A stretch of 64,000 nt of DNA, taken from IMG/VR virus record IMGVR_UViG_3300048999_000192, positions 91,099 through 155,098 of that record; one strand, written 5' to 3'. The DNA is from a virus. Below are positions 1 through 64,000 of this stretch, piece after piece (positions within the stretch are counted from its first letter, which is position 1; the number at the start of each line of letters is the position of its first letter). The translations under genes and the position numbers were made by a program. The notes below the pieces were generated by a model. That model searched no databases and had not been told where the DNA came from. It saw only the letters and a program-made list of their open reading frames with translations.

Positions 1-8
1 CCTGGGTC

Positions 9-425
9 GTGGCGCACCGTAAGGCGGCCAAGGCCCTGAACAAGCCCGAGCTGATGAAGCGCATCAGCATCCACGAGCGCGTCACCCGCCGCTTCGCCCG
101 CAAGAACCCCAGCGCTCTGGTGCGGGGCTTCTACGTGCAGGCGGGGACGTCCACCGACCTGCTGACCATGGGCCCTGGCGCGAGCCCGGACCCGATGGGC
201 GGCACGCCGATCAATGGGCCCGGCACCCCGCCGCCCATGGAAGGCGGCACCGACCCGGCGCGGCCGGGTGGGCCCGCGATGTACAACGGCGCGCCGCCGT
301 ACGGCTCGCCGGTCGCTCCGGACCCGGTGATGGGCCAGCAGGGCACGCCGGACGCCGCGCAGCGCCAGGCGGCGTTCCGCACGGTCGTCCAGGCCGAGCT
401 CAAGAAGATGCAGGAGGCATCGTGA
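9..425 (+). CDS. C-terminal part of a head-region protein (probably starts upstream of the window)
   Basis: High-GC3 ORF overlapping the next start (GTGA); Pro/Gly-rich; RKAA and YVQA junction-like motifs. Confidence 0.6.
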   Translation: MAHRKAAKALNKPELMKRISIHERVTRRFARKNPSALVRGFYVQAGTSTDLLTMGPGASPDPMGGTPINGPGTPPPMEGGTDPARPGGPAMYNGAPPYGSPVAPDPVMGQQGTPDAAQRQAAFRTVVQAELKKMQEAS

Positions 426-1696
426 CGACCGATCAGTTCGCGTCCCTGTGGACCGAGGCCTCCCGGGACGTGGAGCGCGAGAACGCGCTGCGTGCCGAGG
501 CCCTGGCCAGTGCCAAGCTGGGCGCGGTTTGGCCCTTCTTCGCCCTGGCGCAGTCCAAGCCGGAGCTGGAGCATCGCAAGGCGCTGGCACGTGAGTCCCT
601 GGAGGAGATCGCGGCCAGCACCGGCCTGCCGCTGGCCCGCATCGCCGAGATCATCGACCAGCACTTCACCCTGCTCGCCGAGGCCCGCATGTCCAAGCAG
701 GCCGAGGAAGAGGAGGGCGGCCAGTGGGAGGTCGTCGACAAGGCTACGGACGCAAAGGTCGCAGGCCCTTTCGATGATCGGGAGAAGGCACAAGAGGCCA
801 TCGCGGACAACGACTCCGGGCTGCCTTCTTCCGAGCTGAAGATCGTGCCGGTGAACGAGTCCGAGGACGAGGGCGAGGAGAAAGAGGCCAGCCTCCGTCA
901 CCAGGCCATCCCCGAGGGCGAGAACATCCTGGCCGAGACGGTCAACGACGCCTCTGGTGCCTTCCCGGCCTCGGTCGAGAAGCTGCCCGAGCACGATGAG
1001 GGCCCGGACGCCAACATCCCGCCGGAGGCCTACTCCACGGTCAGCATGCCCCAGCCGGGCGACTCGGGTGCGAGCAACCCGCAGTCCATGGCGGTCAAGA
1101 TCGACATGAGCGTGGCCGAGGCGCGCAAGATCATGCAGCTCGCACTCACCGGCAGTCGTAAGACCGCCGTCGGCGAGTACGTCGACCCGTCCCAGCAGCA
1201 GGGTCAGCAGGCCCCGATGCCGGACGCGCCGGAGTCGGCCACCGGGATGGACACCGGCATGCCGCCGGAGGGCCAGCCGACTCCGGGCCAGGATCCGGGT
1301 GGCCAGGTCGCCACCGACCCCTACCCGATGACCACCAAGCCCGCCCAGCAGCCTGGCGCGCCGGGCGGCGGCGGGGACATGGGCGGGGACACCGAGGGGG
1401 ACGGCGGAGACCCCGTCTCGGACCAGATCGACCAGGTCACCTCGGCGATTCGCAGGGACAACCCCGGGGTCAGCACGTCGGTCGCCAGGCGGGTCGCCCG
1501 CCAGGCCGTGGCCAAGATGCTGACGGCCGCCGGGAGCGACGGGATCGACTACACCCACCCGACGATCCCCAAGGCCGCCCCGGCGGGCGGCGAGGAGGAC
1601 GAGGACGAGAGCCTGGCCGGTCACGCCGCCGAGACGGCCGGAGCCGGTGCCGCCCTGAAGGTCCTGCCCAAGGTTCTTCCGCTACTCGCCCTGTAG
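422..1696 (+). CDS. Acidic head-associated hypothetical protein with repeated xxA junctions
   Basis: 424 aa ORF with GGAGG RBS; KQA, KEAS, HQA, RKTA, RQA, LTAA motifs. Confidence 0.75.
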   Translation: MTTDQFASLWTEASRDVERENALRAEALASAKLGAVWPFFALAQSKPELEHRKALARESLEEIAASTGLPLARIAEIIDQHFTLLAEARMSKQAEEEEGGQWEVVDKATDAKVAGPFDDREKAQEAIADNDSGLPSSELKIVPVNESEDEGEEKEASLRHQAIPEGENILAETVNDASGAFPASVEKLPEHDEGPDANIPPEAYSTVSMPQPGDSGASNPQSMAVKIDMSVAEARKIMQLALTGSRKTAVGEYVDPSQQQGQQAPMPDAPESATGMDTGMPPEGQPTPGQDPGGQVATDPYPMTTKPAQQPGAPGGGGDMGGDTEGDGGDPVSDQIDQVTSAIRRDNPGVSTSVARRVARQAVAKMLTAAGSDGIDYTHPTIPKAAPAGGEEDEDESLAGHAAETAGAGAALKVLPKVLPLLAL

Positions 1697-1704
1697 GAGA
1701 TGAC

Positions 1705-2193
1705 GTGCTCGACGGACTGACCGTGGCCTATGCCGGGCAGCCGGGTGACCTCCAGCCCGGGGACCGTGGTGAGGTGCTCAGCGCCGACTATCAGTACGCC
1801 CACGTGCTTTGGCACACCGGGGCGCTGACCGGTCAGGTCCGTCTGCACGACACCGGTGATCTCGACCTGAGCCCCTCCATGGTCTCGCCGGTCGCCCGCC
1901 ATATCGAGGCGAGCCTGGACGACTCCCTGGAGGTCGGCTCGATCGAGATCACCTCGGCCCGCCAGACCTATGACTCCTCAGGCCCGGCGGGCGTACTGGA
2001 GCAGATGTCGCTGGGCGGCCAGCTCGACCAGCTCTCCGACATCGGGGACGAGGTCTACACTCTCGTGACGAGCCGGGTCAGGACGAGCCCGTACGTCCGC
2101 ACCATCACGGCCCAGCTCGATGAAGAAGAGGCCGAAGAGGTCGTGCGGATGACCTCGGCCGCGTTGCTCCAGGGCCTGCTGGCCGAGGAGTAG
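1705..2193 (+). CDS. Hypothetical virion-region protein
   Basis: AGGAG RBS, GTG start, high-GC3 codon usage. Confidence 0.7.
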   Translation: MLDGLTVAYAGQPGDLQPGDRGEVLSADYQYAHVLWHTGALTGQVRLHDTGDLDLSPSMVSPVARHIEASLDDSLEVGSIEITSARQTYDSSGPAGVLEQMSLGGQLDQLSDIGDEVYTLVTSRVRTSPYVRTITAQLDEEEAEEVVRMTSAALLQGLLAEE

Positions 2194-2217
2194 CGCCCGA
2201 TCTCCCCCGGAGGACCT

Positions 2218-2373
2218 ATGACCAAGTGCATGTACGACAGCTCGATCACCTGCGGCAAGAACTGCAGCAACTGCCCCGGCGGTCGGGCGCGGGTGCAGGT
2301 CGTCCCGTATCGCAAGTCGCGCTGGAGCATCGACGCCGTCTGCGTCGAGGTGGGCGTGTTCGAGCTCCGCTAG
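2218..2373 (+). CDS. 51-aa Cys-rich peptide with a DUF397-like motif (YRKSRWS..VCVEVG); not in ORF track
   Basis: GGAGG RBS; manual translation MTKCMYDSSITCGKNCSNCPGGRARVQVVPYRKSRWSIDAVCVEVGVFELR. Confidence 0.7.
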   Translation: MTKCMYDSSITCGKNCSNCPGGRARVQVVPYRKSRWSIDAVCVEVGVFELR

Positions 2374-2382
2374 GCTCGGGTC

Positions 2383-2472
2383 ATGATCGTCATCACCGAA
2401 CCGTTCCGCAAGAGCGAGATCTCCTCCCAGGGCGCTGACTGCGTCGAGGTGGCTCGCGCCGAAGTACGCTGA
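2383..2472 (+). CDS. 29-aa mini DUF397-like peptide; not in ORF track
   Basis: Manual translation MIVITEPFRKSEISSQGADCVEVARAEVR fits the DUF397 core WRKSSxS...CVEVA; RBS weak. Confidence 0.6.
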   Translation: MIVITEPFRKSEISSQGADCVEVARAEVR

Positions 2473-2478
2473 CGAGCG

Positions 2479-2540
2479 GTTGAGCCGTCCTCCTGCCTTT
2501 GTGCCTGCGTCAGGGAGGGCGGCTCAATCATTTTATTTTC
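2479..2540 (+). terminator. Intrinsic terminator
   Basis: TTGAGCCGTCCTCC...GGGAGGGCGGCTCAA hairpin followed by TCATTTTATTTT. Confidence 0.7.
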
Positions 2541-2582
2541 TTCCCCTCTGGTGTTCCACTCCAGGTTTTCTTGGAGTAACGT
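2528..2582 (+). promoter_or_regulatory. Accessory-island promoter with palindromic operator and -10 TAACGT
   Basis: ACTCCAGG-TTTT-CTTGGAGT at 2558-2577; near-duplicate unit at 3009-3063. Confidence 0.55.
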
Positions 2583-2609
2583 GGCTGAAGCCACGATCGA
2601 AAGGACACC

Positions 2610-2963
2610 ATGGAGACCGTTCCCCACATCGTCGACAGCCTCGCCGTCGAGCGGAAGATGGACATGGTCATCGACGTCTCCGGCCAGCCGGACGTCACCG
2701 ACACCATGAACCGCCGCAAGGTCCTCCCGCAGAAGCTGCTCCTCACCTATCGCCAGGAGGGCCTGGACGTCCCCGTCTCCCTGTGGCACGTGATCGTGCG
2801 CGGCCCCCTCCGCCTCAGCGCGGGCACCCTGTCCAAGGTCACCACGCACGACGTCAACAGCTACTTCTGGAAGCTGGAGGCGGACGAGCTGGAGGAGCTC
2901 GACCATCGGTTCCCGGCCTGGGTCCGGGCGCTGGTGGAGGAGTACTGGCCCGCCACCATCTGA
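2610..2963 (+). CDS. Hypothetical protein (accessory island)
   Basis: AAGGA RBS, 117 aa. Confidence 0.75.
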   Translation: METVPHIVDSLAVERKMDMVIDVSGQPDVTDTMNRRKVLPQKLLLTYRQEGLDVPVSLWHVIVRGPLRLSAGTLSKVTTHDVNSYFWKLEADELEELDHRFPAWVRALVEEYWPATI

Positions 2964-2975
2964 GCCATCCCTGGA

Positions 2976-3020
2976 GATCGGCCCCCGCTACCGTCCGGCG
3001 GGGGCCGATCATTTTATTTT
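2976..3020 (+). terminator. Intrinsic terminator
   Basis: GATCGGCCCCCGC...GCGGGGGCCGATC plus ATTTTATTTT. Confidence 0.75.
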
Positions 3021-3063
3021 CTTCCCTCAGGTGGTTCCCTCCCCACAATCCTTGGAGTAGGGT
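3009..3063 (+). promoter_or_regulatory. Second copy of accessory promoter (CTTGGAG half-site, -10 TAGGGT)
   Basis: Shares TCATTTTATTTTCTTCCC and CTTGGAGTA..GTGG with 2528-2584. Confidence 0.55.
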
Positions 3064-3096
3064 GGGGGTACACACCGAGAGAAGGGGCCACAAAAG

Positions 3097-3318
3097 ATGG
3101 CGAACCTGAGCCGGAAGAACTACACCGAGATCGCCGAGGCCGTCGGCATCGAGCGTCGCGCGGTGAGCGCCAGTGACCGCGAGGGCTACACCCGCGAGGA
3201 GGTCGCCGAGATGCTCGACGCGATCTCGACCCGCCTCGCCCGCGCGATGACCGGCACCAACGCCCAGTTCAACCGCCCCCGCTTCCTGGAGGCCTGTGGC
3301 GTGGAGGAGGGCAAGTGA
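3097..3318 (+). CDS. Small phage hypothetical protein (FNRPRFLEACG C-terminus)
   Basis: 73 aa; C-terminal motif recalled from small phage early proteins. Confidence 0.75.
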   Translation: MANLSRKNYTEIAEAVGIERRAVSASDREGYTREEVAEMLDAISTRLARAMTGTNAQFNRPRFLEACGVEEGK

Positions 3319-3692
3319 GCTCCATCGTCATCGAGGTCCCCGAGGACCTGGAGACCGTCCTGGTCGAGGACCTGTTCCGCATCCAGGACGAGGACACCCG
3401 CCACGCGATGGTGCACAAGCGGGCGAACAACCCCGACCTGTGCCCCGAGTGCCGGGCCTATGTCCAGGCGATGCGCCAGGTGATCGAGACCCGGCGGCTC
3501 TCCCCCAAGGGTCAGGCGATCGAAACGGCCGCCATCGCGCTCTACCGCCAGGAGGTCGGCTTCGAGTCCTTCGCCGCCGCCAGCCGGGTGTGGTCGTACC
3601 GTGCGGACCAGCACGAGGCCTACCGCAGCCGGGCTCGCGAGATCTTCACCCTCACCGACCCCATCTTCCCGATCTACCGCGCGGAGGACTGA
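3315..3692 (+). CDS. Hypothetical protein with CxxC
   Basis: GTGA overlap, GGAGG RBS. Confidence 0.75.
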   Translation: MSSIVIEVPEDLETVLVEDLFRIQDEDTRHAMVHKRANNPDLCPECRAYVQAMRQVIETRRLSPKGQAIETAAIALYRQEVGFESFAAASRVWSYRADQHEAYRSRAREIFTLTDPIFPIYRAED

Positions 3693-3694
3693 TC

Positions 3695-3943
3695 ATGAAG
3701 ACCACCGAGACCCCCGCCCAGCGCCCGCTCCGCGAGATCGCCGCCGAGATCAAGGAGAACTGGAAGAACGTCTACTTCGGCGCGGTGCCCTACCTGGACG
3801 CCATGGGCGGGCTGGAGGCGATCGACGGCTACTTCGGGGTCGATGACGCCCGCACGATCGTCCGCTACTTCCTCTCCAACGCCGCCACCTGGCGGGGTGA
3901 GACCGCCCGCCGCGTCAAGGCCGAACTAAAGGCGATGCTCTGA
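3695..3943 (+). CDS. Phage hypothetical protein (VYFGAVPYLDAM...YFLSNAATWRG)
   Basis: Start taken as ATG 3695 after GGAGG; 3' part of track ORF 3296..3943. Confidence 0.75.
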   Translation: MKTTETPAQRPLREIAAEIKENWKNVYFGAVPYLDAMGGLEAIDGYFGVDDARTIVRYFLSNAATWRGETARRVKAELKAML

Positions 3944-3945
3944 TC

Positions 3946-4257
3946 ATGGAAAAGTTCCTCAAGCTCCAGCCCTCCCCGCGTGTCGACAACATCGTGGACG
4001 GCCACGAGATGACCCAGCTCCCCTACCCGTTCTTCGTCGAGCAGGACGGCACCGTCCTGCATCCCGACACCGTGCAGGCGGTGCGGGCGCTGGGCTTCCA
4101 GACCGACCTGGCCCGGCACGAGGTCGACCTTCTCTGGGATGAGATCTGGGAGCACCCGGAGCTGGCCGTCGGCAAGTACCTGGTCTCCACTACCCCCGAC
4201 GGCGGCATGGGTGTCCACACCATCGCCATCGACACCGCCGAATTCATCGGGGGGTAG
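3946..4257 (+). CDS. Hypothetical protein
   Basis: 103 aa, tight operon spacing. Confidence 0.7.
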   Translation: MEKFLKLQPSPRVDNIVDGHEMTQLPYPFFVEQDGTVLHPDTVQAVRALGFQTDLARHEVDLLWDEIWEHPELAVGKYLVSTTPDGGMGVHTIAIDTAEFIGG

Positions 4258-4261
4258 CGCC

Positions 4262-4504
4262 ATGATCGAGCTGGAGATCGGGGAGGAGGTCGAGATCTAC
4301 TTCGACAACTACAACCGTTACTCCGACCCCACTCTGGAGGGGATCGGCACGGTGACCAAGGTCGTCAAGGGCAGCGTGTTCATCGAGTGGCCGTCGGGAC
4401 AGATCAAGTTCTCCCGCACCTTCCAGCGCAGCCAGGACGCCTACCAGGGCCGGTTCTTCCGCAAGGCGGACCAGAACGTTCGCTTCGCCCAGCATCGCGG
4501 CTGA
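4262..4504 (+). CDS. Small beta-rich hypothetical protein
   Basis: ATG 4262 (MIELEIGEEV...), 3' part of track ORF 4139..4504. Confidence 0.65.
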   Translation: MIELEIGEEVEIYFDNYNRYSDPTLEGIGTVTKVVKGSVFIEWPSGQIKFSRTFQRSQDAYQGRFFRKADQNVRFAQHRG

Positions 4505-4507
4505 CAA

Positions 4508-4557
4508 GCTGTCCACGAGCCCCACCACACCCCGAAAGGGTGGAGGTGGGGCTTCGT
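4508..4557 (+). terminator. Hairpin closing the accessory island, overlapping a degenerate late-promoter motif and the next RBS
   Basis: ACGAGCCCCACC...GGTGGGGCTTCGT; GCTGTC-N20-GAAAGGGTGG at 4508-4543. Confidence 0.55.
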
Positions 4558-7500
4558 GCGTCCTGGGGAAGAGTCGGCTCGGTCCGACGCTGGCAAGCAG
4601 ACCGTCTGGCCGGTCGCTGTCGGCGGCGGCCTGGTGGACATGTGCGCCCACCACAAGACGATCCACGAGGGGCACTCCAACCTCGCCAACCAGATCGCCG
4701 CCCAGACCGGCCTGGCGCAGGAGGAGCACGAGGAGCTCACCCCGCACACCGGCACCTGCGTGGAGTGCAAGCGCCGCGCGGGCAAGGGCGAGCTGATGCA
4801 CTCGCTCGACTCGGCGCTGCCGACCGGATATCGCAAGAAGCAGGATCAGAGCGACCGTACGCCCCGCAGGCCGTTCGAGCCGGGCAAGACCCGCACCAAG
4901 CCCCTGGAGCCCCTCCCGCCGTCTCTGAACGCCGTGCAGGCCTCCTCCGAGGAGATGCGCCCGCTGCCGGGAGCGCTCTACCACGTCACCACGGCCCGGG
5001 ACGCGGTGCTGGCCCACGGCCTGAAGAACCGCACCGAGCTCGGCCAGCAGTACGGCCACGGCCTCGGTGGCGGCCGGGACGACACGATCTCCCTGACGAC
5101 CCACCGGCCGACGGCCGAGCACCTGCTGCACTCCCTGCACGAGTACCACGACGTGCTCAACGGCAAGATCAAGCTGGCCGACCTGAAGGAGAAGGCCCGG
5201 CAGGGAGTCGGGGCCGAGAAGCCCTATGACTACATGCTGAAGGACCACGCTGACGAGGATCTCGCCGCCGCCGACAAGGGCCGGGCGATCGAGCACCGGA
5301 TGCACGACCGCTCCGAGGTGGGCGAGGACTGGAAGCCCCTGGACGAGGGCATGCATGGCACCGGCCCCCAGGGGGAGTACCACCTCCACATGGCCTGGGA
5401 CCGGCCGCTGGACCGCTCGGAGCTGCTCCACAAGCGTGATGACGTCTACAAGAAGTTCTCCTGGGGGCGTCAGGGCGCGGGTGGTCACCCCGACCCCCTG
5501 TTCATCGCCAACGACCCCGGCGAGTTCGTCAAGAAGGACCCGGGCCAGTTCGCCCTGATGCACGTGCGCCCTCACGAGGGAGCGCACGGGATCCAGATGA
5601 ACGACCGCACCGAGGGCACCGACGCGGGGGAGTGGCGGGCGCTGTCGGGCAAGGATCTCCACGTCGTGCACCACGAGGGCCGAGAGGCCATCACGCCCCG
5701 TACGGCCGCCGCTGACCACCACGTCTTCTATCACGTCACGGACAATCCGAACTTCGAGCTGAGCACCACCCACCGGCCGCACCTGAACCTGGAGGGCGGT
5801 GAGGACGAGCACCGCGAGCCAGGCATCCACATGGCTGACCACGAGGGCATCAACCGCTGGATGGGCACCGGCGGGTACATCAGGCCGTACATGGTGGAGC
5901 TGCACGCCCACCCCGAGCTCGACGACCACCCCGACACCGAGCACGGCTTCGCCCGCGAGCGTTACGTCCCGGCCAAGCACTACGACAAGCTGAAGGTCCA
6001 CCGCGTGATCCCGCTCGACGCCTGGGACCGCGAGCAGGGCGGTTATGGCCACATGGAGCAGTCGCTGGGCTCGGAGTACGACACCGGCGCGCCCATCGCC
6101 AGCTCACACGAGGACCGGCCCTACCGGCCCCGGACGCCCTACACCGGCCCGGACGCCCGCGAGATGACACCGGAGCAGCACCAGCACCACACCGACCGCT
6201 ACGACCGGTTCATGAGCGACCGCATCAGCCGTCAGGCCGCCTCGTATCCGATCAAGTACACCCGAATGACCCAGAACGGGTACGAGGACGTCGAGGACGA
6301 GATCGAGGGCCCGCTGTTCCACGGCAGCCGCTCCAAGCGCCTGCAGCCGGGCGACATGATCACCAAGGGCCGCAAGACCAATCCCTGGGGCGACCAGGGC
6401 CCCAAGAGCCAGACGGTCCACTTCACCGTGCACCACGACACCGCGCGGGACTACGCCGACCAGGCGGGCGGCCACGTCTATGAGGTCGAGCCGACGGGGG
6501 AGTTCAAGCACGACTACTCCGGCGGCGACTTCAAGACCGCGCACCCGCTGCGCGTCGTGCGCATGGTGCCGCGTTCGGAGTGGGAGGCCTCCAAGGAGGC
6601 CAGCCGCCGTACGGCCATGACTCCGGAGCGCCGCGCCGAGATCGAGCGCATCCGGCAGGAGCGCAAGAACCGTCCCCGCCGCCCGGCCGGTCAGCCGCGC
6701 GCCGACGCGTTCTCGCACCTGTTCACGCCGATCCCCGAGCACGAGCTGGAGGAGCAGCGCCAGGCGCGTATGCCCAAGCCCGAGCCGATCAACGACAAGA
6801 CCTACTCGATCGGCGACGTCAGCAAGCACTACGAGTGGGAGGGCTTCGACCCGTACGAGATCGAGCACCTCGTGCATCACCCGGAGCACGCCCAGTTCAC
6901 CCACGAGGACGTGCCGGTGCACAGCCTGCGCCACATCACCGAGCACGGCGAGCTCGTCAAGCCGCCGTCCTACCGCGACATCGCCGACCAGGGGGATGAC
7001 GAGCAGGAGCGGCTCGGGGAGCTGGAGCGCGGGCACGACGACGGCGCCCACATCCCGCCCATCGTCGTCGTCCGCCACGGCGAGCACCACATCATCGCCG
7101 ACGGCTCCCACCGGGCGGCCATCGCGGCCGAGCGCGGCCACACCCACATCCCGGCCTTCGTCACCGAGCGGACGATCATGCCCAAGACCGGTCGCATGGG
7201 CGATGGCGGCCCCGACCCATTCGAGCGTACGGCCGCGATGCACAACCCCAACGCCAAGGCGGGGCAGGCCGAGGACGAGTGGTACCACGGCAGCCCGCAC
7301 GACTTCGACAGCTTCAGTGACACCGGGTCAAGTAACGACACCGAGGACCACGTCAACCACTGGAACGTGCTCCTGGGCAACCACTTCACTGCGACCCACA
7401 ACGTGGCGCATGACTTCAGCCTGGGCCTGCACCACGCCTCGGACGCGAACGGCAACGACGACGCCGAGGAGCCGCTGGGCCACGTCATCCACGCCAGGCT

Positions 7501-9211
7501 GCACATCAAGCGGCCCAAGGTCTACAAGTCCGAGCACGACATGGACCAGGAGGTCCACGAGCACGAGGTGAAGCGCGGCAACCTGCTCGACCCGCACCTG
7601 CCCGAGACGCCGCACGAGGACGCCGACGATGACGAGTGGGACGACTACTACGCCGACGCCGGGCACGCGCGGGTCTACCGGGGTGACAGCCATGGGCCCT
7701 TCGGCCCGAACGAGCCGGACCCGAACGTGGCTCACGGCTTCCACCCCAAGGCGACCGGCTGGCTGAACCACCACCCGGACAAGGAGGGCATCGCCGCCCG
7801 CCACAAGGCCCGGCTGATCAAGCAGGGCTACGACGGCATCGTCTACGGCAATGAGTTCGAGCGGGCCGACGCCGGGGGCAAGGAGAAGTCCGCCATCGCC
7901 TTCCATCCGCATCAGGTCGAGATCACCCAGCACCACTACGGCCGCACCGGCCAGTGCCTGAACCCCGAGGAGTGCGCCCGGCAGCGCGCGGCCGACCACG
8001 ACCCGGGCCAGCTCGCGCTACCCATGGAGCACACTTCGGCCCTGACGGCGGGCGGCGTCAGCCGTCTCGCACTGCCGCTTCCGGCGGAGTGCTGGAGCCG
8101 GTACCGCTCGACTCTGGGCGACCGTACGGCCTCCTGGGACGACGATGACGAGTGGAGCGAGGACGAGACCTTCCACTGCCCGGCGTGCGGCGAGGACCAT
8201 GAGGACGAAGAGACGCGCGACAACCACATGATGGCCCATACCGACTGGGACAGGGTGCATCCCAAGCTTCCCGACACCCTGCACCGGGGCATGGCCGTCT
8301 CGCTGCCGGACGAAGTCCATGACGTCGTCCACGATGAGTCGCGGCCGTCGGCCGAGCGGGCGCAAGCGCTGGCCGACCACGTCAAGAAGCGTGGGCTGGG
8401 CATGCACTTCACGGACGACAAGCAGCAGGCCGCGCACTACTCGCACGTCTACCACCAGCCTGGCGACACCCACGTGATCGTGCACTCGCGCAAGCCGGAC
8501 ATGCATCACATCGAGACCGACCCCGGTGAGCTCGAATCCCAGCAGGTCATCGGTTATGGCCAGCACGATGACAACGAGATCCCGATTCGCTCCGGCGCGC
8601 CCGTGCACGCCACCGGGATCTCCTGGAAGCACGAGGATCCCAAGGCCGACTGGCATACGCACAACTTCGGAAGGTCCATGGAAATGACCGCGATGCGCAA
8701 GCAGGCCCACGACAGCGGTGACGGTCAGCGGATCTTCCACTGCCCGTTCTGCGGTGCTGGCCAGGTGATCGCCCGTTCGGACGGCACCACCGAGTGCGAG
8801 TTCTGCCACCAGGCCTTCACGGTCCAGGTGCAGCCGCAGTTCAACAGCTTCCCGCAGACCGACCCGACCACCGGCCTGCCGATCATGATCCCGGGCATGC
8901 CGGGCCAGATCGATGCCCCTGGCACGCCGCCAGGGGCTCCAGGAGGCGCTCTGCCGCCCGGAGCGGACGAGGAGTCGGACAACCCGTTCGCGGCCGACAG
9001 CGGTGACGAGAGCGGCCCTCCCGGGGCCGATGACGGTGGGGACGACTCCGGCGATGGCGGGGACGATAACAAGCCGGACTTCCTGAAGGGCTCCAGCTTC
9101 CGGACGGCCTCGGGCGACCTGCTCACCGAGGCGGCCTACACCCGCCACCTCGCGCTGCGCTTCTCGGCCAACCCTGAGAAGATGATCGAACTGCTGCGGA
9201 GCGGGCGATGA
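4556..9211 (+). CDS. Polyvalent polyprotein: about five ADP-ribosyltransferase-like domains (one Arr-like, one ART-PolyVal-like), a ParB/Srx domain and a C-terminal Zn ribbon
   Basis: LYHVT..ISLTT..GEW; FYHVT..GIHM..ERY; LFHGS..VHFT..VYEVEPTG; PPIVV..IADGSHRAA; WYHGS..GNHFT..GYDGIVY; LHRG..GMHFT..NEI; CPFC..CEFC. Confidence 0.75.
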   Translation: MRPGEESARSDAGKQTVWPVAVGGGLVDMCAHHKTIHEGHSNLANQIAAQTGLAQEEHEELTPHTGTCVECKRRAGKGELMHSLDSALPTGYRKKQDQSDRTPRRPFEPGKTRTKPLEPLPPSLNAVQASSEEMRPLPGALYHVTTARDAVLAHGLKNRTELGQQYGHGLGGGRDDTISLTTHRPTAEHLLHSLHEYHDVLNGKIKLADLKEKARQGVGAEKPYDYMLKDHADEDLAAADKGRAIEHRMHDRSEVGEDWKPLDEGMHGTGPQGEYHLHMAWDRPLDRSELLHKRDDVYKKFSWGRQGAGGHPDPLFIANDPGEFVKKDPGQFALMHVRPHEGAHGIQMNDRTEGTDAGEWRALSGKDLHVVHHEGREAITPRTAAADHHVFYHVTDNPNFELSTTHRPHLNLEGGEDEHREPGIHMADHEGINRWMGTGGYIRPYMVELHAHPELDDHPDTEHGFARERYVPAKHYDKLKVHRVIPLDAWDREQGGYGHMEQSLGSEYDTGAPIASSHEDRPYRPRTPYTGPDAREMTPEQHQHHTDRYDRFMSDRISRQAASYPIKYTRMTQNGYEDVEDEIEGPLFHGSRSKRLQPGDMITKGRKTNPWGDQGPKSQTVHFTVHHDTARDYADQAGGHVYEVEPTGEFKHDYSGGDFKTAHPLRVVRMVPRSEWEASKEASRRTAMTPERRAEIERIRQERKNRPRRPAGQPRADAFSHLFTPIPEHELEEQRQARMPKPEPINDKTYSIGDVSKHYEWEGFDPYEIEHLVHHPEHAQFTHEDVPVHSLRHITEHGELVKPPSYRDIADQGDDEQERLGELERGHDDGAHIPPIVVVRHGEHHIIADGSHRAAIAAERGHTHIPAFVTERTIMPKTGRMGDGGPDPFERTAAMHNPNAKAGQAEDEWYHGSPHDFDSFSDTGSSNDTEDHVNHWNVLLGNHFTATHNVAHDFSLGLHHASDANGNDDAEEPLGHVIHARLHIKRPKVYKSEHDMDQEVHEHEVKRGNLLDPHLPETPHEDADDDEWDDYYADAGHARVYRGDSHGPFGPNEPDPNVAHGFHPKATGWLNHHPDKEGIAARHKARLIKQGYDGIVYGNEFERADAGGKEKSAIAFHPHQVEITQHHYGRTGQCLNPEECARQRAADHDPGQLALPMEHTSALTAGGVSRLALPLPAECWSRYRSTLGDRTASWDDDDEWSEDETFHCPACGEDHEDEETRDNHMMAHTDWDRVHPKLPDTLHRGMAVSLPDEVHDVVHDESRPSAERAQALADHVKKRGLGMHFTDDKQQAAHYSHVYHQPGDTHVIVHSRKPDMHHIETDPGELESQQVIGYGQHDDNEIPIRSGAPVHATGISWKHEDPKADWHTHNFGRSMEMTAMRKQAHDSGDGQRIFHCPFCGAGQVIARSDGTTECEFCHQAFTVQVQPQFNSFPQTDPTTGLPIMIPGMPGQIDAPGTPPGAPGGALPPGADEESDNPFAADSGDESGPPGADDGGDDSGDGGDDNKPDFLKGSSFRTASGDLLTEAAYTRHLALRFSANPEKMIELLRSGR

Positions 9212-9378
9212 AGGTCTGGGTCCTGGTCGACTTCACCGGCCCCTCCGGCCAGCGGTACACCAAAGGCAGCCAGCTCACCCTCCCCAATGACACGCCCGAG
9301 CAGCAGGCCTACGTCTCGTCACTGATCCGCTACGGCATCGTGACGACGGCCAAGCCCGCGACAGGAGCCACCACGTGA
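9208..9378 (+). CDS. 56-aa protein coupled between polyprotein and portal; not in ORF track
   Basis: ATGA and GTGA overlaps on both sides; MKVWVLVDFTGPSGQRYTKGSQLTLP... Confidence 0.65.
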   Translation: MKVWVLVDFTGPSGQRYTKGSQLTLPNDTPEQQAYVSSLIRYGIVTTAKPATGATT

Positions 9379-11573
9379 CCGACGACTTCGCGAACCGCAT
9401 CGCCGGTGTCCAGAGCGCCATGAAGGCCAAGTCCCCGTTCTCTCGTAAGCGGGCGCAGGACACCGGCACCGGCGAGGCGGCCGAGATGCGCCGCAACCGC
9501 GCCGTGAACAAGAAGGTCGCCGCCGCAGGGTCCGGCAGCGACATCTCCTTCGCTACCGGCCGCCCGAGAGATCCCCTTTTCTACTGGAAGCAAAATAACC
9601 TTCCATATGACTTCGGTAAGCATGAGGAGCTGCGGAAGGTAAGAGCATTCTGTCGCCTTCTGTACCAGACTGACTCAATTATCGGTTCGGCGATCGACAT
9701 CTACTCCAAGTGGCCGCTGATCGGCATGGAGCTGTCGTGCAAGGACCAGAAGCTGACCGACTTCTACACCAACCTTTTCGGATTCGGTGAGGACGCCGAC
9801 GACAGCTCGCTCGACTACGAGGCCTTCCTGCCCCGCGTCGGCCGGGAGTACTGGACCGTCGGTGAGGCGTGGCCATTCGCCACGTTCAACCCGATGCTCG
9901 GTGTCTGGGAGGACGAGGAGCTCCTGCAGCCGGACGACGTCGATGTCCAGCGCAGCCCGTTCCTGAAGGACCCGAGGTTCTTCATCCGGCTGCCCGAGAC
10001 CATCCGCCGCCTGATGCAGACCCGCCAGCCAGCCTGGGAATACAACAAGCTGATGCAGGCGTATCCCGAGCTGGTCAACTACACCCACGAGAACCAGCTC
10101 ATGCCGGTCTCCAACATCCTGCTGCAGCAGATCAAGTTCGAAGGCGACACGTTCAACCCGCGCGGTGTCCCGCTGCTGACCCGCGCCATGCGCCCGGTGA
10201 TGCAGCAGGAGATGCTCAACGCGGCCATGGACGCCATCGCCGACCGGATGTACACCCCGCTCATCCTGGTCAAGCTCGGCGCGTCCGCCTCTGACCTGGG
10301 CACCAACGCCCCGTGGATCCCGACCGGTGATGACCTCGCCGATTTCGAGGAGGCGCTGGACGCGGCGCTGGCCGCCGACTTCCGCGCGCTGATCTACAAC
10401 TTCGCGATCGACATCGAGTCCGTGTTCGGCCGGGAGCAGATGCCCGACCTGACGCCGGACTTCGAACGACTCGAAGACAAGATCCTCCAGACGTTCGGCC
10501 TGTCCCGGACACTCCTGACCGGTGCCTCGGCCGGTGAGACCTACGCCGCCGACGCGCTGAACCGCGACCTGATCACCCAGCTCCTGACGCACTACCAGAA
10601 GCTGATCAAGCATCACTGGCGGCAGCGGGCGCTGGTCGTCGCCGAGGCCCAGGAACATTTCGACTATGACGTCCGCAATGGGAAGCGCTACGTCAAGATG
10701 GAAGAAATCCTCGAAGTCGACGAGGAGACCGGCGACGAGCGCATCATCGAGCAGCCCAAGCTGCTGATCCCCGACCTGCACATGCAGACGATGAACCTGC
10801 GGGACGAGGAGCAGGAGCGCCAGTTCATGGAGGCGCTGCGTCAGGGCGGCGTGCCGATCTCCATGAAGACCAGGGTCCGTAACCTCCCGATCGACCTGGA
10901 CGAGGAGATCGAGCGCAGCCAGGAGGAGGCCGTCCAGCTCATCGTCTCCGAGGCCGAGACCCGCAAGCGTGCCTACCAGGCGCTGCGCAACAACGGCCTG
11001 CCGATCCCGGACGACCTGCGCACCGAGTTCGAGGCCCTCGCCCAGCAGGCGCAGCAGCCCAGCCCGGCACTGTCGGCTGGCCAGCCGCAGATGATCCCCC
11101 AGCTCGGCCAGGACCCGCAGGCCGCCGACACGCCCAACCTCGCCCCGACGCAGCAGGACTTCCAGAACGACCCGCAGGACGAGTCCTCGGTGATGGCCCC
11201 GGTCATCCCGATGCCGATGGCTCCCCCGGGCGGAGAGGAAGAGGGCGACGCCCGGCCGGAGGAGTCCGACGAGGAGCGCGACGGCATGCCCACCTCGGCC
11301 GTGCTCTACCGGAAGGCCCAGAGCATGCGCACGGTGGCGGCCACCCGGCACGCCGACGTGGTCGAGGCCGAGCAGAAGCTGGCCCGCGAGCAGGCCTGGG
11401 CCGAGTGGGAGGTCAATCGCGTCGAGGCCGCCGCCAACGGCACCGACATGCCCGCGACGCCGCCAGAGGACCTGACCGCCTACACGGTGCCCGCCCAGAT
11501 GCGCGGCCCGATGCACATCGGCCAGCGGCGCAACCTCGATCGGGACTGGAAGGCCGCGCTCGACGACGACTGA
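9375..11573 (+). CDS. Portal protein
   Basis: 732 aa; GREYWTVGEAW, RGVPLL.RA, YTPLILVKLG motifs typical of portals; RPRDPLFYWKQNNLPYD resembles Bxz1-type portals (recall). Confidence 0.8.
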   Translation: MTDDFANRIAGVQSAMKAKSPFSRKRAQDTGTGEAAEMRRNRAVNKKVAAAGSGSDISFATGRPRDPLFYWKQNNLPYDFGKHEELRKVRAFCRLLYQTDSIIGSAIDIYSKWPLIGMELSCKDQKLTDFYTNLFGFGEDADDSSLDYEAFLPRVGREYWTVGEAWPFATFNPMLGVWEDEELLQPDDVDVQRSPFLKDPRFFIRLPETIRRLMQTRQPAWEYNKLMQAYPELVNYTHENQLMPVSNILLQQIKFEGDTFNPRGVPLLTRAMRPVMQQEMLNAAMDAIADRMYTPLILVKLGASASDLGTNAPWIPTGDDLADFEEALDAALAADFRALIYNFAIDIESVFGREQMPDLTPDFERLEDKILQTFGLSRTLLTGASAGETYAADALNRDLITQLLTHYQKLIKHHWRQRALVVAEAQEHFDYDVRNGKRYVKMEEILEVDEETGDERIIEQPKLLIPDLHMQTMNLRDEEQERQFMEALRQGGVPISMKTRVRNLPIDLDEEIERSQEEAVQLIVSEAETRKRAYQALRNNGLPIPDDLRTEFEALAQQAQQPSPALSAGQPQMIPQLGQDPQAADTPNLAPTQQDFQNDPQDESSVMAPVIPMPMAPPGGEEEGDARPEESDEERDGMPTSAVLYRKAQSMRTVAATRHADVVEAEQKLAREQAWAEWEVNRVEAAANGTDMPATPPEDLTAYTVPAQMRGPMHIGQRRNLDRDWKAALDDD

Positions 11574-11574
11574 T

Positions 11575-11610
11575 GCTGTGCGGCCTCCCTCCTGCCATCC
11601 GAAGAGGCGA
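11575..11610 (+). promoter_or_regulatory. Putative late promoter
   Basis: GCTGTG-N20-GAAGAGGCGA. Confidence 0.65.
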
Positions 11611-11621
11611 GGGAGGCTCAC

Positions 11622-14600
11622 ATGCGGATGCAGCGTACGGCCCGGCAGCACACCACGCTCCAGGCGACGGCAGGGGTCAACAGCGAGGACTACTTTGACT
11701 TCCGGCCCAAGCAGCGGGTGATGACGGCCGACGGGTACCCGGGCCGCGTCGAAGCCGTGCACGATGGCCCGCACGCCGGGAGCGAGGCGTACGAGGTCGT
11801 CCTGGACGGCGGCATGGGCGGTGGGCTGTACGCCTCCAGCCAGCTCCACGCGCTCGCTGACGACGCTCACACGGCCGCCGGGGACTACCCCGAGCTGGAG
11901 GACGTCCTCTCCGCCCGGCCCGACCCGGCCAAGCAGGTCGTGATGGCCAAGAAGGCCGCGCGCAAGAGGGCGTCGACCCTCCCCGACGATCACCCCGACA
12001 AGGTCTACCTCCGCTTCGGCCACTGGCCGAAGAACGAGCGTTCCGCGAATGGCGTCACGGGCCACCCAGAGGACGGGGTGAGCGTCTACGACCTTGACCA
12101 CAAGGGCGAGCCCATGGACCCGGACCCCAACCTCAGCCGGGGCCACGAGCATGACGAGTCTTGCGATCCGGACTGCGATCTCGATAGCTGGAACGAGGAC
12201 TACGGCAACGACACCCGCGAGGAGATGAACGGCCGGGTCTATCGCGCGGAGAAGGCGCGGGCCAACGGTCACGACTACCGGGGCGAGGTCGGCCACCTGG
12301 TCAAGGGCAAGATGACGGGCATCGGCCACGATGGTGAGCCGCTGCTGAACAACGTCAAGCGCGTCGGTGACTGGATCGACCACCGGCACATGTTCATCCC
12401 GACGGCGAGCCCGCACCGGCTGGCCAGGGGTGAATACGACGAGGACTACGAGCCGCCGTCGTCCAAGCTGGCCACCACCCAGAACGGCACCCGGATCGAC
12501 GGCCACGGTGAGGCCCCGCACGAGGTGCGCGCCAAGGACCCCAACGGCTACGACGCCAAGAGCACCGAGGGCGACCCGGACCCGCTCATGTCCAAGCCGC
12601 TGACCAAGAAGGACGAGGTCGGCGCGCACGGGGGCGAGCTCGGCAAGGGGATGTCCGGCGTCTCCTTCGAGGGCGCGATGTCCCCCATGCAGAAGCAGAA
12701 GATCGAGGACCGCGAGGACGCCCGGCAGGACGTGGTCGATCAGCATTCGCAGGTGAACGACGCCCGGCGCGACCGCACCGACGTCGGCGACGTCCAGCGG
12801 GTCGAGGACCCGGCGTACGCCAAGTACCTGCAGTCCCTGAACGCGCTCACCGTACGGGCCGACTGGGACGACCCGGAGCACGGCGCGGAGTGGCGGCGTC
12901 CCTGGGACGTGATGCCCGTCCACCACGACGACGGCCGCTGGCACGACCCCGAGCTGGACAAGAACTACGAGCACGACACGGCCGAGCCTGAGGCCGACGA
13001 CTCCTCCACGGCCCACGCCGCGCACCTGCACCTGCCGAACCCGGAGGAGGACCCGGACGCGCTGGCCAGCCACATGGTCGACGCACACGGCTACGACCTG
13101 GACAAGGTCAAGCAGATGATGATGGTCCACCGGCTGATGAGCGGCCAGCACGAGATGGACCACGAGACCGAGCCGGGTGGCATGGGCCTGCACCCCGACG
13201 ACTTCTCCCTCCCGCACGACCACCCGGACCGCTGGCTGGAGCACGGGTCGATCCCGGGGCCGGAGGGCGGCGTCGAGCAGGCCGGAGCCCGTGGCGACAC
13301 CGGCCACGCGCTCGACAGCAGCAGGCCGTTCGAGCTCAAGCCCTGGCATATGAACTACTCGCTGAGCTCGCTGGCCGACCCGTACGCCCTGGTCGCCTCG
13401 GCCGCCCAGGACCGGGACCTGGGATTCCAGCTCACCGCCGCCTGGACCGACGTTCGCAACAAGGCCAAGCGGATCCGGTCAGAGGGCAAGGTCAGGATCA
13501 CCCTGGCCAGTGACGGCCTGGTGGCTGGTGAGGTGCAGGGGGACCACCAGACGTATGAGACCGGCATCCAGCGCCTGCCCGGCTCCCGCCACGGCGTGGC
13601 CACCTGGAGCTGCGGCTGTAAGTGGGGCGCCTACCACTGGGGCGCCAGCGACGACTTCAGCCGCTTCGCCGGTCGGATGTGCTCTCACGCCCTGGCCCTG
13701 CAGTACGAGGCCCAGAGTCGGGGGATGTTCGGCAAGACCGTCGAGGTCGACACCTCCAAGCCGGACTGGGTGCCGCCGCGCGTGGTGGTCAAGTACAACC
13801 CCGACACCGGCCACAGCGACTTCGCCAAGTCCTCCTCACTGGTCACCCCCGAGCTGTCCCCGCTGCAGATCTTCTGCGCGTACGCGGGCAACGACGGGGA
13901 GACCGCCGACCAGATCACCTGCCTGCTGCACACGGCCGGGCTGGTCGAGGGGTACTCCAACAGCCCGTGGGGCGAGCCGATCGCCGAGGTGCCGCCCAAG
14001 CCGTACGGGGCGACCCAGCCCGCCAACAAGTGGGAGGACCCGGGCAGCGCCGGGTTCCTCGCCACGCCCGACCCCGAGGACTGGGGCGGTCTGGGGCAGA
14101 ACAACCAGATGTACTCCACGTCCAGCCTGGACGAGGCGGTGTTCGAGCCCGTCCTGGCCAGTCCCCAGGGGGCGTATGAAGATCAGGACAGTCCTGCCGA
14201 TCCGGAGGGCCTGGAAGCGACCCTGCACGACACTCCCGAGCCAGCTCTTCCCGAGACCGACGGCGGCCGGGAGGACATGGTCGGCGAGCACGCCGAGGAC
14301 CTCACGCCGGACGACCAGTCGATGATGACGGTCGGCAACCAGATGGGCGGGGCCGACGAGGTCCTGGACGAGACCCAGAACACCACCCCGCAGGACCTGG
14401 ACGACGTCGTGGCGCGCTTCCAGGCCTCCGCCGGGGCCAAGGCCATCATGGCCGACGCCGGGACTCCCAGCGGGCCTGCAGCGCGCGAGGGGGCCTCCGC
14501 CGCGCCCTCGGACGGCGACATCGCCGCCCACGCGCGCCAGGTGCTGGCCCTGAAGGCCTTCAGCCCGGCCGAGCAGGCCTCCCTGATCAACGAGGGCGTC

Positions 14601-14690
14601 GGGGAGCGCGCGGCCAACTTCGACAAGCTCGACATCGCCGGGACGCACTACGCCGACCTGGACGACGAGGACGACACATGGCTGAGCTGA
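11622..14690 (+). CDS. Second head-region polyprotein (SH3-like N-terminus, possible R-S-E ART-like module, SWIM-type Zn finger)
   Basis: YLRFG..GVSVY..GEPLL; WSCGCKW..CSHALA; RTA, HTAA, KRAS, LTAA, HTAG junctions. Confidence 0.7.
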   Translation: MRMQRTARQHTTLQATAGVNSEDYFDFRPKQRVMTADGYPGRVEAVHDGPHAGSEAYEVVLDGGMGGGLYASSQLHALADDAHTAAGDYPELEDVLSARPDPAKQVVMAKKAARKRASTLPDDHPDKVYLRFGHWPKNERSANGVTGHPEDGVSVYDLDHKGEPMDPDPNLSRGHEHDESCDPDCDLDSWNEDYGNDTREEMNGRVYRAEKARANGHDYRGEVGHLVKGKMTGIGHDGEPLLNNVKRVGDWIDHRHMFIPTASPHRLARGEYDEDYEPPSSKLATTQNGTRIDGHGEAPHEVRAKDPNGYDAKSTEGDPDPLMSKPLTKKDEVGAHGGELGKGMSGVSFEGAMSPMQKQKIEDREDARQDVVDQHSQVNDARRDRTDVGDVQRVEDPAYAKYLQSLNALTVRADWDDPEHGAEWRRPWDVMPVHHDDGRWHDPELDKNYEHDTAEPEADDSSTAHAAHLHLPNPEEDPDALASHMVDAHGYDLDKVKQMMMVHRLMSGQHEMDHETEPGGMGLHPDDFSLPHDHPDRWLEHGSIPGPEGGVEQAGARGDTGHALDSSRPFELKPWHMNYSLSSLADPYALVASAAQDRDLGFQLTAAWTDVRNKAKRIRSEGKVRITLASDGLVAGEVQGDHQTYETGIQRLPGSRHGVATWSCGCKWGAYHWGASDDFSRFAGRMCSHALALQYEAQSRGMFGKTVEVDTSKPDWVPPRVVVKYNPDTGHSDFAKSSSLVTPELSPLQIFCAYAGNDGETADQITCLLHTAGLVEGYSNSPWGEPIAEVPPKPYGATQPANKWEDPGSAGFLATPDPEDWGGLGQNNQMYSTSSLDEAVFEPVLASPQGAYEDQDSPADPEGLEATLHDTPEPALPETDGGREDMVGEHAEDLTPDDQSMMTVGNQMGGADEVLDETQNTTPQDLDDVVARFQASAGAKAIMADAGTPSGPAAREGASAAPSDGDIAAHARQVLALKAFSPAEQASLINEGVGERAANFDKLDIAGTHYADLDDEDDTWLS

Positions 14691-15121
14691 CGCACGGGAC
14701 CGAGGTCCCGCTGGAGCAGCTTCCCCAGGTGGTCGACGGGGTGGAGTTCACCCCGGTCACCCAGGCCGAGGTCGCCGAGCTCGACCCGTTCGGCGACGGC
14801 AAGCGCATCACGGTCGACCGGCCCGTCAACGTCAGCCAGCTCATGGACGAGATCCGCGAGGCCACCGGCGTCCAGGTGAGCATCTCGATGATCTGGCCCG
14901 AGGGGGCGGAGAAGGGCACCCTGTTCGTCTCGCCGGGGGACGCGGTCGACGGCCGCACCGTGGCGGGCAAGATCCGGACGCACGAGCCGGACGATCTGTA
15001 CGGGCTCAGTGAGACCGACCGGGCCCTCGCAGAAGTGATGAATAAGGTCCGTAGTGGCAAATCGCTTACGGACGCCGAAAGGGACATGGCACTTCTGGCA
15101 CTGAGCCGGAGGGGGCGGTGA
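14678..15121 (+). CDS. Hypothetical protein
   Basis: 147 aa, GAGG RBS. Confidence 0.7.
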   Translation: MAELTHGTEVPLEQLPQVVDGVEFTPVTQAEVAELDPFGDGKRITVDRPVNVSQLMDEIREATGVQVSISMIWPEGAEKGTLFVSPGDAVDGRTVAGKIRTHEPDDLYGLSETDRALAEVMNKVRSGKSLTDAERDMALLALSRRGR

Positions 15122-15123
15122 TC

Positions 15124-15159
15124 CCTGTGATTCAGGGTATGAGAGCAACGAAGAGATGA
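15124..15159 (+). promoter_or_regulatory. Putative late promoter of the membrane-protein cluster
   Basis: CCTGTG-N20-GAAGAGATGA. Confidence 0.55.
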
Positions 15160-15188
15160 GCATCTAGTCAACGTGTGAGGGGGTAAAG

Positions 15189-15356
15189 ATGCTTGGCCTG
15201 ATCCTAGTGATCATCGCTGGCCTGCTGACCATTCTCGACATGGTTCTGCGCCACCCGAACTACCGTTCCGGCGCGCCGTATTGGCTGCTCGACGTGGCGC
15301 TCCTTCTCGTCATTGTCGCGCTGCTGGTCGGCGTGAAAGTTATCCCTCTGAACTGA
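15189..15356 (+). CDS. 55-aa two-TM membrane protein (holin-like candidate); not in ORF track
   Basis: MLGLILVIIAGLLTILDMVLRHPNYRSGAPYWLLDVALLLVIVALLVGVKVIPLN; GAGGGG RBS. Confidence 0.65.
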   Translation: MLGLILVIIAGLLTILDMVLRHPNYRSGAPYWLLDVALLLVIVALLVGVKVIPLN

Positions 15357-15360
15357 CCCC

Positions 15361-15696
15361 ATGATTCCCGACATCCTTCTGGCGGCCGTGACCACGGCAC
15401 CCACTGGCCCGACCGGCCCCGACATCATCACCCTCCTGACGGGGGCCGGTCCGGCCGGTGTCATGCTGCTGCTCTTCGTGATGGGGCTTGTCTACTCTAA
15501 GAAGTCCTACGAGGAGCTGGCTGCCGACAGGGACTACCTGCGGGAGTCTCTGTTGAAGGAGCAGGAAGCCCACCGTGACACCCGAGAGGCGCTCATCAAG
15601 GCAGGAACGCGGGCCGACGCCGCCGTTGAGGCAGCCAACATGGCCAACAGCATTCTTGCCGGATTCCAGCGTAGGCTCCCAAGCAAGGACGACTGA
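15361..15696 (+). CDS. Single-TM plus coiled-coil protein (lysis-cassette type)
   Basis: GVMLLLFVMGLVY hydrophobic segment followed by heptad-like region. Confidence 0.7.
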   Translation: MIPDILLAAVTTAPTGPTGPDIITLLTGAGPAGVMLLLFVMGLVYSKKSYEELAADRDYLRESLLKEQEAHRDTREALIKAGTRADAAVEAANMANSILAGFQRRLPSKDD

Positions 15697-15712
15697 CTAC
15701 AGGTACCCCGAT

Positions 15713-15925
15713 ATGAAACTCTTCCACCGCAAGGACCGTACTCCGTCACCCGAAGTACGTGCTGCGGTCGAAGCCGCCGAAAAATCGGCTCTTCGGGCTC
15801 GTGCCGATCTTGAAGAGCAGGAACAAAAACTGGCAGAGTCGCGTCATATCATTGACACCATGAGGGCTCGCAACATCGCGAATCATTATGATGAGATGGT
15901 CGAGAATTACCTGAGGACACAGTGA
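15713..15925 (+). CDS. Small coiled-coil protein (lysis-cassette type, ANHY motif)
   Basis: ATG 15713 within track ORF 15575..15925. Confidence 0.6.
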   Translation: MKLFHRKDRTPSPEVRAAVEAAEKSALRARADLEEQEQKLAESRHIIDTMRARNIANHYDEMVENYLRTQ

Positions 15926-16458
15926 TGAAAAAGAGGCTCCGGAGATCGCTCCGGAAACTGTCGTCGGGAGTACGGAGAGTCACCCGGCCGGTTTTCGCAT
16001 GGGTGCAGCGTCACCCCGCCCTCACCATCGTGATCCTGTTCTTCGTTACTCTCAATGTTCGTCTCGCTACGGACTGGCAGGGCGGGTCGGAATTCACCCA
16101 TCTGCATTACCGGCTGCTGCTCTGGCTCTCGATCCTTCCCGGCACGCTCGCCAGTGGCTCGTTCATCGCCATGCACCGGCCGAGCAAGTGGCTGGACAGC
16201 ACGGCGATCAATGCCTCGGGCTGGCTGATCATCGTCTTCCTGTTCTACGCCCGCTCGCTGGTCACCCTGATCACCCAGAAGACGGTGGTCTGGCGCGGCA
16301 TGCCGAACGCCCTGTGGGCCATCGGCATCGTGCTGGTGATCGACTACCTGCTCATCCTGCGGCTGCTCTCGTTCATGAAGTACCGCCGGGCGTTCCGCCG
16401 CCGCCAGGCCGAGCTGGAGCGCGAACTCATCGAGCAGGGCATCGTTCCCGCAGAATGA
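15922..16458 (+). CDS. Multi-pass membrane protein, putative holin
   Basis: About four hydrophobic segments with basic termini. Confidence 0.6.
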   Translation: MMKKRLRRSLRKLSSGVRRVTRPVFAWVQRHPALTIVILFFVTLNVRLATDWQGGSEFTHLHYRLLLWLSILPGTLASGSFIAMHRPSKWLDSTAINASGWLIIVFLFYARSLVTLITQKTVVWRGMPNALWAIGIVLVIDYLLILRLLSFMKYRRAFRRRQAELERELIEQGIVPAE

Positions 16459-16470
16459 TTTTAAAATCTT

Positions 16471-16500
16471 CTGGACCTCTCCAAGCTTCCTTGGTAGAGT
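16471..16500 (+). promoter_or_regulatory. Accessory-island promoter with operator CCAAG-CTTC-CTTGG and -10 TAGAGT
   Basis: Palindrome 16481-16494 abutting TAGAGT; AT-rich upstream. Confidence 0.6.
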
Positions 16501-16539
16501 GGGGTCATCAGCAAGACCCCACGACGAGAGGTCCCGAAG

Positions 16540-17148
16540 ATGAGCTTCACCTGCGGCCACTGCTCCAGCAAGACCGACAAGATCAAGCACGAGACCGTCG
16601 CTGAGGTCTTCGCCTGCTCCCAGCGCCCCCGCACCCTCCAGAGCGTGGCCACCGGCCAGCAGGAGGTGCGCGTGCAGCCCGCCGGAACCACGGTCCGCCC
16701 GGCCGCGCCCGCCAAGAGCTCCTCGGCCATCACGGTCACCCAGGGCGTCTTGCACGAGGGCTACTTCACTGTGGTCTTCGCCGAGGACGACCGCATCACC
16801 CTGCGGGTCCGCCGCCAGCGCAGCAACGCGAAGTTCCGCCCCGGCGACCTGCTCGTCTCCTACCTGAACGGCTCGAACAACGAGGACGACTACGTCAAGT
16901 TCGCCGGGGTCGAGGAGACCAAGCAGGGCACCAGCCTGAAGGTCTGGAGGCGCTTCGCCGACAACGAGCGGCTCTCCGAGGCGCTGAAGGTCCTGGCGGG
17001 CGACCCCCAGGCCGCCGCCAAGGCGTTCGCGGTCGAGTCCGACCACTGCTCCAAGTGCGGCCTGCTCCTGACCGTCCCCCAGGGCCCTGACAACCCCTAC
17101 CGCGACCAGGGCTACGGCCCCAAGTGCGGCGCCGACATCTTCGGCTGA
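16540..17148 (+). CDS. DUF6011-like Zn-finger protein
   Basis: C-terminal CSKCGLLLT.P...QGYGPKC; N-terminal CxxC..H..C. Confidence 0.7.
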   Translation: MSFTCGHCSSKTDKIKHETVAEVFACSQRPRTLQSVATGQQEVRVQPAGTTVRPAAPAKSSSAITVTQGVLHEGYFTVVFAEDDRITLRVRRQRSNAKFRPGDLLVSYLNGSNNEDDYVKFAGVEETKQGTSLKVWRRFADNERLSEALKVLAGDPQAAAKAFAVESDHCSKCGLLLTVPQGPDNPYRDQGYGPKCGADIFG

Positions 17149-17208
17149 TCCCCAAGCGGGGGCCGCCGACCGGGCGGCCCCCTTCTCCCCCGAGGAAGGA
17201 CCCACCCC

Positions 17209-17613
17209 ATGTCCCACCCGACCGAGCCCGCTTACGCCGCCGCCCTGCACACCCTCTTCGACCACGTGGCCGACCTGGAGGCCTCCTGCGCGCAGGCGGG
17301 CAAGGAGGCCCTCGCGTCCGACGACCCGGCCGAGACGGCCGTACTGCAGGAGGACTTCTACCGGTTCGACGCGGCGGCCAAGGCGGTCGGCGAGGCGATC
17401 CGGCGCGTCATGCGCAACGACACCGCCCGCCGGGAGCCCGGCCTGCGTGCCGCCCAGCGGTTCGCCATCGTCAACCACCACTTCGACGTCAGCATGGCCT
17501 CCGCGCGCAAGAGGGCCGCTGCGCTCGCCGAGACGTTCTGCAACTGCGACGACCCGAACACCCCGCCCTGCATCATCGCCGGGCACTCCGCCGACCGGAA
17601 GGTCAACGCCTGA
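17209..17613 (+). CDS. Hypothetical protein
   Basis: AAGGA RBS, 134 aa. Confidence 0.7.
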   Translation: MSHPTEPAYAAALHTLFDHVADLEASCAQAGKEALASDDPAETAVLQEDFYRFDAAAKAVGEAIRRVMRNDTARREPGLRAAQRFAIVNHHFDVSMASARKRAAALAETFCNCDDPNTPPCIIAGHSADRKVNA

Positions 17614-17843
17614 TGAAGCCCCAGAGGACCTGCTACCGCGAGGACACCGTCAAGGAGATGCTCGCCGAGCTCGCTCCCCCGGTGCCCGGTCACCCCTCGA
17701 TCCTCACCCTCGACATCGAGCGGGGGGAGTGCGCCTGGAACCCGGCGACGACCAAGGACCGGCCGATCGTCGGCCCGAAGGTGGTCACCTACATGGTGCA
17801 TTCCGACGGCGGCATCGACGTGTCGACCCGGCCCGCCGGATGA
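17613..17843 (+). CDS. Hypothetical protein
   Basis: TGATG coupling; MKPQRTCYRE... Confidence 0.65.
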   Translation: MKPQRTCYREDTVKEMLAELAPPVPGHPSILTLDIERGECAWNPATTKDRPIVGPKVVTYMVHSDGGIDVSTRPAG

Positions 17844-17863
17844 TCATCTTCTAAGATGGGGGC

Positions 17864-18049
17864 ATGCCTCCCATCTCCCCGATGAAGCTGTCTTTGCTCG
17901 CGCACCCCGCCGAGAAAGTGGACGGGGTGCGCTTGCGCGTCCACCTGATGGAGCAGCACGGCTGGAGCGTGGCCATGGTGCTCAGCCGTCGTTTCGACGA
18001 GGATTACCTCCAGTCAGAACACCAGAAAGCGCACGAGACGAAGTCCTGA
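17864..18049 (+). CDS. Small protein with HLMEQH..EH..AH metal-binding-like motif
   Basis: 61 aa ORF. Confidence 0.55.
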   Translation: MPPISPMKLSLLAHPAEKVDGVRLRVHLMEQHGWSVAMVLSRRFDEDYLQSEHQKAHETKS

Positions 18050-18054
18050 AGATC

Positions 18055-18270
18055 ATGAGCGTCCCCGCCGTAGACCTGTTCAACGCCGCCGTCCCGCTCG
18101 ACTACTGCGACATGTGCGGTGCCCCCGTGTTCGTCGCCGAGCTCTACAAGGGCAAGCTCGTCTGCTCGATGAGCTGCCAGACCGACGTCGACCGGCGCGT
18201 GGTGCGCCCCGACCCGGTGACCCAGACGATCGACGCCTGGTGCACCAACCTCCCGCGCCGCCTGCGCTAG
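18055..18270 (+). CDS. Small Zn-ribbon protein
   Basis: CDMC..CSMSC. Confidence 0.65.
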   Translation: MSVPAVDLFNAAVPLDYCDMCGAPVFVAELYKGKLVCSMSCQTDVDRRVVRPDPVTQTIDAWCTNLPRRLR

Positions 18271-18273
18271 CTC

Positions 18274-18302
18274 TACCAAGCTTCCTTGGAGTGGTCTAGA
18301 CT
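18274..18302 (+). promoter_or_regulatory. Accessory promoter with operator CCAAG-CTTC-CTTGGAG and -10 TAGACT
   Basis: Same 14-mer as 16481-16494. Confidence 0.6.
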
Positions 18303-18333
18303 GGCGGAAACCCTCTCTCCCCGAAGGAGACCC

Positions 18334-18837
18334 ATGGAGATCGCTGCGATCCCCGGATTCAGGCTGAATTCGTGGGGCAGCTCGACCTTCCCGTACTACC
18401 GCGCCACCGGCGTGATGGACGGGCAGGCGGTCGAGTTCACCTACCAGCGCGGCGTGGCCAAGCTGGAGATCGAAGGCACCAAGGTCAAGATCCGCAAGAC
18501 CTACAGCTCCCCTGACTTCGAGCCGCAGGACGACGGCGACTACCAGACCCACCTGGATTTCACCGAGCTCTCCACCCTGCTGGAGGTCATGGTCCCGGAG
18601 CTGCGCACGCGCTCGGCCGAGATCATGAGCGTCAATGGCATCGTCGAGATCAAGGACTTCCTGAGCGAGGTGTCCGCCTACGGCGCCGAGCTCTCCGAGG
18701 AGAGGCACGACGGCTGTGCCTGCTCCAGCGGGATGCGGATGGACATCGGCCCGGTCTCGACCCGCCGGTACCTGACCAACTGGGCGCACCGCCGCTGGAT
18801 GGAGGAGCACGGCGACTACGCCGATCTGGATGACTAG
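18334..18837 (+). CDS. Hypothetical protein
   Basis: AAGGAG RBS before ATG 18334. Confidence 0.7.
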   Translation: MEIAAIPGFRLNSWGSSTFPYYRATGVMDGQAVEFTYQRGVAKLEIEGTKVKIRKTYSSPDFEPQDDGDYQTHLDFTELSTLLEVMVPELRTRSAEIMSVNGIVEIKDFLSEVSAYGAELSEERHDGCACSSGMRMDIGPVSTRRYLTNWAHRRWMEEHGDYADLDD

Positions 18838-18920
18838 GTGCGTGACGTCCTGAGAGCCTTCAGGTAGCTTTGGGGGAGAGCACCGATCGACCCGCCCCCG
18901 GGTCCGGCTGTGCACCCCCA

Positions 18921-18954
18921 GAAGAGCCCCTGCCACCCCCGGCAGGGGCTCTTC
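18921..18954 (+). terminator. Hairpin terminator closing the accessory island
   Basis: GAAGAGCCCCTGCC...GGCAGGGGCTCTTC. Confidence 0.75.
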
Positions 18955-18990
18955 GCTGTGCAGGCCCCTCTCACCCCGAGGAAGAGGTGA
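18955..18990 (+). promoter_or_regulatory. Putative late promoter
   Basis: GCTGTG-N20-GAAGAGGTGA. Confidence 0.7.
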
Positions 18991-19004
18991 CAGAGGGGAA
19001 GGTC

Positions 19005-22000
19005 ATGCTGCGGAAGATCGCGACGCTGGAAACGCTGGAGGCGTACCGGGTCCCGGCGCACGCCGACGCACGCGCCCTGCGCAAGGCCGCCCACCGGGTG
19101 AGCTTCGAGTACACCCCCCGCCCGGGGTACCTCTACGTGCGTTCGCGGGCCATCAGCTCCCGGTGCAACGACAACTTCGACGAGTTCCCAGCCGAGGAGA
19201 TCGCGAAGGCCTACGCGACCTTCAAGGGCAAGCCGGTGTTCGTCAACCACCACAACGACGACCACCGGCGGATGCGTGGCGTGATCATCGACGCCGCACT
19301 GCATCAGGATCGCAACCCCGACGGCACCCCGGACACCTGGGCCGAGGTCCTGATGGAGGTCGACGCCAAGACCTTCCCCAAGCTCGCCAAGGCGATCCTG
19401 GCCGGTGAGGTCGACCGTACGAGCATGGGCTGCGACGTCCAGCTCTCGGTCTGCTCGGCGTGCGGCAACAAGGCCACCAACCCGGCGGAGTACTGCCAGC
19501 ACATCCCGGCCATGAAGGGCCAGCGCATCTTCCGCGCCACCGCCTCCGGCCAGCGCGAGGGGCACCTGGTCCGGGAGATCTGCTACGGCCTGGGCTTCTT
19601 CGAGAACTCCCTGCTCGTCGAGGAGCCCGCCGACCCCACCGCCTACTTCCTCGGCGTGGACGACCGTGGCATGAGGGCGACGGCCACTCAGCACGGCGAA
19701 GAGCCGCCCGGATGGATCAACGACGTCAAGGACCAGGCGGATGAGCTGGCGAGCCGTAACGGCCACAGCATCTCCTGGAAGTACCGAGGCGAGCCCCAGT
19801 GGAAGAGCAGCTCGGGTTACGTCGCAGGCTGGCAGGGCGAATGCGCCAACGATGGGTGTGATGCTCCGGCCAGTCAGACCAGCCGGGCTCACACGGACAA
19901 GGTCCGCACCATCAGCATCCGCGAGGACCAGCCCGGCGAGCTGAAGGACATGATGCCGCCGTTCCTGCGGCGACGCTGCAAGGGGACCACGGTGGAGTCC
20001 AGCCGGAAGACGGCGGCCGAAGATCACTGGGCCATGCCGATCTTCCAGCACTTGAAGGACGCGCACGGCCTGGATGACGATCAGATCGCCGAGGGCATGC
20101 TCGCCGCCGGAGCCGAGCCGAACATGAACCAGGGCATCAAGCTCGACCATCTGTTCCACGCCCACAAGAACCTGCACGGCGGGGACTACCAGACACCGAC
20201 CGGCGCGCAGCGGCACGGGCACACCCCCGAGGACCCGCTGATCTCCAGCGAGTTCAGGCCCTCACGCATGCAGATGAATCAGTCGGAGATCTACAACGAC
20301 AAGCCCGCCTGGGGACCGAGGAGTCTCGGCCCGTACCGGATGCGGGCGGACGAATACGGCGATTTCAAGCCTCTTCGGCAGTCGCAGAACGCCAAGACGG
20401 CCGACGTCCGCCACAACCCGCAGTACGAGGGCACCCATTGCCTGATGTGCGGCGACCCGGTTCGCTGGAATTCCAACCCGGCCAAGCAGAGCCTGCCCAG
20501 CGGGGGCTGGTACCACCACGACAGCATCAAGCGCGATCACCACGCGCTCCCGGCTGACCCGGAGGCCGTGATGAACGACGTCCCTCGCCAGGACGCCCAG
20601 CGAGACCAGATCGACGCGCAGATCCGCGAGCAGTACGGCTTCGGCCCCAAGCGGCACAAGGACATGCCGCTGGACCCCTTCGTATCCGCCTACGCGCCCG
20701 AGCTGGACGAACTCGGCCCGGTCGAGGCCGCCGCCGGTCCGAAGTACCCCGACCCGGCCGATCACCCGTTCTTCAAGAAGAACCCGATCAACCATCAGCA
20801 CATCGTCGACACCTACAACGAATCCGACGAGGGCACGCGGGCGCAGGGCAAGCGCTGGTACCCCGACGCGCACATCCTGGCCAAGGCGATCGACCCCGAG
20901 GGCAACGCGGCGCGCGGCGCTGGCGTGCTGTCGGCCTACTCCCCACAGACCTCCTGGCCGGTCAACGCCATGAACGCCGCCCGGTCCCTGCAGCGTGGCA
21001 AGGCCATGCAAAAGGGCGAGGGCCAGATCATGGCCAGTCACGCCAAGAGCGCCCAGCGCATCATCGAAGGCGAGCACCACAGCGACGTCTTCAAGGGCCC
21101 CAAGATCCGGGCGTTCGCCCACCTGATCGAGCACGGCGGTGATGACCACTCCGTCGTGGTCGACCGGCACGCGCTCTCGGTGGCCATGGGCAAGCGCGTC
21201 AGCAAGGACGACCTCGCCGACGCGCCGCTGAGCACCCCGCACTACTACGGCCACGTCGAGCGGGCCTACCAGGACGCGGCCAAGCAACTGTCCGGCCAGC
21301 ACGGTGAGACGATCCACCCGCACGAGGTGCAGGCGACCACCTGGCTGCAGCAGCAGAAGCGCAACGCGGTCGACAACGAGACCGCCCGGGGCGGCCAGGG
21401 CAAGGGCCTGATCACCCGGGACAAGAACGACTGGCGCGACTGGGAGAACTACCACCAGAAGAACCACCCGGACCTGCCCAAGAGCCTGCACACCACCAAC
21501 CCGCACGCCCCCAAGACCGAGGCGATGCGCAAGGGTGCGCCGTTCGCGGGCTATGAGGACTTCGCGGCGTGTGTCGCGGCCAACCAGGACAAGGACGACC
21601 CCGAGGCCTACTGCGGCTCGATCAAGCACAAGGTCGAGGGTGCCCAGCACACCGCCGCGCACAGGGTCTACGTCGACCAGGCCGAGGGCAGTCACGGCCG
21701 GATGGTCACCTTCAGCGGCGAGGACAAGGGCGGCTACCTCAGCCGGGGCGACGGCACGTGGATGGCCGAGAACGACAACGGCTCGGTGGTGCACGAGCAC
21801 CGCGACCACAAGCGGGCCCTGCGCGGCCTGGCCGATCACTACGGCCTGACCGGCGATCTCGACGTCGAGTACACACACGAGGGCACCGGGAACAGGAAGA
21901 ACTTCACCGTCCCGGGCAAGACGGCCGCGCTGAACGACGTCGTGGCCCCGCCCGAGGTCGACACGCTGCGGGATGAGGAGTGCCCGGTCTGCGGTGAGGT

Positions 22001-23522
22001 CGAGGTCTACGACGGGGAGCGGTGCCCGGTCTGCGGGTTCGTCGCGCCGCCGGAGATGTTCCGCGACCCGGACCTGGAGATGGCCAAGTCGATCGACCTG
22101 CGTCAGGACCAGCAGGCGCAGGCCGGTGACCCGGCGCCAGGCCAGGCCAACCCGGACGTGCCCGGTGGCGGCCTGGTCGACCCGTCCCAGCTCGGCGATG
22201 ACCCGCTGGCCGACCAGCTCCAGCATCCGGACCAGCTCGGCCCGAATGGCGAGATGGGCGAGCCCGGTACGCCAGGCGACGGCACGCCGGACCTGTTCTG
22301 CCCCGCCTGCGGCGAGGGCTTCGACGCGGGCCAGCCGATGACCACCGATGGTGACCCCGCCACGCTGGACGCCAGCGGCCCGGCCGAGGGCACCCCGTGC
22401 CCGAACTGCGGGATGTCCACCCTGCTCTCCCCGAACGACATGGAGGGCATGGGCATCGGCCCCGACGGCGAGCAGGCCGTCGCTGAGGAGGCCGAGGAGA
22501 TGGGCGACCGGCCGATGGATGCCGGAACCCCCGAAGAGGACCCGGAGGCTCCCCAGGAGGGTGAGGGGCCGCCAGAGCAGCAAGAGGAGGAGGGGCCGCC
22601 GACCGAGGAGGACGACGATTCCGACGAGCCTGCTGTGGACGAGGACGACCAGCCCTCGAAGAAGCGAGACGACAAGAATGCAAAGGGAGCGTCCATGAGC
22701 AAGTCCGTCGAGGCGGCGCTGGCGGCGAACACGGCCGCTGTCGGTAGCCTCATGCGCGAGCTGCGCATCGTCCGAGCGCAGAACGACCTGATCGCCAAGG
22801 CAGCCGGTCTGGAGGGCGAGTTCTCCGAGATCCGCCGTCAGGCCGACATCAACAACCCGGCCAGCCCCGTGCCGGACCCGGGCGAGCAGGCCCCGTCCGA
22901 GACCACGGAAGAGGCGGTCACCCCTGAGGCGGCCGACGACCCGCAGCGTCCCGGCATGACCCCGGGCTCTGTCGGCGGTGTCCCGGCCGAGCAGGTCGAC
23001 ACCCCGCTGCGCCCTGGCGTCACCCTCCCGGCGGCACCGGCCACCAACCTGGTCGACGTCACCGCGCCGGTCGCGGGCACCAACACCGGCGAGCTCTCGC
23101 CGGAGCAGACCCGCATCGAGACCGACGTGCGCGTGGGCGACCCGATGGCGAACGCGAACAGCGACGAGTCCAAGATGTTCCCGTGGACCATCGGTGCTCA
23201 GAACGCCAACCGGACCATGGCCTCCATGCGTCTGGCCGAGCTGCGCATCGCGGCCAACCTCGCCCCTGCGGGCGACCGGTTCGCGCTGGCGGCCTCGATC
23301 GAGACCGACGCCAACCTCCCGGACGCCGCCCTGGCGACCGAGATCCGCACCCTGGAGGCCGTCTCCCGTACGGCCGCCCGCCAGCCGCGCCCGACCAACC
23401 TGGTCCCGCGTGCGGCGGCCACCGAAGGCCGTACGGCCCCGAGCCTGGCTCCCCAGCCGGTCGGTGCCCCGGTCGGCGGCGGCGGGTACGACGACACGGC
23501 CGACTCCGACCTGTTCTTCTGA
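19005..23522 (+). CDS. Capsid maturation (prohead) protease fused to cargo domains, Zn ribbons and a scaffold-like tail
   Basis: NDNFDEF..FKGKPVFVNH..RTSMGC..CSACGN..YCQH protease motifs; internal HhH-glycosylase-like module; lies just upstream of capsid genes; start taken as ATG 19005. Confidence 0.8.
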   Translation: MLRKIATLETLEAYRVPAHADARALRKAAHRVSFEYTPRPGYLYVRSRAISSRCNDNFDEFPAEEIAKAYATFKGKPVFVNHHNDDHRRMRGVIIDAALHQDRNPDGTPDTWAEVLMEVDAKTFPKLAKAILAGEVDRTSMGCDVQLSVCSACGNKATNPAEYCQHIPAMKGQRIFRATASGQREGHLVREICYGLGFFENSLLVEEPADPTAYFLGVDDRGMRATATQHGEEPPGWINDVKDQADELASRNGHSISWKYRGEPQWKSSSGYVAGWQGECANDGCDAPASQTSRAHTDKVRTISIREDQPGELKDMMPPFLRRRCKGTTVESSRKTAAEDHWAMPIFQHLKDAHGLDDDQIAEGMLAAGAEPNMNQGIKLDHLFHAHKNLHGGDYQTPTGAQRHGHTPEDPLISSEFRPSRMQMNQSEIYNDKPAWGPRSLGPYRMRADEYGDFKPLRQSQNAKTADVRHNPQYEGTHCLMCGDPVRWNSNPAKQSLPSGGWYHHDSIKRDHHALPADPEAVMNDVPRQDAQRDQIDAQIREQYGFGPKRHKDMPLDPFVSAYAPELDELGPVEAAAGPKYPDPADHPFFKKNPINHQHIVDTYNESDEGTRAQGKRWYPDAHILAKAIDPEGNAARGAGVLSAYSPQTSWPVNAMNAARSLQRGKAMQKGEGQIMASHAKSAQRIIEGEHHSDVFKGPKIRAFAHLIEHGGDDHSVVVDRHALSVAMGKRVSKDDLADAPLSTPHYYGHVERAYQDAAKQLSGQHGETIHPHEVQATTWLQQQKRNAVDNETARGGQGKGLITRDKNDWRDWENYHQKNHPDLPKSLHTTNPHAPKTEAMRKGAPFAGYEDFAACVAANQDKDDPEAYCGSIKHKVEGAQHTAAHRVYVDQAEGSHGRMVTFSGEDKGGYLSRGDGTWMAENDNGSVVHEHRDHKRALRGLADHYGLTGDLDVEYTHEGTGNRKNFTVPGKTAALNDVVAPPEVDTLRDEECPVCGEVEVYDGERCPVCGFVAPPEMFRDPDLEMAKSIDLRQDQQAQAGDPAPGQANPDVPGGGLVDPSQLGDDPLADQLQHPDQLGPNGEMGEPGTPGDGTPDLFCPACGEGFDAGQPMTTDGDPATLDASGPAEGTPCPNCGMSTLLSPNDMEGMGIGPDGEQAVAEEAEEMGDRPMDAGTPEEDPEAPQEGEGPPEQQEEEGPPTEEDDDSDEPAVDEDDQPSKKRDDKNAKGASMSKSVEAALAANTAAVGSLMRELRIVRAQNDLIAKAAGLEGEFSEIRRQADINNPASPVPDPGEQAPSETTEEAVTPEAADDPQRPGMTPGSVGGVPAEQVDTPLRPGVTLPAAPATNLVDVTAPVAGTNTGELSPEQTRIETDVRVGDPMANANSDESKMFPWTIGAQNANRTMASMRLAELRIAANLAPAGDRFALAASIETDANLPDAALATEIRTLEAVSRTAARQPRPTNLVPRAAATEGRTAPSLAPQPVGAPVGGGGYDDTADSDLFF

Positions 23523-23545
23523 TCGGAATCGGGTAGGAGGTCGCC

Positions 23546-23809
23546 ATGCAGAAGGTAACGATCAAGTCGGGCGCGAAGAACGTCGTGCTGCCCGACGGCA
23601 AGATGTACCAGGCGGGCGACACTGCCGTGCTCACCGACGAGGAGGCCTCCCAGCTCACCTCGGACGTGGTCACGAACTACCTGACGGCGGCTCCGGTCGC
23701 GGCCAGCGTCGGCGATGTCGACTCCCCGCAGAACGAGGCCACCGTGATCGGCGACGTCAGCTCGGAGTACGAGTCGAACAAGCCCACCAAGGACACCACC
23801 TACGGCTGA
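23546..23809 (+). CDS. Small capsid-region protein
   Basis: AGGAGG RBS, 87 aa. Confidence 0.75.
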   Translation: MQKVTIKSGAKNVVLPDGKMYQAGDTAVLTDEEASQLTSDVVTNYLTAAPVAASVGDVDSPQNEATVIGDVSSEYESNKPTKDTTYG

Positions 23810-23828
23810 CCCTCCGGAGGATGGTGAC

Positions 23829-23875
23829 GCGAACGGCCCGGCGGGCTTGGGGAGAGGACCGCCGGGCCGTTTCGC
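23829..23875 (+). terminator. Hairpin terminator
   Basis: AACGGCCCGGCGG...CCGCCGGGCCGTT. Confidence 0.7.
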
Positions 23876-23895
23876 ATTTCCGGGGTGATCGGCTT

Positions 23896-23933
23896 GCTGT
23901 CAAAACGGCCTCCGGAGCAGCCTGAAGAGGTGA
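23896..23933 (+). promoter_or_regulatory. Putative late promoter of capsid genes
   Basis: GCTGTC-N22-GAAGAGGTGA. Confidence 0.65.
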
Positions 23934-24006
23934 AGGAGCCCGTCTCGCATCGGACATACGAGCGGACGGCAAAGTTGTCCGATAAGAAGAGATGGGAGGT
24001 GCAGGG

Positions 24007-24546
24007 ATGCTGCGGACTCGGCTGAATAACTCGTACATCAAGCGGACGATTCGACCGCTGTACGGGTTCACTCAGGCCACGCCCCAGAGCGTCTTCCTGG
24101 ACCCGTCGTGGGATCGCTCCACGCCGATCTACCCGGGCATGGCGCTGGTCAAGACGACCGGCGACCAGGTCACGCTGTGCGGTGCAGGTTCCGGTGCGGG
24201 TGGGGTTGGCACGGCTGCCAACAACATCCCGGTCGGCCTGTGCGGCCACTACATCGGTGGCGACGGCATTGACGAGCTGCTCGACGTCGGCATGAACATG
24301 CTGGCGAACTGGGTGCTCGCCCCCGACGCTCAGTTCGAGATCCTCGCCCCGGCGTTCGACACCACGGCCGACTGGGCCGGGGCGGACAACGGCGACGGCA
24401 CCGAGGACCTGATCTACGTCGCCACGGCCGCCGGATTCATCGGGAAGCTCACGCTGACCGGTGTCCACTCGCCGACGACCGCGCCGGTGGCGCGCCTCGT
24501 CAAGGCGAACTCCGCGACCAAGATCACGATTGCGGGGGTCCGATGA
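24007..24546 (+). CDS. Capsid decoration/minor capsid protein
   Basis: Directly upstream of and coupled to the major capsid gene; IYPGM motif; GGAGG before ATG 24007. Confidence 0.65.
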   Translation: MLRTRLNNSYIKRTIRPLYGFTQATPQSVFLDPSWDRSTPIYPGMALVKTTGDQVTLCGAGSGAGGVGTAANNIPVGLCGHYIGGDGIDELLDVGMNMLANWVLAPDAQFEILAPAFDTTADWAGADNGDGTEDLIYVATAAGFIGKLTLTGVHSPTTAPVARLVKANSATKITIAGVR

Positions 24547-25538
24547 GCAGCTACCTGATGCCGTCGGCAAACGGCAGCCTGCGCGGCAAGGTCGCGAAGA
24601 AGTCTGACGACTACGTCGGCCAGATCCTGGCGCGGCGCGAGGGTGGGGCAGGCCCCCTCTCGCACCAGGCCAAGGTCCAGAAGATGGCCATGATCCTCAA
24701 CGACGAGGTCAACGGCTTCCGCCGCCTCGGCGTCGGGATGGTGGGGCCCATCCAGCTCAAGCTGCGCTACCAGGGCATCACCCGGAACGTTCTCGTCGAG
24801 GACGCCGTCACCCCCGGCACGCCGGTGGAGTACGACGTCTGGGACGACCTCGGCCAGGCGTACCTGATGTCGGGCACGGAGGGCGAAGTTCGCGTAACGC
24901 CCTTCGAGGGCAAGAGGATCCCGGTGCGCTTCTGGCGCATCGCGAGCCGCCCGGCGATCCGCAAGGAAGACCTCTACTACCTGCGGATCAACGCCGTCGA
25001 GCAGGCCCAGGACGAGACCAAGCAGGCCATCCTGAAGGCGGAAGACTCCCGCCTCCTGGTGCTCCTGCAGGCCGCCGTGACGGACTACGCGTCGCGCCCG
25101 GACCACACGGTCACGCCCAACCACAACATCACCGAGGCGTCGGGCTACCTGACCCCGGGCTCGCTGTACAGCGCGGTCGCGATGACCGACATGCACGAGC
25201 TCCAGTCGGCCCGCATCCTCATCAACCCGTTCGACTTCCGCGACCTCTACCGGTGGGACATCAACGCCACCGGCTGGGCGTTCAAGGACCGGGTGGTCGC
25301 CGGTGAGACCATCACGTCGTTCGGTGAATTCCAGATCCAAAGGTCGATCATCGTCCCCCAGGGGAAGATCTTCCTGACCCCGGAGCCCAATTTCCTGGGC
25401 GTCTTCCCGGTGCTCTACTCGCTCGATGTCGAGGAGAACCACCACGTGGAAGCGTTCTGGAAGGGATGGGTCTTCGACGAGATGGTCTCCATGGCCATTC
25501 TCAACCCGCGCGGAATCGCGACCATCACCAAGTCCTGA
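24543..25538 (+). CDS. Major capsid protein (HK97 fold, Bxz1-like)
   Basis: 331 aa; MVGPIQLKLRYQGITRNVL, AEDSRLL, MAILNPRGI; followed by terminator. Confidence 0.85.
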   Translation: MSSYLMPSANGSLRGKVAKKSDDYVGQILARREGGAGPLSHQAKVQKMAMILNDEVNGFRRLGVGMVGPIQLKLRYQGITRNVLVEDAVTPGTPVEYDVWDDLGQAYLMSGTEGEVRVTPFEGKRIPVRFWRIASRPAIRKEDLYYLRINAVEQAQDETKQAILKAEDSRLLVLLQAAVTDYASRPDHTVTPNHNITEASGYLTPGSLYSAVAMTDMHELQSARILINPFDFRDLYRWDINATGWAFKDRVVAGETITSFGEFQIQRSIIVPQGKIFLTPEPNFLGVFPVLYSLDVEENHHVEAFWKGWVFDEMVSMAILNPRGIATITKS

Positions 25539-25552
25539 TTCGCGCAATTCTT

Positions 25553-25588
25553 CAGAACGGCTCCCGGCTCCTGTCGGGGGCCGTTCTG
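25553..25588 (+). terminator. Terminator after major capsid gene
   Basis: CAGAACGGCTCCCG...CGGGGGCCGTTCTG. Confidence 0.7.
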
Positions 25589-25699
25589 CATGTGCGAGCA
25601 GGGTTGAGCCCAGCGAAGGGATGAGCCGGGTCACGTCCCCGTCCCCGGCCGATACGCCGCCCGTTCCGTGCACCCCCGTCGCGGGGCGGGCGGCCCCCT

Positions 25700-25735
25700 C
25701 CTGCTCGATGCGCCCTCCGGCCGCCGAAGAGGTGA
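25700..25735 (+). promoter_or_regulatory. Putative late promoter
   Basis: CCTGCT-N20-GAAGAGGTGA. Confidence 0.55.
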
Positions 25736-25759
25736 GCCAGCCGTCGTAGGAGGAGACCC

Positions 25760-26542
25760 ATGCCGATCCCCAGCCATCACAACCCAGGGGATGCGGGGCA
25801 CGCCGCCGACCACAACGCGATCGTTGACACGCTGACGAGCCAGGCAGGGGCGATCTCGACCCTGCAGAGCACGACCGTCGGCCTGTTCTACGTGGCGGGC
25901 GGCAACGTCACCAACATCGCCGACGGCACCACGACGTTCTCGCGCATCAACCTGCCGACCGGTGATCGTTCCAGCGCGGCCGACACCGTCCAGTACTACC
26001 ACGGATCGAACAAGATCTCCTGGTTTGACGGCTATGGGCGCTTCCGCACCAAGACCGACGACCCGACCCACGTCCCCTCTGTCATCGACTCCGCCAGCGG
26101 CCAGACGGCGAACCTGGGCGAGTGGCGCGTCAACGGCGTCCTGAAGGCCAATGTCGACGCCAACGGCAACCTGGCGGCGACCAACGTCGGCTGGGGAGCC
26201 TGGACGGCCCTCACGCTCGCCTCGGGCTACAAGCGGAACCCCGACTTCGGCAATGCCATCCAGTACCGGATCAGCAAGGCGGGCGACGAGGTCCAGCTCC
26301 GGGGCAACATCGTCAAGACGAGCGGGGCCGACTTCTCCAGCAGCCCCTCCCAGATCGCCACGCTGCCCGCCGGGCTGCCCGCCCCGCCCAGCCACGTGTA
26401 CAAGGTCTGCGCTGCCCAGTTCTCCGGTACCGAGCATTCCATCCGGGCCGAGGTGCACGCGGACAAGACGCTCTGGATCTACTACGGCTACACGCCGAAC
26501 TGGATCTCGATCGACGGGCTGTCCTACTCGCCGCTGTCGTAG
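25760..26542 (+). CDS. Fibre/appendage protein with receptor-binding-like C-terminal domain
   Basis: GHAADHNAI N-terminus; WTALTL..VQLRGNI..IATLPAG..WISIDGLSY C-terminus typical of actinophage minor tail proteins. Confidence 0.7.
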   Translation: MPIPSHHNPGDAGHAADHNAIVDTLTSQAGAISTLQSTTVGLFYVAGGNVTNIADGTTTFSRINLPTGDRSSAADTVQYYHGSNKISWFDGYGRFRTKTDDPTHVPSVIDSASGQTANLGEWRVNGVLKANVDANGNLAATNVGWGAWTALTLASGYKRNPDFGNAIQYRISKAGDEVQLRGNIVKTSGADFSSSPSQIATLPAGLPAPPSHVYKVCAAQFSGTEHSIRAEVHADKTLWIYYGYTPNWISIDGLSYSPLS

Positions 26543-26568
26543 CGGGTAGCCGGGCTGAGAAGGTGTGA
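26533..26568 (+). promoter_or_regulatory. Putative late promoter (degenerate)
   Basis: GCTGTC-N20-GAAGGTGTGA. Confidence 0.5.
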
Positions 26569-26598
26569 CAAGGACTCGATTTCCTCCAGGAGGACCCC

Positions 26599-27153
26599 AT
26601 GCAGTTCGGCGGCACGGTGATGGCTCGCAACCTGATGGACGGCCCGACCGTCCTCTCCAGCGACCCCAAGGGCACCTTCGAAGTCCGTTGGGAGGGCAGG
26701 GGCGACCGGAACGGCGGCGACATCCAGTACATCCCGGATGAGATGCTGCGCATCCCGGCGTTCGCCCGTGCGGTCAAGCTGGGCGTCATCGAGATCGCCA
26801 ACCCGGAGGAGAACCCGGAGCTGCTGTCGGCCCTGGACAAGCAGGCGGCGGCGTTCCACCGGCTCCAGGAGAAGGCCCAGGAGGACATCCGGGCCACGAT
26901 CGACGACACCAAGGGCCGGGAGATGGTGATGCTCTCCTGCGTCGGCCCCTCGGCCAAGGGTCAGGGCGAATGCGGCGAGCTCGTCTCGATGTATGAGACC
27001 GAGAAGAACGAGAACCCGCCGCTGTGCCACCGCCACACCAACCTCGCATCGGAGTTCGTGCCGGTGAACGAGGGCCAGGACGAGCGCGAAAACAAGAAGG
27101 TCCGGTGGATCCGGGGCGTCATGAGCGACACCCCCATCGGCCTGCAGGTCTAA
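26599..27153 (+). CDS. Head-region hypothetical protein with C..C..C.RH metal site
   Basis: AGGAGG RBS, 184 aa. Confidence 0.75.
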   Translation: MQFGGTVMARNLMDGPTVLSSDPKGTFEVRWEGRGDRNGGDIQYIPDEMLRIPAFARAVKLGVIEIANPEENPELLSALDKQAAAFHRLQEKAQEDIRATIDDTKGREMVMLSCVGPSAKGQGECGELVSMYETEKNENPPLCHRHTNLASEFVPVNEGQDERENKKVRWIRGVMSDTPIGLQV

Positions 27154-27168
27154 GGAGGAAAGAGCCTC

Positions 27169-28164
27169 ATGTCCGACGAACGAGCGAAGCAGGACGCGGA
27201 GTTCGAGGAGGGTGCCCGGCAGGAGCCGGACGCCGCTCCCGCTGACGACCGTCCCCGCCACGTCCCCGACCCGACCGCGATGACCGGGAACCTGGACACC
27301 AGTGGCACCGGCGGCGCGGGTGGGCACTCCGAGCTGCGCAACATCGCGCCGATCTTCGACGTGGCTGAGGCTCACGACATGGCGTACGCCGCACGGGCGG
27401 TCGACCCCAACGACGACTCGGCCTCCTCGGACCACGTCACGGTCTTCACCGGCCTGTCGGTCGTGCAGGGCGACCCCGAGGGCGACCGCCAGCGGGTCAC
27501 CGACCGCGCCGCGCGGGCGCAGGAGCGCCTGAAGGACAACCCACTGGGCCGCAACCTGGACGACCGTGGCACCTACGTCCACGATCGTCGTGCGCGCGAC
27601 GAGCGCGCCTGGCAGGCCTCGGTCTCGGACATGGGCCCGGCGATCGTCATCGGCCCGCAGGAGCTCGGCGAGGCCCCGGCCGCGCCCAACTCCGTCATCG
27701 ACAACCGGCCGGAGGACGAGCGCTCTCCGGAGGGCGTGCCGACTCAGGAAGGCGCGCGGGAAGAGGACGACGCCGACCGCGAGCACGAGCGTCTGGAGGC
27801 CGAGCAGGCCCAGGGCGTCCAGGAGAACCGCGAGCGGATGAACGAGCAGGAGGCGGAGCAGGCGACCGCCGACGCCGACGCTCAGGAGCCCGTCACGGTC
27901 CAGGGTGAGGACGTCCAGCCCGAGGCCCCGGAGGAGACCCCCGAGCCCGCCAGCGAGCCGGAGAGCGAGCCTGAGGCCCCCGGCCCGAAGTCGGAGGAGC
28001 CGCACGCTCCGACCTCGGACGTGAAGGCCCCGAACAAGGCCAGCTCCAAGACCGAGTGGGTCGAGTGGGCCGTGGCCTGCGGAGCCGACCGCGAGGAGGC
28101 GTCGAACATGACCCGCCTCGAACTGATCAGCAACTACTCCAAGCTCCGGCCGAACGAGAGGTAA
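27169..28164 (+). CDS. Acidic low-complexity protein with small C-terminal helical domain
   Basis: AGGAGG RBS; PE-rich; ends KTEWVEWA..MTRLELI. Confidence 0.75.
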   Translation: MSDERAKQDAEFEEGARQEPDAAPADDRPRHVPDPTAMTGNLDTSGTGGAGGHSELRNIAPIFDVAEAHDMAYAARAVDPNDDSASSDHVTVFTGLSVVQGDPEGDRQRVTDRAARAQERLKDNPLGRNLDDRGTYVHDRRARDERAWQASVSDMGPAIVIGPQELGEAPAAPNSVIDNRPEDERSPEGVPTQEGAREEDDADREHERLEAEQAQGVQENRERMNEQEAEQATADADAQEPVTVQGEDVQPEAPEETPEPASEPESEPEAPGPKSEEPHAPTSDVKAPNKASSKTEWVEWAVACGADREEASNMTRLELISNYSKLRPNER

Positions 28165-28170
28165 CGAGTC

Positions 28171-29757
28171 ATGGCGGACACTCCTGCCAGCAACGTTGAC
28201 ACCGAGGGCGCATACGGCCACTCGGGCGCGGTGCCGGTCGGTACGGCGGCGACCAGTGGGAGCAACGCCGACACCGAGGGCACCACGCCGGGAGGCGCGC
28301 CGAACCCGGCGCCCCCGGCGGCGACCAACGTCGACACCTCTGGCACCAACAGCCCGAACGACCCGGCGAACTACCACCCGACCAGCGTGCTGGTGACCGG
28401 CAACCCGGACACGGCCAGCTCGGACGGGAACATCATCCGCCAGGCCAACCCGGTCTACCGGGCCCCGGCGGCGTACGTGGCGGCGGGCACGACCGACACC
28501 ACCCGTACGGACACGCTCGGCGTGGGCCCGGCTCCGGCCGAGACCCAGAGCCTGTACGCGGGCAACCAGGACGTCACCCAGATCGGCGCGGGCACCACGG
28601 CCAAGACGGTGACCGAGAACCTGACCCTGGACCTGACCGGCCACACCCTGACCAAGGCGGGCGTCGTCCCGGCGGCCACCGTGACCGTGGTCAACAAGGG
28701 CCAGATCCTCACGGTCACCGACGAGTCGCACGTGCTCTCGGGCCTGGCCGCCTTCACCGTCACCAACAACGGTGTGACCGACCTCCCGGCCGCCGTGACG
28801 ATCAAGAAGGGTGCGACCCCGCTCGTCCAGGGCGTCGACTACACCATCGTCGGCACCGGCTCGGCGGGCACCGCGAACTACACCATCACGCCGATCGACA
28901 GCGCGACGGTCAACTCCGGTGACACCTTCCTGGTCAGCTATCACTACGGCAACGCGAAGTACTTCGCCAACGCCACGCTGACCGCGACCACGGACTACAC
29001 CAAGACCTACACCGGTGACGGTCCGAGCACCGCGCTGAAGATCACCCGCGTCAACACGGCCGCCAGCACCAACGGCGACACCGTGGCGGTGACCTACAGC
29101 TACGGCGACAACCAGTACTGGGGCTCCAACCCGCCCACCACGGTGCCGGGCGCGCCGACCATCGGGGCGGTCGCGGCCAAGAACCTCGCGGTCACGGTCA
29201 ACTGGACGGCCCCGAGCGGCAACACCGACATCACGTCCTACGTGGTCCAGTGCGTCCCGGGCTACGGCACCAAGTACGCACCGGCCAACGCCACGAAGAT
29301 CGACTTCACCCAGCTCCAGGCGGGGGTGCCGTACCAGTTCCAGGTGGCGGCGATGAACGCCCGGGGCATCGGGGCCTACTCGGCGCTGAGCTCGGCCGCG
29401 ACCCCGCGCAACGACTACGCCAACCCGACCTACAAGGTGGTCGACGAGAGCCACGTGCTGTCGGGTCTGGCCGCCTTCGCGGTGACCAACAAGGGCGTGA
29501 TCGGCGACCACACCGCCGTGACGATCAAGAAGGGGGCCACCCCGCTCGTCGAGACGACGGACTACACCATCGCCTTCACCGGCGTGGGCAGCCAGCGAGT
29601 CGCGACGATCACCCCGATCGACTCGGCCACGGTCAACAGCGGGGACACCTTCCTGGTGTCGTACTCCTACGCCACCACGGACCCGCTGAACACCGTCAAC
29701 CCGATCTACCTGCCGGACGGAAGCGTCAAGGCGGGCACCGGGCTGGGGCCGTCCTGA
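28171..29757 (+). CDS. Thr-rich virion surface protein with duplicated beta domain and a fibronectin type III domain
   Basis: PGAPTI..VNWTAP..ITSYVV..YQFQVAAMNARGIGAYS (FN3); internal repeat. Confidence 0.8.
   Translation: MADTPASNVDTEGAYGHSGAVPVGTAATSGSNADTEGTTPGGAPNPAPPAATNVDTSGTNSPNDPANYHPTSVLVTGNPDTASSDGNIIRQANPVYRAPAAYVAAGTTDTTRTDTLGVGPAPAETQSLYAGNQDVTQIGAGTTAKTVTENLTLDLTGHTLTKAGVVPAATVTVVNKGQILTVTDESHVLSGLAAFTVTNNGVTDLPAAVTIKKGATPLVQGVDYTIVGTGSAGTANYTITPIDSATVNSGDTFLVSYHYGNAKYFANATLTATTDYTKTYTGDGPSTALKITRVNTAASTNGDTVAVTYSYGDNQYWGSNPPTTVPGAPTIGAVAAKNLAVTVNWTAPSGNTDITSYVVQCVPGYGTKYAPANATKIDFTQLQAGVPYQFQVAAMNARGIGAYSALSSAATPRNDYANPTYKVVDESHVLSGLAAFAVTNKGVIGDHTAVTIKKGATPLVETTDYTIAFTGVGSQRVATITPIDSATVNSGDTFLVSYSYATTDPLNTVNPIYLPDGSVKAGTGLGPS
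28720..29670 (+). repeat. Internal duplication, about 76 codons (28720-28947 and 29443-29670)
   Basis: DESHVLSGLAAF..VTIKKGATPLV..DYTI..TITPIDSATVNSGDTFLVSY in both copies. Confidence 0.9.
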
Positions 29758-29758
29758 C

Positions 29759-29965
29759 ATGCCCGTCACCGTTCCCGGCCATGCGTCCGAGGGGGCATCG
29801 GGGCACATCGCCGATCACAACACGATCGACGATGCCCTGACGGCCCTCTCGGCCTCGGTCGACGACCTGGACGACCGCATGCCGCCGGGCAAGATCACTG
29901 TGTCCGACACCGAGCCCTCCTCGCCCGCCGTGGGCGATCTGTGGTTCGACACCTCCGGAGCCTGA
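29759..29965 (+). CDS. Small fibre adaptor-like protein
   Basis: GHIADHNTI N-terminus; PSSPAVGDLWFDTS C-terminus. Confidence 0.7.
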   Translation: MPVTVPGHASEGASGHIADHNTIDDALTALSASVDDLDDRMPPGKITVSDTEPSSPAVGDLWFDTSGA

Positions 29966-29969
29966 CGCG

Positions 29970-31916
29970 ATGTCCAACCTGTTCGAGACGACCTTCGAGT
30001 CCGGCAGTGACGGAGCGACGATCGTCCCGGGCAGCGAGGGCTTCGACTCCAGCACCGGCACCTGCTCCTACACGGCGCAGACGGCCGCGCACGGGCAGTA
30101 CTCGGCCAAGATCGAGCCGACGGGGAACGTCGGTCACCTGCAGTGGAACGCCGGGAGCTACCTGAGCGGCGATGTGTGGGGCCGGGCCTACCTGCGGGTG
30201 GCCTCGGCCCCGGCCGACTGGTTCCACGCGATCAGCTTCTTCGACGGCGGCAGCCAGAAGGCCTCCATCGTCTTGACGGCCGATAACCGGGTGGCGCTGC
30301 GCAACTCCTCGGTGAACGTCGACCGCGTCACGACCGGCGGCGGCGCGTGGGCCCCGACCACCTGGATCCGCATCGAGTGGAAGATCAACGCTCCCACCGA
30401 CGCCTTCGAGGCCTGGATCTACGCGACCGACCCGGACGGCACTACCGAGGACGCTCACATCGTCGTGCCGGGGGGCACCGGCATCCCCCAGTGGCAGTTC
30501 ATCCGGTTCGGCATCAACGCCGCCACCGGCCACCCGGTGAACGTGCTGTACGACAACCTGGCGATCAGCCAGACGGGCAAGATCGGCCCGAGCGATCCGG
30601 ACCCGGACCCCACGCCGCCCGCGCTGGTGAGCGCCTGGGTCGGCGGGGTGGACTCCAGCACGGCCCAGATCGCCTTTCAGCTCGCCAACACCACAAACGC
30701 CCAGGTGGCCTATGCGGTCGACCCCGGCACCGGTGACCCGCTGACGGGCACACCTTCGACCACCCCGACACTGGCGGTGACCAGCGAGGGATACGGGCAG
30801 CTCGCCCTGTCGGGTCTGACCGCCGACACCGACTACGTCTACGGCCTGATCGCCGATGGCGGGCTGCTGGCCGACCGGGGGCACTTCTCGACGATGCCGC
30901 GCGGGCAGGCCGACTTCATGGTGGCCTTCTCCAGCGCGCAGGCCGACGCCAGTGACCACGCGGTCTTCGACACGATCCGGGGCGAGAGTCCCAAGGTCTT
31001 CTTCCACCTCGGGGACCTGTACGCCACGACGCTGGCGACCAACGACGCCGTGGCCGCCCGCGCCAAGTACGCGGCGCAGCTCGCCGCCGGGACCGGGCGC
31101 TTCCGCCACCTGACCAAGGACGTCCCCGTCGACTACGTCTGGGGCACGGCCGACTGGGGCGGCGCGCACTCCGACGGCACCTACACGGCCGCCTCAGCCC
31201 TCCTGAGCGCCTACCAGACCGTGGTCCCCTCCTACCCCCTCATCGACGCCAACAGCGCGCTCTACCACGCTGTGACGATCGGGCGGGTCCAGTTCCTCGT
31301 GCTCGACGTCCGCTCGCGCCGGAGCACCGGGACGATCCTGGGCGCGGACCAGAAGGCCTGGCTCAAGACCCAGCTCAGCTCGACCAGCCAGCCGGTCAAG
31401 GTCATCGTCTGCCCGATCCCCTGGCGGGCCGGTACCGAGTGGGACGACGCCCCCGCCGAGCTCACCGAGCTGAACGCCTACATCACCGACAATGCCATCA
31501 CCAACGTGGCCATGCTCGGGGCGGCCTATGCGGTCGCCGCCGACTCCGGCGCGAACTCCTCGGTCAACCGGGCCAACCTGCTCGCGGGCGCGCTGGACGG
31601 TACCGGCGTGGCGGCGGCGGGGACCTGGAGTGTGGGCAACCACGCCAACGCGGCCGGAGCCGGGCAGTACGCTCTGCTCTCGGTGACCGATACCGGCACG
31701 CACATCACTTTGACGTACTCCGGGCGGAATCAAGCTGATAGCGTCCAGGTCGGTCCGTACAACGTCGTCTTCACGATCGAGGCGAGCGACGTCCCGCAGA
31801 CCAAGAAGTGGAACGGGACCGACTGGGTTCTCTTCCAGCCACGCGCCTACCTGGACAGCACATGGGAACCCGTGCCGGTGAAGTACTACGACGGGAGCGC
31901 GTGGCAGTCCCTTTGA
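29970..31916 (+). CDS. Virion protein: lectin-like N-domain, FN3-like linker, degenerate PhoD-type metallophosphatase domain
   Basis: FFHLGDLY, LDVRS, LGADQKAWL motifs; C-terminal KWNGTDW/YYDGSAW. Confidence 0.7.
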   Translation: MSNLFETTFESGSDGATIVPGSEGFDSSTGTCSYTAQTAAHGQYSAKIEPTGNVGHLQWNAGSYLSGDVWGRAYLRVASAPADWFHAISFFDGGSQKASIVLTADNRVALRNSSVNVDRVTTGGGAWAPTTWIRIEWKINAPTDAFEAWIYATDPDGTTEDAHIVVPGGTGIPQWQFIRFGINAATGHPVNVLYDNLAISQTGKIGPSDPDPDPTPPALVSAWVGGVDSSTAQIAFQLANTTNAQVAYAVDPGTGDPLTGTPSTTPTLAVTSEGYGQLALSGLTADTDYVYGLIADGGLLADRGHFSTMPRGQADFMVAFSSAQADASDHAVFDTIRGESPKVFFHLGDLYATTLATNDAVAARAKYAAQLAAGTGRFRHLTKDVPVDYVWGTADWGGAHSDGTYTAASALLSAYQTVVPSYPLIDANSALYHAVTIGRVQFLVLDVRSRRSTGTILGADQKAWLKTQLSSTSQPVKVIVCPIPWRAGTEWDDAPAELTELNAYITDNAITNVAMLGAAYAVAADSGANSSVNRANLLAGALDGTGVAAAGTWSVGNHANAAGAGQYALLSVTDTGTHITLTYSGRNQADSVQVGPYNVVFTIEASDVPQTKKWNGTDWVLFQPRAYLDSTWEPVPVKYYDGSAWQSL

Positions 31917-31928
31917 TGAAGGAGCTGC

Positions 31929-32156
31929 ATGAGCATCACCGACATCCCCAGCGATGAGGACATCACCGAGATGGTCCAGGGTCTGCCCTCCTGGAATCCC
32001 CCGAAATTCGAGCTGCCGTTCAACGAACCCGACCCGGCCGAGGCCCCGGTCCAGTGGCACGAGCCGGTCCGCTCAGAGGTCACCGTCCCCGTGCAGAGCG
32101 TCACCCTCCCCGCGATCCCCGACGGCTGGGGTGCCACCTTCGAGCTCCCGGCGTAG
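31929..32156 (+). CDS. Small acidic Pro-rich protein
   Basis: AAGGAG RBS, 75 aa. Confidence 0.65.
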   Translation: MSITDIPSDEDITEMVQGLPSWNPPKFELPFNEPDPAEAPVQWHEPVRSEVTVPVQSVTLPAIPDGWGATFELPA

Positions 32157-32229
32157 GCTGAGCCCGCGCGTTCTCGCTGCAGTGCCCGATGACACGACCG
32201 CCGTTCCCTCGCCGGGGCGGCGGTCGTGT

Positions 32230-32265
32230 GCTGTCCGGCCCCTGGCCCGCACTCTGAAGAGGTGA
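32230..32265 (+). promoter_or_regulatory. Putative late promoter
   Basis: GCTGTC-N20-GAAGAGGTGA. Confidence 0.7.
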
Positions 32266-32298
32266 AAGGGATCCACCTCTGCCCGACTGGAGTGACCT

Positions 32299-32952
32299 GT
32301 GTCGACCTCCTCACCGAAACTGCTGCTGAAGCGGCCGGACGGCACTGACCCGTTCCTGCGGCAGGACTTCGTAGACAACTGGAACAAGATCGACGCCGCG
32401 CCGGGCATCTACGTCTGCGACTCCACCACGCGCCCGAGCTGGGCCAGCGCGCAGGCGGGCCGGATGATCTTCCTGACCGACTGGAAGCAGCTCCAGTACT
32501 GGGACGGCTCGTCCTGGAACAACGAGCGCACGGCGGTCCCGTTCTTCGCCGGTGGCGCGATCTTCGACGCCACGGTGGGCAAGAACGCCACCCCGGTCTA
32601 CAACATCGTCAACATCACCACGCCGCGCCCGGCCACCTTGGCGATCATGATGTCGGCCACGGTCTCGTGCGACTCCCGGTTCACCCAGGACGTCTACTTC
32701 CGGGCCAACGTGGACGGCGGGGACCTGCTGCTGGGCGGCTACTCCGACGCCATCCGCTTCACCGGCAAGAGCGACGACAGCTCGGCCGACATGAAGATGA
32801 CCGTCACCGCGCTGGCCCAGGCCACCGTCACCGCCGGATCGCACTCGCTCAAGGGCAAGTTCACCATCGGCACCTACAACACCTCGGTGATCATCCGGGG
32901 TATCAAGACCCTGGCCTTCCTCGGGACGTACAACAGCTCCCAGGTGCTCTGA
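32299..32952 (+). CDS. Short fibre protein
   Basis: NWNKIDAA, GRMIFLTD..YWDGSSW motifs. Confidence 0.7.
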   Translation: MSTSSPKLLLKRPDGTDPFLRQDFVDNWNKIDAAPGIYVCDSTTRPSWASAQAGRMIFLTDWKQLQYWDGSSWNNERTAVPFFAGGAIFDATVGKNATPVYNIVNITTPRPATLAIMMSATVSCDSRFTQDVYFRANVDGGDLLLGGYSDAIRFTGKSDDSSADMKMTVTALAQATVTAGSHSLKGKFTIGTYNTSVIIRGIKTLAFLGTYNSSQVL

Positions 32953-32962
32953 GAGGTCCTCC

Positions 32963-33856
32963 ATGCCGATCGACGACGACCTGATCGACTGGCGGCAGCG
33001 CCGGTACGTCAGTCAGTACGACACCCCGACCATCGGCCTGATCACTCACGCCGCCGGGGTGCCGACCGATGCCGACGGCGCGGTCACGGCCGAGCTCGTC
33101 CAGCAGCACGCCGACGGCACGACGACCAACATCCGCAGCTACGCGGCCAACCGGACCGACGTCGGCACGTACGAGGTCGTGCTGCTCTCGGCGGACACAG
33201 CCACCGCCGGGGACTACGCCCTGGAGTGGAGCTGGACCCAGTCCGCCATGGCCAACGCCTACGTCGTCTACATGGTCTTCGGCCAGGCCAACCCGGATTA
33301 TGACTTCCTGCCCGAGGACATCCGGGGCGTGGTCGACGAGGTCTACCTGCGGTTCGCCGACTGCTTCGATTCGCCCATGGGCGGCCCCAACTTGCAGACC
33401 TACTACCAGAGCCACTACTCACGCGGCCGGATCGCCCAGCTCACCAAGATCGGTCTGGGGCGGCTGAACACGATCGCCCAGCCGCACCAGACCTACACGG
33501 TCGATGGGGTCGGCGGGACGAAGTTCCCGGTGGCGCAGTGGGGCGCCCTGCTCTCGATGGCCGGGTACGTCGAGTGCCTGAAGCACCTGTGCCGCTCCTA
33601 CGTCGAGCAGCCGATGGTCCAGGGCGGCAACATCACCAGGCTGGACCGGCGGGACTACCTGCAGCGCTGGCAGTCCATCCTCCAGATGGAGGAGGACACG
33701 CTCAAGAGCGAGCTCGACACCTTCAAGCTGGCGAACATGGGCTTCGGCTCCCCGCGCGTGCTCGTGTCCGGCGGCGTGTACGGACGGTACGGGCCGACCC
33801 GTCTGGCCGGTTCTGTCGCTGCCCGCCCGAGGTACTACTACCGCTTCTACGGCTAA
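32963..33856 (+). CDS. Head-tail adaptor (neck) protein
   Basis: Position; LDRRDYLQRW motif; resembles Bxz1-type neck (recall). Confidence 0.6.
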   Translation: MPIDDDLIDWRQRRYVSQYDTPTIGLITHAAGVPTDADGAVTAELVQQHADGTTTNIRSYAANRTDVGTYEVVLLSADTATAGDYALEWSWTQSAMANAYVVYMVFGQANPDYDFLPEDIRGVVDEVYLRFADCFDSPMGGPNLQTYYQSHYSRGRIAQLTKIGLGRLNTIAQPHQTYTVDGVGGTKFPVAQWGALLSMAGYVECLKHLCRSYVEQPMVQGGNITRLDRRDYLQRWQSILQMEEDTLKSELDTFKLANMGFGSPRVLVSGGVYGRYGPTRLAGSVAARPRYYYRFYG

Positions 33857-34086
33857 TCGTCGCTCTCTGCTGCTTTGCGATCCATTTCGCGCTTCTCGGT
33901 GCGTGCTGCCATATACGACGCGAAATGGCCCTGGATATTCGCCCATACCGACATCAGGGCGATCCAGAGCACGCTGTCCTTCCAGAACAGCAAAGTGGGG
34001 ATAATCGCGATCGTCCAGACGATAACGAAGATTAGATGGAATCTGCGCAAAAAGGCAGAAACGCGGTCTTTACCGTCCTCGCTCAT
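33853..34086 (-). CDS. 77-aa two-TM membrane protein, antisense and lower GC
   Basis: MSEDGKDRVSAFLRRFHLIFVIVWTIAIIPTLLFWKDSVLWIALMSVWANI... Confidence 0.7.
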   Translation of the reverse strand: MSEDGKDRVSAFLRRFHLIFVIVWTIAIIPTLLFWKDSVLWIALMSVWANIQGHFASYMAARTEKREMDRKAAESDD

Positions 34087-34128
34087 GCTTTGTCTATACC
34101 CAGGGATTCTTGCCAATCCCCGCCGCGC

Positions 34129-34165
34129 GCTGCCCAGATGCCAGGCTCCCCGCCGGAAGAGGTGA
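34129..34165 (+). promoter_or_regulatory. Putative late promoter
   Basis: GCTGCC-N21-GAAGAGGTGA. Confidence 0.6.
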
Positions 34166-34177
34166 GGAGGTGCCGGG

Positions 34178-35137
34178 ATGACGCATAGGCCGACGGTGTA
34201 CTGGTCACGCGACCGCGAGAACTGGGCGGTGACCCAGGAGCGCGACCGCCACAACCAGGTCCTGTGGGAGTACGGCGAGCTCGCCATCTTCGTCTTGCTC
34301 TGGCACCTGGAGGACTTCAACGCCGGGCTCGTCGAGCGCTGCTCGACCTGCTACCTGGCCGTCAACCCGATCGCTGAGGCGTACGGCCAGGGCGACCAGT
34401 ACCGGTGCCCCGACTGCTACGGCACCACCTTCGAGGGCGGCTACAAGGCGATCATCGTCCGGCCGACCCTGTTCTCCGACACGGACAAGGACCAGAAGGC
34501 CCACTCGCGCGGCCAGGTCAACTCCGACGAGGTGGACATCGAATCCACCGCCGACTTCAGGATCCGTACCGGCGACTACTGCGTCCGGGCCACCGGCGAC
34601 CGCTTCTACCTGCGCGTGCCCGCGCGGGTGACCTTGCGAACCGGCTTCGGGGTGCCCTGGCAGACCAACTCGGCCATCACCTACAGCCACGCCCGCGCGG
34701 TGATCGAGGATCCGGCCGACGCCAGCTACATCATCCCGCCGGACAACGACCGCGCGCACGACATCCTCGTGGCCGTCTCACGGCTCCCGCTGAGCTACCA
34801 CCAGTACGAGGACATCCGCGCCCCCCTCATCCCCGAGGACCCGGCCGACACCGGAGGAGACGACGCCGCCATGCAGGAGATCATCCAGGTGCAGGGCCCC
34901 CAGGGCCCCGCAGGCCCGGCCGGGCCGACCGGCCCGAGTGGCGGCCAGTTCGTCTTCCACCAGTCCGTCGCCGCCTCGGTCTGGACCATCAGCCACGGTA
35001 TGGGCTACTTCCCGGCGGGGGTCATGGTCATCGACTCCGGCGGCACCGAGGTCGAGGGGCTCGTCTCGTACCCCGACGCCAACACCACCGTCATCACGTT
35101 CAGCGCGCCCTTCGCGGGCACCGCCTACCTGAGCTAA
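34178..35137 (+). CDS. Neck/head-closure protein with Zn finger, short collagen linker and C-terminal beta domain
   Basis: CSTC..CPDCYGT; GPQGPAGPAGPTGPSG; VWTISHGMG. Confidence 0.65.
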   Translation: MTHRPTVYWSRDRENWAVTQERDRHNQVLWEYGELAIFVLLWHLEDFNAGLVERCSTCYLAVNPIAEAYGQGDQYRCPDCYGTTFEGGYKAIIVRPTLFSDTDKDQKAHSRGQVNSDEVDIESTADFRIRTGDYCVRATGDRFYLRVPARVTLRTGFGVPWQTNSAITYSHARAVIEDPADASYIIPPDNDRAHDILVAVSRLPLSYHQYEDIRAPLIPEDPADTGGDDAAMQEIIQVQGPQGPAGPAGPTGPSGGQFVFHQSVAASVWTISHGMGYFPAGVMVIDSGGTEVEGLVSYPDANTTVITFSAPFAGTAYLS

Positions 35138-35147
35138 GGAGCCCCGC

Positions 35148-36188
35148 GTGGCCGCCAAGAAAGTCCTGGTTCCATACGACTTCAACCAGAACGAGGTCCA
35201 GAACGCCGTCATCCAGCAGCTCGGGACCGACCCCGGCTCGCCGGTCAACGGCCAGATCTGGGTCAACACCACCGGCAATGTCCTGAAGGTCCGCATCAAC
35301 GGCGCGACCATCAGCCTGGGCCGTCTGGACCAGATCAGCGTGCCGTCGGCCTCGGTCGACATGAACAGCCAGCGGATCACCGGCCTGGCCGACCCGAGCG
35401 GCAATCAGGACGCGGCCACGATGGCCTACGTCACGGCCGCCATTGCGGCCGTCGCCGGGGGTACGGAGTGGAAGCCAGAGGCCAAGCTCGCGACCGCTGC
35501 GGCCCTGGCGGCCAACACCTACAACTCGGGTGCCAAGACCCTCACCGGGAACGCCAACGGGGCTCTCACGGTCGACGGGGTGGGCGTCACGGCCGCCGAC
35601 CGCATCCTGGTCAAGGACGAGGTCACCGGATCGCACAACGGCCTCTACACCGTCACGAACGCGGGCTCCGGCGGCGCGCCCTACGTCCTGACCCGGACGA
35701 CCGATGCCGACTCCAGCGCCGAGCTCAACAACGGCCTGATCATCCCGATCACCTCGGGCACGGCGAACGCCAACACCCTGTGGGTCCTGACGACCACCAG
35801 CATCACGCTGGACACCACGGCGCTGAGCTTCTCCCACATTCCGCTGGCGGGCTATACCGCCGGTACGGCGCTGACCCTGACCGGCAACCAGTTCAACGTC
35901 ACCACGGTGCCGATCGCCAACGGCGGCACCAACGCCACCTCGGCGGCCAGCGCGCGGGCGAACCTGGGCACTGTCGGCAAGTACAACACCACCGGCCCAG
36001 GTTCCAGCGGCACCGCCTGGACCGTGACCCACAACCTCGGCACCACCGAGGTGGTCTACATGCTGAGGGCGGCGAGCGGGGACGCGGAGGTCGTGGCCGA
36101 CGTCGTGGTGACCGACGCCAACACCCTGACGGTCAACTTCGGCGCGAGCGTCACGTTCAGCGCCTACAAGATCGTCGTGATCGGCTGA
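35148..36188 (+). CDS. Collar/whisker fibre protein
   Basis: RITGLADP..DAATMAYV, DRILVKDE..NGLY, WTVTHNLGT motifs. Confidence 0.7.
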   Translation: MAAKKVLVPYDFNQNEVQNAVIQQLGTDPGSPVNGQIWVNTTGNVLKVRINGATISLGRLDQISVPSASVDMNSQRITGLADPSGNQDAATMAYVTAAIAAVAGGTEWKPEAKLATAAALAANTYNSGAKTLTGNANGALTVDGVGVTAADRILVKDEVTGSHNGLYTVTNAGSGGAPYVLTRTTDADSSAELNNGLIIPITSGTANANTLWVLTTTSITLDTTALSFSHIPLAGYTAGTALTLTGNQFNVTTVPIANGGTNATSAASARANLGTVGKYNTTGPGSSGTAWTVTHNLGTTEVVYMLRAASGDAEVVADVVVTDANTLTVNFGASVTFSAYKIVVIG

Positions 36189-36189
36189 C

Positions 36190-36690
36190 ATGGGCTCTCG
36201 ATTCGATACGCCGCTGAACCTGCTGCAGGTGGCCTCGCCGTCCAACCCGGCGGCGGGGTACTCCAAGCTGTTCTTCAAGACCGGTGACCAGCTCTTCTGG
36301 CGTAACTCCTCCGGCACGGAGAAGCAGATCACGCCACAGATCGCGTTCGCCTTTTCTTACACCGGCACGCTGGCAGTGACGACGGGCGTGCACCGCCTCT
36401 ACAACGACTCCGGCGGCACCCTGACGATTCAGGGCGTACGGATCTCGGTGGGCACTGCGCCCACAGGCTCAACGATCCTGTGCGATTTCAACATTGACGG
36501 CACGACGATCTTCAGCACTCAGGGCAACCGTCCGTCCGTTGCGATCTCGGCCAGTCCGCCGACTTCGGGCAAGGTCACCAACTTCAACACCACCACGATT
36601 TCAAACGGCAGCTACTTCACCGTGGACATCGACCAGGTGGGCTCAACCGTGCCAGGAGCTAACCTCACTGCTCAGATTCTGTGCGGGTGA
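36190..36690 (+). CDS. Fibre-associated protein
   Basis: VGTAPTGS..TVDIDQVGST..GANLT motif. Confidence 0.7.
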   Translation: MGSRFDTPLNLLQVASPSNPAAGYSKLFFKTGDQLFWRNSSGTEKQITPQIAFAFSYTGTLAVTTGVHRLYNDSGGTLTIQGVRISVGTAPTGSTILCDFNIDGTTIFSTQGNRPSVAISASPPTSGKVTNFNTTTISNGSYFTVDIDQVGSTVPGANLTAQILCG

Positions 36691-36693
36691 GCC

Positions 36694-37395
36694 ATGAGGA
36701 TCTCCTATGTCGGCGGAGATGCGGGGTGGGGCAACAACACCGTCACCTTCGACGTCTCTACGGACTTCGTTGTCTGGCCGACCGTGCAGCCAGGCGATTT
36801 CGCGCTGCTCGCGTGGAACTACCAGAACACGGCGACACCGACCACCCCGACGGGGTTCTCGCAGATCGACTACCAGATTCAGGGCAGCGAGGGGGCTTCG
36901 GTCTACGGGAAGGTCTGCACGGGTAGTGAGAGCGGAAATATCGTCCTTGTGAACTCGACGAGCATTCAGAACAAACAGGGTGCAGTGCTCGCCGTCTATC
37001 GGGGCACCCATAAGACATCGCCGGTACTGGCGGCAGATTTCACCGAGGCGGGTGGGTCTGTAACGGCGAATACCCATGCCGCCCCGTCGGAGACGCTCAA
37101 CGTATCGGACTGTGCTGTAGCGACGTTCTTTGCTGAGAGGGCTTCTCCATCATCCACGGTAGTGACTCCGCCGTCGGGATACACGACACGTCAATCTAAT
37201 GCTGGGCAACTGGTCGGTAGCGGCAGTTCCTCTATCGCCCTGGCGGACGATGGTCTGGCCACCAATCGAGCGAGCGGAGCCTCCGTCTCACCAGGCAACT
37301 GGGTGGGCAACCAGAGCGTGTTCAGTGGAGTCTGGATGGCCTGGACGATTTTGCTCCGCCCGGCCGAATACGAGGGATGGGGAGTGGACCTGTGA
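36694..37395 (+). CDS. Fibre tip/receptor-binding-like protein, atypical codon usage
   Basis: Beta-rich; many A/T-ending codons. Confidence 0.65.
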   Translation: MRISYVGGDAGWGNNTVTFDVSTDFVVWPTVQPGDFALLAWNYQNTATPTTPTGFSQIDYQIQGSEGASVYGKVCTGSESGNIVLVNSTSIQNKQGAVLAVYRGTHKTSPVLAADFTEAGGSVTANTHAAPSETLNVSDCAVATFFAERASPSSTVVTPPSGYTTRQSNAGQLVGSGSSSIALADDGLATNRASGASVSPGNWVGNQSVFSGVWMAWTILLRPAEYEGWGVDL

Positions 37396-38063
37396 GCCTG
37401 CTCTGGAAGTCGGCGGCCTGGTGGAACACCGACCCGGACGACGTGGATGAGTATGAAGAGGGCCTGCGCGACCCGGAGGAGACCGGTAAGGAGCGCGGGC
37501 AGCGCTACGTGTCCCACGTGGTCGACCGGCACAACGTGAGCCGTACGCAGGCTCAGACGGCCCTGCGGCACGTGATGCGCCACCATGACAGCGACGCGAT
37601 CTCTCAGTCGCCGATGGACTACGGCTTCGCCAGCGCGGGCAACCAGATGGGCCACTACTCCCCGGCGATGACGCGCAAGCTGATGGACCCCAAGACCTGG
37701 GAGGGCCGCCCGGTCCAGCAGGTCCCGCTGGACCAGCCGCTCCATGCCAGCCAGAACTTCATCCGTCCCAAGTCCATCGCGCACAACCTCTTCCACCCCG
37801 GCAAGCGGCAGCCGGACTACCAAGACGAGGCCGTCGGCGACCCCGACCACGACCCCGACTGGGACCGGGACGAGGAGGAGTCGAGCGAGGGCGAGTCGCC
37901 GCAGGAGCGCGAACTCCACAAGAACGTCTTCTTCATGAAGCGCAAGAGCGGGCGGATGGAGGTCGTGGACGGGCATCACCGGGTGGCCACGGACATGCTG
38001 CTCGGCAAGTCGCACACCCCTGGCATCGTGATCCACGAGCACGAGCTCAACCAAGGAAGCTAG
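37392..38063 (+). CDS. ParB/Srx-like protein with MSLLW leader
   Basis: GTG 37392 overlaps previous TGA; LHASQ..VVDGHHRV. Confidence 0.75.
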   Translation: MSLLWKSAAWWNTDPDDVDEYEEGLRDPEETGKERGQRYVSHVVDRHNVSRTQAQTALRHVMRHHDSDAISQSPMDYGFASAGNQMGHYSPAMTRKLMDPKTWEGRPVQQVPLDQPLHASQNFIRPKSIAHNLFHPGKRQPDYQDEAVGDPDHDPDWDRDEEESSEGESPQERELHKNVFFMKRKSGRMEVVDGHHRVATDMLLGKSHTPGIVIHEHELNQGS

Positions 38064-38071
38064 GAGTCGCC

Positions 38072-38299
38072 GTGACCGTCCTCAACCCGAGCGAACTGGA
38101 GCTCCGGGGCGGCTACCATCCGCCGTCCTCGCCGGAGAAGGCCAAGTACCACTCCGACATCCGGGAGGTCTATCTCGCGACCGCCCGCGTGCTGAACGAG
38201 ATGCTGCCGCCGTGCCGGGAGTCCGAGCTCGCGCTGGAGCACCTGCTCGACTACTCGCTGATGCTGGCCAACGCCGCAGCCGCCCGGAGGGTGCCATGA
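38072..38299 (+). CDS. Acb2/Tad1-like helical hairpin protein (candidate cyclic-nucleotide sponge)
   Basis: YHPP..IRE..LPPCRESELALEHL..LMLANAAAAR resembles the family pattern. Confidence 0.6.
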   Translation: MTVLNPSELELRGGYHPPSSPEKAKYHSDIREVYLATARVLNEMLPPCRESELALEHLLDYSLMLANAAAARRVP

Positions 38300-38631
38300 G
38301 CCTGCTCTGGGTCCACGCCAACACCGGCACGCGTATGGTGCCGGTGCACGAGGTCATGGGTTACCAGCCGACCGACTTCCCCACGTGGAAGGAGGTCCAC
38401 GACAACTTCTACTGGGACCACCCCACGATGAAGAACTTCGTCAAGCACATCGGCGAGCACGGGGTGAAGAAGCCCATCCGGGTGGACTACGAGAACGACC
38501 CGCCGACGGTCGAGAACGGCCATACCCGCGCGCTGGCGGCGCAGAAGGCGGGCCTGAGCCACATCCCGGTCAAGCAGTACGAGTGGCCAGGGGACATCGA
38601 CGAGGACGACCGGGAGGGGTACGGGGGCTGA
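38296..38631 (+). CDS. ParB/Srx-like protein with MSLLW leader
   Basis: ATG 38296; IGEHGVKKPI..VENGHTRALAA..HIPV. Confidence 0.75.
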   Translation: MSLLWVHANTGTRMVPVHEVMGYQPTDFPTWKEVHDNFYWDHPTMKNFVKHIGEHGVKKPIRVDYENDPPTVENGHTRALAAQKAGLSHIPVKQYEWPGDIDEDDREGYGG

Positions 38632-38634
38632 GCC

Positions 38635-39333
38635 ATGCTGAGCGAGACCGCTGAGCTCCGGATCTCCGAAACTCCGGACCGGCTGATCATGCTGGTGCCG
38701 AACCTCAGCGGCGCCAGGGCGCGCTCGATCGCTAACGCGGCCGTACGGGAGGCCCGGCGCAAGATGCCCAAGCTGAGCGGGCAGGCGGCCAGCCGGATCT
38801 TCCCTATCTACGGCAAGGGCTACTTCGGCATCGGCTTCCTGGACTCCTACGTCTGGTTCCAGGAGAACGGCATCCGCCCGTTCACCATGTACAACCTGCA
38901 GGGCAAGACCATCCCGATGTGGGTCAACGACCCGACCGGCACGCAGCGTCAGCGCAATCCCAAGGCCAAGACCCGCGTCACCATGTCCGGCGTCACGCAG
39001 GTGCTGATCTTCCGCCGGGTCGCCCAGGTCGGCCAGACCAAGACGGTGAAGCGCAGGAGCCGTCTGACGGGCGCGGTGGAGTCGGTCTCGGTGCCAGCCT
39101 CCTACCCGGGCGCGCCAGGACGCATCGGCCGCCGTGAGGCCGCCGCGCCCCTCACCACGCCGGGCAAGACCGGCGGGCAGATCGCCGCCGGGAACGTCGG
39201 CGTACGGTGGCGGCACCCTGGCCTCGCCCCGCGCAAATTCTTGAACAACAGCCTGACGATGGCCGCACAATGGCACGGTATTCTGCCAATTCGGATTTAT
39301 GTGGCAGATAGGAATTGGAGGGCGAGGTTCTGA
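38635..39333 (+). CDS. Basic neck/tail-completion protein
   Basis: Position; ENGIRPF..WRHPGL.PRKFL motifs. Confidence 0.6.
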   Translation: MLSETAELRISETPDRLIMLVPNLSGARARSIANAAVREARRKMPKLSGQAASRIFPIYGKGYFGIGFLDSYVWFQENGIRPFTMYNLQGKTIPMWVNDPTGTQRQRNPKAKTRVTMSGVTQVLIFRRVAQVGQTKTVKRRSRLTGAVESVSVPASYPGAPGRIGRREAAAPLTTPGKTGGQIAAGNVGVRWRHPGLAPRKFLNNSLTMAAQWHGILPIRIYVADRNWRARF

Positions 39334-40001
39334 TGTATCTGACACATATGAAGGCGATGATCGTCGGGGCGATCAAGGAGACCTTCGACTCGCAGTACCC
39401 GGTCGCCCGATTCCGCGATGTCTGGACCAGCATCGAATATCCGATCCAGAGGCAGAACTACCCCGGCATCTGGGTCGACTACGAGGACGCCCGGCCGCTG
39501 GAGATCGCTGGCATCGACCACAAGGAGGTCGACCCGGACGGGCGGCCGTACACCCGGTGGAAGTTCGGCGGGCACGCCACCTTCACCATCGCGGCCATGA
39601 CCTCGCTGGAGCGGGACACGCTCTATGACGAGATGGTGCGCGTGATCGCCTTCGGGCGGCAGAACGCGGCCACCAGCCGATTCCGGACCTTCATCGAGAA
39701 CAACGAGCTGATCGCCACGAACTTCGACTTCGACACGATCCAGCCGGGCGGCAACGCGGCGGCCCCGGGTACCCCCTGGGGCAGCGACGAGATCATCTAC
39801 GAGAAGTCCTTCTCGATGCAGGCCATCGGGGAGTTCACCGTCGACCCGGACGACGTCACGCTCATCCCGCTGAGCGCGATCATCGTCACCGGCCGCCAGG
39901 GCGGCACCGAGGACGATCCGATCGCCGAGCAGAGCGTCACGATCGATCAGAACGCCAGCGACGACCCCAACTACCCGGTCGGCGCAGGGGAGTGGGTGTA
40001 G
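39333..40001 (+). CDS. Tail terminator-like protein
   Basis: TGATG coupling; immediately before sheath; YPGIWV..ERDTLYD. Confidence 0.6.
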   Translation: MYLTHMKAMIVGAIKETFDSQYPVARFRDVWTSIEYPIQRQNYPGIWVDYEDARPLEIAGIDHKEVDPDGRPYTRWKFGGHATFTIAAMTSLERDTLYDEMVRVIAFGRQNAATSRFRTFIENNELIATNFDFDTIQPGGNAAAPGTPWGSDEIIYEKSFSMQAIGEFTVDPDDVTLIPLSAIIVTGRQGGTEDDPIAEQSVTIDQNASDDPNYPVGAGEWV

Positions 40002-40006
40002 GTCCT

Positions 40007-40043
40007 GCTGTCCCTTACCGCTCCCGGACCACCGAAGAGGTGA
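40007..40043 (+). promoter_or_regulatory. Putative late promoter of the tail operon
   Basis: GCTGTC-N21-GAAGAGGTGA. Confidence 0.7.
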
Positions 40044-40062
40044 GCCGGAGCGGTAAGGGAGA

Positions 40063-41595
40063 GTGTCCGAATTGGTAGATTTCACGCGGTACCAGCCTCC
40101 GGGCGTGTACGTCAGCGATGTCTCGCAGCCGCTCGTCAGCAATGCGGGCGTCCCGCAGGCCATCGCCTGCATCGTGGGGCCCGCGCTGGGCTCCACCACG
40201 GCGACCGAGTCGGTGGTGATCGACGCCGACGAGGCCGCGACGCTGACGGCACGCGGCATCTTCACCACGCCGGTGAGCGGCCCACCGGCCATCGCGGCCC
40301 CCGTGGTCAAGAAGCTCGACGGCACCCTGCTGGCGGTCGACACCGACTATGAGTTCTCCGTGGACGCCTCCGCCCCAGGCGGCGCCGCCAACGCGGTGAC
40401 CTCGATCGTCCGGGTGGCCGACTCGACGAACGTCGCCGACGGCGACACCGTCTCGATCACCTACAGCTACGCCGACGCCGACTACTACCAGCCCAAGGTG
40501 TTCGAGGACTACGCCTCGCTGGTCTCGACGTACGGCCTGCCGATGACGTCCACGCCCCCGAGCAACCCCAATGACAGCCAGGTGGTCTCGCCGCTGGCGA
40601 TGGGCGCGCTGATGGCCTTCCAGAACGGGGCCACCCAGCTCATCACCGTGGCGCTGAGCCCCTCAGACGGCACCCTGCAGCAGCAGTTCAACGCGGCGTA
40701 CGGCCGGATCGCGACGAACTACAACACCGCGATCATCACGCCGGTCTTCGTGGACGACCTCACCGTCAACACCGGCACCGTCGCCCAGCTCACCACGACG
40801 CTCGCGCAGGACCTGGAGTCCCACTGCGTGAACGCCTCGGCCGACGGATACCCGCGCATCGGAATCTTCGGCGCCTCGCGCAACTACAGCGAGACCGACC
40901 AGGCCTACGACGCCTTCGCCGCCGCGATCGACAACAAGCGGATCATGCTGGCGTACCCGAACCGGCTGCAGGTCTTCAACGGCTCGACGAATCAAATCAC
41001 GGAGGTCGGCGGCTGTTTCCTGGCCGCCGCCATGGCGGGCCTGCTGAGCTCCCTGCCGACCAACCGGGGCCTGACCAAGCAGACGATCGTCGGCTTCGCC
41101 GGGCTGTCTGCGCCGATCGCCCAGAAGATGACCAAGCTCTTCCGGGACACCCTGAGCCGCTCGGGCGTCGCGGTGGTCGAGGTCAACCGGCTGAGCCAGA
41201 TGATCGTGCGCCACGGCGTGACCACCGACATGACCTCGCTGACCACCCGCGAGGTCAGCCTGGTGCGGATCGCCGACGGCCTCTTCGAGCTCGTGCAGCT
41301 CGGCATGGAGGGCGCGCAGCTCATCGGCGAGGCGATCACCGCCGACACGGTCGTCCAGGTCAAGGGGGCCCTGTCCTCGCTCCTGGAGCAGGCCAAGATC
41401 TCCGAGCTGATCGTTGACTATGCCGACCTGCAGGTCCGGCAGCAGATCTACCCGAGCGGTGACCCCTCGGTCATCGACTGCAAGTTCTCGTACCAGCCTG
41501 CTGTGCCCCTGAACTACATCACCGTGCAGTTCTCGGTGGACCTGCAGTCAGGCGACGTCGGCGACACCACCGCGCTGGCGGCGGCGAGCGCCTGA
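40063..41595 (+). CDS. Tail sheath protein
   Basis: YQPPGVYV N-terminus; VRHGVTT..REVSLVR; YQPAVPLNYITVQF C-terminus. Confidence 0.9.
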   Translation: MSELVDFTRYQPPGVYVSDVSQPLVSNAGVPQAIACIVGPALGSTTATESVVIDADEAATLTARGIFTTPVSGPPAIAAPVVKKLDGTLLAVDTDYEFSVDASAPGGAANAVTSIVRVADSTNVADGDTVSITYSYADADYYQPKVFEDYASLVSTYGLPMTSTPPSNPNDSQVVSPLAMGALMAFQNGATQLITVALSPSDGTLQQQFNAAYGRIATNYNTAIITPVFVDDLTVNTGTVAQLTTTLAQDLESHCVNASADGYPRIGIFGASRNYSETDQAYDAFAAAIDNKRIMLAYPNRLQVFNGSTNQITEVGGCFLAAAMAGLLSSLPTNRGLTKQTIVGFAGLSAPIAQKMTKLFRDTLSRSGVAVVEVNRLSQMIVRHGVTTDMTSLTTREVSLVRIADGLFELVQLGMEGAQLIGEAITADTVVQVKGALSSLLEQAKISELIVDYADLQVRQQIYPSGDPSVIDCKFSYQPAVPLNYITVQFSVDLQSGDVGDTTALAAASA

Positions 41596-41626
41596 GACCG
41601 CGAGCGGATCAGAGAGGAGCTGAGCG

Positions 41627-42130
41627 GTGCCGAACACCAAGGTCAGAGTTGTCGGATCGGGATTCACGACCTTCAATTACAATGGCAAAGCGATTGCCTT
41701 TTGCGAGGGCGTGGAGGACTCTGGCCAGCGCGCGTTCAGCGACATCGGCCAGCCCTACCAGTTCATCCACCCGCTGGGGTACACCCACCCGGTGGAGATC
41801 GCCACCTCGCGCGTGCTCGCGGGCGGCACGCTGATGCTGACCATTCGCGAGCTGTGGGCGGCGCCGGTCTGGCAGCAGCTCGCCGGACTGGCGAATTCCA
41901 ACAACATCGTCGACATCTTCGCCGCTTTGGCCAAGAACCCGGCGTACGTCACGTGCCAGACCATCATCAAGCCCGCTGGCACGGAGAGCACTCCATCGGC
42001 CTGGCGTGGGAAAACTTACCAAAACTGCGTCATTGTGGATATCAATGACGGAGACACGATCACCGTCGGCGCCCTGGCTGTGACCAAGGGCATCACGGTG
42101 GCGTACACCCACTCAACCGCGCTGAAGTAG
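41627..42130 (+). CDS. Tail tube protein
   Basis: Follows sheath; PVEI..GTLMLT..ELW..YQNCVI. Confidence 0.8.
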   Translation: MPNTKVRVVGSGFTTFNYNGKAIAFCEGVEDSGQRAFSDIGQPYQFIHPLGYTHPVEIATSRVLAGGTLMLTIRELWAAPVWQQLAGLANSNNIVDIFAALAKNPAYVTCQTIIKPAGTESTPSAWRGKTYQNCVIVDINDGDTITVGALAVTKGITVAYTHSTALK

Positions 42131-42141
42131 GAGAGGAACAC

Positions 42142-42429
42142 ATGTCCGACCCGACCCTGACCCTGACCGCCGACAAGGCGGTCTACGTCGCTGGCGAGAC
42201 CATCACCGTCTCGGCCGCCTACACCGATGAGGCGACCGAGTCCGAGACCCTCACGATCTCGGGCACGGCCACCGACTCGGCGGGCAACACCGTCACGGCC
42301 ACCACGGTGGTCACGGTGAACAGCCAGACGCCGCAGCACATGGACGTCACCGTCACCGACAACGACGACCGCACCTACGCCAAGACGGACGACCAGCCGG
42401 GCGTGGCGACCTTCACCACCACGGCCTGA
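42142..42429 (+). CDS. Small Ig-like tail-associated protein
   Basis: LTADKAVYVAGETITV; Thr-rich. Confidence 0.7.
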   Translation: MSDPTLTLTADKAVYVAGETITVSAAYTDEATESETLTISGTATDSAGNTVTATTVVTVNSQTPQHMDVTVTDNDDRTYAKTDDQPGVATFTTTA

Positions 42430-42432
42430 CCC

Positions 42433-43368
42433 ATGCCGCTCAAGCCGCTGACCATCAGCGGTGTCGCGACGGACGCGGAAGGCCGGTCGGTCTCCGCGTC
42501 CGTTTCGGTCACCGTCAACGAGCCGACGCTGTTCGGCAGCTCCATCGTGACCAGCGACGGGGTCAACCACTATGACGCGTTCGACGCGATGTTCGGCGAC
42601 ATCAAGATCGACCGGACCTACAACGCGCTGAACGCCAGCCCGCCGAAGTACCAGAGCACCTGGGCGGCTCAGGACGTCAGCCACAACGCGGCCTCGGCCA
42701 CGAGCTTCAAGTACAACCCGGCCGACGTGCTGTCCGGCTCCAAGGACACGGTCCTGAACAGCTTCTTCTCCACGCTCAAGCCGGGGAAGACCCGCTGGTG
42801 GACCTACTGGCACGAGCCGGACGGGGAGATCTACGGGAGCCCGCAGAAGTTCACGGCCGCCGACTACCGGGCCGCGTTCGTCCACATCAACGTGCTGGCC
42901 GAGGCGCACGTCCCGGCAGGTGTGGACGCTCGGGCGTTCCTGTGCGTCGAGGAGTACTCGATGCGCCCGGCCAACGCCAAGGGCCCGGCCACGCCCCGGC
43001 CGCTGGACAGCTTCTATCCCGGCGACTTCATCCAGTCCGTCGGGTTCGACGTCTACAGCGGCTGGAACGAGTCGAGCCCGTACACGCTCACGCCGTCGGC
43101 GCAGTTCGACAAGCTCTTCAGCCTGGCCGCCGCGCTGGGCAAGCCGCTCTGCATTCCGGAGTTCGGCACGCAGGCCACCCCGCCGACCGGCGTCACCATG
43201 ACGCGGGCGCAGTGGATGACCAACGCGCTGCGCTACCTGAGGCCGCACGCCGACCAGATCTCCTGGATCTGCTGGTGGAACGATGGCTTCGCCGACCTGA
43301 CCGGCGATTCCGCTGCCAGCACCATCTGGAAGAACATGTGCCTGAACGGCTGGAACGGAACGCCCTGA
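42433..43368 (+). CDS. Glycoside hydrolase, GH26-like (clan A)
   Basis: WHEPDG acid/base, FYPGD..VGFDVY, IPEFG nucleophile, WWN. Confidence 0.75.
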   Translation: MPLKPLTISGVATDAEGRSVSASVSVTVNEPTLFGSSIVTSDGVNHYDAFDAMFGDIKIDRTYNALNASPPKYQSTWAAQDVSHNAASATSFKYNPADVLSGSKDTVLNSFFSTLKPGKTRWWTYWHEPDGEIYGSPQKFTAADYRAAFVHINVLAEAHVPAGVDARAFLCVEEYSMRPANAKGPATPRPLDSFYPGDFIQSVGFDVYSGWNESSPYTLTPSAQFDKLFSLAAALGKPLCIPEFGTQATPPTGVTMTRAQWMTNALRYLRPHADQISWICWWNDGFADLTGDSAASTIWKNMCLNGWNGTP

Positions 43369-43484
43369 TGAAGGTCACCATCACCGCCTCCGGGGTGCTC
43401 GCCGACGGGGCCACGGCCACGGGGTCGGTGGTGGTGGACGTTCGGGACGATCGGTACACCGATCTCTACGAGGAAAGATTTTAA
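43368..43484 (+). CDS. 38-aa peptide coupled to the glycoside hydrolase gene
   Basis: TGATG coupling; MKVTITASGVLADGATATGSVVVDVRDDRYTDLYEERF. Confidence 0.55.
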   Translation: MKVTITASGVLADGATATGSVVVDVRDDRYTDLYEERF

Positions 43485-43485
43485 A

Positions 43486-44016
43486 ATGACTGACTCTCTC
43501 CCCACCCCGGAAGGCACGCCGCTCGCCGACGGCGAGACCGAGCGTGCCCCCGCCGTCTTCGACGAGCGATACAAGGAGGCCTTCCACGGCCTCGCCTTCC
43601 TCGGCAAGCTGTCCGAGACCTTCGAGTGGTTCGGCCACAAGATCATCATCCGGACCCTGAACACGGACGCCGAGCTCGCGCTGGCTCAGGTGATCAAGCC
43701 CTGGGAGAACACGAGCTTCTATCAGCGCGCCTACATCGCCGCCGTGGTCGCCTGCGCGGTCGAGACGGTCGACGGCAAGGGTCTGCCGACGCCGCTCGGC
43801 GAGGAGGACAACACCTACGCCTGGGCGCAGCTCCGCTTCGACTACGTCAAGGCCCGGTGGTTCCGGCCGACGATCGACACGATCTACGGCAAGTACCTGG
43901 AGCTGGAGGGACGCGCCCGAGAGGCGGAAGAGGAGCTGGGAAAAGCCTGGGGCCAGGCGGCCCCGACCCCTGGCTCGAACGAGAGCTCCGCCATCTTGAG
44001 CGACGAGGGCTTCTAG
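43486..44016 (+). CDS. Tail assembly chaperone (short form)
   Basis: Position before tape measure; slippery site near the 3' end. Confidence 0.75.
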   Translation: MTDSLPTPEGTPLADGETERAPAVFDERYKEAFHGLAFLGKLSETFEWFGHKIIIRTLNTDAELALAQVIKPWENTSFYQRAYIAAVVACAVETVDGKGLPTPLGEEDNTYAWAQLRFDYVKARWFRPTIDTIYGKYLELEGRAREAEEELGKAWGQAAPTPGSNESSAILSDEGF

Positions 44017-44399
44017 CCGGGCGTGGCCGGTCGCGGGTCCAGGATCTGGGCCTGCGGATCCTGGCCTACTTCGACTACCAGGCCAAGCAGGAGCGCGAGA
44101 CCGAGGACCGGATGGAGCGCATCAAGCTGGCCCTGGTCAGCTCTGGGCGCATGACCCCGGCCGAGGCCTTCCCCGACCTGTTCACCGAGGACACCACACC
44201 CCGGGACGACTCCGAGGTGGACTTCGACTACTCCGGCGTCCAGTGGGAGTCGCCGAGCGATGTGGGCGAGGCCGAGTACGACAAGGTGATGGCCGCGCTG
44301 AGAGACAACGCCACGTTCACTACCCGAGACGCCTCCGGGACCACCGAAGGGGTGAAGACCGAGCTCCCAGCGGAGCCTGACGACACGGAGTGGATCTGA
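43938..44399 (+). other. Programmed -1 frameshift (GGGAAAA at 43938-43944) giving the long chaperone ending at 44399
   Basis: Canonical slippery heptamer; the -1 frame is open to the TGA overlapping the tape measure ATG. Confidence 0.85.
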
Positions 44400-46777
44400 T
44401 GACGACGCCGAACCCGCCGAGTCGTCCAGACCAGGCCGTGTCCAAGGAGAGCTCGGTCAACATGGCCGAGGCGCTGGACTCGCTGACCCAGAACATGGCG
44501 GCGCTGAACGAGACCATGCGCCGTACAGCCGAGGAGATCTCGGCCACCCTGGACATCCAGGGGCGCACCGGTTACGGGCCGGACACCCAGCTCGCCTACC
44601 AGGCGCGCCAGCGGGTCGGCCAGAAGACGCCGGAGATCACCACCCAGGCCCTCGGCAACATGCGCCAGCAGTTCGGCATCACCAACGACCTGACCTTGGG
44701 CATGACCCGGCTGGACCCGACCCAGGCCAGCACCTCGATCGGGCACGCGCGGGCGTACGCGGCCCAGCGCATCGGCGAGGCGATCGGCGGGACGCTGTAC
44801 TCCTCCGGCCCGCCGCCGGGACAGCCGACCTCTACCGGCAGCGGGCCCTCTCGCGGCTCTCAGGGCCCTCCGGCGGGCGGTACGACCTCTGGTGGGGCTC
44901 CACCGGGTGGAGGCGCTCCTGGCGGCTCTGGCGGCCCCCCGAGCATGCCGCCGTCCGGCACCCTGCCCCGCTCCCAGCCGACGCCTGGGCGCAGCCCGGC
45001 CATGCAGGCGCTGGGGGCGCGCATCGCGACCTCGGGCGGGCAGACCGACAAGCTGATGCACGCGGCCAAGCACCTGCCCGTGGTCGGCCTCGCCGCCGAC
45101 GTCGCCGGGCGGGCGGGCCACACCTATCTGGACCAGCGTGAGAAGGGCCGCAACTACCAGGAGATCGAGGGCGGGACGAACCTGTCCGCCCAGCGCGAGC
45201 GCGGGCACGAGGAGGTCTACCGCCTCGGGATGGGCTTCGGCATGTCCGAGGAGGCCTCCCGGCAGGCCTTCTACGGGGTGACCGAGCTCGGCTACAACCG
45301 GCGCGGCGACTCCGGCTCGATCCAGAACCGGCAAGGCGCCCTGAACTTCGCATATCACAACTACAACGCCCGGGGCATGGACGTCGGGGAGTCCCTGCAG
45401 GTCCTGCAGACGGCCAGCCAGAACGCCACGGTGACCTTCAAGGGCCTCTCGGACGCACTGAAGGACGTCAGCGACACGGCGGGCTCGGCGGGCGTCAACG
45501 CCAAGCAGATGCGCCAGCAGTTCGATGCCGTCCTGGGCACCGCCATCCAGCAGGGTGCCGGGCCGGGGTCGACCTCCCTGGCGCGCACGATCACCAGCAC
45601 CCAGGCCTCCTACGGCAAGTCCTTCTCCAACCAGTCCTTCGCCGGGCAGCTCGGCTCGACCGAGATGTACATGATGGCGGGCCAGTACGGGATCAACCCG
45701 GGGCAGGCGCAGCAGATCCAGCGGACCAATCCGCAGGAGTACACCCGCATGCTCACCGGCAACAACAGCCGGGTGATCCAGTCGCTGCAGGGGATGACGC
45801 CCGAGGCGATGAGCGACCTGAAGGCGATCATCCAGAAGTACGGCGGCCAGGGGACGATGGACGCCCAGAAGGCCACGATCGTCGGCAATGAGTGGCTGAA
45901 CAAGTGGCAGGGCCGCAACGCGATCGACCTGAACGTCTGGTCCCAGCTCATCAACCAGATGACCGGCCTGCAGCTCGACAACAACACGGTCATGCAGTGG
46001 GTCGTCCAGCAGGTGAGCGGCAACACCGAGGCCGCCCACGCCGCCACCCAGCAGAGCGCGGGCGTGGCCAAGGTCGCCTCCGACCAGTACGGCAACCTCA
46101 CCAAGGGCACCGGCGGGGCCGACACCGGCAAGACGGGCCTGTACCAGGACCCGAACACCTCCTCCGGCGGCAAGGGCGCCGGGGAGAAGGCCCACACCAT
46201 GCAGTCCGGACCGCTACGTGACCTGAAGGACATCAACGCAGGTCACCACTGGTACGGGACCAAGGCGGCCAACAAGGCGGCCGAGCAGTACATCGGCACC
46301 GTCAGCAAGAACAAGCAGCGCGACCCGATCATGGAAGCGCTGCTGCAGAACGTCAAGGATCCCAACAACACCCACGTGCAGGTCACCACCAAGTCCGGCA
46401 CCCGGGTGGTCTCCTTCGCCGACGCGGTGAAGTACTTCCCGAACGAGCTCACCAGCGGCAACGCCCAGTTCGTGGACGGCCCGCAGGCCGGGCGCGGGGT
46501 CAGCGAGCTCACCGGCGGCAACGTCGACACCACCCGCGACACCTCCGGGGAGATCAAGTCCGACCAGGGCGGCAAGGTCGGCACGAGCCTGAGCGACTGG
46601 CAGAAGAAGCACCCGGCCAAGAAGTCCGGGGCCACCCCGCAGGCCGTGACCGTCGGCCTCACGGCCGAGGCGCAGCGGCTCCTGCAGCTCCTGCCGAACA
46701 ACAACAACCCGGCCGCCGCCTCCGGCAGCCCGCCGCAGAACCCCTACCCGAGCCAGGCGAGCCGGGGTGGTAACTGA
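44399..46777 (+). CDS. Tape measure protein
   Basis: Follows the frameshifted chaperone; about 790 aa, A/G/Q-rich. Confidence 0.75.
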   Translation: MTTPNPPSRPDQAVSKESSVNMAEALDSLTQNMAALNETMRRTAEEISATLDIQGRTGYGPDTQLAYQARQRVGQKTPEITTQALGNMRQQFGITNDLTLGMTRLDPTQASTSIGHARAYAAQRIGEAIGGTLYSSGPPPGQPTSTGSGPSRGSQGPPAGGTTSGGAPPGGGAPGGSGGPPSMPPSGTLPRSQPTPGRSPAMQALGARIATSGGQTDKLMHAAKHLPVVGLAADVAGRAGHTYLDQREKGRNYQEIEGGTNLSAQRERGHEEVYRLGMGFGMSEEASRQAFYGVTELGYNRRGDSGSIQNRQGALNFAYHNYNARGMDVGESLQVLQTASQNATVTFKGLSDALKDVSDTAGSAGVNAKQMRQQFDAVLGTAIQQGAGPGSTSLARTITSTQASYGKSFSNQSFAGQLGSTEMYMMAGQYGINPGQAQQIQRTNPQEYTRMLTGNNSRVIQSLQGMTPEAMSDLKAIIQKYGGQGTMDAQKATIVGNEWLNKWQGRNAIDLNVWSQLINQMTGLQLDNNTVMQWVVQQVSGNTEAAHAATQQSAGVAKVASDQYGNLTKGTGGADTGKTGLYQDPNTSSGGKGAGEKAHTMQSGPLRDLKDINAGHHWYGTKAANKAAEQYIGTVSKNKQRDPIMEALLQNVKDPNNTHVQVTTKSGTRVVSFADAVKYFPNELTSGNAQFVDGPQAGRGVSELTGGNVDTTRDTSGEIKSDQGGKVGTSLSDWQKKHPAKKSGATPQAVTVGLTAEAQRLLQLLPNNNNPAAASGSPPQNPYPSQASRGGN

Positions 46778-47484
46778 TGGGCTCTGCCTCCCTGGGCTTC
46801 GCAGGTGGGCCCGCGATCAACTTCCGGATCGACCCGGACTCGGTCGACTGGAACTGGAAGATGCAGACCTCGGTCACGCCGACGATCGGCGGCCGGGTCA
46901 TCCAGGTGTGCGGTGCGACCCTGTCCGACCTCACCATCAGCGGCTCGTTCGGCCAGAGCCACGGGGACGGGCCGGACGGGGAGTCCTGGCTGCAGGCCGA
47001 GGCCTTCTTCAAGAAGATCCGGGACATGATGGAGTGGCAGTCCCGGGACGCCACCGACCCCGGCAAGATGCAGCCGCCCGGGGTCTTCACCTACAGCCCG
47101 CGCAACTGGAAGTTCGCGGTCTACGTCAAGGACCTGACCGACCCCGAGGGCGGCGGCTCGGTCACTCACACCACGGGCAAGTTCTCCTACCACTACTCCC
47201 TGACGTTGTTCATCGTCGAGGAGATGTCGGACGCCCTGGTCAAGGCAGGCACCAGCCACGGGGTCCTGAGCGCGGCCAAGGCCAAGGCGATCGATGACTA
47301 CCTCGCGCGCATCAACGACGGGATCGGCTGGCACTTCAGCCAGTACAACGGCTCGACGGACTACGCGGGCAAGAAGTACTCCGAGCCCAAGGTGCCCGAC
47401 GCCTCTGGCAACCAGCCCGGCACGACCACGCCATCCACCCCACCGGCGAGCTCGGGCAACGAGCCCGGCACGACGACCCCCTAG
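46777..47484 (+). CDS. Baseplate/tube initiator-like protein
   Basis: FRIDPDSV..TPTIGGRVIQ..LTISGSFG; position. Confidence 0.65.
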   Translation: MGSASLGFAGGPAINFRIDPDSVDWNWKMQTSVTPTIGGRVIQVCGATLSDLTISGSFGQSHGDGPDGESWLQAEAFFKKIRDMMEWQSRDATDPGKMQPPGVFTYSPRNWKFAVYVKDLTDPEGGGSVTHTTGKFSYHYSLTLFIVEEMSDALVKAGTSHGVLSAAKAKAIDDYLARINDGIGWHFSQYNGSTDYAGKKYSEPKVPDASGNQPGTTTPSTPPASSGNEPGTTTP

Positions 47485-47489
47485 GAGGC

Positions 47490-47708
47490 ATGATGCCCAA
47501 CCAGCGACCGGTCTGGAGCGCTGACTGCGCCGTCTCGATGCCCGAGCCGACGGGCGACGAGGTCATCGTGGCCATGTACGGGTTCGGCATGAGCCAGTAC
47601 CGGCTCGTCCATGACATCTCCAGCGCGGAGTACGAGGAGCTGCGCGTCGTCGTCGGCAGCCCGCACGACCCGTCGCTGACCCAGGCTCCCGGCGATCGGG
47701 GGGTCTGA
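47490..47708 (+). CDS. Small hypothetical protein
   Basis: AGGAGG RBS; coupled to the next gene. Confidence 0.55.
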   Translation: MMPNQRPVWSADCAVSMPEPTGDEVIVAMYGFGMSQYRLVHDISSAEYEELRVVVGSPHDPSLTQAPGDRGV

Positions 47709-48382
47709 TGGCCGAGCGGCAAGGGCTGAACTGCACGCTGAGCTACTCGCGCGGCAGCACCAACAACACCTACAAGGTCCGGGCGACTGTCGTGACCCAC
47801 GGCACGCAGCAGATCGCCGAGGAGTCGCACGCCCGCACGCACCGGGCCTTCTACCCGCACCGGTCCGCGCCCCAGCGGTTCGCTGTCACCGTCCAGGCCA
47901 AGGGCTGGAGCGAGCGCCGGGACCTGATGAACTGGCTGGGCTCCTACGGGGAGTACATGGTCGACCCGGATCTGTCGGCCAGCGTCTACCCGGCCATGAC
48001 GGTGCTGATCCCCTCCCGAGAGTTCACCGGCATCGGGGTGCTGCTGGAGGGCTATGGCTGGGGCGACCACATCGGCTCGATGGTCTTCGAGCACAACCTG
48101 GTCTTCGAATCCTCGGTGGATCCTGGGCAGACGAAGCAGCCCAATACCTCTACCGTCGATAACAAATGGGAAGCGTTCACCCAAGATCAGGCGATCCAGT
48201 ACTTCTACCCATTCGGGACGCAGCTTTCCGGCAATGACGCCCCCGGCGGCAATTACGACAAGATCGTTTACCCTGGCGATCCAGGCAGTTTCAATGACAC
48301 CTGGAACGAGGACGCGTCCGGCATACCTGGCGGCGGCGCGACTCAGGGCGGCGAAGGCAACCCGAATCAGCCCACCGGATAG
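47708..48382 (+). CDS. Baseplate protein
   Basis: Position in baseplate operon. Confidence 0.6.
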   Translation: MAERQGLNCTLSYSRGSTNNTYKVRATVVTHGTQQIAEESHARTHRAFYPHRSAPQRFAVTVQAKGWSERRDLMNWLGSYGEYMVDPDLSASVYPAMTVLIPSREFTGIGVLLEGYGWGDHIGSMVFEHNLVFESSVDPGQTKQPNTSTVDNKWEAFTQDQAIQYFYPFGTQLSGNDAPGGNYDKIVYPGDPGSFNDTWNEDASGIPGGGATQGGEGNPNQPTG

Positions 48383-48390
48383 GGGGACCG

Positions 48391-50970
48391 ATGTCTACGC
48401 TTATCTACTCGCCTGGGGTAAAGGTCTACATTCAGACCGAAAAGAAGGGCACGCTGGACATCAGCGACGACCTGACCCGGGGCACCCTCGTCCGCCGATC
48501 CGATGGCGTCTCCACATTCCAGTTCGGCCTGCAGAACGCCCGGCGTAAGTACGACGGGGTGTTCGCGCCGAACGACCGCATCGTGGTCATGATGAAGCGC
48601 TTCTCCTGGCTGCGGGTCTTCACCGGTTACCTGAACTCGGTGCCGCTGGTGACCGGCTGGCCGATGGAGGTGACCTTCAACGCCTCGTGCTCGCTCAAGC
48701 GGCTGCAGTACTGGTTCTGGGACCCGGGCCTGTCGGCCAGCCAGACGATGGTCGCCAACGCGATCACCGCCGTGAAGAAGGACAACGACAACGGCGACGC
48801 GGGCGTGACCAACGCGGTGCTGACGATCCTGAACTCGGTCGTCGGCTGGCCGGAGGAAAAGGTCCATATCGCAGGCATCCCGCCGAATTGGTTCAAGTTC
48901 GCCGAGAAGATCGCCAAGGACGTGGACGCCAAGGCCGAGGAGGCCGACGCCATCGCGGCGCAGTTCTACGACATCCTCGGCGGGGCGGGCTCGGTCGGCG
49001 GGGCGTCCGGCGGCATCGGCGGCCTGTTCAACGGCACGCTCAAGCCCGGCAAGTACGGTAACGAGACGCTGAACGCCTCTCAGCTCGCGATCATCAAGAC
49101 GATCTACAACGCGGGCAGCCAGGACGGCATGTCCAAGCACGTCATCTCGGCGGCGTTCTGCGCCGGGCGCGCGGAGTCGGACTTCAACGCCACGGTGGTC
49201 AACTCGATCGGCGCGACCGGCCTGTTCCAGATGCGGCCGTCGATGGGCTGGGGCACGAGCGCGCAGTGCAAGGACCCCGTCTACGCCAGTCACAAGTGGT
49301 TCTCGGTCGCCAAGAAGATCAAGAGCCGCGAGACGATGACCTACGGCCACCTCGCGCAGGCGGTGGAAAGGTCCGGGGACTCCTCAGGCGGGATTTACCA
49401 GCGCTGGGCCCCGATGGCCGACGCCCTGTACGCGGCGCTGGCGGCCGGATCATCGGCCGCGACCACGCCGAACACCAACCCCGGGAACGTCGGGCAGGCT
49501 GTCGGCGCGGCCGTGGCCTCGGCTGTCGGCGCTGCCACGGGGAAGGCCACCGGCCTGAAGCTGGTGCAGACGGCCCTGAACCTGATCAAGGTCAACCCCC
49601 ACATTCCCTACCGTGAGGGTGGGGACAGCCCGCCGAGCACCAAGCCCCAGAACGTCCGCTATCTGGACTGCAGCTCCTTCACCCAGTGGGTCTACTACCA
49701 GACCCTGGGCTCATTGCACGGCTTCCCGCGTACGGCCGACGTCCAGGCGGGGTACTGCGGCGCGCACGGCAAGATCCTCACGCCAGGCTCGGCGATGAAG
49801 ATCCGGGGCGCGCTGATGTTCTGGGACAACAACGGGAAGGCGTACGCCACCAAGAGCGGCTTCGGCCACGCCTCTCACGTCGAGATGTCCATCGGGGACG
49901 GCACCCACACGGTGGGCAGTCACCACTCCGGCACCTACGCTTCGGTGGTCAATACCAAAGGATTTTGGCATATCGGTGGATTGCTCCCGAATATCGACTA
50001 CTCCGCCGATGGCGGCGGCGTGGGCGTGGACTTCGGCGGCAGCGGGGATGACGCGGCCGGAGCGACCGGCGGCGTGCAGCTCTCCACCGGTGCCCAGCAG
50101 CCCTGGTACAACCCCAACGACGAGTTCGACAAGATGTTCGGCAACAACCCCTGGGTGCCGCAGTACAACGTGGACTCGGCCGAGTCTGAGGCTCTCGTGG
50201 GCATCCGGGCGCTGCTGAACGACCAGCCGCTCCTGCCGTACATCAAGAACCTGATGAACTCGACAATGCGCTCATTCAGCAGCGCGCCGAACGGCGACCT
50301 CATCGCCTGGTTCCCTGATTACTATGGGATTTGGGGCACCTCGGCATCTATGGTCATCGAGCCGATCGAGCTACAAGACTTCTACGTCGAATGGTCGGAC
50401 GACTTCTTCGTCACGCACCAGTTCACGGTGGCCCCGCGCGGCCAGCAGGGGCTCGATCTGCTCTCGGGCGAGGTGAACCCGAACAGCCCGCTGCAGGCGG
50501 TCACGACCCTGGGCATCGCCACGATCGATATCCCCTCGATCATGTATGCCCTGTTCGGTCTGGAGCCGTCGGCTGACGCCGCCCAGAAGTTCATTGCCTA
50601 CATCTACAAGCGCTTCGGTGCACGGCCGGACTTCCAGCAGATGCCGGGCGTTACGGGCCCGCGCGGTGAGTTCTTCAGCGCGATCTTCCTCTTCATGCGG
50701 CAATGGGCCTATCAGTACAACGCGGACGTTCCGATCACTTTCATGCCGGAGCTATGGCCGGGAATGAACATCAAGGTCCCCGCATTCGACTTCCAGGCCT
50801 ATGTGACCACGGTGACCCATAACTTCCAATTCGGGGACAACCCGAGCTTCACCACCACGGCCAACATCGCCGCGCCCGCGCGCCTGAGTCAGAAGGGCTC
50901 GGGCAATCTGATCGGCCTGCCGATCGCAGGCGGACTGGGCAACACGGACGCGGCAGTCGGAGGAAAATGA
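48391..50970 (+). CDS. Baseplate hub with inserted lysozyme-like and NlpC/P60 peptidoglycan hydrolase domains
   Basis: AESDFN..GLFQM..WG..VERS; YLDCSSFTQWVY..SHVEMSIG. Confidence 0.8.
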   Translation: MSTLIYSPGVKVYIQTEKKGTLDISDDLTRGTLVRRSDGVSTFQFGLQNARRKYDGVFAPNDRIVVMMKRFSWLRVFTGYLNSVPLVTGWPMEVTFNASCSLKRLQYWFWDPGLSASQTMVANAITAVKKDNDNGDAGVTNAVLTILNSVVGWPEEKVHIAGIPPNWFKFAEKIAKDVDAKAEEADAIAAQFYDILGGAGSVGGASGGIGGLFNGTLKPGKYGNETLNASQLAIIKTIYNAGSQDGMSKHVISAAFCAGRAESDFNATVVNSIGATGLFQMRPSMGWGTSAQCKDPVYASHKWFSVAKKIKSRETMTYGHLAQAVERSGDSSGGIYQRWAPMADALYAALAAGSSAATTPNTNPGNVGQAVGAAVASAVGAATGKATGLKLVQTALNLIKVNPHIPYREGGDSPPSTKPQNVRYLDCSSFTQWVYYQTLGSLHGFPRTADVQAGYCGAHGKILTPGSAMKIRGALMFWDNNGKAYATKSGFGHASHVEMSIGDGTHTVGSHHSGTYASVVNTKGFWHIGGLLPNIDYSADGGGVGVDFGGSGDDAAGATGGVQLSTGAQQPWYNPNDEFDKMFGNNPWVPQYNVDSAESEALVGIRALLNDQPLLPYIKNLMNSTMRSFSSAPNGDLIAWFPDYYGIWGTSASMVIEPIELQDFYVEWSDDFFVTHQFTVAPRGQQGLDLLSGEVNPNSPLQAVTTLGIATIDIPSIMYALFGLEPSADAAQKFIAYIYKRFGARPDFQQMPGVTGPRGEFFSAIFLFMRQWAYQYNADVPITFMPELWPGMNIKVPAFDFQAYVTTVTHNFQFGDNPSFTTTANIAAPARLSQKGSGNLIGLPIAGGLGNTDAAVGGK

Positions 50971-52394
50971 TGCAGGCAGCCAAGACGGTCAACCCGCTCA
51001 CCAACTCGATCGGCTTCAACGTCCGCCGGGTCAGGGTGACGCAGGTCGACCCCGCTCAGGGCATCGCGCTGGCCGTGGACGAACTGAACGTGGAAGTGAC
51101 GCTGCCTCTGTACGTCACGCGGGCCGCCGCTCGCCCGCCGCAGCCAGGCGAGATCTGGCTGATCGACCAGGCATTGGGCCTGTGGACCTTCGCCGCCCTG
51201 GTCGGCACCGTGGCGAACACCTCCGTCGTCACCACCCTGGACGACCTGGCGAACGTCAGCGCCCCGTCGCCCTCCAACGGACAGATCCTGCGCTACAACT
51301 CCGCGACCACCCTGTGGGAGGCCGTCACGAACCCGGGGCCCAATCCCTGGGTCTGGAATATCACCGATGGCCTCAATGACGGCCTCACGATCAATGGCAC
51401 GTCGGGCACGCTCAAGCAGATCCTCCTGATCAAGGACTATCTAGGAGCGCCGATTTTCGGCGTCGGTCACGTCGGCGGAGCAGCGGTGTACGGCGACCAC
51501 CTGAAGGTCTTCGCGCCCGGGGTGGGCTTCGTCAACACCTTCGACGTCGACCCCACTGGAAAGGTCACCATCTCGGGCGCTGGTCAGCTCCAGATCGGTA
51601 GCACCGTCCTCAACGAGGCCGATATCCAGAATCTGCACAGCCATGCCGGGACCAATCCATGGCTGTTCATCCAGACGGACATCGCTCAGGACGGCATGAT
51701 CGTCCGGGGTGCGGGTGGGTCGCTGAACACGATCTTCGGCGTGGAAGACGGCGGCAGCAACCTCATCATGAACGTCTCGCCGCTGGGCGGCGTCGGCGTG
51801 TTCGGCAACCAGTTCCGCGTGTTCACTGGCGTGTTCGGCAGCGCCAACGTCATCCTCGATCCCTCGGGCACCGTCACCGTCAACGGCACCGGGACGCTCA
51901 CTCTTGGCGCGCAGACACTCACCGCGTCCGATATCGCCGCCCTGCACAGCGGTGCTCTACCCATGCCGTCGCTGTCGGTCTATCGGAGCGCGGCCCTGTC
52001 TTTGACCGGCACGTCGCTGACCACCGTGTCCTGGGACGCCGAGGAGTGGCAGGACAACGTCGCGACGAACGCGATGCACAACACGGCCTCGAACTCCAGC
52101 CGCCTCATCGCTCCGACTGCAGGCAAGTACGACCTGTGCGCATGCCTCCAGGTGGTCTCGAACGCCTCGGCCCCCTACCTGACGATCCAGGTCAAGAAGA
52201 ACGGGACGACCGTCTTGCGCACCAAGAGCATGACCGGCACGGTCAGCCAGGTGAACAGCGTCGACATCAACACCCGGCTGAAGCTCAGCGCCAACGATTA
52301 CGTGGAGATCCTCGTCTCCAGCACGGTGTCCGGTCAGGCGCTGACGGTCGGCTCCAGCACGTGCTTCGCCAGTCTGGCATTCGCGTCCGCATAG
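50967..52394 (+). CDS. Baseplate spike-like N-domain fused to a fibre with C1q/TNF-like tip
   Basis: PQPGEIWLI; LDDLANV..NGQILRYN..WE; APTAGKYD..LSANDYVEI. Confidence 0.65.
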   Translation: MMQAAKTVNPLTNSIGFNVRRVRVTQVDPAQGIALAVDELNVEVTLPLYVTRAAARPPQPGEIWLIDQALGLWTFAALVGTVANTSVVTTLDDLANVSAPSPSNGQILRYNSATTLWEAVTNPGPNPWVWNITDGLNDGLTINGTSGTLKQILLIKDYLGAPIFGVGHVGGAAVYGDHLKVFAPGVGFVNTFDVDPTGKVTISGAGQLQIGSTVLNEADIQNLHSHAGTNPWLFIQTDIAQDGMIVRGAGGSLNTIFGVEDGGSNLIMNVSPLGGVGVFGNQFRVFTGVFGSANVILDPSGTVTVNGTGTLTLGAQTLTASDIAALHSGALPMPSLSVYRSAALSLTGTSLTTVSWDAEEWQDNVATNAMHNTASNSSRLIAPTAGKYDLCACLQVVSNASAPYLTIQVKKNGTTVLRTKSMTGTVSQVNSVDINTRLKLSANDYVEILVSSTVSGQALTVGSSTCFASLAFASA

Positions 52395-52429
52395 CTGTCC
52401 GCGCCTCCCTGCCGACGCCGAAGAGGTGA
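52394..52429 (+). promoter_or_regulatory. Putative late promoter of the baseplate wedge operon
   Basis: GCTGTC-N20-GAAGAGGTGA. Confidence 0.7.
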
Positions 52430-52444
52430 GGCGGGGAGGTGTGG

Positions 52445-52873
52445 ATGAAGACGCTGGCGCTCCAGAGCGGCGACCTGGTGATCGGCCAGGCCGGGCACAA
52501 GACGATCACAGGGCTGTCCAAGATCCGGCAGGACCTCGCGCTGGCTCTCGGCGAGGAGCTCGGCAACGACCGGTTCCATCCGCAGTGGGGGTCAACGCTG
52601 CCGAAGTTCGTCGGCCTGCCGATCACCGTCGACACCAACATGCTCGTACGGTCCGAGATCGCCCGGGTGATCCAGGCCTACATCAGCGTCCAGCAGAACG
52701 AGGTCGTCAACGACTCCCTGGCGGCCAGCCGGACGCGGTACTCCACCTCGGACGTGGTCGCTCAGGTGACCCGCGTCGACACCACCGTCAGCTACGACAC
52801 CATCCGGGCCCAGGTGACCCTGCGTACGGTCTCCCAGCAGGATGTCTCGATCAACCGGACCCTGACCCTGTAG
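52445..52873 (+). CDS. gp25-like baseplate wedge/sheath initiator
   Basis: KIRQDL..GNDRFHPQWGSTL. Confidence 0.8.
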   Translation: MKTLALQSGDLVIGQAGHKTITGLSKIRQDLALALGEELGNDRFHPQWGSTLPKFVGLPITVDTNMLVRSEIARVIQAYISVQQNEVVNDSLAASRTRYSTSDVVAQVTRVDTTVSYDTIRAQVTLRTVSQQDVSINRTLTL

Positions 52874-52882
52874 GAGCTGGCA

Positions 52883-54715
52883 TTGGCAACGCAAACGGAC
52901 ATCGTCTCCCAGATGCGTACCGCTCTGGCGGTGACGGATCCTGACCTGGACACCTCCACCGGATCGGTCACGCGCAAGATCCTGGACGTCGTCGGCGAGG
53001 TCGTCTCCGAGGCCTATATCGACAGCCACCTGCTGACCTACCAGTACGACATCGACTCCAAGGTGGACGCCGACCTGGACGCTTTCGTCCAGCTCTTCGG
53101 CCTGGCGCGGTACGCCGCCCGGCGCGCCACCGGCACGATCACCTTCACTCGCACGGTGGCCACCGAGCTCGCCGTGGTGCCGATCAACTCCCAGATCAAC
53201 TCCACCAGCACCGACGTCCAGACCGGCGACGCGATCAGCGTGCTCACGCTGTCCACCGGCATCATGGACGTCGGGGACCTCACGGTCGCCATCCCGGTCC
53301 AGGCCATCCAGGCGGGGCCGGACGGGAACCTGCCCGCCGGGTCGCTGACCCTGATCTCCACGCCGGTCACCGGCGTGACCTCGGTGACGAACGTCAACGC
53401 GCTGTCCGGCGGCGCGTTCCAGGAGACCGATTCGGAGCTCCGCGACCGCTGGAAGAAGACCGTCTTCCGCTCGATGGCGGGCACCGAGTCGATGTTCCTG
53501 GGCATCGCCGTCAACGACCCGGACTGCCCCAACGCCAACGTCGTGGGGGCCACCAAGCGCCGTCGGGAGCAGGTGCAGGTGGCGAGCGGGGTTGCCCAGT
53601 CCACGGCCGCCGACGTCTTCTACACCTACGCCAGCGGGCAGATGGTCGGCAAGGACATCGACAACGGCGACATGGCCATCCCGGGGATCCACTACACCTG
53701 GGACACCTCGGTCACCCCGCCGCGCATCGTCGTGCTCGACACGGCCGGGTATCCCGACGGCACCCTGCTCGACCTGGACTACGCCTACGTACCGATGGCC
53801 AGTCGCAACAGCCCCACCGACGCGATCACCAACCGGGTCGACGTCTGGTGCAAGGGCACCCGCTCGATCGAGGCCAGCCAGAGCGTGGTCTTCCGCAACA
53901 CCCTGCTGTTCAACTCCACCGGCGGCAGCGCCATGAACAGCAACAACTTCATCCGCCCCGACGGCTCCACGCCGACGGTCGGCAACGTCTTCATCCCGCT
54001 GGCCTTCGGGCCGATCATCACGGTGCCGCCGACCCTGGTCATCGGGGCCACCACGTACGGCCTGGTGACACCGGCCCACGCCTTCGGGTCGAGCTCGGGC
54101 GGGATCACCTACGCCTACCAGATCGTGCACGACGACACCGCGTATGGCTGGGGCCCGAACAGCCGCTTCGGCCTGGAGTGGCTGGCCGCTTCCCAGCCCG
54201 CCGCCAACAGCGTCTTCAGCCTGGCCGCCGACTACAACTACAACGACGTGCCGATGGCCATCCAGCGCGAGACCGACCGCTGGAAGCTGGCCGGGACCGA
54301 CATCATGGTCCACCAGGCCAAGAACGTCTTCCTGAAGTTCAACCTGGCGGTCATCTACGACTTCCGGGTGGACCAGGGGGTCACCGCCCAGGCGATCGAC
54401 ACGGCGATCTCGGCCTTCCTCGAAAGCCTCGGCTTCGACGCGGTGGTGCAGGCCTCGGACATCCTCTCGGTGGTGCACGCGGTGCCGGGTGTGGACTCGG
54501 TGCGCTTCCTGCACGGGGACGACATCAGCGGCTACGTCTCCGGCACGCCGAACATCTACACGGTCGGCATGCAGAAGATCGTCAACGGCACCGTCGTGGC
54601 CAGCTACGTCGACACCGACGGCCGGGCCAAGGACGTCATCCTCGGCGACGACGAGGTGCCCGCCTTCGGGCTGACCTTCAAGATCGCCAAGGCCGAGAAC
54701 ACCTGGACCCCGTGA
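52883..54715 (+). CDS. Baseplate J-like wedge protein
   Basis: LD..GLARYAARRATGTITF; AGPDGN; GGAFQETDSELRDR. Confidence 0.85.
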   Translation: MATQTDIVSQMRTALAVTDPDLDTSTGSVTRKILDVVGEVVSEAYIDSHLLTYQYDIDSKVDADLDAFVQLFGLARYAARRATGTITFTRTVATELAVVPINSQINSTSTDVQTGDAISVLTLSTGIMDVGDLTVAIPVQAIQAGPDGNLPAGSLTLISTPVTGVTSVTNVNALSGGAFQETDSELRDRWKKTVFRSMAGTESMFLGIAVNDPDCPNANVVGATKRRREQVQVASGVAQSTAADVFYTYASGQMVGKDIDNGDMAIPGIHYTWDTSVTPPRIVVLDTAGYPDGTLLDLDYAYVPMASRNSPTDAITNRVDVWCKGTRSIEASQSVVFRNTLLFNSTGGSAMNSNNFIRPDGSTPTVGNVFIPLAFGPIITVPPTLVIGATTYGLVTPAHAFGSSSGGITYAYQIVHDDTAYGWGPNSRFGLEWLAASQPAANSVFSLAADYNYNDVPMAIQRETDRWKLAGTDIMVHQAKNVFLKFNLAVIYDFRVDQGVTAQAIDTAISAFLESLGFDAVVQASDILSVVHAVPGVDSVRFLHGDDISGYVSGTPNIYTVGMQKIVNGTVVASYVDTDGRAKDVILGDDEVPAFGLTFKIAKAENTWTP

Positions 54716-56049
54716 TGGCAGACAACGCAGGGCTGATCCAGCAGTCGAGCACGATCTTCGACTGGCCCGATACTCCGGTCGCCTCGCTCCTGCAGCTCCA
54801 GACGAGCCCGTCCGCGCCGCTGCCGGTCGACCTGTCCACCACCACGGGCCTGCTCTCGCCGGACGTGCCGACCGTCACCCGGCTGAGCCACTTCCCGGAG
54901 GACCTGTACGACCTGACCGACGGCAGCCACCTGGTGCGCTTCCTGAAGACGATCCTGGGCGACGCCGGGGCCGGGCAGCTCCGTAAGCGCCAGCTCGTCG
55001 CGCGCCTGCAGACGATGCTGAACAGCACGCACTTCTATGACCTGGACGCCTTCTACGGGTCACTGTTCGGGGTCAACCGGGGGATCACCGGCGCGCTGCC
55101 GGTCAACCCCTACACCGACACCGCCACGGCGGACGGCTGGGACGAGATCTCCACGATCGACGCCGACTTCCGGGAGAAGCTGCTCCGGCTGGCGCGGGCC
55201 ATCACCATGGGAGGTACCCCGCTGGGCCTTCAGGCGATGGCTGAGGCCCTCACGGGGGTGGACTGTGACATCTACGAGGTCTACGCCCTCATGGACGCTC
55301 AGGGGAGCTCTGAGGGCGGCAACACCTGGGACGAACTGGAGAGCGACTTCGCCACCTGGGACGCCACCGAGGGCGGGCAGCTCTGGAGCGACATGGAGGG
55401 GCGGCAGACCTTCGGCAACATGGGGATCGACTGCCGTAACGAGGTGGTCGTCCGGCCGAAGAAGGTCTACGACAACACCCCGGACAGCCTGCGTGAGCGG
55501 GCGGACGACACCCGGGGGATCCTGCGCGTCCTGGAGGTGCTCAAGCCCTCCTTTGCCCTGCTGTCGGTGGACTCCTCCGGCGTCGGCGTGCACGCGGAGG
55601 CCTCGATCGCCACGATCTCCTCACCCTCGAACTACTGGGAGATCTCGGCCCGGGTGATCCCCAAGGACGAGCTGAAGAGCTGGTACAACAAGGTCCTGGA
55701 CGCCTATGACCACCGGGCGAACCCCCAGGGCATCGACTCGGCCCAGCCGCAGCCACCGTTCACAAACACACAAGGCCAGCAGTTCAGCCAGGTCTCCCAG
55801 GTCGTCTCGGCGACCGCGCAGGAGACCGACATGGAGCTGACCAAGTCGCAGAACTTTGACAAGGTCAAGATCCTGAACTCGGTCGACTATGACATCGTTC
55901 ACTTCCCGGACGGCAAGATCCAGACCTACCTCCCGAGCTACGCCGTGATCGACCCGAAGCGGGCCTCAGCGGCCCGTACGGCCTCGGACGGCGTCATGAT
56001 CGCCGCGCCCTACTCCGGCACCCGCAACACCGTTCCGACGGCAGGATGA
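54715..56049 (+). CDS. Baseplate wedge protein (gpI-like)
   Basis: TGATG coupling to J gene; LDAFYG..DADFREKL..GGTPLGL..LKPS. Confidence 0.7.
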   Translation: MADNAGLIQQSSTIFDWPDTPVASLLQLQTSPSAPLPVDLSTTTGLLSPDVPTVTRLSHFPEDLYDLTDGSHLVRFLKTILGDAGAGQLRKRQLVARLQTMLNSTHFYDLDAFYGSLFGVNRGITGALPVNPYTDTATADGWDEISTIDADFREKLLRLARAITMGGTPLGLQAMAEALTGVDCDIYEVYALMDAQGSSEGGNTWDELESDFATWDATEGGQLWSDMEGRQTFGNMGIDCRNEVVVRPKKVYDNTPDSLRERADDTRGILRVLEVLKPSFALLSVDSSGVGVHAEASIATISSPSNYWEISARVIPKDELKSWYNKVLDAYDHRANPQGIDSAQPQPPFTNTQGQQFSQVSQVVSATAQETDMELTKSQNFDKVKILNSVDYDIVHFPDGKIQTYLPSYAVIDPKRASAARTASDGVMIAAPYSGTRNTVPTAG

Positions 56050-56052
56050 GGC

Positions 56053-59000
56053 ATGGCTGACCCCATTGACGTCCCGACGCCGCCACCGGGCTATCTCTCC
56101 ACGCCGAGCATGGCCCCGCTGACGGTCGACGGTCTCCCGCTGGCCGACGCCACCGGCGCGCTGCTGTCCACCCCGTCCACCCCGGGGCAGCAGCAGGCCG
56201 AGAGCCAGCGATTCTGGTCGACGCCGCCGCGCCCGCTCGGCGACCCGCACGACGAGGTCCTGCTGATCAAGCTGGCCAAGCCGACGCAGATCAACTACAT
56301 CGAGCTCGACCTACCGCACTTCCCGCATCATTTTTATATCTTCTACTGGGAACCGACCAAGAAGGCCTGGCTGGAGATCCAGGCGCAGCCGAACAAGTAC
56401 TCGGTGCGCTTCTACATCGACGGGGCGGTGCCGCAGGTCATCGGCCCGGCCAACGTGATGCAGGCACACCAGCACCCCAGCCACTACGGGGCGGACCACT
56501 GGGTGCACTACTCGGCCGACCTGGTGCCCTTCACCGCCACCAAGCTCCGGCTGTCCGGCAACCGCAACTTCGGCTCGACCAAGGGCGGCCCGGTCGACGT
56601 CCACGGCAGGCCTGCCAACTACGCCCTCGGCGTGCGCAACCTGGACTTCGGCACCCGCATCCTGAGCAGGCAGGATGTGCCGCTGACCGACCGCGACCCG
56701 GACATCATCACCGAGCGTGAGTCCTTCACGGTCGTCACGGACATCGCGGGCAGCCCGGTCGAGCTGTCCATGCGCGAGAACCGCGCGAGCGACCTGATCC
56801 TGGGGCGGATGTGGAAGTGCGAGCCCCAGCCCTTCTCCTACGCCGTCATCCCGCTGTACGTCGATGCCCGCGACCCCCAGGGCAACCCGCAGGTCATCGA
56901 CCGGTTCTACCTGAACCCGATCACCTCCGGCGTACGGGTCAATCTCTACTACTCCGAGACCCCGCCGGACGCGAGTGACTTCGACGCCGAGGACACGCCG
57001 CTGACGTTCCCGCTCACCCGCCAGGCGGGCCAGGGCATCCCCACGCTCGACAGCGACGGCCTGGCCTTCCCGGACAAGATCGCCTACATCGACGTCAGCA
57101 ACCAGGCGATGCAGTGGGACCCGACCAAGCCGTTCTGGGTCGGCGTGGACATCCAGCCGCAGTTCAACAGCTCCGCCACCACCGATCACGTCATCTGGGA
57201 CGCCGGGCCCTTCTCGCTGCTCTGGCGCGACCAGGAGTGGACTCTGGCCTTCGACGACGGCTACCTGACGCTGCCGCCGTATGACCACCAGATCAACCAG
57301 CACCTGCAGTTCGTGATCGGCTACGACGGCCAGCAGGTCAGCTTCTACTCGCCCGAGGGCGGGGTGATCCTGCTCCCGGCCACGATCGAAGACCTGACCG
57401 TGGCGGCCATCCGCTTCGGCGCGGAGGAGGGCTTCACCGACGAGGACCTGATCATCACCGGCGACTACCGGCTGCACTCCTTCGTGCTGAAGAAGGAGTC
57501 GCTGCCCTTCATCTCCGGTCCCGGCGGGATCGAGGTCCCCCAGCCGGTCGCCGACTTCATCTCCGACCCGGCCGCGTACGTGCTCAAGGCCCCGTACGCC
57601 GGGCAGGACACCGGCTCGACCAAGAACTCCCTGCTGCGCTTCGGCCTGCAGTTCGTGATGGGCACCCCGGAGAACGGGATCAACCCCTGGGGCTTCGTCG
57701 GCGGCCCCGACAACGTCTACGACGACGTGGTCTGGACCCCGATCAACCGGGACTTCACGCTGGCCAAGGGGTTCATGCAGTTCAATCCCACCCGCGCGGC
57801 CTGCTTCAAGTTCGAGTTCACCAACCTGCAGCCGCAGCCGTACGAGGTCTACCAGCCCAAGACCACCAAGGTGCAGGTCTTCCCCTCGGCCATCGTGGCG
57901 AGCTCCACGCCGACCCAGCCCTCCGGGGACTCCGGCGCGGGCAGCTCGGGCCTGATCGCCAACAACGACGCGGTCCACCCGCTGCAGTACGCCGACGCGA
58001 TCCGGCTGCGCTACACCGCGCCGACGCAGACCGCCCTGGGCGGTCTCCCGCCGACCGAGGCCATGTACGCCACCGACCCGGCGACCGCCCAGCGCCTCGC
58101 CCAGTACGGGGGCATGTACCACTTCCAGCCCTGGCAGCCGCCCGCGACCACCCCCCGCTTCAACACCACGGCCAGCCACTACTACGAGACCGTGGACGTC
58201 GTCCAGAACAGCCGGGTGGCCTACTTCGTCGCCCTGTCCGGCCTGAGCATGTACCGGGTCGACTACGCCACCGACGACGACACCGACCAGTACCTGGAGA
58301 CCTTCGGCGACCTGCTGCACGTCGCCTCCTCGAACTGGCCCTGGCAGCCGGGCGCGCTGTCGACCCCGGCGGACATCGCCGCGCCGGTGACGGCCACCTC
58401 GGTGGTCTTCCCCTCGCGCCGGAAGGTGCGCGGGATCCAGTTCGCCAGCCAGCAGAGCTCGGCGGTCCAGCTCCTGATCGACCCCGACTTCGACGATCCG
58501 GAGCTGCGCGCCTGGTCACCGGTCGGGGACATCGCCCCGCTGGAGCTGAGTGAGGACTTCAACGCCTCGGTCGGATCCACGGTCAAGATCCAGCGCGAGT
58601 CCGGCATCGACAACTGGGCCGACATGGAGGCCAACTGGGCATCCTGGGACGAGCTGGAGGCCTCCATCGCCGGGGACACCCGGCCGAACTGGAATGACCT
58701 GGAGGTCGACACCGAGGGCGGCACCGTCGGCGGGGTCGTCTACGGGGCCAACGTCGAGACGACCAAGGCGGGCCGCCTGTACGCCGCCGCGCGGGTCTAC
58801 ACCGACGTGCCCCTGACCGAGCCACTGGTCCTGCAGATCCTGGACGAGTCCGGCACCGTGCTGGCCGAGGCCGAGCGCACGGTCACCGGCGGCCACGTCA
58901 CCGAGTGGTACGTGGGCTACACGATCGGCGAGGGCGGCGGGACCGAGTCCGAGACCTGGGACGAGATCGAGGCCTCCAACGCCAGCCCGAGCCTGCCCAA

Positions 59001-59748
59001 CTACAACGACCTGGCCATCCAGACCTGGGACACGGTCGACACCACCGAGCTCCCGCTGGGCACCAAGGTCTCGGTGCAGCTCCTGCAGCGCGGCTCGACC
59101 ACCGACACCTTCTTCGTCGACAACCTGTCCCTGTTCGAGGACGCGATCGTCTGGGAGTTCTCCAACGACGGCGGGGCGAACTGGTGGCCGGTCTATGACA
59201 TCCGGAACGACCCGCACGGGGTCTTCATCTTCCCGGATCCGACCACCCCGACGATCTCCACGGGCACCCAGCTCATGTGGCGGGTCACTGGCTACCGGCC
59301 CTACCTGCACGTGAACAGCCTGGCCATCCGCCCCTGGTACGGGTCCCTGCCGCTCGGGGTGCCGCACCGGGAGCCGGGCATGGGCGGGCCGAACATGAAC
59401 CCGACCGACCACTTCCCCCCGGTCGAGCAGGACCCGCGCTGGCAGGCCTGGCATGAGCCGGTGCCCCAGGACTGGTGGTTCGTCCAGCGGCAGCTCCTGC
59501 TGCTCGGGCGCCCCTACATCCCGGTGGACACCTCCACGCCGAGCTCGCGGGCGAACGTCTGGCTCAACCCGGACGGCCTCGTGCCGATCCCGCCGGTCAC
59601 GCCGCCCGACGACAGCCCGCCGCCCGACGAAGAGCACATCGGCCCGGAGATCTACATCGACATCTACGGCGACCCGTACACCGGGACCTACGGTCCGGAA
59701 GCGGGCGGGGGCACCTACACCGATAACTACGGGAACGGGACATACTGA
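56053..59748 (+). CDS. Large baseplate/tail structural protein
   Basis: 1231 aa, beta-rich; WEFSNDGGANW Asp-box; position. Confidence 0.7.
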   Translation: MADPIDVPTPPPGYLSTPSMAPLTVDGLPLADATGALLSTPSTPGQQQAESQRFWSTPPRPLGDPHDEVLLIKLAKPTQINYIELDLPHFPHHFYIFYWEPTKKAWLEIQAQPNKYSVRFYIDGAVPQVIGPANVMQAHQHPSHYGADHWVHYSADLVPFTATKLRLSGNRNFGSTKGGPVDVHGRPANYALGVRNLDFGTRILSRQDVPLTDRDPDIITERESFTVVTDIAGSPVELSMRENRASDLILGRMWKCEPQPFSYAVIPLYVDARDPQGNPQVIDRFYLNPITSGVRVNLYYSETPPDASDFDAEDTPLTFPLTRQAGQGIPTLDSDGLAFPDKIAYIDVSNQAMQWDPTKPFWVGVDIQPQFNSSATTDHVIWDAGPFSLLWRDQEWTLAFDDGYLTLPPYDHQINQHLQFVIGYDGQQVSFYSPEGGVILLPATIEDLTVAAIRFGAEEGFTDEDLIITGDYRLHSFVLKKESLPFISGPGGIEVPQPVADFISDPAAYVLKAPYAGQDTGSTKNSLLRFGLQFVMGTPENGINPWGFVGGPDNVYDDVVWTPINRDFTLAKGFMQFNPTRAACFKFEFTNLQPQPYEVYQPKTTKVQVFPSAIVASSTPTQPSGDSGAGSSGLIANNDAVHPLQYADAIRLRYTAPTQTALGGLPPTEAMYATDPATAQRLAQYGGMYHFQPWQPPATTPRFNTTASHYYETVDVVQNSRVAYFVALSGLSMYRVDYATDDDTDQYLETFGDLLHVASSNWPWQPGALSTPADIAAPVTATSVVFPSRRKVRGIQFASQQSSAVQLLIDPDFDDPELRAWSPVGDIAPLELSEDFNASVGSTVKIQRESGIDNWADMEANWASWDELEASIAGDTRPNWNDLEVDTEGGTVGGVVYGANVETTKAGRLYAAARVYTDVPLTEPLVLQILDESGTVLAEAERTVTGGHVTEWYVGYTIGEGGGTESETWDEIEASNASPSLPNYNDLAIQTWDTVDTTELPLGTKVSVQLLQRGSTTDTFFVDNLSLFEDAIVWEFSNDGGANWWPVYDIRNDPHGVFIFPDPTTPTISTGTQLMWRVTGYRPYLHVNSLAIRPWYGSLPLGVPHREPGMGGPNMNPTDHFPPVEQDPRWQAWHEPVPQDWWFVQRQLLLLGRPYIPVDTSTPSSRANVWLNPDGLVPIPPVTPPDDSPPPDEEHIGPEIYIDIYGDPYTGTYGPEAGGGTYTDNYGNGTY

Positions 59749-61067
59749 TGACCGATCGCGCGCACTGCTACCGGCTCATCCAGGACGCGGCCGGGGACCT
59801 GCAGCCCAACTCCGTGATCCGGGTGCTCCAGCCGGGGACCGAGACGCTGATCTCCGACCCGCTGTACCCCGACAACGCCACGGTCAGCTCGATGACCAAC
59901 CCGTTCATCTCGGTGGACGGCACGCTGAACTTCTACCTGGACGTGCCGCAGCGGGTCCGGCTCGGGGTGACCAAGCCGGGCAGCGACGAGATCTTCTTCG
60001 ACGACGTCGACATCCTGCTGGACTCCAACGCCTCGATCGACCAGTCTCACACCGGCGCGGGCACCAACTCCACCACGGTGGGCACGACCGCGACCTCCAC
60101 CGGCGCGGGCGCGGCCTCCTTCGGCAACTCCGCCTCGGCCGACGGCAGCGAGGCGACGGCGGTCGGCCATTCCGCCGACGGGGAGGGCAGCAACTCCGTC
60201 GCGGTGGGCTCAGCGGCCGTCAGCACGGGCACAGGCGGCACCGCAGTGGGAAAGGGTGCCGTGGCCTCGGCCACGGGCGCGGTGGCCGTAGGGACGCTCT
60301 CAACGGCTTCTGGCAACAACGCCGGGGCGCATGGGGACAACGCGGTGGCCTCCGCCCAGCAGAGCACCGCCGTCGGCTCGGGCACCACGGCCAGTCACGT
60401 GCACTCCACCGCCGTCGGCGCGCAGGCGGCCACCACCGAGACCAAGCAGGTCATGCTCGGCCAGCCGGGCGACTTCGTGGAGATCCCCAACTTCATGACC
60501 CTGAAGTCGATCCCCGGCGGGATCAAGTACCGGGCCTACGTCCGTGACGATGGCACGTTCAGCCTGCGCTACCACTACCCGCTCGACGCGGTGAACCTGC
60601 TCACTACCGGCAGCCACGACGACGACTTCGAAGGTTCCAACGGCTCCTGGGCGGCCACGGCGGGCGCGATCACCAACAGCTCGACGTTCTTCTACGCCGG
60701 GGCGAGCTCGATGAAGATGACCGCCTCGGCCCTGAGCAGCCTCGCCACCTCGCTCAAGGTGGCCGCCGTGGCCGGGCACACCTACATCGGCAAGGCGCAG
60801 ATGTACCGGCACTCCGGTGACGGCACCGCCCCGACCCACTTCCAGGCCTGGCTGCTCTTCTACGACGCCAGCAACGCCCTGATCGGCTCGGCGGTGGCCG
60901 GTCCGGCCCAGACCATCGTCAACGACACCTGGTTCCCGGCCGACATCCGGGCGGTCGCACCGACCCTGACCACCCAGGTGGCCCTGCGCGTCGGTGTGGG
61001 CACCGGAGAGGGCCTGAGCGGCACGATCTGGTACGCCGACGCCGCCGGGATCTTCGACCTCGGCTGA
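59748..61067 (+). CDS. Tail fibre with YadA-head-like 14-residue repeats and carbohydrate-binding-like C-domain
   Basis: Repeats such as ATAVGHSADGEGSN, SVAVGSAAVSTGTG, STAVGSGTTASHVH; NLL..DFEG C-domain. Confidence 0.75.
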   Translation: MTDRAHCYRLIQDAAGDLQPNSVIRVLQPGTETLISDPLYPDNATVSSMTNPFISVDGTLNFYLDVPQRVRLGVTKPGSDEIFFDDVDILLDSNASIDQSHTGAGTNSTTVGTTATSTGAGAASFGNSASADGSEATAVGHSADGEGSNSVAVGSAAVSTGTGGTAVGKGAVASATGAVAVGTLSTASGNNAGAHGDNAVASAQQSTAVGSGTTASHVHSTAVGAQAATTETKQVMLGQPGDFVEIPNFMTLKSIPGGIKYRAYVRDDGTFSLRYHYPLDAVNLLTTGSHDDDFEGSNGSWAATAGAITNSSTFFYAGASSMKMTASALSSLATSLKVAAVAGHTYIGKAQMYRHSGDGTAPTHFQAWLLFYDASNALIGSAVAGPAQTIVNDTWFPADIRAVAPTLTTQVALRVGVGTGEGLSGTIWYADAAGIFDLG

Positions 61068-61073
61068 GCATGA

Positions 61074-61107
61074 CGAAGGGCCCCTCCCGTGGAAGAGGGG
61101 CCCTTCG
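61074..61107. terminator. Bidirectional terminator between convergent blocks
   Basis: CGAAGGGCCCCTC...GAGGGGCCCTTCG. Confidence 0.8.
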
Positions 61108-61118
61108 CGTTCGGTGGG

Positions 61119-61418
61119 TCAGGCGTGGTCGCGGACCAGGACCGGGATGGTGTCCTGGGGCTCCTTGGGCGGGGCGACCGGCTTGACGCTGATGAAGGCG
61201 ATCTCGGCGAAGTTCACGATGATCATGTGGCCGGTCGCCTTGCCCTCGTTGTCGAAGTCGCTGAAGGCGTCGACCGTCTTGGACCGCAGGCTCTCGGTGA
61301 GTTCGCGCTGAGCCGCGCCGACGGACTCCCAGCGGGCGCTCATGAAGTACTGCCGGTTGCCCTTGGGGGTGATGAGTTCGACGAACAGAACCGTGGGGTT
61401 CTGCTTGGCAATGGTCAT
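61119..61418 (-). CDS. Hypothetical protein
   Basis: AAGGAG RBS on minus strand. Confidence 0.7.
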   Translation of the reverse strand: MTIAKQNPTVLFVELITPKGNRQYFMSARWESVGAAQRELTESLRSKTVDAFSDFDNEGKATGHMIIVNFAEIAFISVKPVAPPKEPQDTIPVLVRDHA

Positions 61419-61447
61419 AAAGCTCTCCTTCGGGGTGAGATCGACCT

Positions 61448-61473
61448 AGCCTACTCCAAGGAATCCCGGAGTA
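61448..61473 (-). promoter_or_regulatory. Accessory promoter with operator and -10 TAGGCT
   Basis: Minus strand reads TACTCCGGG-ATTC-CTTGGAGTAGGCT. Confidence 0.6.
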
Positions 61474-61669
61474 CTACCCCGCGCAGCATCATGACGTGGC
61501 GCTCCCAGGGGATGCCGAACTTCTCATCCCAGCGCTCGTCCGGCCGGGTCCGCCCGAACGGCATGCCGCACTGGCACCGGCCGAAGAACTCGCAGTCGCC
61601 GTACTCGATCACCAGCGCGTGGCCGCCCTCCCAGAAGGTCAGCGGTAGCGGCTCCTCCTCAGCGGGCAT
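61451..61669 (-). CDS. Small Zn-binding-like protein (H..CQC..H)
   Basis: ATG at 61669 with GAGGAG RBS. Confidence 0.65.
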   Translation of the reverse strand: MPAEEEPLPLTFWEGGHALVIEYGDCEFFGRCQCGMPFGRTRPDERWDEKFGIPWERHVMMLRGVVLRDSLE

Positions 61670-61841
61670 CGCGCTCCTCCCGCATGCGACGGGTCTCCTC
61701 GCGGATCTCGGCCGCTTCGGCCAGCCGCTCGCGGGTGAGGCGCATGTTCCGCCGGATGTCCCGGTAACACCACAGTACGAAGACGAAGCCGCCCAGCGCG
61801 ATGGTGCCGCCGACGACACCGATCCATGCCCAAATATCCAA
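61659..61841 (-). CDS. Small single-TM protein
   Basis: TTG start after GGAGG; IWAWIGVVGGTIALGGFVFVLW. Confidence 0.6.
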   Translation of the reverse strand: MDIWAWIGVVGGTIALGGFVFVLWCYRDIRRNMRLTRERLAEAAEIREETRRMREERDAR

Positions 61842-61988
61842 TGATCCTCCTCGGGGAAACACGAAGGCCCGAGCGTCAGCGGCTCGGGCCTTCGATCGTG
61901 ACCCTGGCGCGGCCCCTCCGGGGAGGGTCTCCATCCGGCCAGGGCTCCAACAATACTTGGTAGCAGGTGGACCCGCAAGGGGAACGAA

Positions 61989-62021
61989 GAGAAGGGCCCG
62001 GTCCGAAGACCGGGCCCTTCT
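61989..62021 (-). terminator. Hairpin downstream of the tRNA
   Basis: GAAGGGCCCGGTC-CGAA-GACCGGGCCCTTC (UUCG loop on minus strand). Confidence 0.7.
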
Positions 62022-62067
62022 TCCCCTCAGCTCCCCCGAAGAGCTAGAGATCGGCACCTAGTGCCAG

Positions 62068-62141
62068 TGGCGCGAGCGGGATTCGAACCCGCGACCTTTG
62101 GGTTATGAGCCCAACGAGCTCCCGAGCTGCTCTATCGCGCT
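62068..62141 (-). tRNA. tRNA-Met(CAT), initiator (fMet) type
   Basis: Acceptor GCGCGA/TCGCGC with A1:C72 mismatch, D stem GAGC/GCTC, anticodon arm TTGGG-CTCATAA-CCCAA, T arm GCGGG-TTCGAAT-CCCGC; CCA not encoded. Confidence 0.9.
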
Positions 62142-62155
62142 GCGCCCAGGGTACC

Positions 62156-62518
62156 TCATACGCGGATCACGGTGTTCTTTTTGGTGGCCAGCGCCTGATT
62201 CGACTTGGAAGTGGCGGGGCCGCCCGGGGCCGGGCCGTCGGGATTGGTCTTCCCGAGGATCCGCAGGGCCTTGGCGATGCCGCCCGCGAGATCAACATCC
62301 TCGTCATCGACGACCAGGCCCATCCGGAATCCATCCCACCGGCCGCGTTGGGTCTGGCGGGCCTCGATCGTGAAAACGCAGTGCTGGCCAGCGCCGTTGA
62401 TCTTGTCGATCTCCAGGTTGGCGCAGCCCGGCTCGGGGTGGGTGATCTCCACGTCGAGGCCGCGCGAGCGCAGGATGCCTGCCTGGTGGAGGAGGAACGC
62501 GGGGGTGTCAGCGGTCAA
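62156..62518 (-). CDS. Hypothetical protein
   Basis: GGAGG RBS, TTG start. Confidence 0.65.
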   Translation of the reverse strand: MTADTPAFLLHQAGILRSRGLDVEITHPEPGCANLEIDKINGAGQHCVFTIEARQTQRGRWDGFRMGLVVDDEDVDLAGGIAKALRILGKTNPDGPAPGGPATSKSNQALATKKNTVIRV

Positions 62519-62583
62519 GAGAGCCTCCTAGATGACGTCGGGGCGGCAGGATCGCTCCCACCGCCCCGCACGTACACGGTACG

Positions 62584-63516
62584 TCAGGGGGTGTTCGGCT
62601 TCCCGACGTAGAGGGTGCAGGACTTGCCGCCCTGCTGGCACTCCCGGATGGTGTCCTGGAGGCCCAGCCAGTACTCCGCCTGGGAGCCGTAGAGCTTCTT
62701 GGCAGCCGCCAGCCGCTTGGCGTTGACGGCGGCGGCCTGCTCGGCGGCCACCTGCTGGTCGTACTGCTGCTCGATCGTCTTGGACGTCGGGGCCATGGCC
62801 GTGAAGTGGATCTGCGGGACACCGCAGGTCTTCTCGTCCGAGCCCGTCGAGCAGAGCCAGTTGATCTTCAGGCCCGAGGTCTCCTGCAGCGCGGTCGGGA
62901 ACTGCGCCGAGACGGCCTTGTCGAGGTCCGGCCAGCCACCCAGCGTCCAGGTGTTCGGGCCGAACTTGCCCTTGTTGGCCGGGTTCTCCATGACCTCCTG
63001 GAAGGCACGGTCGATGGCCGGGCCGACCTGCTCCTTGAGCATCTCGTTCCAGCCCGGGTCCGAGCTCTTGGCCTTACCCGAGTTGTCGCTGTTCTCCTGC
63101 GGGGAGGTCTCCGCGCAGCCGTACTTCAGGCACAGCTTGGCGAACCACTCCTTCATCACGTCGGCGTTCTGGTTGAGCTGGAAGGGCATCGTCGAGTAGG
63201 CGTACACCGGCGTGCCGGGGCTGTTGGCATCCCCCTGGAGCTTGGTGCCCTGGGAGGTGTCCCGGTCCCCGTCGTGGCCGGTGATGTAGTTGCGCGCGTT
63301 GCAGGGGAAGTACCAGGCGATCTCCTTGTCGCCTTTGCCCACCTTGTCGCCGGGGGCGACGATGCGCTTCACGTCCTGCTTGTCTCCGAACCCGCGCCCC
63401 GTGACGGCGGCGCACTGCCCGATCGAGGGCGTGGCGTTGGAGAAACAGGCGGTGAGCAGGGGGCTGGCGGCGACACACGCCACCGCCAGGCCTGCGACCT
63501 TGATCTTGGTCTTCAT
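62584..63516 (-). CDS. SPFH/band-7-like lipoprotein
   Basis: Lipobox LLTAC; GWNEML motif; C-terminal coiled coil. Confidence 0.65.
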   Translation of the reverse strand: MKTKIKVAGLAVACVAASPLLTACFSNATPSIGQCAAVTGRGFGDKQDVKRIVAPGDKVGKGDKEIAWYFPCNARNYITGHDGDRDTSQGTKLQGDANSPGTPVYAYSTMPFQLNQNADVMKEWFAKLCLKYGCAETSPQENSDNSGKAKSSDPGWNEMLKEQVGPAIDRAFQEVMENPANKGKFGPNTWTLGGWPDLDKAVSAQFPTALQETSGLKINWLCSTGSDEKTCGVPQIHFTAMAPTSKTIEQQYDQQVAAEQAAAVNAKRLAAAKKLYGSQAEYWLGLQDTIRECQQGGKSCTLYVGKPNTP

Positions 63517-63542
63517 CCGTGCCTTTCTTCGGGAGAGGACTT

Positions 63543-63836
63543 TCAGGTCAGCTCGGCAGCCTTACGCCTGGCCGAGTACAGCGCCTCCGAGACCTCATTC
63601 GGCATGGTCTCGTAGGTGAGCGGGTTGGCCGCGATCTCGCCGATCATCAGTGTGACGGCGTCGATGTTGGCCTGCGCGCCGGAGATGAGCTTGTAGGTCC
63701 GCGCCTCGATCTCCTTGCGCTGGGCGTTCCACAGGCGCATACGGGAGAGCCCCACGATCACGGCCCAGACGATCAGGACGAGCCCGACGACGCAGACCGC
63801 GATCAGGGGAAAGGTGGTCTCAATGGCGTATTGCAT
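63543..63836 (-). CDS. Single-TM membrane protein
   Basis: Hydrophobic N-terminus; GAGGGG RBS. Confidence 0.65.
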   Translation of the reverse strand: MQYAIETTFPLIAVCVVGLVLIVWAVIVGLSRMRLWNAQRKEIEARTYKLISGAQANIDAVTLMIGEIAANPLTYETMPNEVSEALYSARRKAAELT

Positions 63837-64000
63837 GACCCCTCTTGGATGTGGAGGAGGCCACCCCGGTTCCGGCCCCAGCTAAGCTCCCGGAACCGGA
63901 GCGACCTCCGCGAAGGTGCAAGTACGGACGGTCCACGCTCCGGGTAACCCCCCGGAAACCCCAAAGCCGTCCCGTCTCAAATGCACCTTGTCTGGATAGC

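Follow-up and report, generated by a model that had tools for sequence, protein, structure and literature searches.

Head-module proteins jointed by a basic-Thr-Ala motif in a 155-kb actinophage-like element

Introduction

Assemblin-fold prohead proteases such as T4 gp21 and phiKZ gp175 cut many head proteins, including injected enzymes (IPI-III and Alt in T4). In herpesviruses, the UL26-type protease is located N-terminal to the scaffold and cuts after Ala and before a small residue, at two sites, one just past the protease domain and one close to the scaffold's C-terminal end; these sites have the form (V/L)-x-A-S, with no basic residue two positions ahead of the cut. Giant proteins can also act intact, as the N4 vRNAP does. 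The SPN3US prohead protease, gp245, recognizes a three-residue motif, AXE, in the many head proteins that it cuts, and, self-cleavage aside, the cuts identified so far remove N-terminal propeptides (PMC10052503). The polyvalent proteins of phages and conjugative elements, described by Iyer, Burroughs, Anand, de Souza and Aravind in 2017, were proposed to be polyprotein-like capsid cargo that is freed by embedded peptidases (PMC5512222). The main proposal of that paper is autoprocessing by zincin-like peptidases (MPTase); assemblin-like peptidases are mentioned at C-termini only, and no junction motif is given (PMC5512222).

The general concept has thus been published, both for polyvalent proteins and for T4 and phiKZ head processing; we found no paper on a junction code or on cargo inside a protease-scaffold fusion. 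Like polyvalent proteins, the proteins described here are multi-domain, are encoded beside virion genes, and contain ADP-ribosyltransferases (ARTs), ParB-like and other conflict domains. The present system differs from that of polyvalent proteins in its N-terminal protease, in the cargo placed between this protease and the scaffold, and in modules bracketed by [R/K]-T-A plus a small residue. T4 gp21, phiKZ gp175 and SPN3US gp245 cut after Glu, whereas the cut predicted here follows Ala and the second residue before that Ala is basic; the sites here also differ in lying between several enzyme modules that would be retained, and the targeting modules are apparently C-terminal. The herpesvirus protease-scaffold, unlike the one described here, has no cargo enzymes in between.

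Results

The window, by which we mean the whole 64,000-nt stretch analyzed, corresponds to the module for head and tail in an actinophage-like element of 155 kb that is kin to cluster C mycobacteriophages (Bxz1 relatives) and whose closest relatives occur in assemblies of Streptomyces. In no fewer than five large proteins of this phage, unrelated enzyme modules are joined in series, and the modules include ADP-ribosyltransferase-like, ParB/Srx-like, DUF7178, NUDIX and Zn-ribbon domains (Table 1).

Table 1. Features of the head region; aa positions refer to the protein named, HSP peaks to homology-segment starts and ends in the 1551-aa protein
Feature	Position	Strand	Remarks
758-aa low-complexity protein, C-terminal end	3..425	+	gene begins 1851 nt upstream of window
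424-aa acidic, Pro/Gly-rich protein	422..1696	+	KTA-V (nt 1160), KQA, KEA-S, HQA
1551-aa cargo polyprotein	4556..9211	+	modules bounded at aa 384, 561, 687, 893, 1192, 1384
Junction RTA-A	5699..5707	+	aa 382-384; HSP start peak 383, end peak 367
Junction RQA-A	6230..6238	+	aa 559-561; HSP start peak 556
Arr-like ADP-ribosyltransferase module	aa 562-684 of 1551-aa protein		
Junction RTA-M	6608..6616	+	context KEASRRTAMTP; aa 685-687; HSP end peak 682
ParB/Srx-like domain	about aa 690-874 of 1551-aa protein		
Junction RTA-A	7226..7234	+	aa 891-893; HSP start peak 888, end peak 881
ART-PolyVal module	aa 894-1190 of 1551-aa protein		
Junction RTA-S	8123..8131	+	aa 1190-1192; HSP end peak 1181, start peak 1201
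Junction KQA-H	8699..8707	+	aa 1382-1384; HSP end peak 1378, start peak 1373
Zn-ribbon/anchor module, conserved, C-terminal	about aa 1385-1551 of 1551-aa protein		
RTA-S	9101..9109	+	33 aa before C-terminus, within conserved anchor F-[RK]-T-x-[TSA]-G
Portal protein	9375..11573	+	PHROG 2833, E 6e-149
1022-aa polyprotein	11622..14690	+	SWIM-like Zn-finger block aa 605-705 and C-terminal tail, both conserved
Prohead protease-cargo-scaffold fusion, 1505 aa	19005..23522	+	PHROG 18299 and DUF7178 matches
Junction KTA-A in protease fusion	20007..20015	+	motif site
Further fusion sites		+	KTA-D 20394, HTA-A 21648, KTA-A 21918, RQA-D 22836, RTA-A 23367, RTA-P 23430
Capsid cement/decoration protein	23992..24546	+	Pfam Phage_cement_3
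Major capsid protein	24543..25538	+	PHROG 2522, E 6e-103

Head-module proteins jointed by a short motif, as a sequence-only reading of the window had proposed, are real, and the motif is sharper than the [RKH]-[TQV]-A described there, every listed instance of which we found in place. This broad form occurs six times in 422-1696 (1.0 expected), ten times in 4556-9211 (3.3 expected), seven times in 18870-23522 (3.6 expected), three times in 11622-14690 (2.0 expected), three times in the major capsid protein (0.6 expected) and once in the portal (1.5 expected), and among the window ORFs it is no more frequent than background in tail genes. Comparison of the middle residues T, Q and V indicated that T carries the signal: head enrichment holds for T, holds weakly for Q (8 vs. 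2.9 expected) and fails for V (2 vs. 3.5 expected in the cargo proteins). At its core the motif reads [R/K/H]-T-A and then G, A or S, with T sometimes replaced by Q or E. The comparison of head with tail ORFs that the earlier reading had suggested gave a clear result: [RKH]TA occurs 16 times in the four large head-region proteins, against 3.66 expected (Poisson p = 1.6e-6), whereas the remaining 39 ORFs of the window, tail genes included, contain 5 against 10.0 expected (Fisher p = 2e-6 for the two groups). When G, A or S is required next, the counts are 10 vs. 0.9 expected in the large proteins and 0 vs. 2.7 expected in the remaining ORFs. RTA ranks first among tripeptides in an unbiased scan of the window, and, in the whole genome, five large proteins hold 16 of the 20 [RKH]TA[GAS] sites. 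The codons CGT-ACG-GCC are used in 7 of the 8 RTA sites of this genome.

The same motif stands out in relatives. RTA is the top tripeptide (33 vs. 5.3 expected, p = 4e-16) in 14 large head proteins drawn from four isolated phages, Myrna, Catera, Rhodococcus E3 and Gordonia RedWattleHog, and the residue after the motif is G, A or S in 47 of the 60 sites (78%) counted in those proteins together with the window's four. Streptomyces-type homologs of the protease fusion contain a mean of 3.1 motifs vs. 0.87 (above expectation in 112 of 120), and ORFs of at least 700 aa in 47 viral contigs contain 157 vs. 53.5 expected. Codons at motif sites are varied among relatives, indicating selection at the protein level. 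The counts in this genome and in the four isolates bear out the claim that the motif is non-random, specific to the head module and conserved in related phages.

Coincidence of the motif with domain borders, also claimed earlier, is closest in the 1551-aa protein, where motif sites fall at six of the seven homology-block boundaries. Its Pfam matches are Arr-ms and ART-PolyVal, the latter a further likeness to polyvalent proteins, and another of its modules has two paralogous copies in a 1966-aa protein encoded at another place in the genome. In an AF2 model, the Arr-like fold is edged by RQA-A on one side, the folded domain beginning two residues after aa 559-561, and by RTA-M on the other, where pLDDT dips at aa 685-687 between two folded domains; RTA-A at aa 891-893 lies in a low-pLDDT linker. 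The Zn-ribbon/anchor module is always terminal in 66 homologs. The border at about aa 129 (AVQA-S) lacks the basic residue, and KTA at aa 660 and RQA at aa 735, which had been counted as junctions, lie inside folded domains of the AF2 model and do not qualify as such. At the RTA-S near the C-terminus, homologs have FRTATG, FRTVTG or FRTTTG, so Ala is not conserved there; whether this is a cut site is uncertain.

Agreement with borders is looser in the other proteins. Among 121 homologs of the protease fusion, insertion boundaries are enriched for the motif, its strict form lying within 3 aa of them in 17% of cases vs. ~3% at random. A site immediately precedes the phrog_2579 domain, which begins at aa 581 in the 1966-aa protein, and a LigT domain comes right after KTAKTA. 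At HSP boundaries between more distant isolated phages the strict motif was only ~2-fold enriched. Where homologous modules start in other proteins, strict or near-strict forms are present in just 20-35% of cases; many starts carry looser variants, for example R-R-A-S, R-T-G-A or K-R-A-A. A flank-hydropathy test did not place the sites in hydrophilic linkers, their flanks being no more hydrophilic than background.

The protease fusion likely starts at the ATG at 19005. Counted from there, the protease domain, with an invariant His and the Ser of TSMG, occupies aa 1 to ~220, and downstream of it are ~760 aa of cargo, including DUF7178, and a conserved tail (VDTLRD, Zn-ribbon, acidic, helical and scaffold-like) that starts at the KTA-A at nt 21918. 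An AF2 model of the protease matched T4 gp21 with Z = 9.4 (VIA-align; rmsd 3.1 Å over 125 aa) and herpesvirus assemblins with Z = 6.5-8.9, a distant, purely structural similarity; the modeled domain has the T4 gp21/assemblin fold, as the earlier reading had anticipated. K-[TQ]-A comes immediately after the protease domain in Catera, E3 and RedWattleHog, and the site is degenerate in this genome (MRATAT). As in the herpesvirus scaffold, there are sites near the C-terminus, the last two RTA sites (nt 23367 and 23430) being ~30-50 aa from it. Residues 1017-1081 align with aa 211-265 of E3 gp77 (E = 8e-8), showing that, relative to E3, ~760 aa of cargo have been inserted between two junctions of a protease-scaffold protein, which fits the idea that cargo can be added there. 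Besides the prohead protease, no peptidase domain was detected in the large motif-bearing proteins.

Motif-like sites had also been proposed near the N-termini of the capsid and portal proteins. The capsid has KVA-K (nt 24588-24596), which is probably the edge of a propeptide of ~18 aa: [RK]-x-A-[KR] precedes a conserved SDDYV in 37 of 38 capsid relatives, and identity is 25% upstream (variable N-terminus) vs. 63% downstream (conserved core). The portal has KVA-A (nt 9513-9521) before its conserved core, with RVA-S in E3 and RQA-S in RedWattleHog at a similar place; for the portal, too, the proposal probably holds, and in Myrna and Catera the Ala is absent. The cement/decoration protein lacks the motif.

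Other proteins near the head genes carry it as well. The 758-aa protein, which had no match in Pfam or PHROG, contains four [RKH]TA sites vs. 0.84 expected, with RTA-S, HTA-A and RTA-G close to its N-terminus, and the 424-aa protein, without a match in a family search, may be an internal or scaffold-like protein of the head. In the 1022-aa polyprotein, sites are RTA (nt 11634), HTA-A (11868), LTA-A (13428-13436) and HTA-G (13929); its LTA-AW aligns with RTA-AW in Myrna, REA-AW in Catera and RedWattleHog, and RQA-AW in E3, at the exact start of the shared SWIM block. Motif-bearing proteins of 1966 and 475 aa are encoded ~40 kb away from the head genes.

Discussion

We consider it fairly probable that the joints are cut sites of the phage's own capsid protease and that the modules are packaged and injected. 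[quoted passage not shown] Since the same signal brackets each module, we propose that modules could be inserted, lost or swapped without harm to assembly. Much of this had been put forward in the sequence-only reading, and its enrichment, border, fold and insertion components are supported by our data; from them we infer the scissile bond and cleavage at it, the identity of the protease, packaging in the virion, and injection.

Alternatively, the motif could be a functional junction signal that is never cleaved, acting as a docking or spacing element for the scaffold or capsid interior, or as a flexible hinge, in giant proteins that work intact. The conservation of motifs within terminal anchors (F-[RK]-T-x-[TSA]-G and Q-RTA-GRxYS), flanks that are not linker-like by hydropathy, and the known delivery of some polyvalent proteins unprocessed (PMC5512222) are consistent with this explanation; however, basic-x-Ala at the variable/conserved edge of the capsid protein and directly after the protease domain occupies typical processing positions, and the prevalence of a small residue after Ala is typical of a scissile bond, making the absence of cleavage unlikely.

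It is quite improbable that the joints are cut by a different protease, from the host or after injection, and that the prohead protease trims just the capsid protein and scaffold. Although the remoteness of the 1966-aa and 475-aa proteins from the head module would suit such a division of labor, and Iyer et al. favor post-delivery peptidase processing for some polyvalent proteins (PMC5512222), motif copies are present in the fusion that carries the prohead protease and at the N-terminus of the capsid protein, the motif tracks phages that have this protease in common, and the motif-bearing proteins yielded no further peptidase domain. We regard it as equally improbable that the proteins are cut into pieces that are expendable material of the scaffold or internal body, leaving or filling the head, rather than delivered effectors. 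The proteases of T4 and giant phages act mainly by removing and degrading propeptides and scaffold (PMC10052503), and several of the proteins here are acidic and of low complexity (422-1696, the 758-aa protein and the fusion tail), yet many modules are recognizable enzymes with conserved folds (Arr-like, ART-PolyVal, ParB/Srx-like, NUDIX, LigT and DUF7178), and ARTs and ParB-like DNases are catalogued in polyvalent proteins, which are proposed to be co-delivered with DNA (PMC5512222). Chance, composition or an inherited linker without function is very improbable: Ala, Arg and Thr are common at high G+C, and the near-uniform RTA codons of this genome could mean recent copying, but the motif is 4- to 6-fold over composition-matched expectation, with other ORFs at or under expectation, its codons are diverse in relatives, and it recurs ahead of unrelated modules in hundreds of proteins.

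A threonine-centred motif is concentrated in the large head-region proteins

On the plus strand of the window, a head module precedes myovirus tail genes. A sequence-only reading of this DNA had listed instances of a short motif, [RKH][TQV]A, in the head-region proteins, all of which we found at their positions, and had supposed it to be rarer in tail genes. With expected counts derived from each protein's own composition, the motif is enriched in the 424-aa and 1551-aa proteins, in the protease fusion (prohead protease, cargo and a scaffold-like tail, from N- to C-terminus) and in the major capsid protein (MCP); in the tail genes it is at background. The valine form did not hold up, being no more frequent than expected in the four large proteins, and the counts show that threonine at the middle position carries the signal. 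The observation is confirmed and sharpened.

Coordinates of the genes discussed (window nt)
Gene	Position	Strand	Remark
Large protein, 424 aa	422-1696		
Large protein, 1551 aa	4556-9211		
Portal	9375-11573	+	head gene
Large protein, 1022 aa	11622-14690		
Protease fusion	18870/19005-23522	+	head gene; start 19005 in the gene-order reading
Cement protein	23992-24546	+	head gene
MCP	24543-25538	+	head gene
Sheath	40063-41595	+	tail gene
Tape-measure-like	48391-50970	+	tail gene
Baseplate wedge	52883-54715	+	tail gene
Minor tail protein	56053-59748	+	tail gene

Observed and expected motif counts
Motif	Four large proteins, observed vs expected	Other 39 ORFs, observed vs expected
[RKH]TA	16 vs 3.66 (p 1.6e-6)	5 vs 10.0
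[RKH]QA	8 vs 2.9	9 vs 5.65
[RKH]VA	2 vs 3.5	13 vs 9.04
[RKH]TA[GAS]	10 vs 0.9	0 vs 2.7

No tripeptide is more enriched than RTA in the four large proteins, and 16 of the 20 sites of the strict motif, [RKH]TA[GAS], in the whole genome fall in five large proteins, which include a 758-aa protein reaching into the first 425 nt of the window and a 1966-aa protein. The 1551-aa and 1022-aa proteins and the protease fusion are also unusually His-rich, with many HH, HxH and HPD strings in their translations.

In Gordonia phage RedWattleHog, Rhodococcus phage E3 and the cluster C mycobacteriophages Myrna and Catera, the motif is likewise concentrated in large proteins near portal and protease (7 copies vs 0.5 expected in RedWattleHog gp9). 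An unbiased tripeptide scan of the relatives alone, with the window excluded, ranked RTA first (33 vs 5.3, p 4e-16); ASR, SRR and TAG were also high, suggesting an extended context, A-S-R-[R/K]-T-A-[G/A/S], and the residue after Ala is G, A or S at 47 of 60 sites when the relatives are pooled with the window's four proteins. Among 120 Streptomyces-type protease fusions the mean motif count is 3.1 vs 0.87, with 112 above expectation, and ORFs of at least 700 aa in 47 viral contigs hold 157 copies vs 53.5.

Alternatively, the peptide motif could be the by-product of a repeated DNA string, CGTACGGCC, which has 15 matches vs 0.7 in shuffles. We rejected a DNA-level cause because genome-wide this string exceeds the third-order Markov expectation only ~5-fold, is present on both strands and comes 37th among frequent 9-mers, and because the relatives use other codons. 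Motif-site codons are diverse in all relatives, which indicates selection on the peptide.

In the large head proteins of this genome, CGT-ACG-GCC encodes seven of eight RTA sites (window 5699, 6608, 7226, 8123, 11634, 23367 and 23430), for which general codon usage predicts ~2.6% per site, and Thr is ACG at 13 of 16 [RKH]TA sites vs 30% overall. These codon-identical joints could result from recent copying of joints or from a codon-pair effect.

Motif sites coincide with module borders

We queried 1.8 billion representative proteins with aa 352-1551 of the 1551-aa protein and obtained 895 matches, many of them giant (up to 3714 aa), each having only some blocks in common with the query. In local re-alignments of the best 150 of these 895, HSP boundaries peaked near six motif sites.

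HSP boundary peaks near motif sites of the 1551-aa protein (aa)
Site, first residue	HSP start peak	HSP end peak
382	383	367
559	556	
685	712	682
891	888	881
1190	1201	1181
1382	1373	1378

A boundary near aa 129 (AVQA|S, where the bar marks the proposed cut after Ala) is alone in having no basic residue. An AlphaFold model of aa 540-1200 agrees with the HSP boundaries where it is confident: an Arr-like fold occupies aa 562-684, with RQA|A and RTA|M at its two ends, and the following fold ends near aa 874, from where a low-confidence stretch extends to RTA|A. In this model KTA660 and RQA735 lie buried within folds. The AF2 model of aa 894-1200 has low confidence, probably because the shuffled homologs align poorly. 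The proposal that the motif lies at domain borders is borne out at the six sites, two of which edge the Arr-like fold; sites 660, 735 and 1418 are not boundaries.

Several modules in other proteins likewise begin at motif sites. The SWIM-like block of the 1022-aa protein begins right after LTA|AW, with which the relatives align RTA|AW, REA|AW and RQA|AW; a phrog_2579 domain starts at aa 581 of the 1966-aa protein, right after a motif site; and the LigT domain of a 475-aa protein begins right after KTAKTA. Among 232 distinct insertions in 121 protease fusions, the strict motif lies within 3 aa of the boundary in 17% vs ~3% at random. Ahead of homologous modules in other proteins, looser versions of the signal are common (R-R-A-S, R-T-G-A, K-R-A-A), and an HSP-boundary test among five distant isolated phages found the strict motif only ~2-fold enriched, a weak result that we attribute to fuzzy boundaries and a variable motif. 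Site flanks are not more hydrophilic than background, and we dropped the general claim that the sites lie in disordered linkers on this account.

The 1966-aa and 475-aa proteins are encoded outside the window, at genome positions 48704-56028, ~40 kb upstream of the head genes, and bear the junction motif. The latter combines ParB C-terminal-like and LigT/2H phosphoesterase domains.

A related basic-x-Ala motif in the protease fusion, the capsid protein and some portals

The protease domain was identified only by PHROGs (PHROG 18299, "head maturation protease", E 5e-22) and by fold comparison, as sequence searches of PDB, Pfam and NCBIfam with this domain gave nothing useful. The AF2 model of the N-terminal 220 aa of the fusion has a core (aa 30-220) with pLDDT ~88, which VIA-align matched to T4 gp21 (5jbl; Z 9.4, rmsd 3.1 Å over 125 aa) and to herpesvirus assemblins (Z 6.5-8.9; VZV 8.9, PRV 8.3, HSV-1 7.5, HCMV ~7); Foldseek E-values were weak (0.03). 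The domain is thus predicted to have the assemblin/gp21 beta-barrel fold. Across 31 homologs Ser140 (in RTSMG), His82, His87, His100 and His166 do not vary, and they are candidates for the catalytic Ser and His.

The fusion gene, in which the protease is joined to the scaffold, lies between those of the portal and the MCP, and the order portal, fusion, cement, MCP is the same in the relatives. In Catera, E3 and RedWattleHog the protease domain runs directly into a K-[T/Q]-A site, at which the following block of the E3 protein (YGETEAPKEVDTLRKD...DPDLDEAK) begins. The window's fusion has this block from KTA|A, aa 1017, onwards (E 8e-8), which places ~760 aa of cargo between two junctions. In the RedWattleHog fusion, KQA|A and LQA|Y flank a 90-aa Zn-ribbon insert, and fusion homologs (828-2116 aa) carry DUF7178, NUDIX, HNH or GNAT domains. 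Herpesvirus protease-scaffold proteins have a release site after the protease and a maturation site near the C-terminus, and the layout of the fusion, with a site after the protease and sites near the C-terminus, resembles this arrangement.

In the MCP, [RK]-x-A-[KR] immediately precedes a conserved SDDYV in 37 of 38 relatives (middle residue V in 19, T in 11, F in 4), and identity rises from 25% ahead of the site to 63% behind it, which would be the usual picture of a propeptide boundary. Portals have KVA|A (window), RVA|S (E3) or RQA|S (RedWattleHog) ahead of the conserved core; those of Myrna and Catera have no such site there. At the sequence level, cargo joints, the position after the protease domain in relatives and the MCP N-terminus share the motif in the form [RK]-T/x-A.

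A Zn ribbon, an acidic linker and PPPFAKKSF-[RK]-T-x-[TSA]-G...RHLA make up the final module of the 1551-aa protein, which is invariably C-terminal in its 66 homologs and also exists as stand-alone proteins of 200-400 aa; members of the 1022-aa family have in common a C-terminal tail ending in GTHY. We infer that these modules are putative head-targeting anchors, to which variable cargo would be added N-terminally.

A possible processing rule for head cargo

These data are most economically read as cleavage after Ala by the assemblin-fold prohead protease, which would thereby free itself, trim the MCP and split the cargo modules apart within the head, to be delivered along with the DNA. The motif's specificity, the module borders and the cargo inserted between two junctions of the fusion partly support the earlier proposal of packed domain strings divided by the protease; cleavage, packaging and injection are themselves proposed steps.

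Polyvalent proteins, their proposed packaging in the capsid and the polyprotein analogy were described by Iyer et al. 2017 (PMC5512222), where assemblin-like peptidase domains are rare and located at C-termini. Giant-phage prohead proteases cut many head proteins at AXE, yielding N-terminal propeptides apart from the self-cleavage of gp245 (PMC10052503). Polyvalent features are present here: the large proteins flank portal, protease and MCP, with sheath and baseplate genes downstream; the 1551-aa protein unites Arr-ms and ART-PolyVal with a ParB/Srx-like fold between them; and the 1966-aa protein combines NUDIX and a ParB C-terminal-like domain with two ART-like modules, whose paralogue in the 1551-aa protein is aa 1229-1384. 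In the E3 record, gp70 is entered as a structural protein. Our literature search found no description of a junction motif bracketing cargo modules or of cargo embedded between protease and scaffold, nor any readable virion proteomics or cleavage motif for Bxz1-type phages or the other relatives.

Should the cuts prove real, the giant genes without annotation that neighbour portal and protease in cluster C mycobacteriophages and in their relatives from Gordonia, Rhodococcus and Streptomyces would be lists of separate injected enzymes with borders predictable from sequence, the polyvalent-protein hypothesis would gain a concrete processing rule, an assemblin-fold protease could bear cargo between the sites of its own release and maturation, and a natural means of loading phage heads with chosen proteins would suggest itself. 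More speculatively, and with the balance somewhat against it, the [R/K]-T-A-small joint may be a cassette code, such that any domain bracketed by it can enter a head-targeted carrier, even between protease and scaffold, and is released in the capsid as an injected effector. The codon-identical CGT-ACG-GCC joints could mark where cassettes were recently inserted through recombination at joints. Under such a code, actinophages of this lineage would swap anti-defence enzymes as plug-in modules.

Relatives and other features of the genome

The window is the final 64 kb of one 155,098-bp contig with 67% G+C. Its MCP shares ~60% identity with its counterparts in cluster C mycobacteriophages (Myrna, Catera/Bxz1) and Gordonia Stormageddonviruses; at the DNA level only E3 matches. 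The protease domain has 572 homologs, the best of which (60-98% identical) are on ~150-160 kb contigs from Streptomyces assemblies and soil metagenomes; no isolated Streptomyces phage was among the capsid matches. The closest relatives are the Streptomyces-assembly contigs of this ~150-160 kb size, one of them annotated as a plasmid, and the element may persist extrachromosomally in its host.

At window 3296-3943, a match to PHROG 13953 is limited to the last 78 aa of the ORF, and GC3 upstream of the match prefers another frame (3177-3692), which suggests two genes or a frameshift. Finally, an AT-rich palindrome, (A/G)TCATTTTAAAAT(C/G)A, occurs in 11 copies in this 67% G+C genome (window 16458 and 43478, and nine elsewhere), mostly intergenic and with a CT-rich stretch after it, and looks like a repeated promoter or operator element.

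Follow-up and report, generated by a model that had tools for sequence, protein, structure and literature searches.

A protease-to-scaffold gene between the portal and the major capsid protein

The window (the 64,000-nucleotide stretch analysed here) comes from a 155-kb soil actinobacterial phage. The single gene of 1505 codons to which the initial annotation pointed is real, and it lies between the portal and major capsid protein genes (Table 1). Its frame is open from 18870 to 23522, and we chose the ATG at 19005 as the start: since a purine-rich ribosome-binding site precedes this codon and MLRK is the N-terminus in all homologues, the product has 1505 aa. More than 540 homologues of this protein were found. 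The gene order is portal ... fusion gene, cement protein, major capsid protein, and relatives show the same synteny. No separate scaffold gene was found between the protease gene and the capsid gene of this phage.

Table 1. Features of the gene and its surroundings, in window coordinates.
Feature	Coordinates	Strand	Basis
Protease-cargo-linker-scaffold polyprotein, 1505 aa	19005..23522	+	ORF, translation, homologues, synteny
Prohead (capsid maturation) protease domain, residues 1-228	19005..19688	+	phrog, BLASTP, fold model
Variable His-rich segment, residues 229-470	19689..20414	+	pLDDT mostly <50; in 1-20/120 homologues
Module B, zinc-finger-like CxxC..W-HH..HH, residues 471-544	20415..20636	+	pLDDT 84-93
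DUF7178 domain, HhH-GPD glycosylase fold (predicted), residues 577-838	20733..21518	+	Pfam E 1.1e-35; AF2 model
Mini-module PFAGYEDFAACV..DPEAYCGSI, residues 846-880	21540..21644	+	Recurrence in phage head proteins
Beta-rich module D, residues 884-972	21654..21920	+	pLDDT 83-94; in ~25/120 homologues
Conserved APPEVDTLR linker and two zinc ribbons, residues 975-1140	21927..22424	+	Common to E3 gp77, Cali gp93
Acidic low-complexity tract, residues 1141-1230	22425..22694	+	Translation; homologues' acidic tracts align
Scaffold unit, residues 1231-1505	22695..23522	+	Separate vs fused ORFs; C-terminal similarity to E3, Cali
Shine-Dalgarno-like AAGGGAG, then ATG of Met1231 (possible internal start)	22683..22697	+	DNA
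Portal protein (context)	9375..11573	+	phrog_2833, E 6e-149
Major capsid protein (context)	24543..25538	+	phrog_2522, E 6e-103
Neighbouring 1551-aa polyvalent-type protein, ADP-ribosyltransferase domains (context)	4556..9211	+	Pfam ART-PolyVal, Arr-ms

The N-terminal domain matched phrog_18299, 'head maturation protease' (E 4.8e-22), and is 43-46% identical to Rhodococcus phage E3 gp77 and Mycobacterium phage Cali gp93. Its model (pLDDT 80-94) aligned with T4 gp21 (5JBL, Z 10.1) and with the VZV protease (Z 9.7), in agreement with the proposed prohead protease. Foldseek gave probabilities of 0.92-0.99 to gp21 and the HSV-2, pseudorabies and KSHV proteases, and of 0.75-0.84 to those of EBV, VZV and HCMV. 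The predicted structure shows that residues 1-228 share the T4 gp21/herpesvirus assemblin fold. The candidate catalytic residues, His82 and Ser140, are nearly invariant among homologues; the domain also holds an internal Cys150/Cys153/Cys164/His166 site. A domain end near 19670 (residue ~222) had been suggested, and it sits well with a fold model covering residues 30-228 and with BLASTP similarity to E3 gp77 and Cali gp93 that stops at ~215.

The middle of the protein consists of exchangeable modules

From the protease end to the conserved APPEVDTLR linker, residues 216-971 make up the predicted cargo of about 750 aa. E3 gp77 and Cali/Bxz1 gp93, from cluster C-type actinobacterial myoviruses, share the position, the protease, the VDTLR linker and the C-terminal region with our gene. 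Unlike this phage, E3 gp77 has no insert, and the VDTLR linker directly follows its protease (residue 211); in Cali gp93, whose record is annotated 'tape measure', the linker lies at residue 697 and the insert measures ~480 aa. By BLASTP, the Cali insert showed no similarity to the cargo of this phage, and neither gp77 nor gp93 matched the DUF7178 region. Herpesvirus UL26, lambda C and P2 gpO have a short protease-scaffold linker, whereas here ~750 aa of folded modules, including an enzyme fold, occupy this place.

The initial annotation described several small His/Cys modules behind the protease, which is only partly the case. Module B folds confidently and occurs in 46/120 homologues, with two copies in the relative P0027; searches against known families, Pfam among them, gave no match. 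Residues 229-470, in contrast, were modelled with low confidence, are rare in relatives and gave no match in a Pfam search; they are probably two modules split at KTAA335. The mini-module PFAGYEDFAACV..DPEAYCGSI proved to be real: a stretch of ScoobyDoobyDoo gp97 matches it with 85% identity, ~40 of the 120 homologues have it, and Haloferax virus HFTV1 gp17, a 'P2 gpO-like scaffolding/protease', carries it N-terminally. For module D, the structure matches were SH2-like and weak (Z 4.2-4.9), with none better.

Whole modules are missing from close relatives, as expected if the middle is hypervariable. The near-identical P0002 lacks residues ~224-458, and the 92%-identical P0003 lacks ~224-560 and 881-975, thus module D. 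The break points of these gains and losses coincide with the junction motifs described below. Among relatives, the distance from the protease to the DRH motif ranges from 160 to 1215 aa, and NUDIX, GNAT or Arr-like (Arr-ms) domains fill the same slot among more than 500 metagenomic relatives. As judged from these comparisons, the middle is inserted, exchangeable cargo; since it varies module by module, it is not conserved as one unit. It is very improbable that the middle is an elongated scaffold spacer setting the size or volume of a large capsid, with the enzyme-like domain a decayed relic. The lineage of large myoviruses to which this phage belongs does typically have long protease-scaffold proteins (895 aa in E3, 1286 aa in Cali), but homologues range from ~900 to >2400 aa though the genomes of relatives are similar in size (150-165 kb), near-identical phages differ by whole modules, and DUF7178 shows strong conservation, some of its polar residues being invariant.

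The constant module has a predicted glycosylase fold

A domain of ~260 aa had been delimited at ~20730-21520; it coincides with DUF7178 (residues 577-838), a confidently folded unit in the AlphaFold model (pLDDT 94.5). The top 22 structure matches of this model (VIA) were all HhH-GPD proteins (Z 5.5-10.9), the next match having Z 4.2. Tm1821 Ogg (3N0U) was the best, with Z 10.9 over 174 residues, and Foldseek returned MjOgg with a probability of 0.97. Thus the model shows an HhH-GPD glycosylase fold, the link being one of fold and motif layout. The placement of the VDRH motif in the HhH glycosylase superfamily is borne out by the fold and by an invariant Asp, but the Pfam HhH-GPD sequence model misses the domain. 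Likewise, profile searches against solved structures gave no glycosylase match, and no sequence-profile relationship of DUF7178 to HhH-GPD glycosylases was detected.

DUF7178 has a two-lobed helical fold in common with Ogg2/AGOG/EndoIII-type glycosylases (3N0U, MjOgg 3KNT, MagIII 1PU6, EndoIII 2ABK) and with QNG1/DUF2419. Like these glycosylases, it presents an HhH hairpin, a Gly-rich loop, an Asp at a helix start (Asp720, in VVVDRHA) and a hairpin Lys (Lys700, in GPK700) 20 residues earlier; no iron-sulfur cluster motif was seen in the domain. Whether DUF7178 is fused or stands alone, Asp720 is invariant and Lys700 nearly so. Judging by the spacing of the motifs and the predicted secondary structure, they may correspond to the glycosylase catalytic Lys/Asp pair. 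By analogy with QNG1, the substrate might be a nucleoside.

It has to be considered whether the modules are instead internal head proteins that organise or anchor the packaged DNA, resembling an inner body, with an HhH domain that binds DNA and is no enzyme. HhH motifs bind DNA without sequence preference, several modules, being small and zinc-binding or His-rich, carry no enzyme signature, and the topology puts the modules inside the procapsid. Nevertheless, we consider this reading unlikely: mere DNA binding would not call for an invariant Asp720 and a near-invariant Lys700, clear enzymes (NUDIX, GNAT, Arr-like) take the same slot in relatives, and small phages carry stand-alone DUF7178 genes in early, non-structural regions. 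In Streptomyces phage Triumph such an early gene has genes for an Ocr-like anti-restriction protein and an acetyltransferase as neighbours, and in roseophage SIO1 it lies in the DNA-metabolism part. These locations fit a need early in infection.

DUF7178 was not found in 14 control cellular genomes and is therefore not ordinary repair equipment; it is a phage and mobile-element family, and phage proteins that bear the name polyvalent contain its fold as well. This distribution also bears on the idea that the enzyme works late in the producing cell, near the procapsid, for example in cleaning or processing DNA around packaging. The fusion would then serve only co-expression and localisation, and the enzyme would be degraded or expelled with the scaffold and not delivered. 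Scaffold and protease fragments commonly exit the capsid after cleavage (HK97, P2, T4), and a repair-type fold (Ogg, EndoIII, MagIII) suits DNA quality control. We give this idea a low probability, because the stand-alone homologues are early-region and not late genes, the family is absent from the control genomes, and the ADP-ribosyltransferase-like, GNAT and NUDIX domains of relatives are typical of host-directed polyvalent effectors (PMC5512222).

Linker, scaffold and candidate cleavage sites

Downstream of the cargo, the initial annotation counted two CxxC pairs, where there are actually four, forming two zinc ribbons (C993/C996/C1007/C1010 and C1099/C1102/C1132/C1135). The ribbon cysteines, P982 and VDTLR are invariant or nearly so, and the region is present in 100/120 homologues. 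At loci with a scaffold gene of its own, the protease protein ends with this region, which is a candidate for capsid targeting or anchoring. The scaffold unit comprises a coiled coil, an NPASPVPDP segment, a conserved C-terminal region and an acidic-hydrophobic ..DLFF tail. Of 60 related loci, 35 encode the scaffold in an ORF of its own and 25 in the protease ORF, so encapsidation would more likely depend on the protease together with the VDTLR/zinc-ribbon region than on scaffold fusion.

All 25 fused relatives have a Met at the scaffold join, each with an upstream SD-like 4-mer or longer, compared with 186 of 673 other internal Met codons; in many relatives this signal is partly a by-product of Glu/Asp codons. 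The conserved Met and SD-like site suggest an internal start at Met1231 and hence a nested scaffold gene. Herpesvirus UL26/UL26.5, lambda C/Nu3 and P2 gpO likewise join an N-terminal assemblin-fold protease to a C-terminal scaffold in one frame and also make the scaffold separately or from a nested gene, as the split loci do here; the cleavage sites and internal start of our protein are candidates.

KTAA335, KTAD464, HTAA882 and KTAA972 each fall in a low-pLDDT linker adjoining a folded module. The motif [KRH][TQE]A[ASG] occurred 23 times in five large head-region genes (4.3 expected), 'polyprotein genes' picked partly knowing the motif, and 25 times in the other 167 genes of the genome (18.3 expected). 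The neighbouring 1551-aa protein has four [KR]TA[AS] motifs where 0.11 were expected. Across 190 homologues, the junction motif is not linker-specific, its density per 1000 aa being 2.5 in the protease and DUF7178 cores and 2.6 elsewhere. Herpesvirus protease sites are cut between Ala and Ser, and the small-residue (Ala) junction motifs recall them. In this lineage, Pro comes next after the conserved C-terminal R-x-A; since Pro is unusual directly behind a cleavage site, this counts against the cleavage reading.

A possible route for enzymes into the next host

The inner-body proteins of phiKZ are targeted to the procapsid, trimmed at short motifs, retained and injected; like the T4 internal proteins and Alt, they come from separate genes and have short targeting peptides and Glu-based cleavage motifs. 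In our phage, by contrast, the cargo is covalently built into the protease chain, and Ala is the last residue of the candidate motif. The T4 internal proteins and Alt are also procapsid-targeted; the prohead protease trims them, and they stay in the head until their injection along with the DNA (PMC5512222). Phage polyvalent proteins likewise combine unrelated effector-type domains with a processing peptidase in a late-expressed, head-associated polypeptide (PMC5512222); the likeness extends to the relatives with NUDIX, GNAT and ART-like domains and to the adjoining gene with ART-PolyVal. In polyvalent proteins, assemblin-like peptidases are reported to be rare and always C-terminal (Iyer, Burroughs, Anand, de Souza, Aravind 2017, PMC5512222), whereas the chain described here begins with its peptidase, which is the prohead protease of the phage itself and is joined to the scaffold. 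The text of PMC5512222 does not mention a glycosylase.

On balance, we lean slightly towards a capsid-assembly polyprotein whose exchangeable cargo is packaged, released by the protease and delivered with the DNA. The chain would run from the serine protease through cargo modules on flexible linkers, the VDTLR/double-zinc-ribbon region and the acidic tract to the scaffold, and would co-assemble within the procapsid. If this full-length chain were the sole scaffold, the capsid would bear a very large protein load, which counts against the model; initiation at Met1231 probably yields a shorter, scaffold-only protein as well, on the pattern of lambda C/Nu3 and herpesvirus UL26/UL26.5. At maturation, the protease would cut the linkers, probably at the short basic-[T/Q/E]-Ala motifs. 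Scaffold fragments would then exit, while the cargo would remain in the head and enter the next host with the DNA. Because protease, enzyme-fold module and scaffold share one chain, the phage head probably takes up the enzyme and delivers it in this way. DUF7178, the constant cargo, would be an HhH-GPD-fold N-glycosylase with a Lys/Asp pair like that of bifunctional glycosylase/lyases, and may work as soon as infection begins, its target being host or modified DNA or, possibly, a nucleotide.

Gene and genomic setting

The virus record is 155,098 bp long and rated complete; the window is its right-hand 64 kb, with a G+C content of about 67%. The gene under study lies in a single long frame (18870-23522). 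A purine-rich site stands before the start codon at 19005 and every homologue begins with MLRK, from which we took the product to be 1505 residues long. By megablast the gene had no match among 50,697 phage records, so relationships to known phages were drawn at the protein level only; a search of the whole protein against solved structures gave no useful sequence link. Its nearest relatives among known phages are Rhodococcus phage E3 and the Bxz1/Cali group of Mycobacterium phages, all of them large actinobacterial myoviruses. The order of portal, protease gene and major capsid protein (MCP) gene is the same in E3, Cali and metagenomic relatives, and no separate scaffold gene occurs between the protease gene and the MCP gene in the window.

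Two observations concern the neighbourhood. The 1551-aa gene just upstream of the portal carries the Pfam domains ART-PolyVal and Arr-ms (ADP-ribosyltransferase) and looks like a classical polyvalent protein within the head module. The Cali homologue of our protein, gp93, is recorded as 'tape measure', probably a misannotation given its N-terminal prohead protease and its position immediately ahead of the capsid genes.

Positions of the features discussed (in the window unless another record is named; L-numbers are related loci)
Feature	Position	Strand	Remark
Motif-rich large head-region gene	genome 87388-91523		just left of the window
Motif-rich large head-region gene	422-1696
ART-PolyVal/Arr-ms gene	4556-9211	+	1551 aa
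Portal	9375-11573	+	upstream of the polyprotein gene
Motif-rich large head-region gene	11622-14690
Protein of 1022 aa and several small genes	between portal and polyprotein gene		1022-aa protein without assignment
Polyprotein gene	19005-23522	+	1505 aa
Cys/His cluster in the protease domain	19452-19502	+	Cys150/Cys153/Cys164/His166
Mini-module	21540-21644	+	about 35 aa
Candidate internal start	22683-22697	+	ATG at 22695 (Met1231)
R-x-A(P/G) and C-terminal tail	23410-23522	+
Cement protein	23992-24546		downstream of the polyprotein gene
Major capsid protein	24543-25538	+	downstream of the cement protein
Cali gp93	L002:7899-11759		NC_011271
Mini-module in other viruses	L003:7001-7120; L094:2501-2668
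Streptomyces phage Triumph gp79	L009:2782-3399		stand-alone DUF7178

An assemblin-like protease at the N-terminus

Residues 17-265 matched phrog_2774, and residues 58-209 matched phrog_18299 'head maturation protease' with an E value of 4.8e-22. Across about 200 residues, the domain is 43-47% identical to its counterparts in E3 and the Bxz1/Cali group, where the homologous gene occupies the same genomic place. Residues 30-228 were predicted with a pLDDT of 80-94 within a model that covers residues 1-1140. Structural comparison (VIA) placed this segment close to T4 gp21 (5JBL; Z 10.1, rmsd 3.3, 127 aligned residues) and to the proteases of varicella-zoster virus (1VZV, Z 9.7), HCMV (Z 7.4) and KSHV (Z 6.7), and Foldseek gave probabilities of 0.75-0.99 to gp21 and to the HSV-2, PRV, KSHV, EBV, HCMV and VZV proteases. 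The modelled fold together with the PHROG matches therefore assigns the N-terminal domain as a predicted prohead protease of the assemblin-like kind found in T4 gp21 and the herpesviruses.

The candidate catalytic residues His82 (NHH) and Ser140 (TSMG) are near-invariant in 65 sequences, and in a non-significant hhalign alignment they fall opposite NH85 and S140 of T4 gp21. Comparison of the protease profile with HK97 gp4 and T4 gp21, each as a single sequence, reached no significance, and no Pfam model detects the protease. The domain also contains a near-invariant Cys-x2-Cys...Cys-x-His cluster, which is probably a zinc site; to our knowledge, no such site is familiar from T4 gp21 or the herpesvirus proteases.

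A modular middle between protease and linker

Pairwise comparison showed that E3 gp77 (895 aa), Cali gp93 (1286 aa) and the studied protein have three pieces in common: the protease, a linker with the motif APxEVDTLR, and the C-terminal region. In E3 the linker follows the protease immediately and lies at residue 211; its position is 697 in Cali and 972 in our protein. The initial annotation had proposed about 750 residues of cargo behind the protease, and these positions bear out an insertion of that size between protease and linker.

The annotation had also raised the question whether the middle is hypervariable among related proteases: modules are gained and lost one by one between relatives, and the middle does not behave as one unit. 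A database search returned 541 homologous proteins of 827-2634 aa, many of which are encoded on contigs of 150-165 kb; the relatives P0111-P0113 sit on Streptomyces-associated contigs of 150 kb, a pointer to possible hosts. Of the 120 best homologues, 118 contained the protease and 114 a domain matching DUF7178, followed by the zinc-finger-like module B (residues 471-544; 46 proteins), the mini-module (about 40), module D (residues 884-972; about 25) and residues 280-460 (one). The homologue P0002 lacks residues ~224-458 and is practically identical elsewhere, while P0003, at 92% identity, lacks ~224-560 and 881-975. Among homologues, 160 to 1215 residues separate the end of the protease from the DRH motif, and 130 to 550 separate DRH from VDTLR. 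In relatives the slot may hold a NUDIX domain, a single or double GNAT domain or part of an Arr-like ADP-ribosyltransferase, and DUF7178 is the last enzyme-type domain ahead of the linker.

The model of residues 1-1140 agrees with a modular middle, its predicted folded blocks (471-544, 577-838, 850-873, 884-972, 991-1019 and 1088-1140) alternating with low-confidence linkers (545-576, 839-849, 874-883, 973-990 and 1020-1087); residues 229-470 were also modelled with low confidence. Pfam searches of the separate modules at E values up to 10 found no match in residues 216-569 and 801-971, and the ESM Atlas gave no usable match for module B. In the fold search, the long model returned mainly matches to the protease and DUF7178; those of module D were weak and SH2-like (Z 4.2-4.9), and we did not accept them as an assignment.

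The mini-module (GYEDFAACV..DPEAYCGSI) recurs in Mycobacterium phage ScoobyDoobyDoo gp97, part of which it matches at 85% identity, and as the N-terminus of the protein named 'P2 gpO-like scaffolding/protease' in Haloferax tailed virus 1. By these sequence similarities, it is a putative small head-protein module common to bacterial and archaeal viruses.

The conserved DUF7178 domain has a predicted glycosylase-like fold

Residues 598-782 matched Pfam DUF7178 (PF23802) with 123.8 bits against a cut-off of 27 (E 1.1e-35). The domain occurs once in the genome and is absent from 14 control cellular genomes. Its model, built on 38 sequences, is all-helical with a pLDDT of 94.5. The sole non-trivial Foldseek matches were 8-oxoguanine glycosylases (MjOgg, probability 0.97; AGOG, 0.84). 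In an exhaustive structural comparison (48,161 chains; VIA), the best 22 matches were all HhH-GPD proteins with Z from 10.9 to 5.5, the next being unrelated at Z 4.2. These matches were headed by Tm1821 Ogg (Z 10.9), QNG1/DUF2419 (Z 8.6), MagIII (Z 8.3) and AGOG (Z 8.0), and EndoIII, OGG1, Mag1, AlkA, MutY, MIG and ROS1 extended the range down to Z 5.5. The same result recurred with the long model.

The predicted order of elements is a short helix (692-695), a GPK hairpin (698-700), a helix (699-710), the loop GGDDHSVVV and Asp720 opening a further helix (721-728), a modelled layout that fits the HhH-GPD signature. Across stand-alone and fused members alike, Asp720 never varies and at least 90% of sequences have Lys700. 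The two are 20 residues apart, close to the Lys-to-Asp spacing of 18-19 in EndoIII, MjOgg and OGG1.

Profile searches drew no such connection. At E values up to 10, the domain matched DUF7178 only in Pfam. The HhH-GPD profile PF00730 matched nothing in the genome at E 0.01, while the same profile matched in 14 of 14 control genomes. The DUF7178 profile also showed no link to solved structures or, by hhalign, to E. coli Nth (endonuclease III). Since sequence profiles do not join DUF7178 to the HhH-GPD families, we limit our claim to the fold and the active site: residues 577-838 are predicted to adopt an HhH-GPD fold with a plausible active site, outside any named glycosylase family. The HhH-glycosylase-like domain of the initial annotation thus stands as to fold (Z up to 10.9) and the invariant Asp720, but the PF00730 profile does not recognize it. 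Some GenBank records name stand-alone DUF7178 homologues 'glycosylase'. As a first working hypothesis, DUF7178 would be an HhH-GPD N-glycosylase with a predicted Lys/Asp pair. A tie to 7-deazaguanine DNA modification, which the QNG1-like match might have indicated, was set aside, there being no match to the TGT/DpdA family in the genome.

DUF7178 in other proteins

At an E value of 0.001 or better, the widespread phage family DUF7178 comprised 1839 cluster representatives, many of which are long proteins with several domains; alpha/beta-hydrolase or kinase-like domains occur in some of these. In a viral structure library, the fold was found in proteins named ART-PolyVal-like, 'large polyvalent protein associated', N-acetyltransferase and helicase. 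Four proteins of about 1000 aa (P0180, P0191, P0203 and P0206) combine an N-terminal DUF7178 with an Abhydrolase_8 or PI3/PI4-kinase-like piece and have no recognizable protease, and on this architecture appear to be a second type of carrier for the domain.

In small phages, stand-alone copies of about 200 aa sit in early or non-structural regions, which suggests that the activity is wanted early in infection. Streptomyces phage Triumph gp79, annotated as 'glycosylase', is a stand-alone DUF7178 opening the right-arm operon, near an acetyltransferase and an Ocr-like anti-restriction gene, a neighbourhood that hints at counter-defence. In roseophage SIO1, a stand-alone copy lies near the thymidylate synthase and primase genes. 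Small phages would then meet the early need by early expression, and the large phages described here by carrying DUF7178 in the head.

A candidate scaffold unit and a possible nested gene

The C-terminal unit is coiled-coil-like and conserved as far as E3 and Cali. An alignment-based scan yielded 80 related viral contigs (a scan with the scaffold part alone gave one locus). The unit, comprising the coiled coil, NPAQPVPDP and the C-terminal tail, is in frame with the protease-cargo chain in 25 of these contigs and forms a separate downstream ORF in 35, just upstream of the cement and MCP genes. In the split loci, the long protein stops just past the second zinc ribbon. This fused or separate occurrence argues that the unit from Met1231 is an independent part, and we regard it as the candidate capsid scaffold. 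Because the long chain is separate from the scaffold in the 35 loci, the comparison points to a cargo chain that can reach the procapsid without scaffold fusion, the predicted anchors being the protease and the VDTLR/zinc-ribbon region.

In each of the 25 fused genes the join carries a Met codon preceded by a purine-rich Shine-Dalgarno-like match. Such a match precedes only 28% of other internal Met codons, and the signal is inflated by acidic codons in many relatives. In the studied gene AAGGGAG stands five bases ahead of the ATG, and AGGGAG is kept in L012 though the amino-acid sequence differs. These features provide a lead to a possible nested scaffold gene, in which an in-frame internal start at Met1231 would give a scaffold-only product like those made from internal starts in lambda C/Nu3 and herpesvirus UL26/UL26.5. 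Such a product, if made, would also solve the limit on the amount of cargo per capsid.

Candidate cleavage sites at module junctions

Motifs of the type [K/R/H]-[T/Q/E]-A-[A/S/G] occur at module edges. KTAA335, KTAD464, HTAA882 and KTAA972 all lie within low-confidence linkers and at the break points of the P0002 and P0003 indels. Directly after the protease, most relatives have RG[LM]K..AS[RK].TA[AS], and ahead of the VDTLR linker most have basic-basic-x-Ala followed by YGET. E3 also has KRKQA-YGETEAP, where the motif would part protease from scaffold. In five large head-region genes, a set not chosen blind, [KRH][TQE]A[ASG] was observed 23 times against 4.3 expected, compared with 25 against 18.3 in the remaining 167 genes. 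In the ART-PolyVal/Arr-ms gene, one of the five, [KR]TA[AS] was observed four times against 0.11 expected. Further large head-region genes are also motif-rich (table), and one head-region protein of 758 aa has eight copies of the basic-[T/Q/E]-Ala motif.

A family-wide confinement of the motif to linkers was rejected, as in 190 homologues, which are not independent of one another, its frequency inside folded cores equalled that outside. Herpesvirus assemblins cut at Ala|Ser sites, and in view of this agreement we consider an Ala-ended cleavage code a reasonable hypothesis rather than a result. A conserved R-x-A(P/G) also stands 25-45 residues ahead of the acidic-hydrophobic C-terminal tail (ending in DLFF, SLFI or YLHL), in E3 and Cali as well. 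The herpesvirus maturation site before the capsid-binding tail is similarly placed; here, however, Pro follows Ala.

Relation to known systems and significance

Established systems include fusions of protease and scaffold, internal head proteins trimmed by the protease (T4 IPs and Alt, the phiKZ inner body) and polyvalent phage effectors with several domains. With polyvalent proteins, our protein shares a processing peptidase in the chain and a head context. In a survey of polyvalent proteins (PMC5512222), assemblin-like peptidases were rare and always C-terminal, whereas the peptidase here is N-terminal; the survey mentions no glycosylase. Polyvalent proteins have at least two unrelated effector domains, while DUF7178 is here the sole assignable enzyme fold besides the protease; relatives combine NUDIX, GNAT, Arr-like and DUF7178 domains. 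The present arrangement is a different one: the chain opens with the prohead protease of the phage itself, cargo modules that can be exchanged occupy the linker, and the scaffold either closes the chain or is encoded beside it. Hundreds of uncultured actinobacterial phages retain this order, and we did not find it described in the literature searched on DUF7178, Bxz1-type protease/scaffold, E3 virion proteins or packaged glycosylases.

Overall, what the initial annotation observed (the gene, the insert and the fold) was upheld, and its interpretation in part, with packaging, cutting, delivery and substrate staying predicted. In our best reading, the gene encodes a cargo polyprotein loaded into the capsid, with an enzyme of the HhH-GPD fold as its constant passenger and with packaging, cutting and delivery as predicted steps. 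More tentatively, and as a possibility that we place somewhat below an even chance, large actinobacterial phages may have a general capsid cargo-delivery system. The protease gene and several giant head genes nearby would carry interchangeable enzymes (glycosylase-fold, ADP-ribosyltransferases, NUDIX, GNAT, ParB-like); a single protease would release all of them at a common basic-[T/Q/E]-Ala code, and their injection would disarm the host as soon as infection begins. The DUF7178 glycosylase would then represent a new class of weapon or counter-defence that is injected and directed at DNA.

Provided that the cargo is indeed packaged and then released, the phage would load enzymes simply by encoding them within the protease chain, which has to enter every procapsid. 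If true, this would explain how a large group of uncultured soil phages, with more than 500 relatives, delivers early-acting enzymes. The fused and split scaffolds, together with the module swaps between near-identical phages, offer a natural experiment on targeting to the capsid interior, the rules of which could be reused to package foreign proteins in phage heads.

Follow-up and report, generated by a model that had tools for sequence, protein, structure and literature searches.

Why should two neighbouring but dissimilar genes in the late operon of a large phage begin with the same short peptide, Met-Ser-Leu-Leu-Trp-x-x-Ala (MSLLWxxA)? The question is raised by a 64,000-nucleotide stretch of viral DNA, referred to here as the window, which forms the final 64 kb of a viral record of 155,098 bp (67% G+C). 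The source is a 155-kb soil actinophage, and the window holds late structural genes, including one for a major capsid protein about 60% identical to the capsid proteins of cluster-C (Bixzunavirus, Bxz1-like) mycobacteriophages. The two genes lie between late structural genes, to which no function is assigned, and the tail sheath gene. The initial annotation of this DNA had read the shared leader as a packaging tag for stand-alone cargo, and we examine that reading here. The landmarks of the late region are as follows.

4556-9211: 1551-aa polyprotein
9375-11573: portal
18870-23522: 1550-aa protease-cargo-scaffold protein with an N-terminal prohead-protease domain
19005..19859, + strand: prohead-protease domain of the 1550-aa protein (PHROG head maturation protease, E 5e-22)
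24543-25538: major capsid protein
40063-41595: tail sheath

The prohead-protease domain is a candidate for the enzyme that would remove the leader, a role that we infer for it. Searches of the protease domain and of gene D (below) against the sequences of solved structures gave no match, and Pfam gave none for the protease, the scaffold or the neighbouring genes. The locus itself contains the following features.

36694..37395, + strand: 233-aa late gene upstream of gene 1, its stop overlapping the gene-1 start
37392..38063, + strand: gene 1, 223 aa, consisting of the leader, a helical N-domain and a ParB/Srx-like C-domain with DGHHR
37392..37415, + strand: gene 1 leader, codons 1-8, (GTG)M-S-L-L-W-K-S-A, read from the sequence and kept in homologues
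37393..37406, + strand: 14-nt repeat TGAGCCTGCTCTGG, copy 1 (upstream stop TGA plus codons 2-5)
38072..38299, + strand: leaderless 75-aa gene of Acb2/Tad1-hairpin type between gene 1 and gene 2 (PF24729, E 1.7e-10)
38296..38631, + strand: gene 2, 111 aa, consisting of the leader and a single ParB-N/Srx-fold domain (NGHTR)
38296..38319, + strand: gene 2 leader, codons 1-8, M-S-L-L-W-V-H-A, read from the sequence
38297..38310, + strand: 14-nt repeat TGAGCCTGCTCTGG, copy 2
38635..39333, + strand: backbone gene D (phrog_2819), which the leader genes of relatives adjoin on either side

Gene 1 starts at a GTG (37392) that shares bases with the TGA of the gene before it (GTGA) and is preceded, 7-8 nt 5', by the Shine-Dalgarno-like sequence GGGAG. 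Gene 2 starts at an ATG (38296) that likewise shares bases with the stop codon of the 75-aa gene (ATGA), and the two products begin MSLLWKSAAW and MSLLWVHANT. These are the corrected starts proposed in the initial annotation, and they agree with the database homologues of both genes, which begin at MSLLW. The common leader and the common DNA that it described were likewise borne out: the 14-nt TGAGCCTGCTCTGG has two exact copies, at these two starts only, both in the window and in the 155,098-bp genome as a whole. With up to one mismatch, 0.04 matches would be expected from shuffled sequence. Exact 14-mer repeats are frequent in this genome (1157 repeated 14-mers), so that the real observation is the placement of the repeat at two start codons. 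A start codon followed by SLL[WFY] was found in no further ORF of the 155-kb genome. The bodies of both proteins are also rich in histidine, as had been noted, at 7.2% each, as against 2.9% in the proteome; the 1551-aa polyprotein has 8.4%. Of the neighbours, the 75-aa gene scores 41.4 bits against PF24729 (cutoff 27), and a homologue of it is absent from 78 related loci. The 233-aa upstream gene has a 50% identical homologue in one relative (L158), where a leader gene again comes next.

The annotation had placed both proteins in the ParB/Srx superfamily, and fold predictions support this to different degrees. Gene 2 matches PHROG ParB-like families (E 6.6e-7), and its AlphaFold2 model was matched by Foldseek to ParB N-terminal CTPase domains and to sulfiredoxin (E 2.2e-4, prob 1.00); the Pfam ParB_N score of 15.7 bits is below the cutoff of 26.3. 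NGHTR is invariant in its family. The predicted fold together with the GxxR motif thus indicates that gene 2 belongs to the superfamily. For gene 1, Pfam and PHROG gave no match. Its AlphaFold2 model has a pLDDT of 89, and the top Foldseek matches of the C-terminal half are all Srx, ParB or SbnI, although these matches are weak (E 0.024, prob 0.99, TM to target 0.54). Among its homologues DGHH is invariant and is followed by a nearly invariant Arg; HNxFH within HNLFHPG and G-PD within GDPD are invariant as well. The same combination of modelled fold and GxxR motif would place gene 1 in the ParB/Srx superfamily, here through weaker matches and DGHH.

The leader is conserved well beyond the two genes in the window. 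Gene 1 has 60 database homologues of 31-76% identity, most of which begin MSLLWxxA, the most distant included (MSLLWVRA at 31%), with the folded part directly after the leader at (A/M)xWW. Some of the homologues come from Streptomyces assemblies, on contigs of about 152 kb. In the gene-2 family (n=7, of which six are homologues that were found), S2, L4, W5 and A8 are invariant, and an indel-rich linker comes next. The AlphaFold2 models separate the leader from the body, pLDDT being below 50 for residues 1-6 of gene 1 and 1-9 of gene 2, and the rest confident. Some gene-1 homologues begin precisely where the mature protein is predicted to begin (MAAWW, MPWY), and others have a four-residue stub before the domain (MLTS-MAAWW). 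The starts of some of these 'leaderless' homologues may be gene-calling artefacts.

Codon usage argues that the peptide is what is conserved. In a set of 34 non-identical leader genes taken from related contigs, Leu3 is encoded by CTG, CTC, TTG or CTT, Leu4 by five codons and Ala8 by four; across genomes all leader codons other than those for Met and Trp vary synonymously and the residues are fixed, which implies selection on the peptide. In 31 of the 34 genes the leader start overlaps a TGA, as ATGA or GTGA. Such an overlap requires that codon 2 begin with A (Ser AGC/AGT or Thr ACN), and it accounts for the identity of the two window copies at the DNA level. Leaders that have no overlapping stop still encode the peptide (ATGTCCCTTCTGTGG). 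Leader copies of one genome are often identical in DNA.

How widely the leader is distributed was examined in 59 related viral contigs retrieved with a profile of gene D. The initial annotation had called for a search of related proteomes with ^MSLL[WF]..A, and this proved positive: leader genes are present in 26 of the 59 contigs, a count taken over mutually related sequences that are not independent. They number one to four per contig and adjoin gene D, immediately on one side or the other and always on the coding strand, in the late head-tail operon just ahead of the tail sheath gene; one contig has five consecutive leader genes. Only two weak look-alikes were found away from gene D. Complete relatives have just one or two leader genes, at the gene-D locus, and leaderless loci have no cassettes between the backbone genes. 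The expectation that other genes would carry the leader is therefore realised in the relatives of this phage, and in its own genome the leader is confined to gene 1 and gene 2.

When the first 12 residues were removed and the 34 non-identical leader proteins were compared by BLAST, they fell into at least eight separate families: gene-1-like, gene-2-like, an Arr-type family of about 250 aa and five singletons. The third of these has an Arr-ms rifampin-ADP-ribosyltransferase-type domain (PF12120, 33.3 bits, cutoff 25), and two of the five singletons are ADP-ribosyltransferase (ART)-like and have no ParB motif. Most leader proteins hold a DGHHR-type ParB/Srx module, and at least three have no ParB motif (the ART-like 97-aa and 165-aa proteins of L013, and the singletons of L156 and L159). 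In a further subgroup a variant leader, MTLVWSEI, which has no Ala8, precedes bodies of the same two types, Arr-like and gene-2-like. What is common to these otherwise unrelated proteins of one lineage appears, from their sequences, to be a short N-terminal peptide of the kind known from T4. The proteins also have the character of solo effectors, in that an effector-type domain stands among late virion genes and is elsewhere fused in multi-domain proteins; ParB/Srx modules are also found fused (P0032, P0068, L010) or inside a polyprotein (L012). Outside the related contigs the yield was small. Cultured phage genomes, searched by blastn and tblastn with the region, gene 1 and gene 2, gave no match, and a gene-1 profile found no relative in GTDB representative genomes. 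In cultured Bixzunavirus phages, gp101 and gp102 have a different N-terminal leader in common. A viral-contig scan for ATGAGCCTGCT[CG]TGG returned mostly chance or unrelated matches, among them an unrelated 311-aa family that begins MSLLWRRKVLL, so that MSLLW by itself is not diagnostic.

Fusion proteins indicate where in a polypeptide the leader may stand. Fusions of two or three ParB-like modules (L009, L010, P0026, P0068, P0069) have MSLLW at the N-terminus only, as does a fusion of a gene-2-like with a gene-1-like module (P0032), and the internal boundaries of fusions read KEA|MAWW, REA|MAWF, KQA|MAWW and KTS|MPWW. In a 1799-aa polyprotein (L012), a gene-1-like module lies between RRTA|A and RKTA|S. 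Inside polyproteins, an Arg/Lys-Thr-Ala junction motif thus occupies the position of the leader. One stand-alone leader protein ends ...ARTA, directly before the next MSLLW gene. The motif [KRH]TA shows a 6.2-fold enrichment in a set of seven large proteins (31 occurrences in 7971 residues vs 23 in 36,726), the next residue being most often Ala, and the P value of this enrichment is inflated because the seven were picked by motif count. From these sequences, the Arg/Lys/His-Thr-Ala junction is a putative prohead-protease site, and the enzyme would have the corresponding specificity. The giant polyproteins, which are also putative cargo, do not begin MSLLW, so that a tag of this kind would not be a general route of entry.

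The initial annotation had also described Ala8 as standing in a junction-like context, and this holds in part. In gene 1, KSA|A is close to [KRH]-T-A, but in gene 2 VHA|N has only the Ala in common with it. Of the 84 non-redundant leaders, 68 (81%) have Ala8, 51% have x[TSEQ]A and 21% have the complete [KRH][TSEQ]A at positions 6-8; in 63%, Ala8 is followed by Ala or Met. If residues 6-22 are considered, [KRH][TSEQ]A is found in 32% of leaders vs 2.5% per equivalent stretch in the remainder of the same proteins. Many of the gene-1 homologues that have an insertion show a second, canonical motif immediately ahead of the domain, as in ...APKTA|MPWW and ...ARRTA|GWW.

The leader is conserved, selected as a peptide, separable from the body, N-terminal only and confined to accessory genes of the late operon. 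A disordered leader present once per chain, on accessory effectors of a late operon and interchangeable with junction motifs, is what would be expected of an address tag. We therefore regard the chances as about even that MSLLWxxA is a portable N-terminal address peptide for virion incorporation and proteolytic trimming. Encapsidation and cleavage after Ala8 are suggested by analogy and context. The leader would mark stand-alone or short-fusion effectors (ParB/Srx-like and ADP-ribosyltransferase-like) made late in infection, and such late production of enzymes directed at host DNA or proteins is understandable mainly if they are delivered to the next cell. Their destination would most likely be the prohead interior, rather than the neck or tail lumen, and the cargo would accompany the DNA into the next host. 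A hydrophobic core of Leu3, Leu/Val4 and Trp5 may dock on a putative prohead component, after which the prohead protease would remove the tag at Ala8, often x-Thr-Ala then Ala or Met, by the same rule that apparently separates modules in the giant polyproteins. A complex prediction for gene-1 residues 1-30 with the capsid protein, the protease domain and a scaffold segment scored 0.00, which speaks neither for nor against such docking.

Some observations count against a tag. Gene-1 homologues that begin MLTS- or MAAWW- have no leader, just two genes are tagged in this genome, and common descent may explain part of the sharing, most leader proteins being ParB/Srx-like. The packaging-tag reading as it was first put forward is supported in part. 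It gains from a leader that is conserved as a peptide, separable and used once per chain; the part that turns on processing is qualified by the partial junction match, with the full motif in about a fifth of leaders and VHA in gene 2, and by MTLVWSEI, which ends without Ala8.

Other readings of the leader draw on much of the same evidence. A peptide that is short, hydrophobic and disordered, and that sits on potentially toxic enzyme domains, could have a function unrelated to packaging: a stability or degradation signal, host localisation or partner binding, or an autoinhibitory propeptide that silences nuclease or ART effectors in the producing cell. Conservation by itself is silent on the binding partner. 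In fusions, however, only the first module is tagged, yet every toxic module would need its inhibitor, and a function of this sort leaves unexplained both the restriction to one late structural locus and the replacement of the leader by polyprotein junction motifs; we consider it unlikely. It is distinctly unlikely, in our view, that the shared N-terminus was simply inherited from one ParB/Srx-type ancestor through duplications and domain swaps, with no addressing role. Gene 1 and gene 2 do share the ParB/Srx fold, a DGHHR-type module is present in most leader proteins, and leader genes are tandem neighbours, as local duplication predicts. Descent alone would not be expected to leave the leader far better conserved than the bodies, with invariant residues at 31% overall identity, when it is unstructured and followed by an indel-rich linker, nor does it fit the leader proteins that have no ParB motif or the internal copies of the same modules that have no leader.

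The unit that is conserved might instead be nucleic acid, either a translational-coupling or initiation element at ATGA/GTGA or a recombination patch for cassette exchange, the 14-nt repeats flanking an inserted cassette of 904 bp. The TGA overlap at 31 of 34 leader starts, which fixes A as the first base of codon 2, and the frequent DNA identity of same-genome copies count in its favour. Real support comes from one relative (L004), which has the upstream gene, GTGAGCCTGCTCTGG and a gene-2 homologue, with neither gene 1 nor the Acb2-like gene, and so resembles an 'empty site' between two repeats. An indel or recombination scar of this kind was rejected as the main explanation of the 14-nt repeats, since MSLLW is kept across both families and many genomes through synonymous codon changes. 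Those changes, at constant residues, weigh against any nucleic-acid unit, as does the retention of the peptide where no stop overlaps; a peptide tag can, moreover, bring about recombination at the leader as a side effect, as it does at the T4 internal-protein locus. We judge a nucleic-acid role to be highly improbable.

If the leader is indeed an address peptide for the virion, a broader proposal can be framed, which we offer tentatively and think less probable than not: a tag of 5-8 residues, with a Leu-Leu-Trp core and an Ala end, would load any protein into Bxz1-like heads, to be clipped off by the protease, and with the junction code would form a two-part grammar of one address per chain and one cut site per module. 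With such a grammar phages would be free to join, divide and exchange their injected effectors, and it would explain how ParB-like and ADP-ribosyltransferase-like modules move among solo, fused and polyprotein forms. It is with packaged, injected proteins that a phage first acts against the defences of its host, and in the Bxz1-like group these effectors could then be read directly from genomes. The leader would also be a compact handle with which to load proteins into phages that infect Streptomyces and related hosts, and so a protein-delivery handle for Streptomyces phages and, with their own leader, for mycobacterial phages.

The addressing of cargo to the head is known experimentally for few phages only, such as T4 and P1. 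The capsid targeting sequence (CTS) of T4 was reportedly the subject of work by Mullaney and Black in 1996. A CTS is found on the T4 internal proteins IPI, IPII and IPIII, to which the leader of Alt can be added; in the internal proteins, which otherwise differ widely, it is described as all that is conserved (PMC3012670). The resemblance to MSLLWxxA is in design: a short N-terminal peptide is the sole shared part of diverse, defence-related proteins encoded in swappable cassettes. The T4 leader ends at a motif resembling the sites of its prohead protease, and MSLLWxxA may likewise end at a motif resembling the putative protease sites of its own phage. The cargo of MSLLWxxA includes an ADP-ribosyltransferase type, in which it resembles Alt. 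In contrast, MSLLWxxA has no sequence similarity to MKTYQEFIAE; the predicted cut is after Ala here and after Glu, by the gp21-type protease, in T4; and lineage and protease are other ones (a Bxz1-like actinophage), with 1-5 tagged genes per genome that are known from sequence alone. As far as sequences can tell, MSLLWxxA is an analogue of the T4 CTS only, and not its homologue.

In P1, the N-terminal 30 residues of DarB suffice to direct a reporter into the capsid (PMC9024508). Here too an N-terminal segment sends an anti-restriction-type effector into the head, and the Dar system includes a processed ParB-domain protein, DdrB (PMC5512222). The DarB signal differs in that it spans about 30 residues on one protein, as opposed to a short tag on many, and the two have no sequence relation. 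For solo ParB domains that adjoin virion genes, packaging has been predicted, and for polyvalent proteins both packaging and injection (Iyer et al. 2017, PMC5512222). The leader proteins resemble polyvalent proteins and solo DdrB-like ParB proteins in that ParB/Srx and ART modules stand solo or fused among late virion genes (Iyer et al. 2017, PMC5512222). For polyvalent proteins, zincin-like metallopeptidase domains are proposed for processing and there is no shared N-terminal tag (PMC5512222), whereas the leader proteins have the leader and an Ala-ending junction code; we liken them to the DdrB-ParB clade without assigning membership. A literature search for MSLLW returned nothing relevant, and one for Bxz1 virion proteomics returned no usable data. 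In the light of this search, MSLLWxxA would be a CTS-like device, distinct by descent from that of T4 and new for the Bxz1-like actinophage lineage.

The five residues MSLLW are not by themselves diagnostic of the leader (MSLLWxxA, a candidate virion-loading tag), since an unrelated 311-aa family of ~66% G+C phages likewise begins with MSLLW (MSLLWRRKVLLAKLETTYG...), evidently by chance. One subgroup of relatives carries a variant leader, MTLVWSEI, on Arr-like (Arr-ms ADP-ribosyltransferase-type) and gene-2-like (111-aa ParB/Srx-fold) bodies; this variant has neither Ala8, the last leader residue, nor a nearby Thr-Ala motif. Among the comparison loci from viral contigs (L-numbers), these are found as follows:

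L024, L027, L033 and about 25 other loci: 311-aa family starting with MSLLW
L169, L170, L172, L173, L177 and L180, about 6700 or 3079: variant leader MTLVWSEI

The junction motif, proposed to lie between polyprotein modules, also has counterparts in relatives. A stand-alone gene-1-like protein (homologous to the 223-aa leader protein; L013 5001-5675) ends in ...QLARTA, and the next MSLLW gene, with an ATGA start, follows directly; the arrangement resembles a polyprotein divided at a junction. The modules of one polyprotein include ART-like, ParB-like and gene-1-like domains, as well as a segment that, judged by eye, looks Nudix-type:

L012 1329-6728: polyprotein of a relative, 1799 aa, ~10 modules with [KRH]-[TE]-A motifs between them

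Similar features occur at other N-termini in the genome. The start of an acidic protein resembles the leader (SLW-TEA), overlaps the stop of an upstream 758-aa protein and is followed internally by an SRKTA|V motif (proposed cut at the bar); a family search with this protein gave no match. Several large head-region proteins have predicted N-termini that are short peptides closing in Arg-Thr-Ala (MRMQRTA-, ...RRLRTA-, ...SHSRTA-), and these predicted starts suggest other kinds of short N-terminal propeptide.

Window 422-1696: acidic, low-complexity protein, 424 aa, N-terminus MTTDQFASLWTEAS
Window 11622-14690, plus proteins of the genome at -3710 and -1851 relative to the window: large head-region proteins

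Between the two leader genes, within the late operon, lies an Acb2/Tad1-hairpin-like gene without the leader (window 38072-38299). Because none of the 78 related loci fetched has a homologue, it looks like a recent insertion in a single genome.

The mycobacteriophage branch may have another leader. In the cultured Bixzunavirus Napoleon13, two neighbouring proteins are alike only in an N-terminal stretch, RI(T/V)TAREQFEML(L/Q)PW(Y)REA (20/29 identical, E 5e-6), which closes with a junction-like Arg-Glu-Ala; the rest of both proteins is dissimilar.

L023 4131-6035: Mycobacterium phage Napoleon13 gp101, 634 aa, with DUF7178
L023 6028-7329: Mycobacterium phage Napoleon13 gp102, 433 aa
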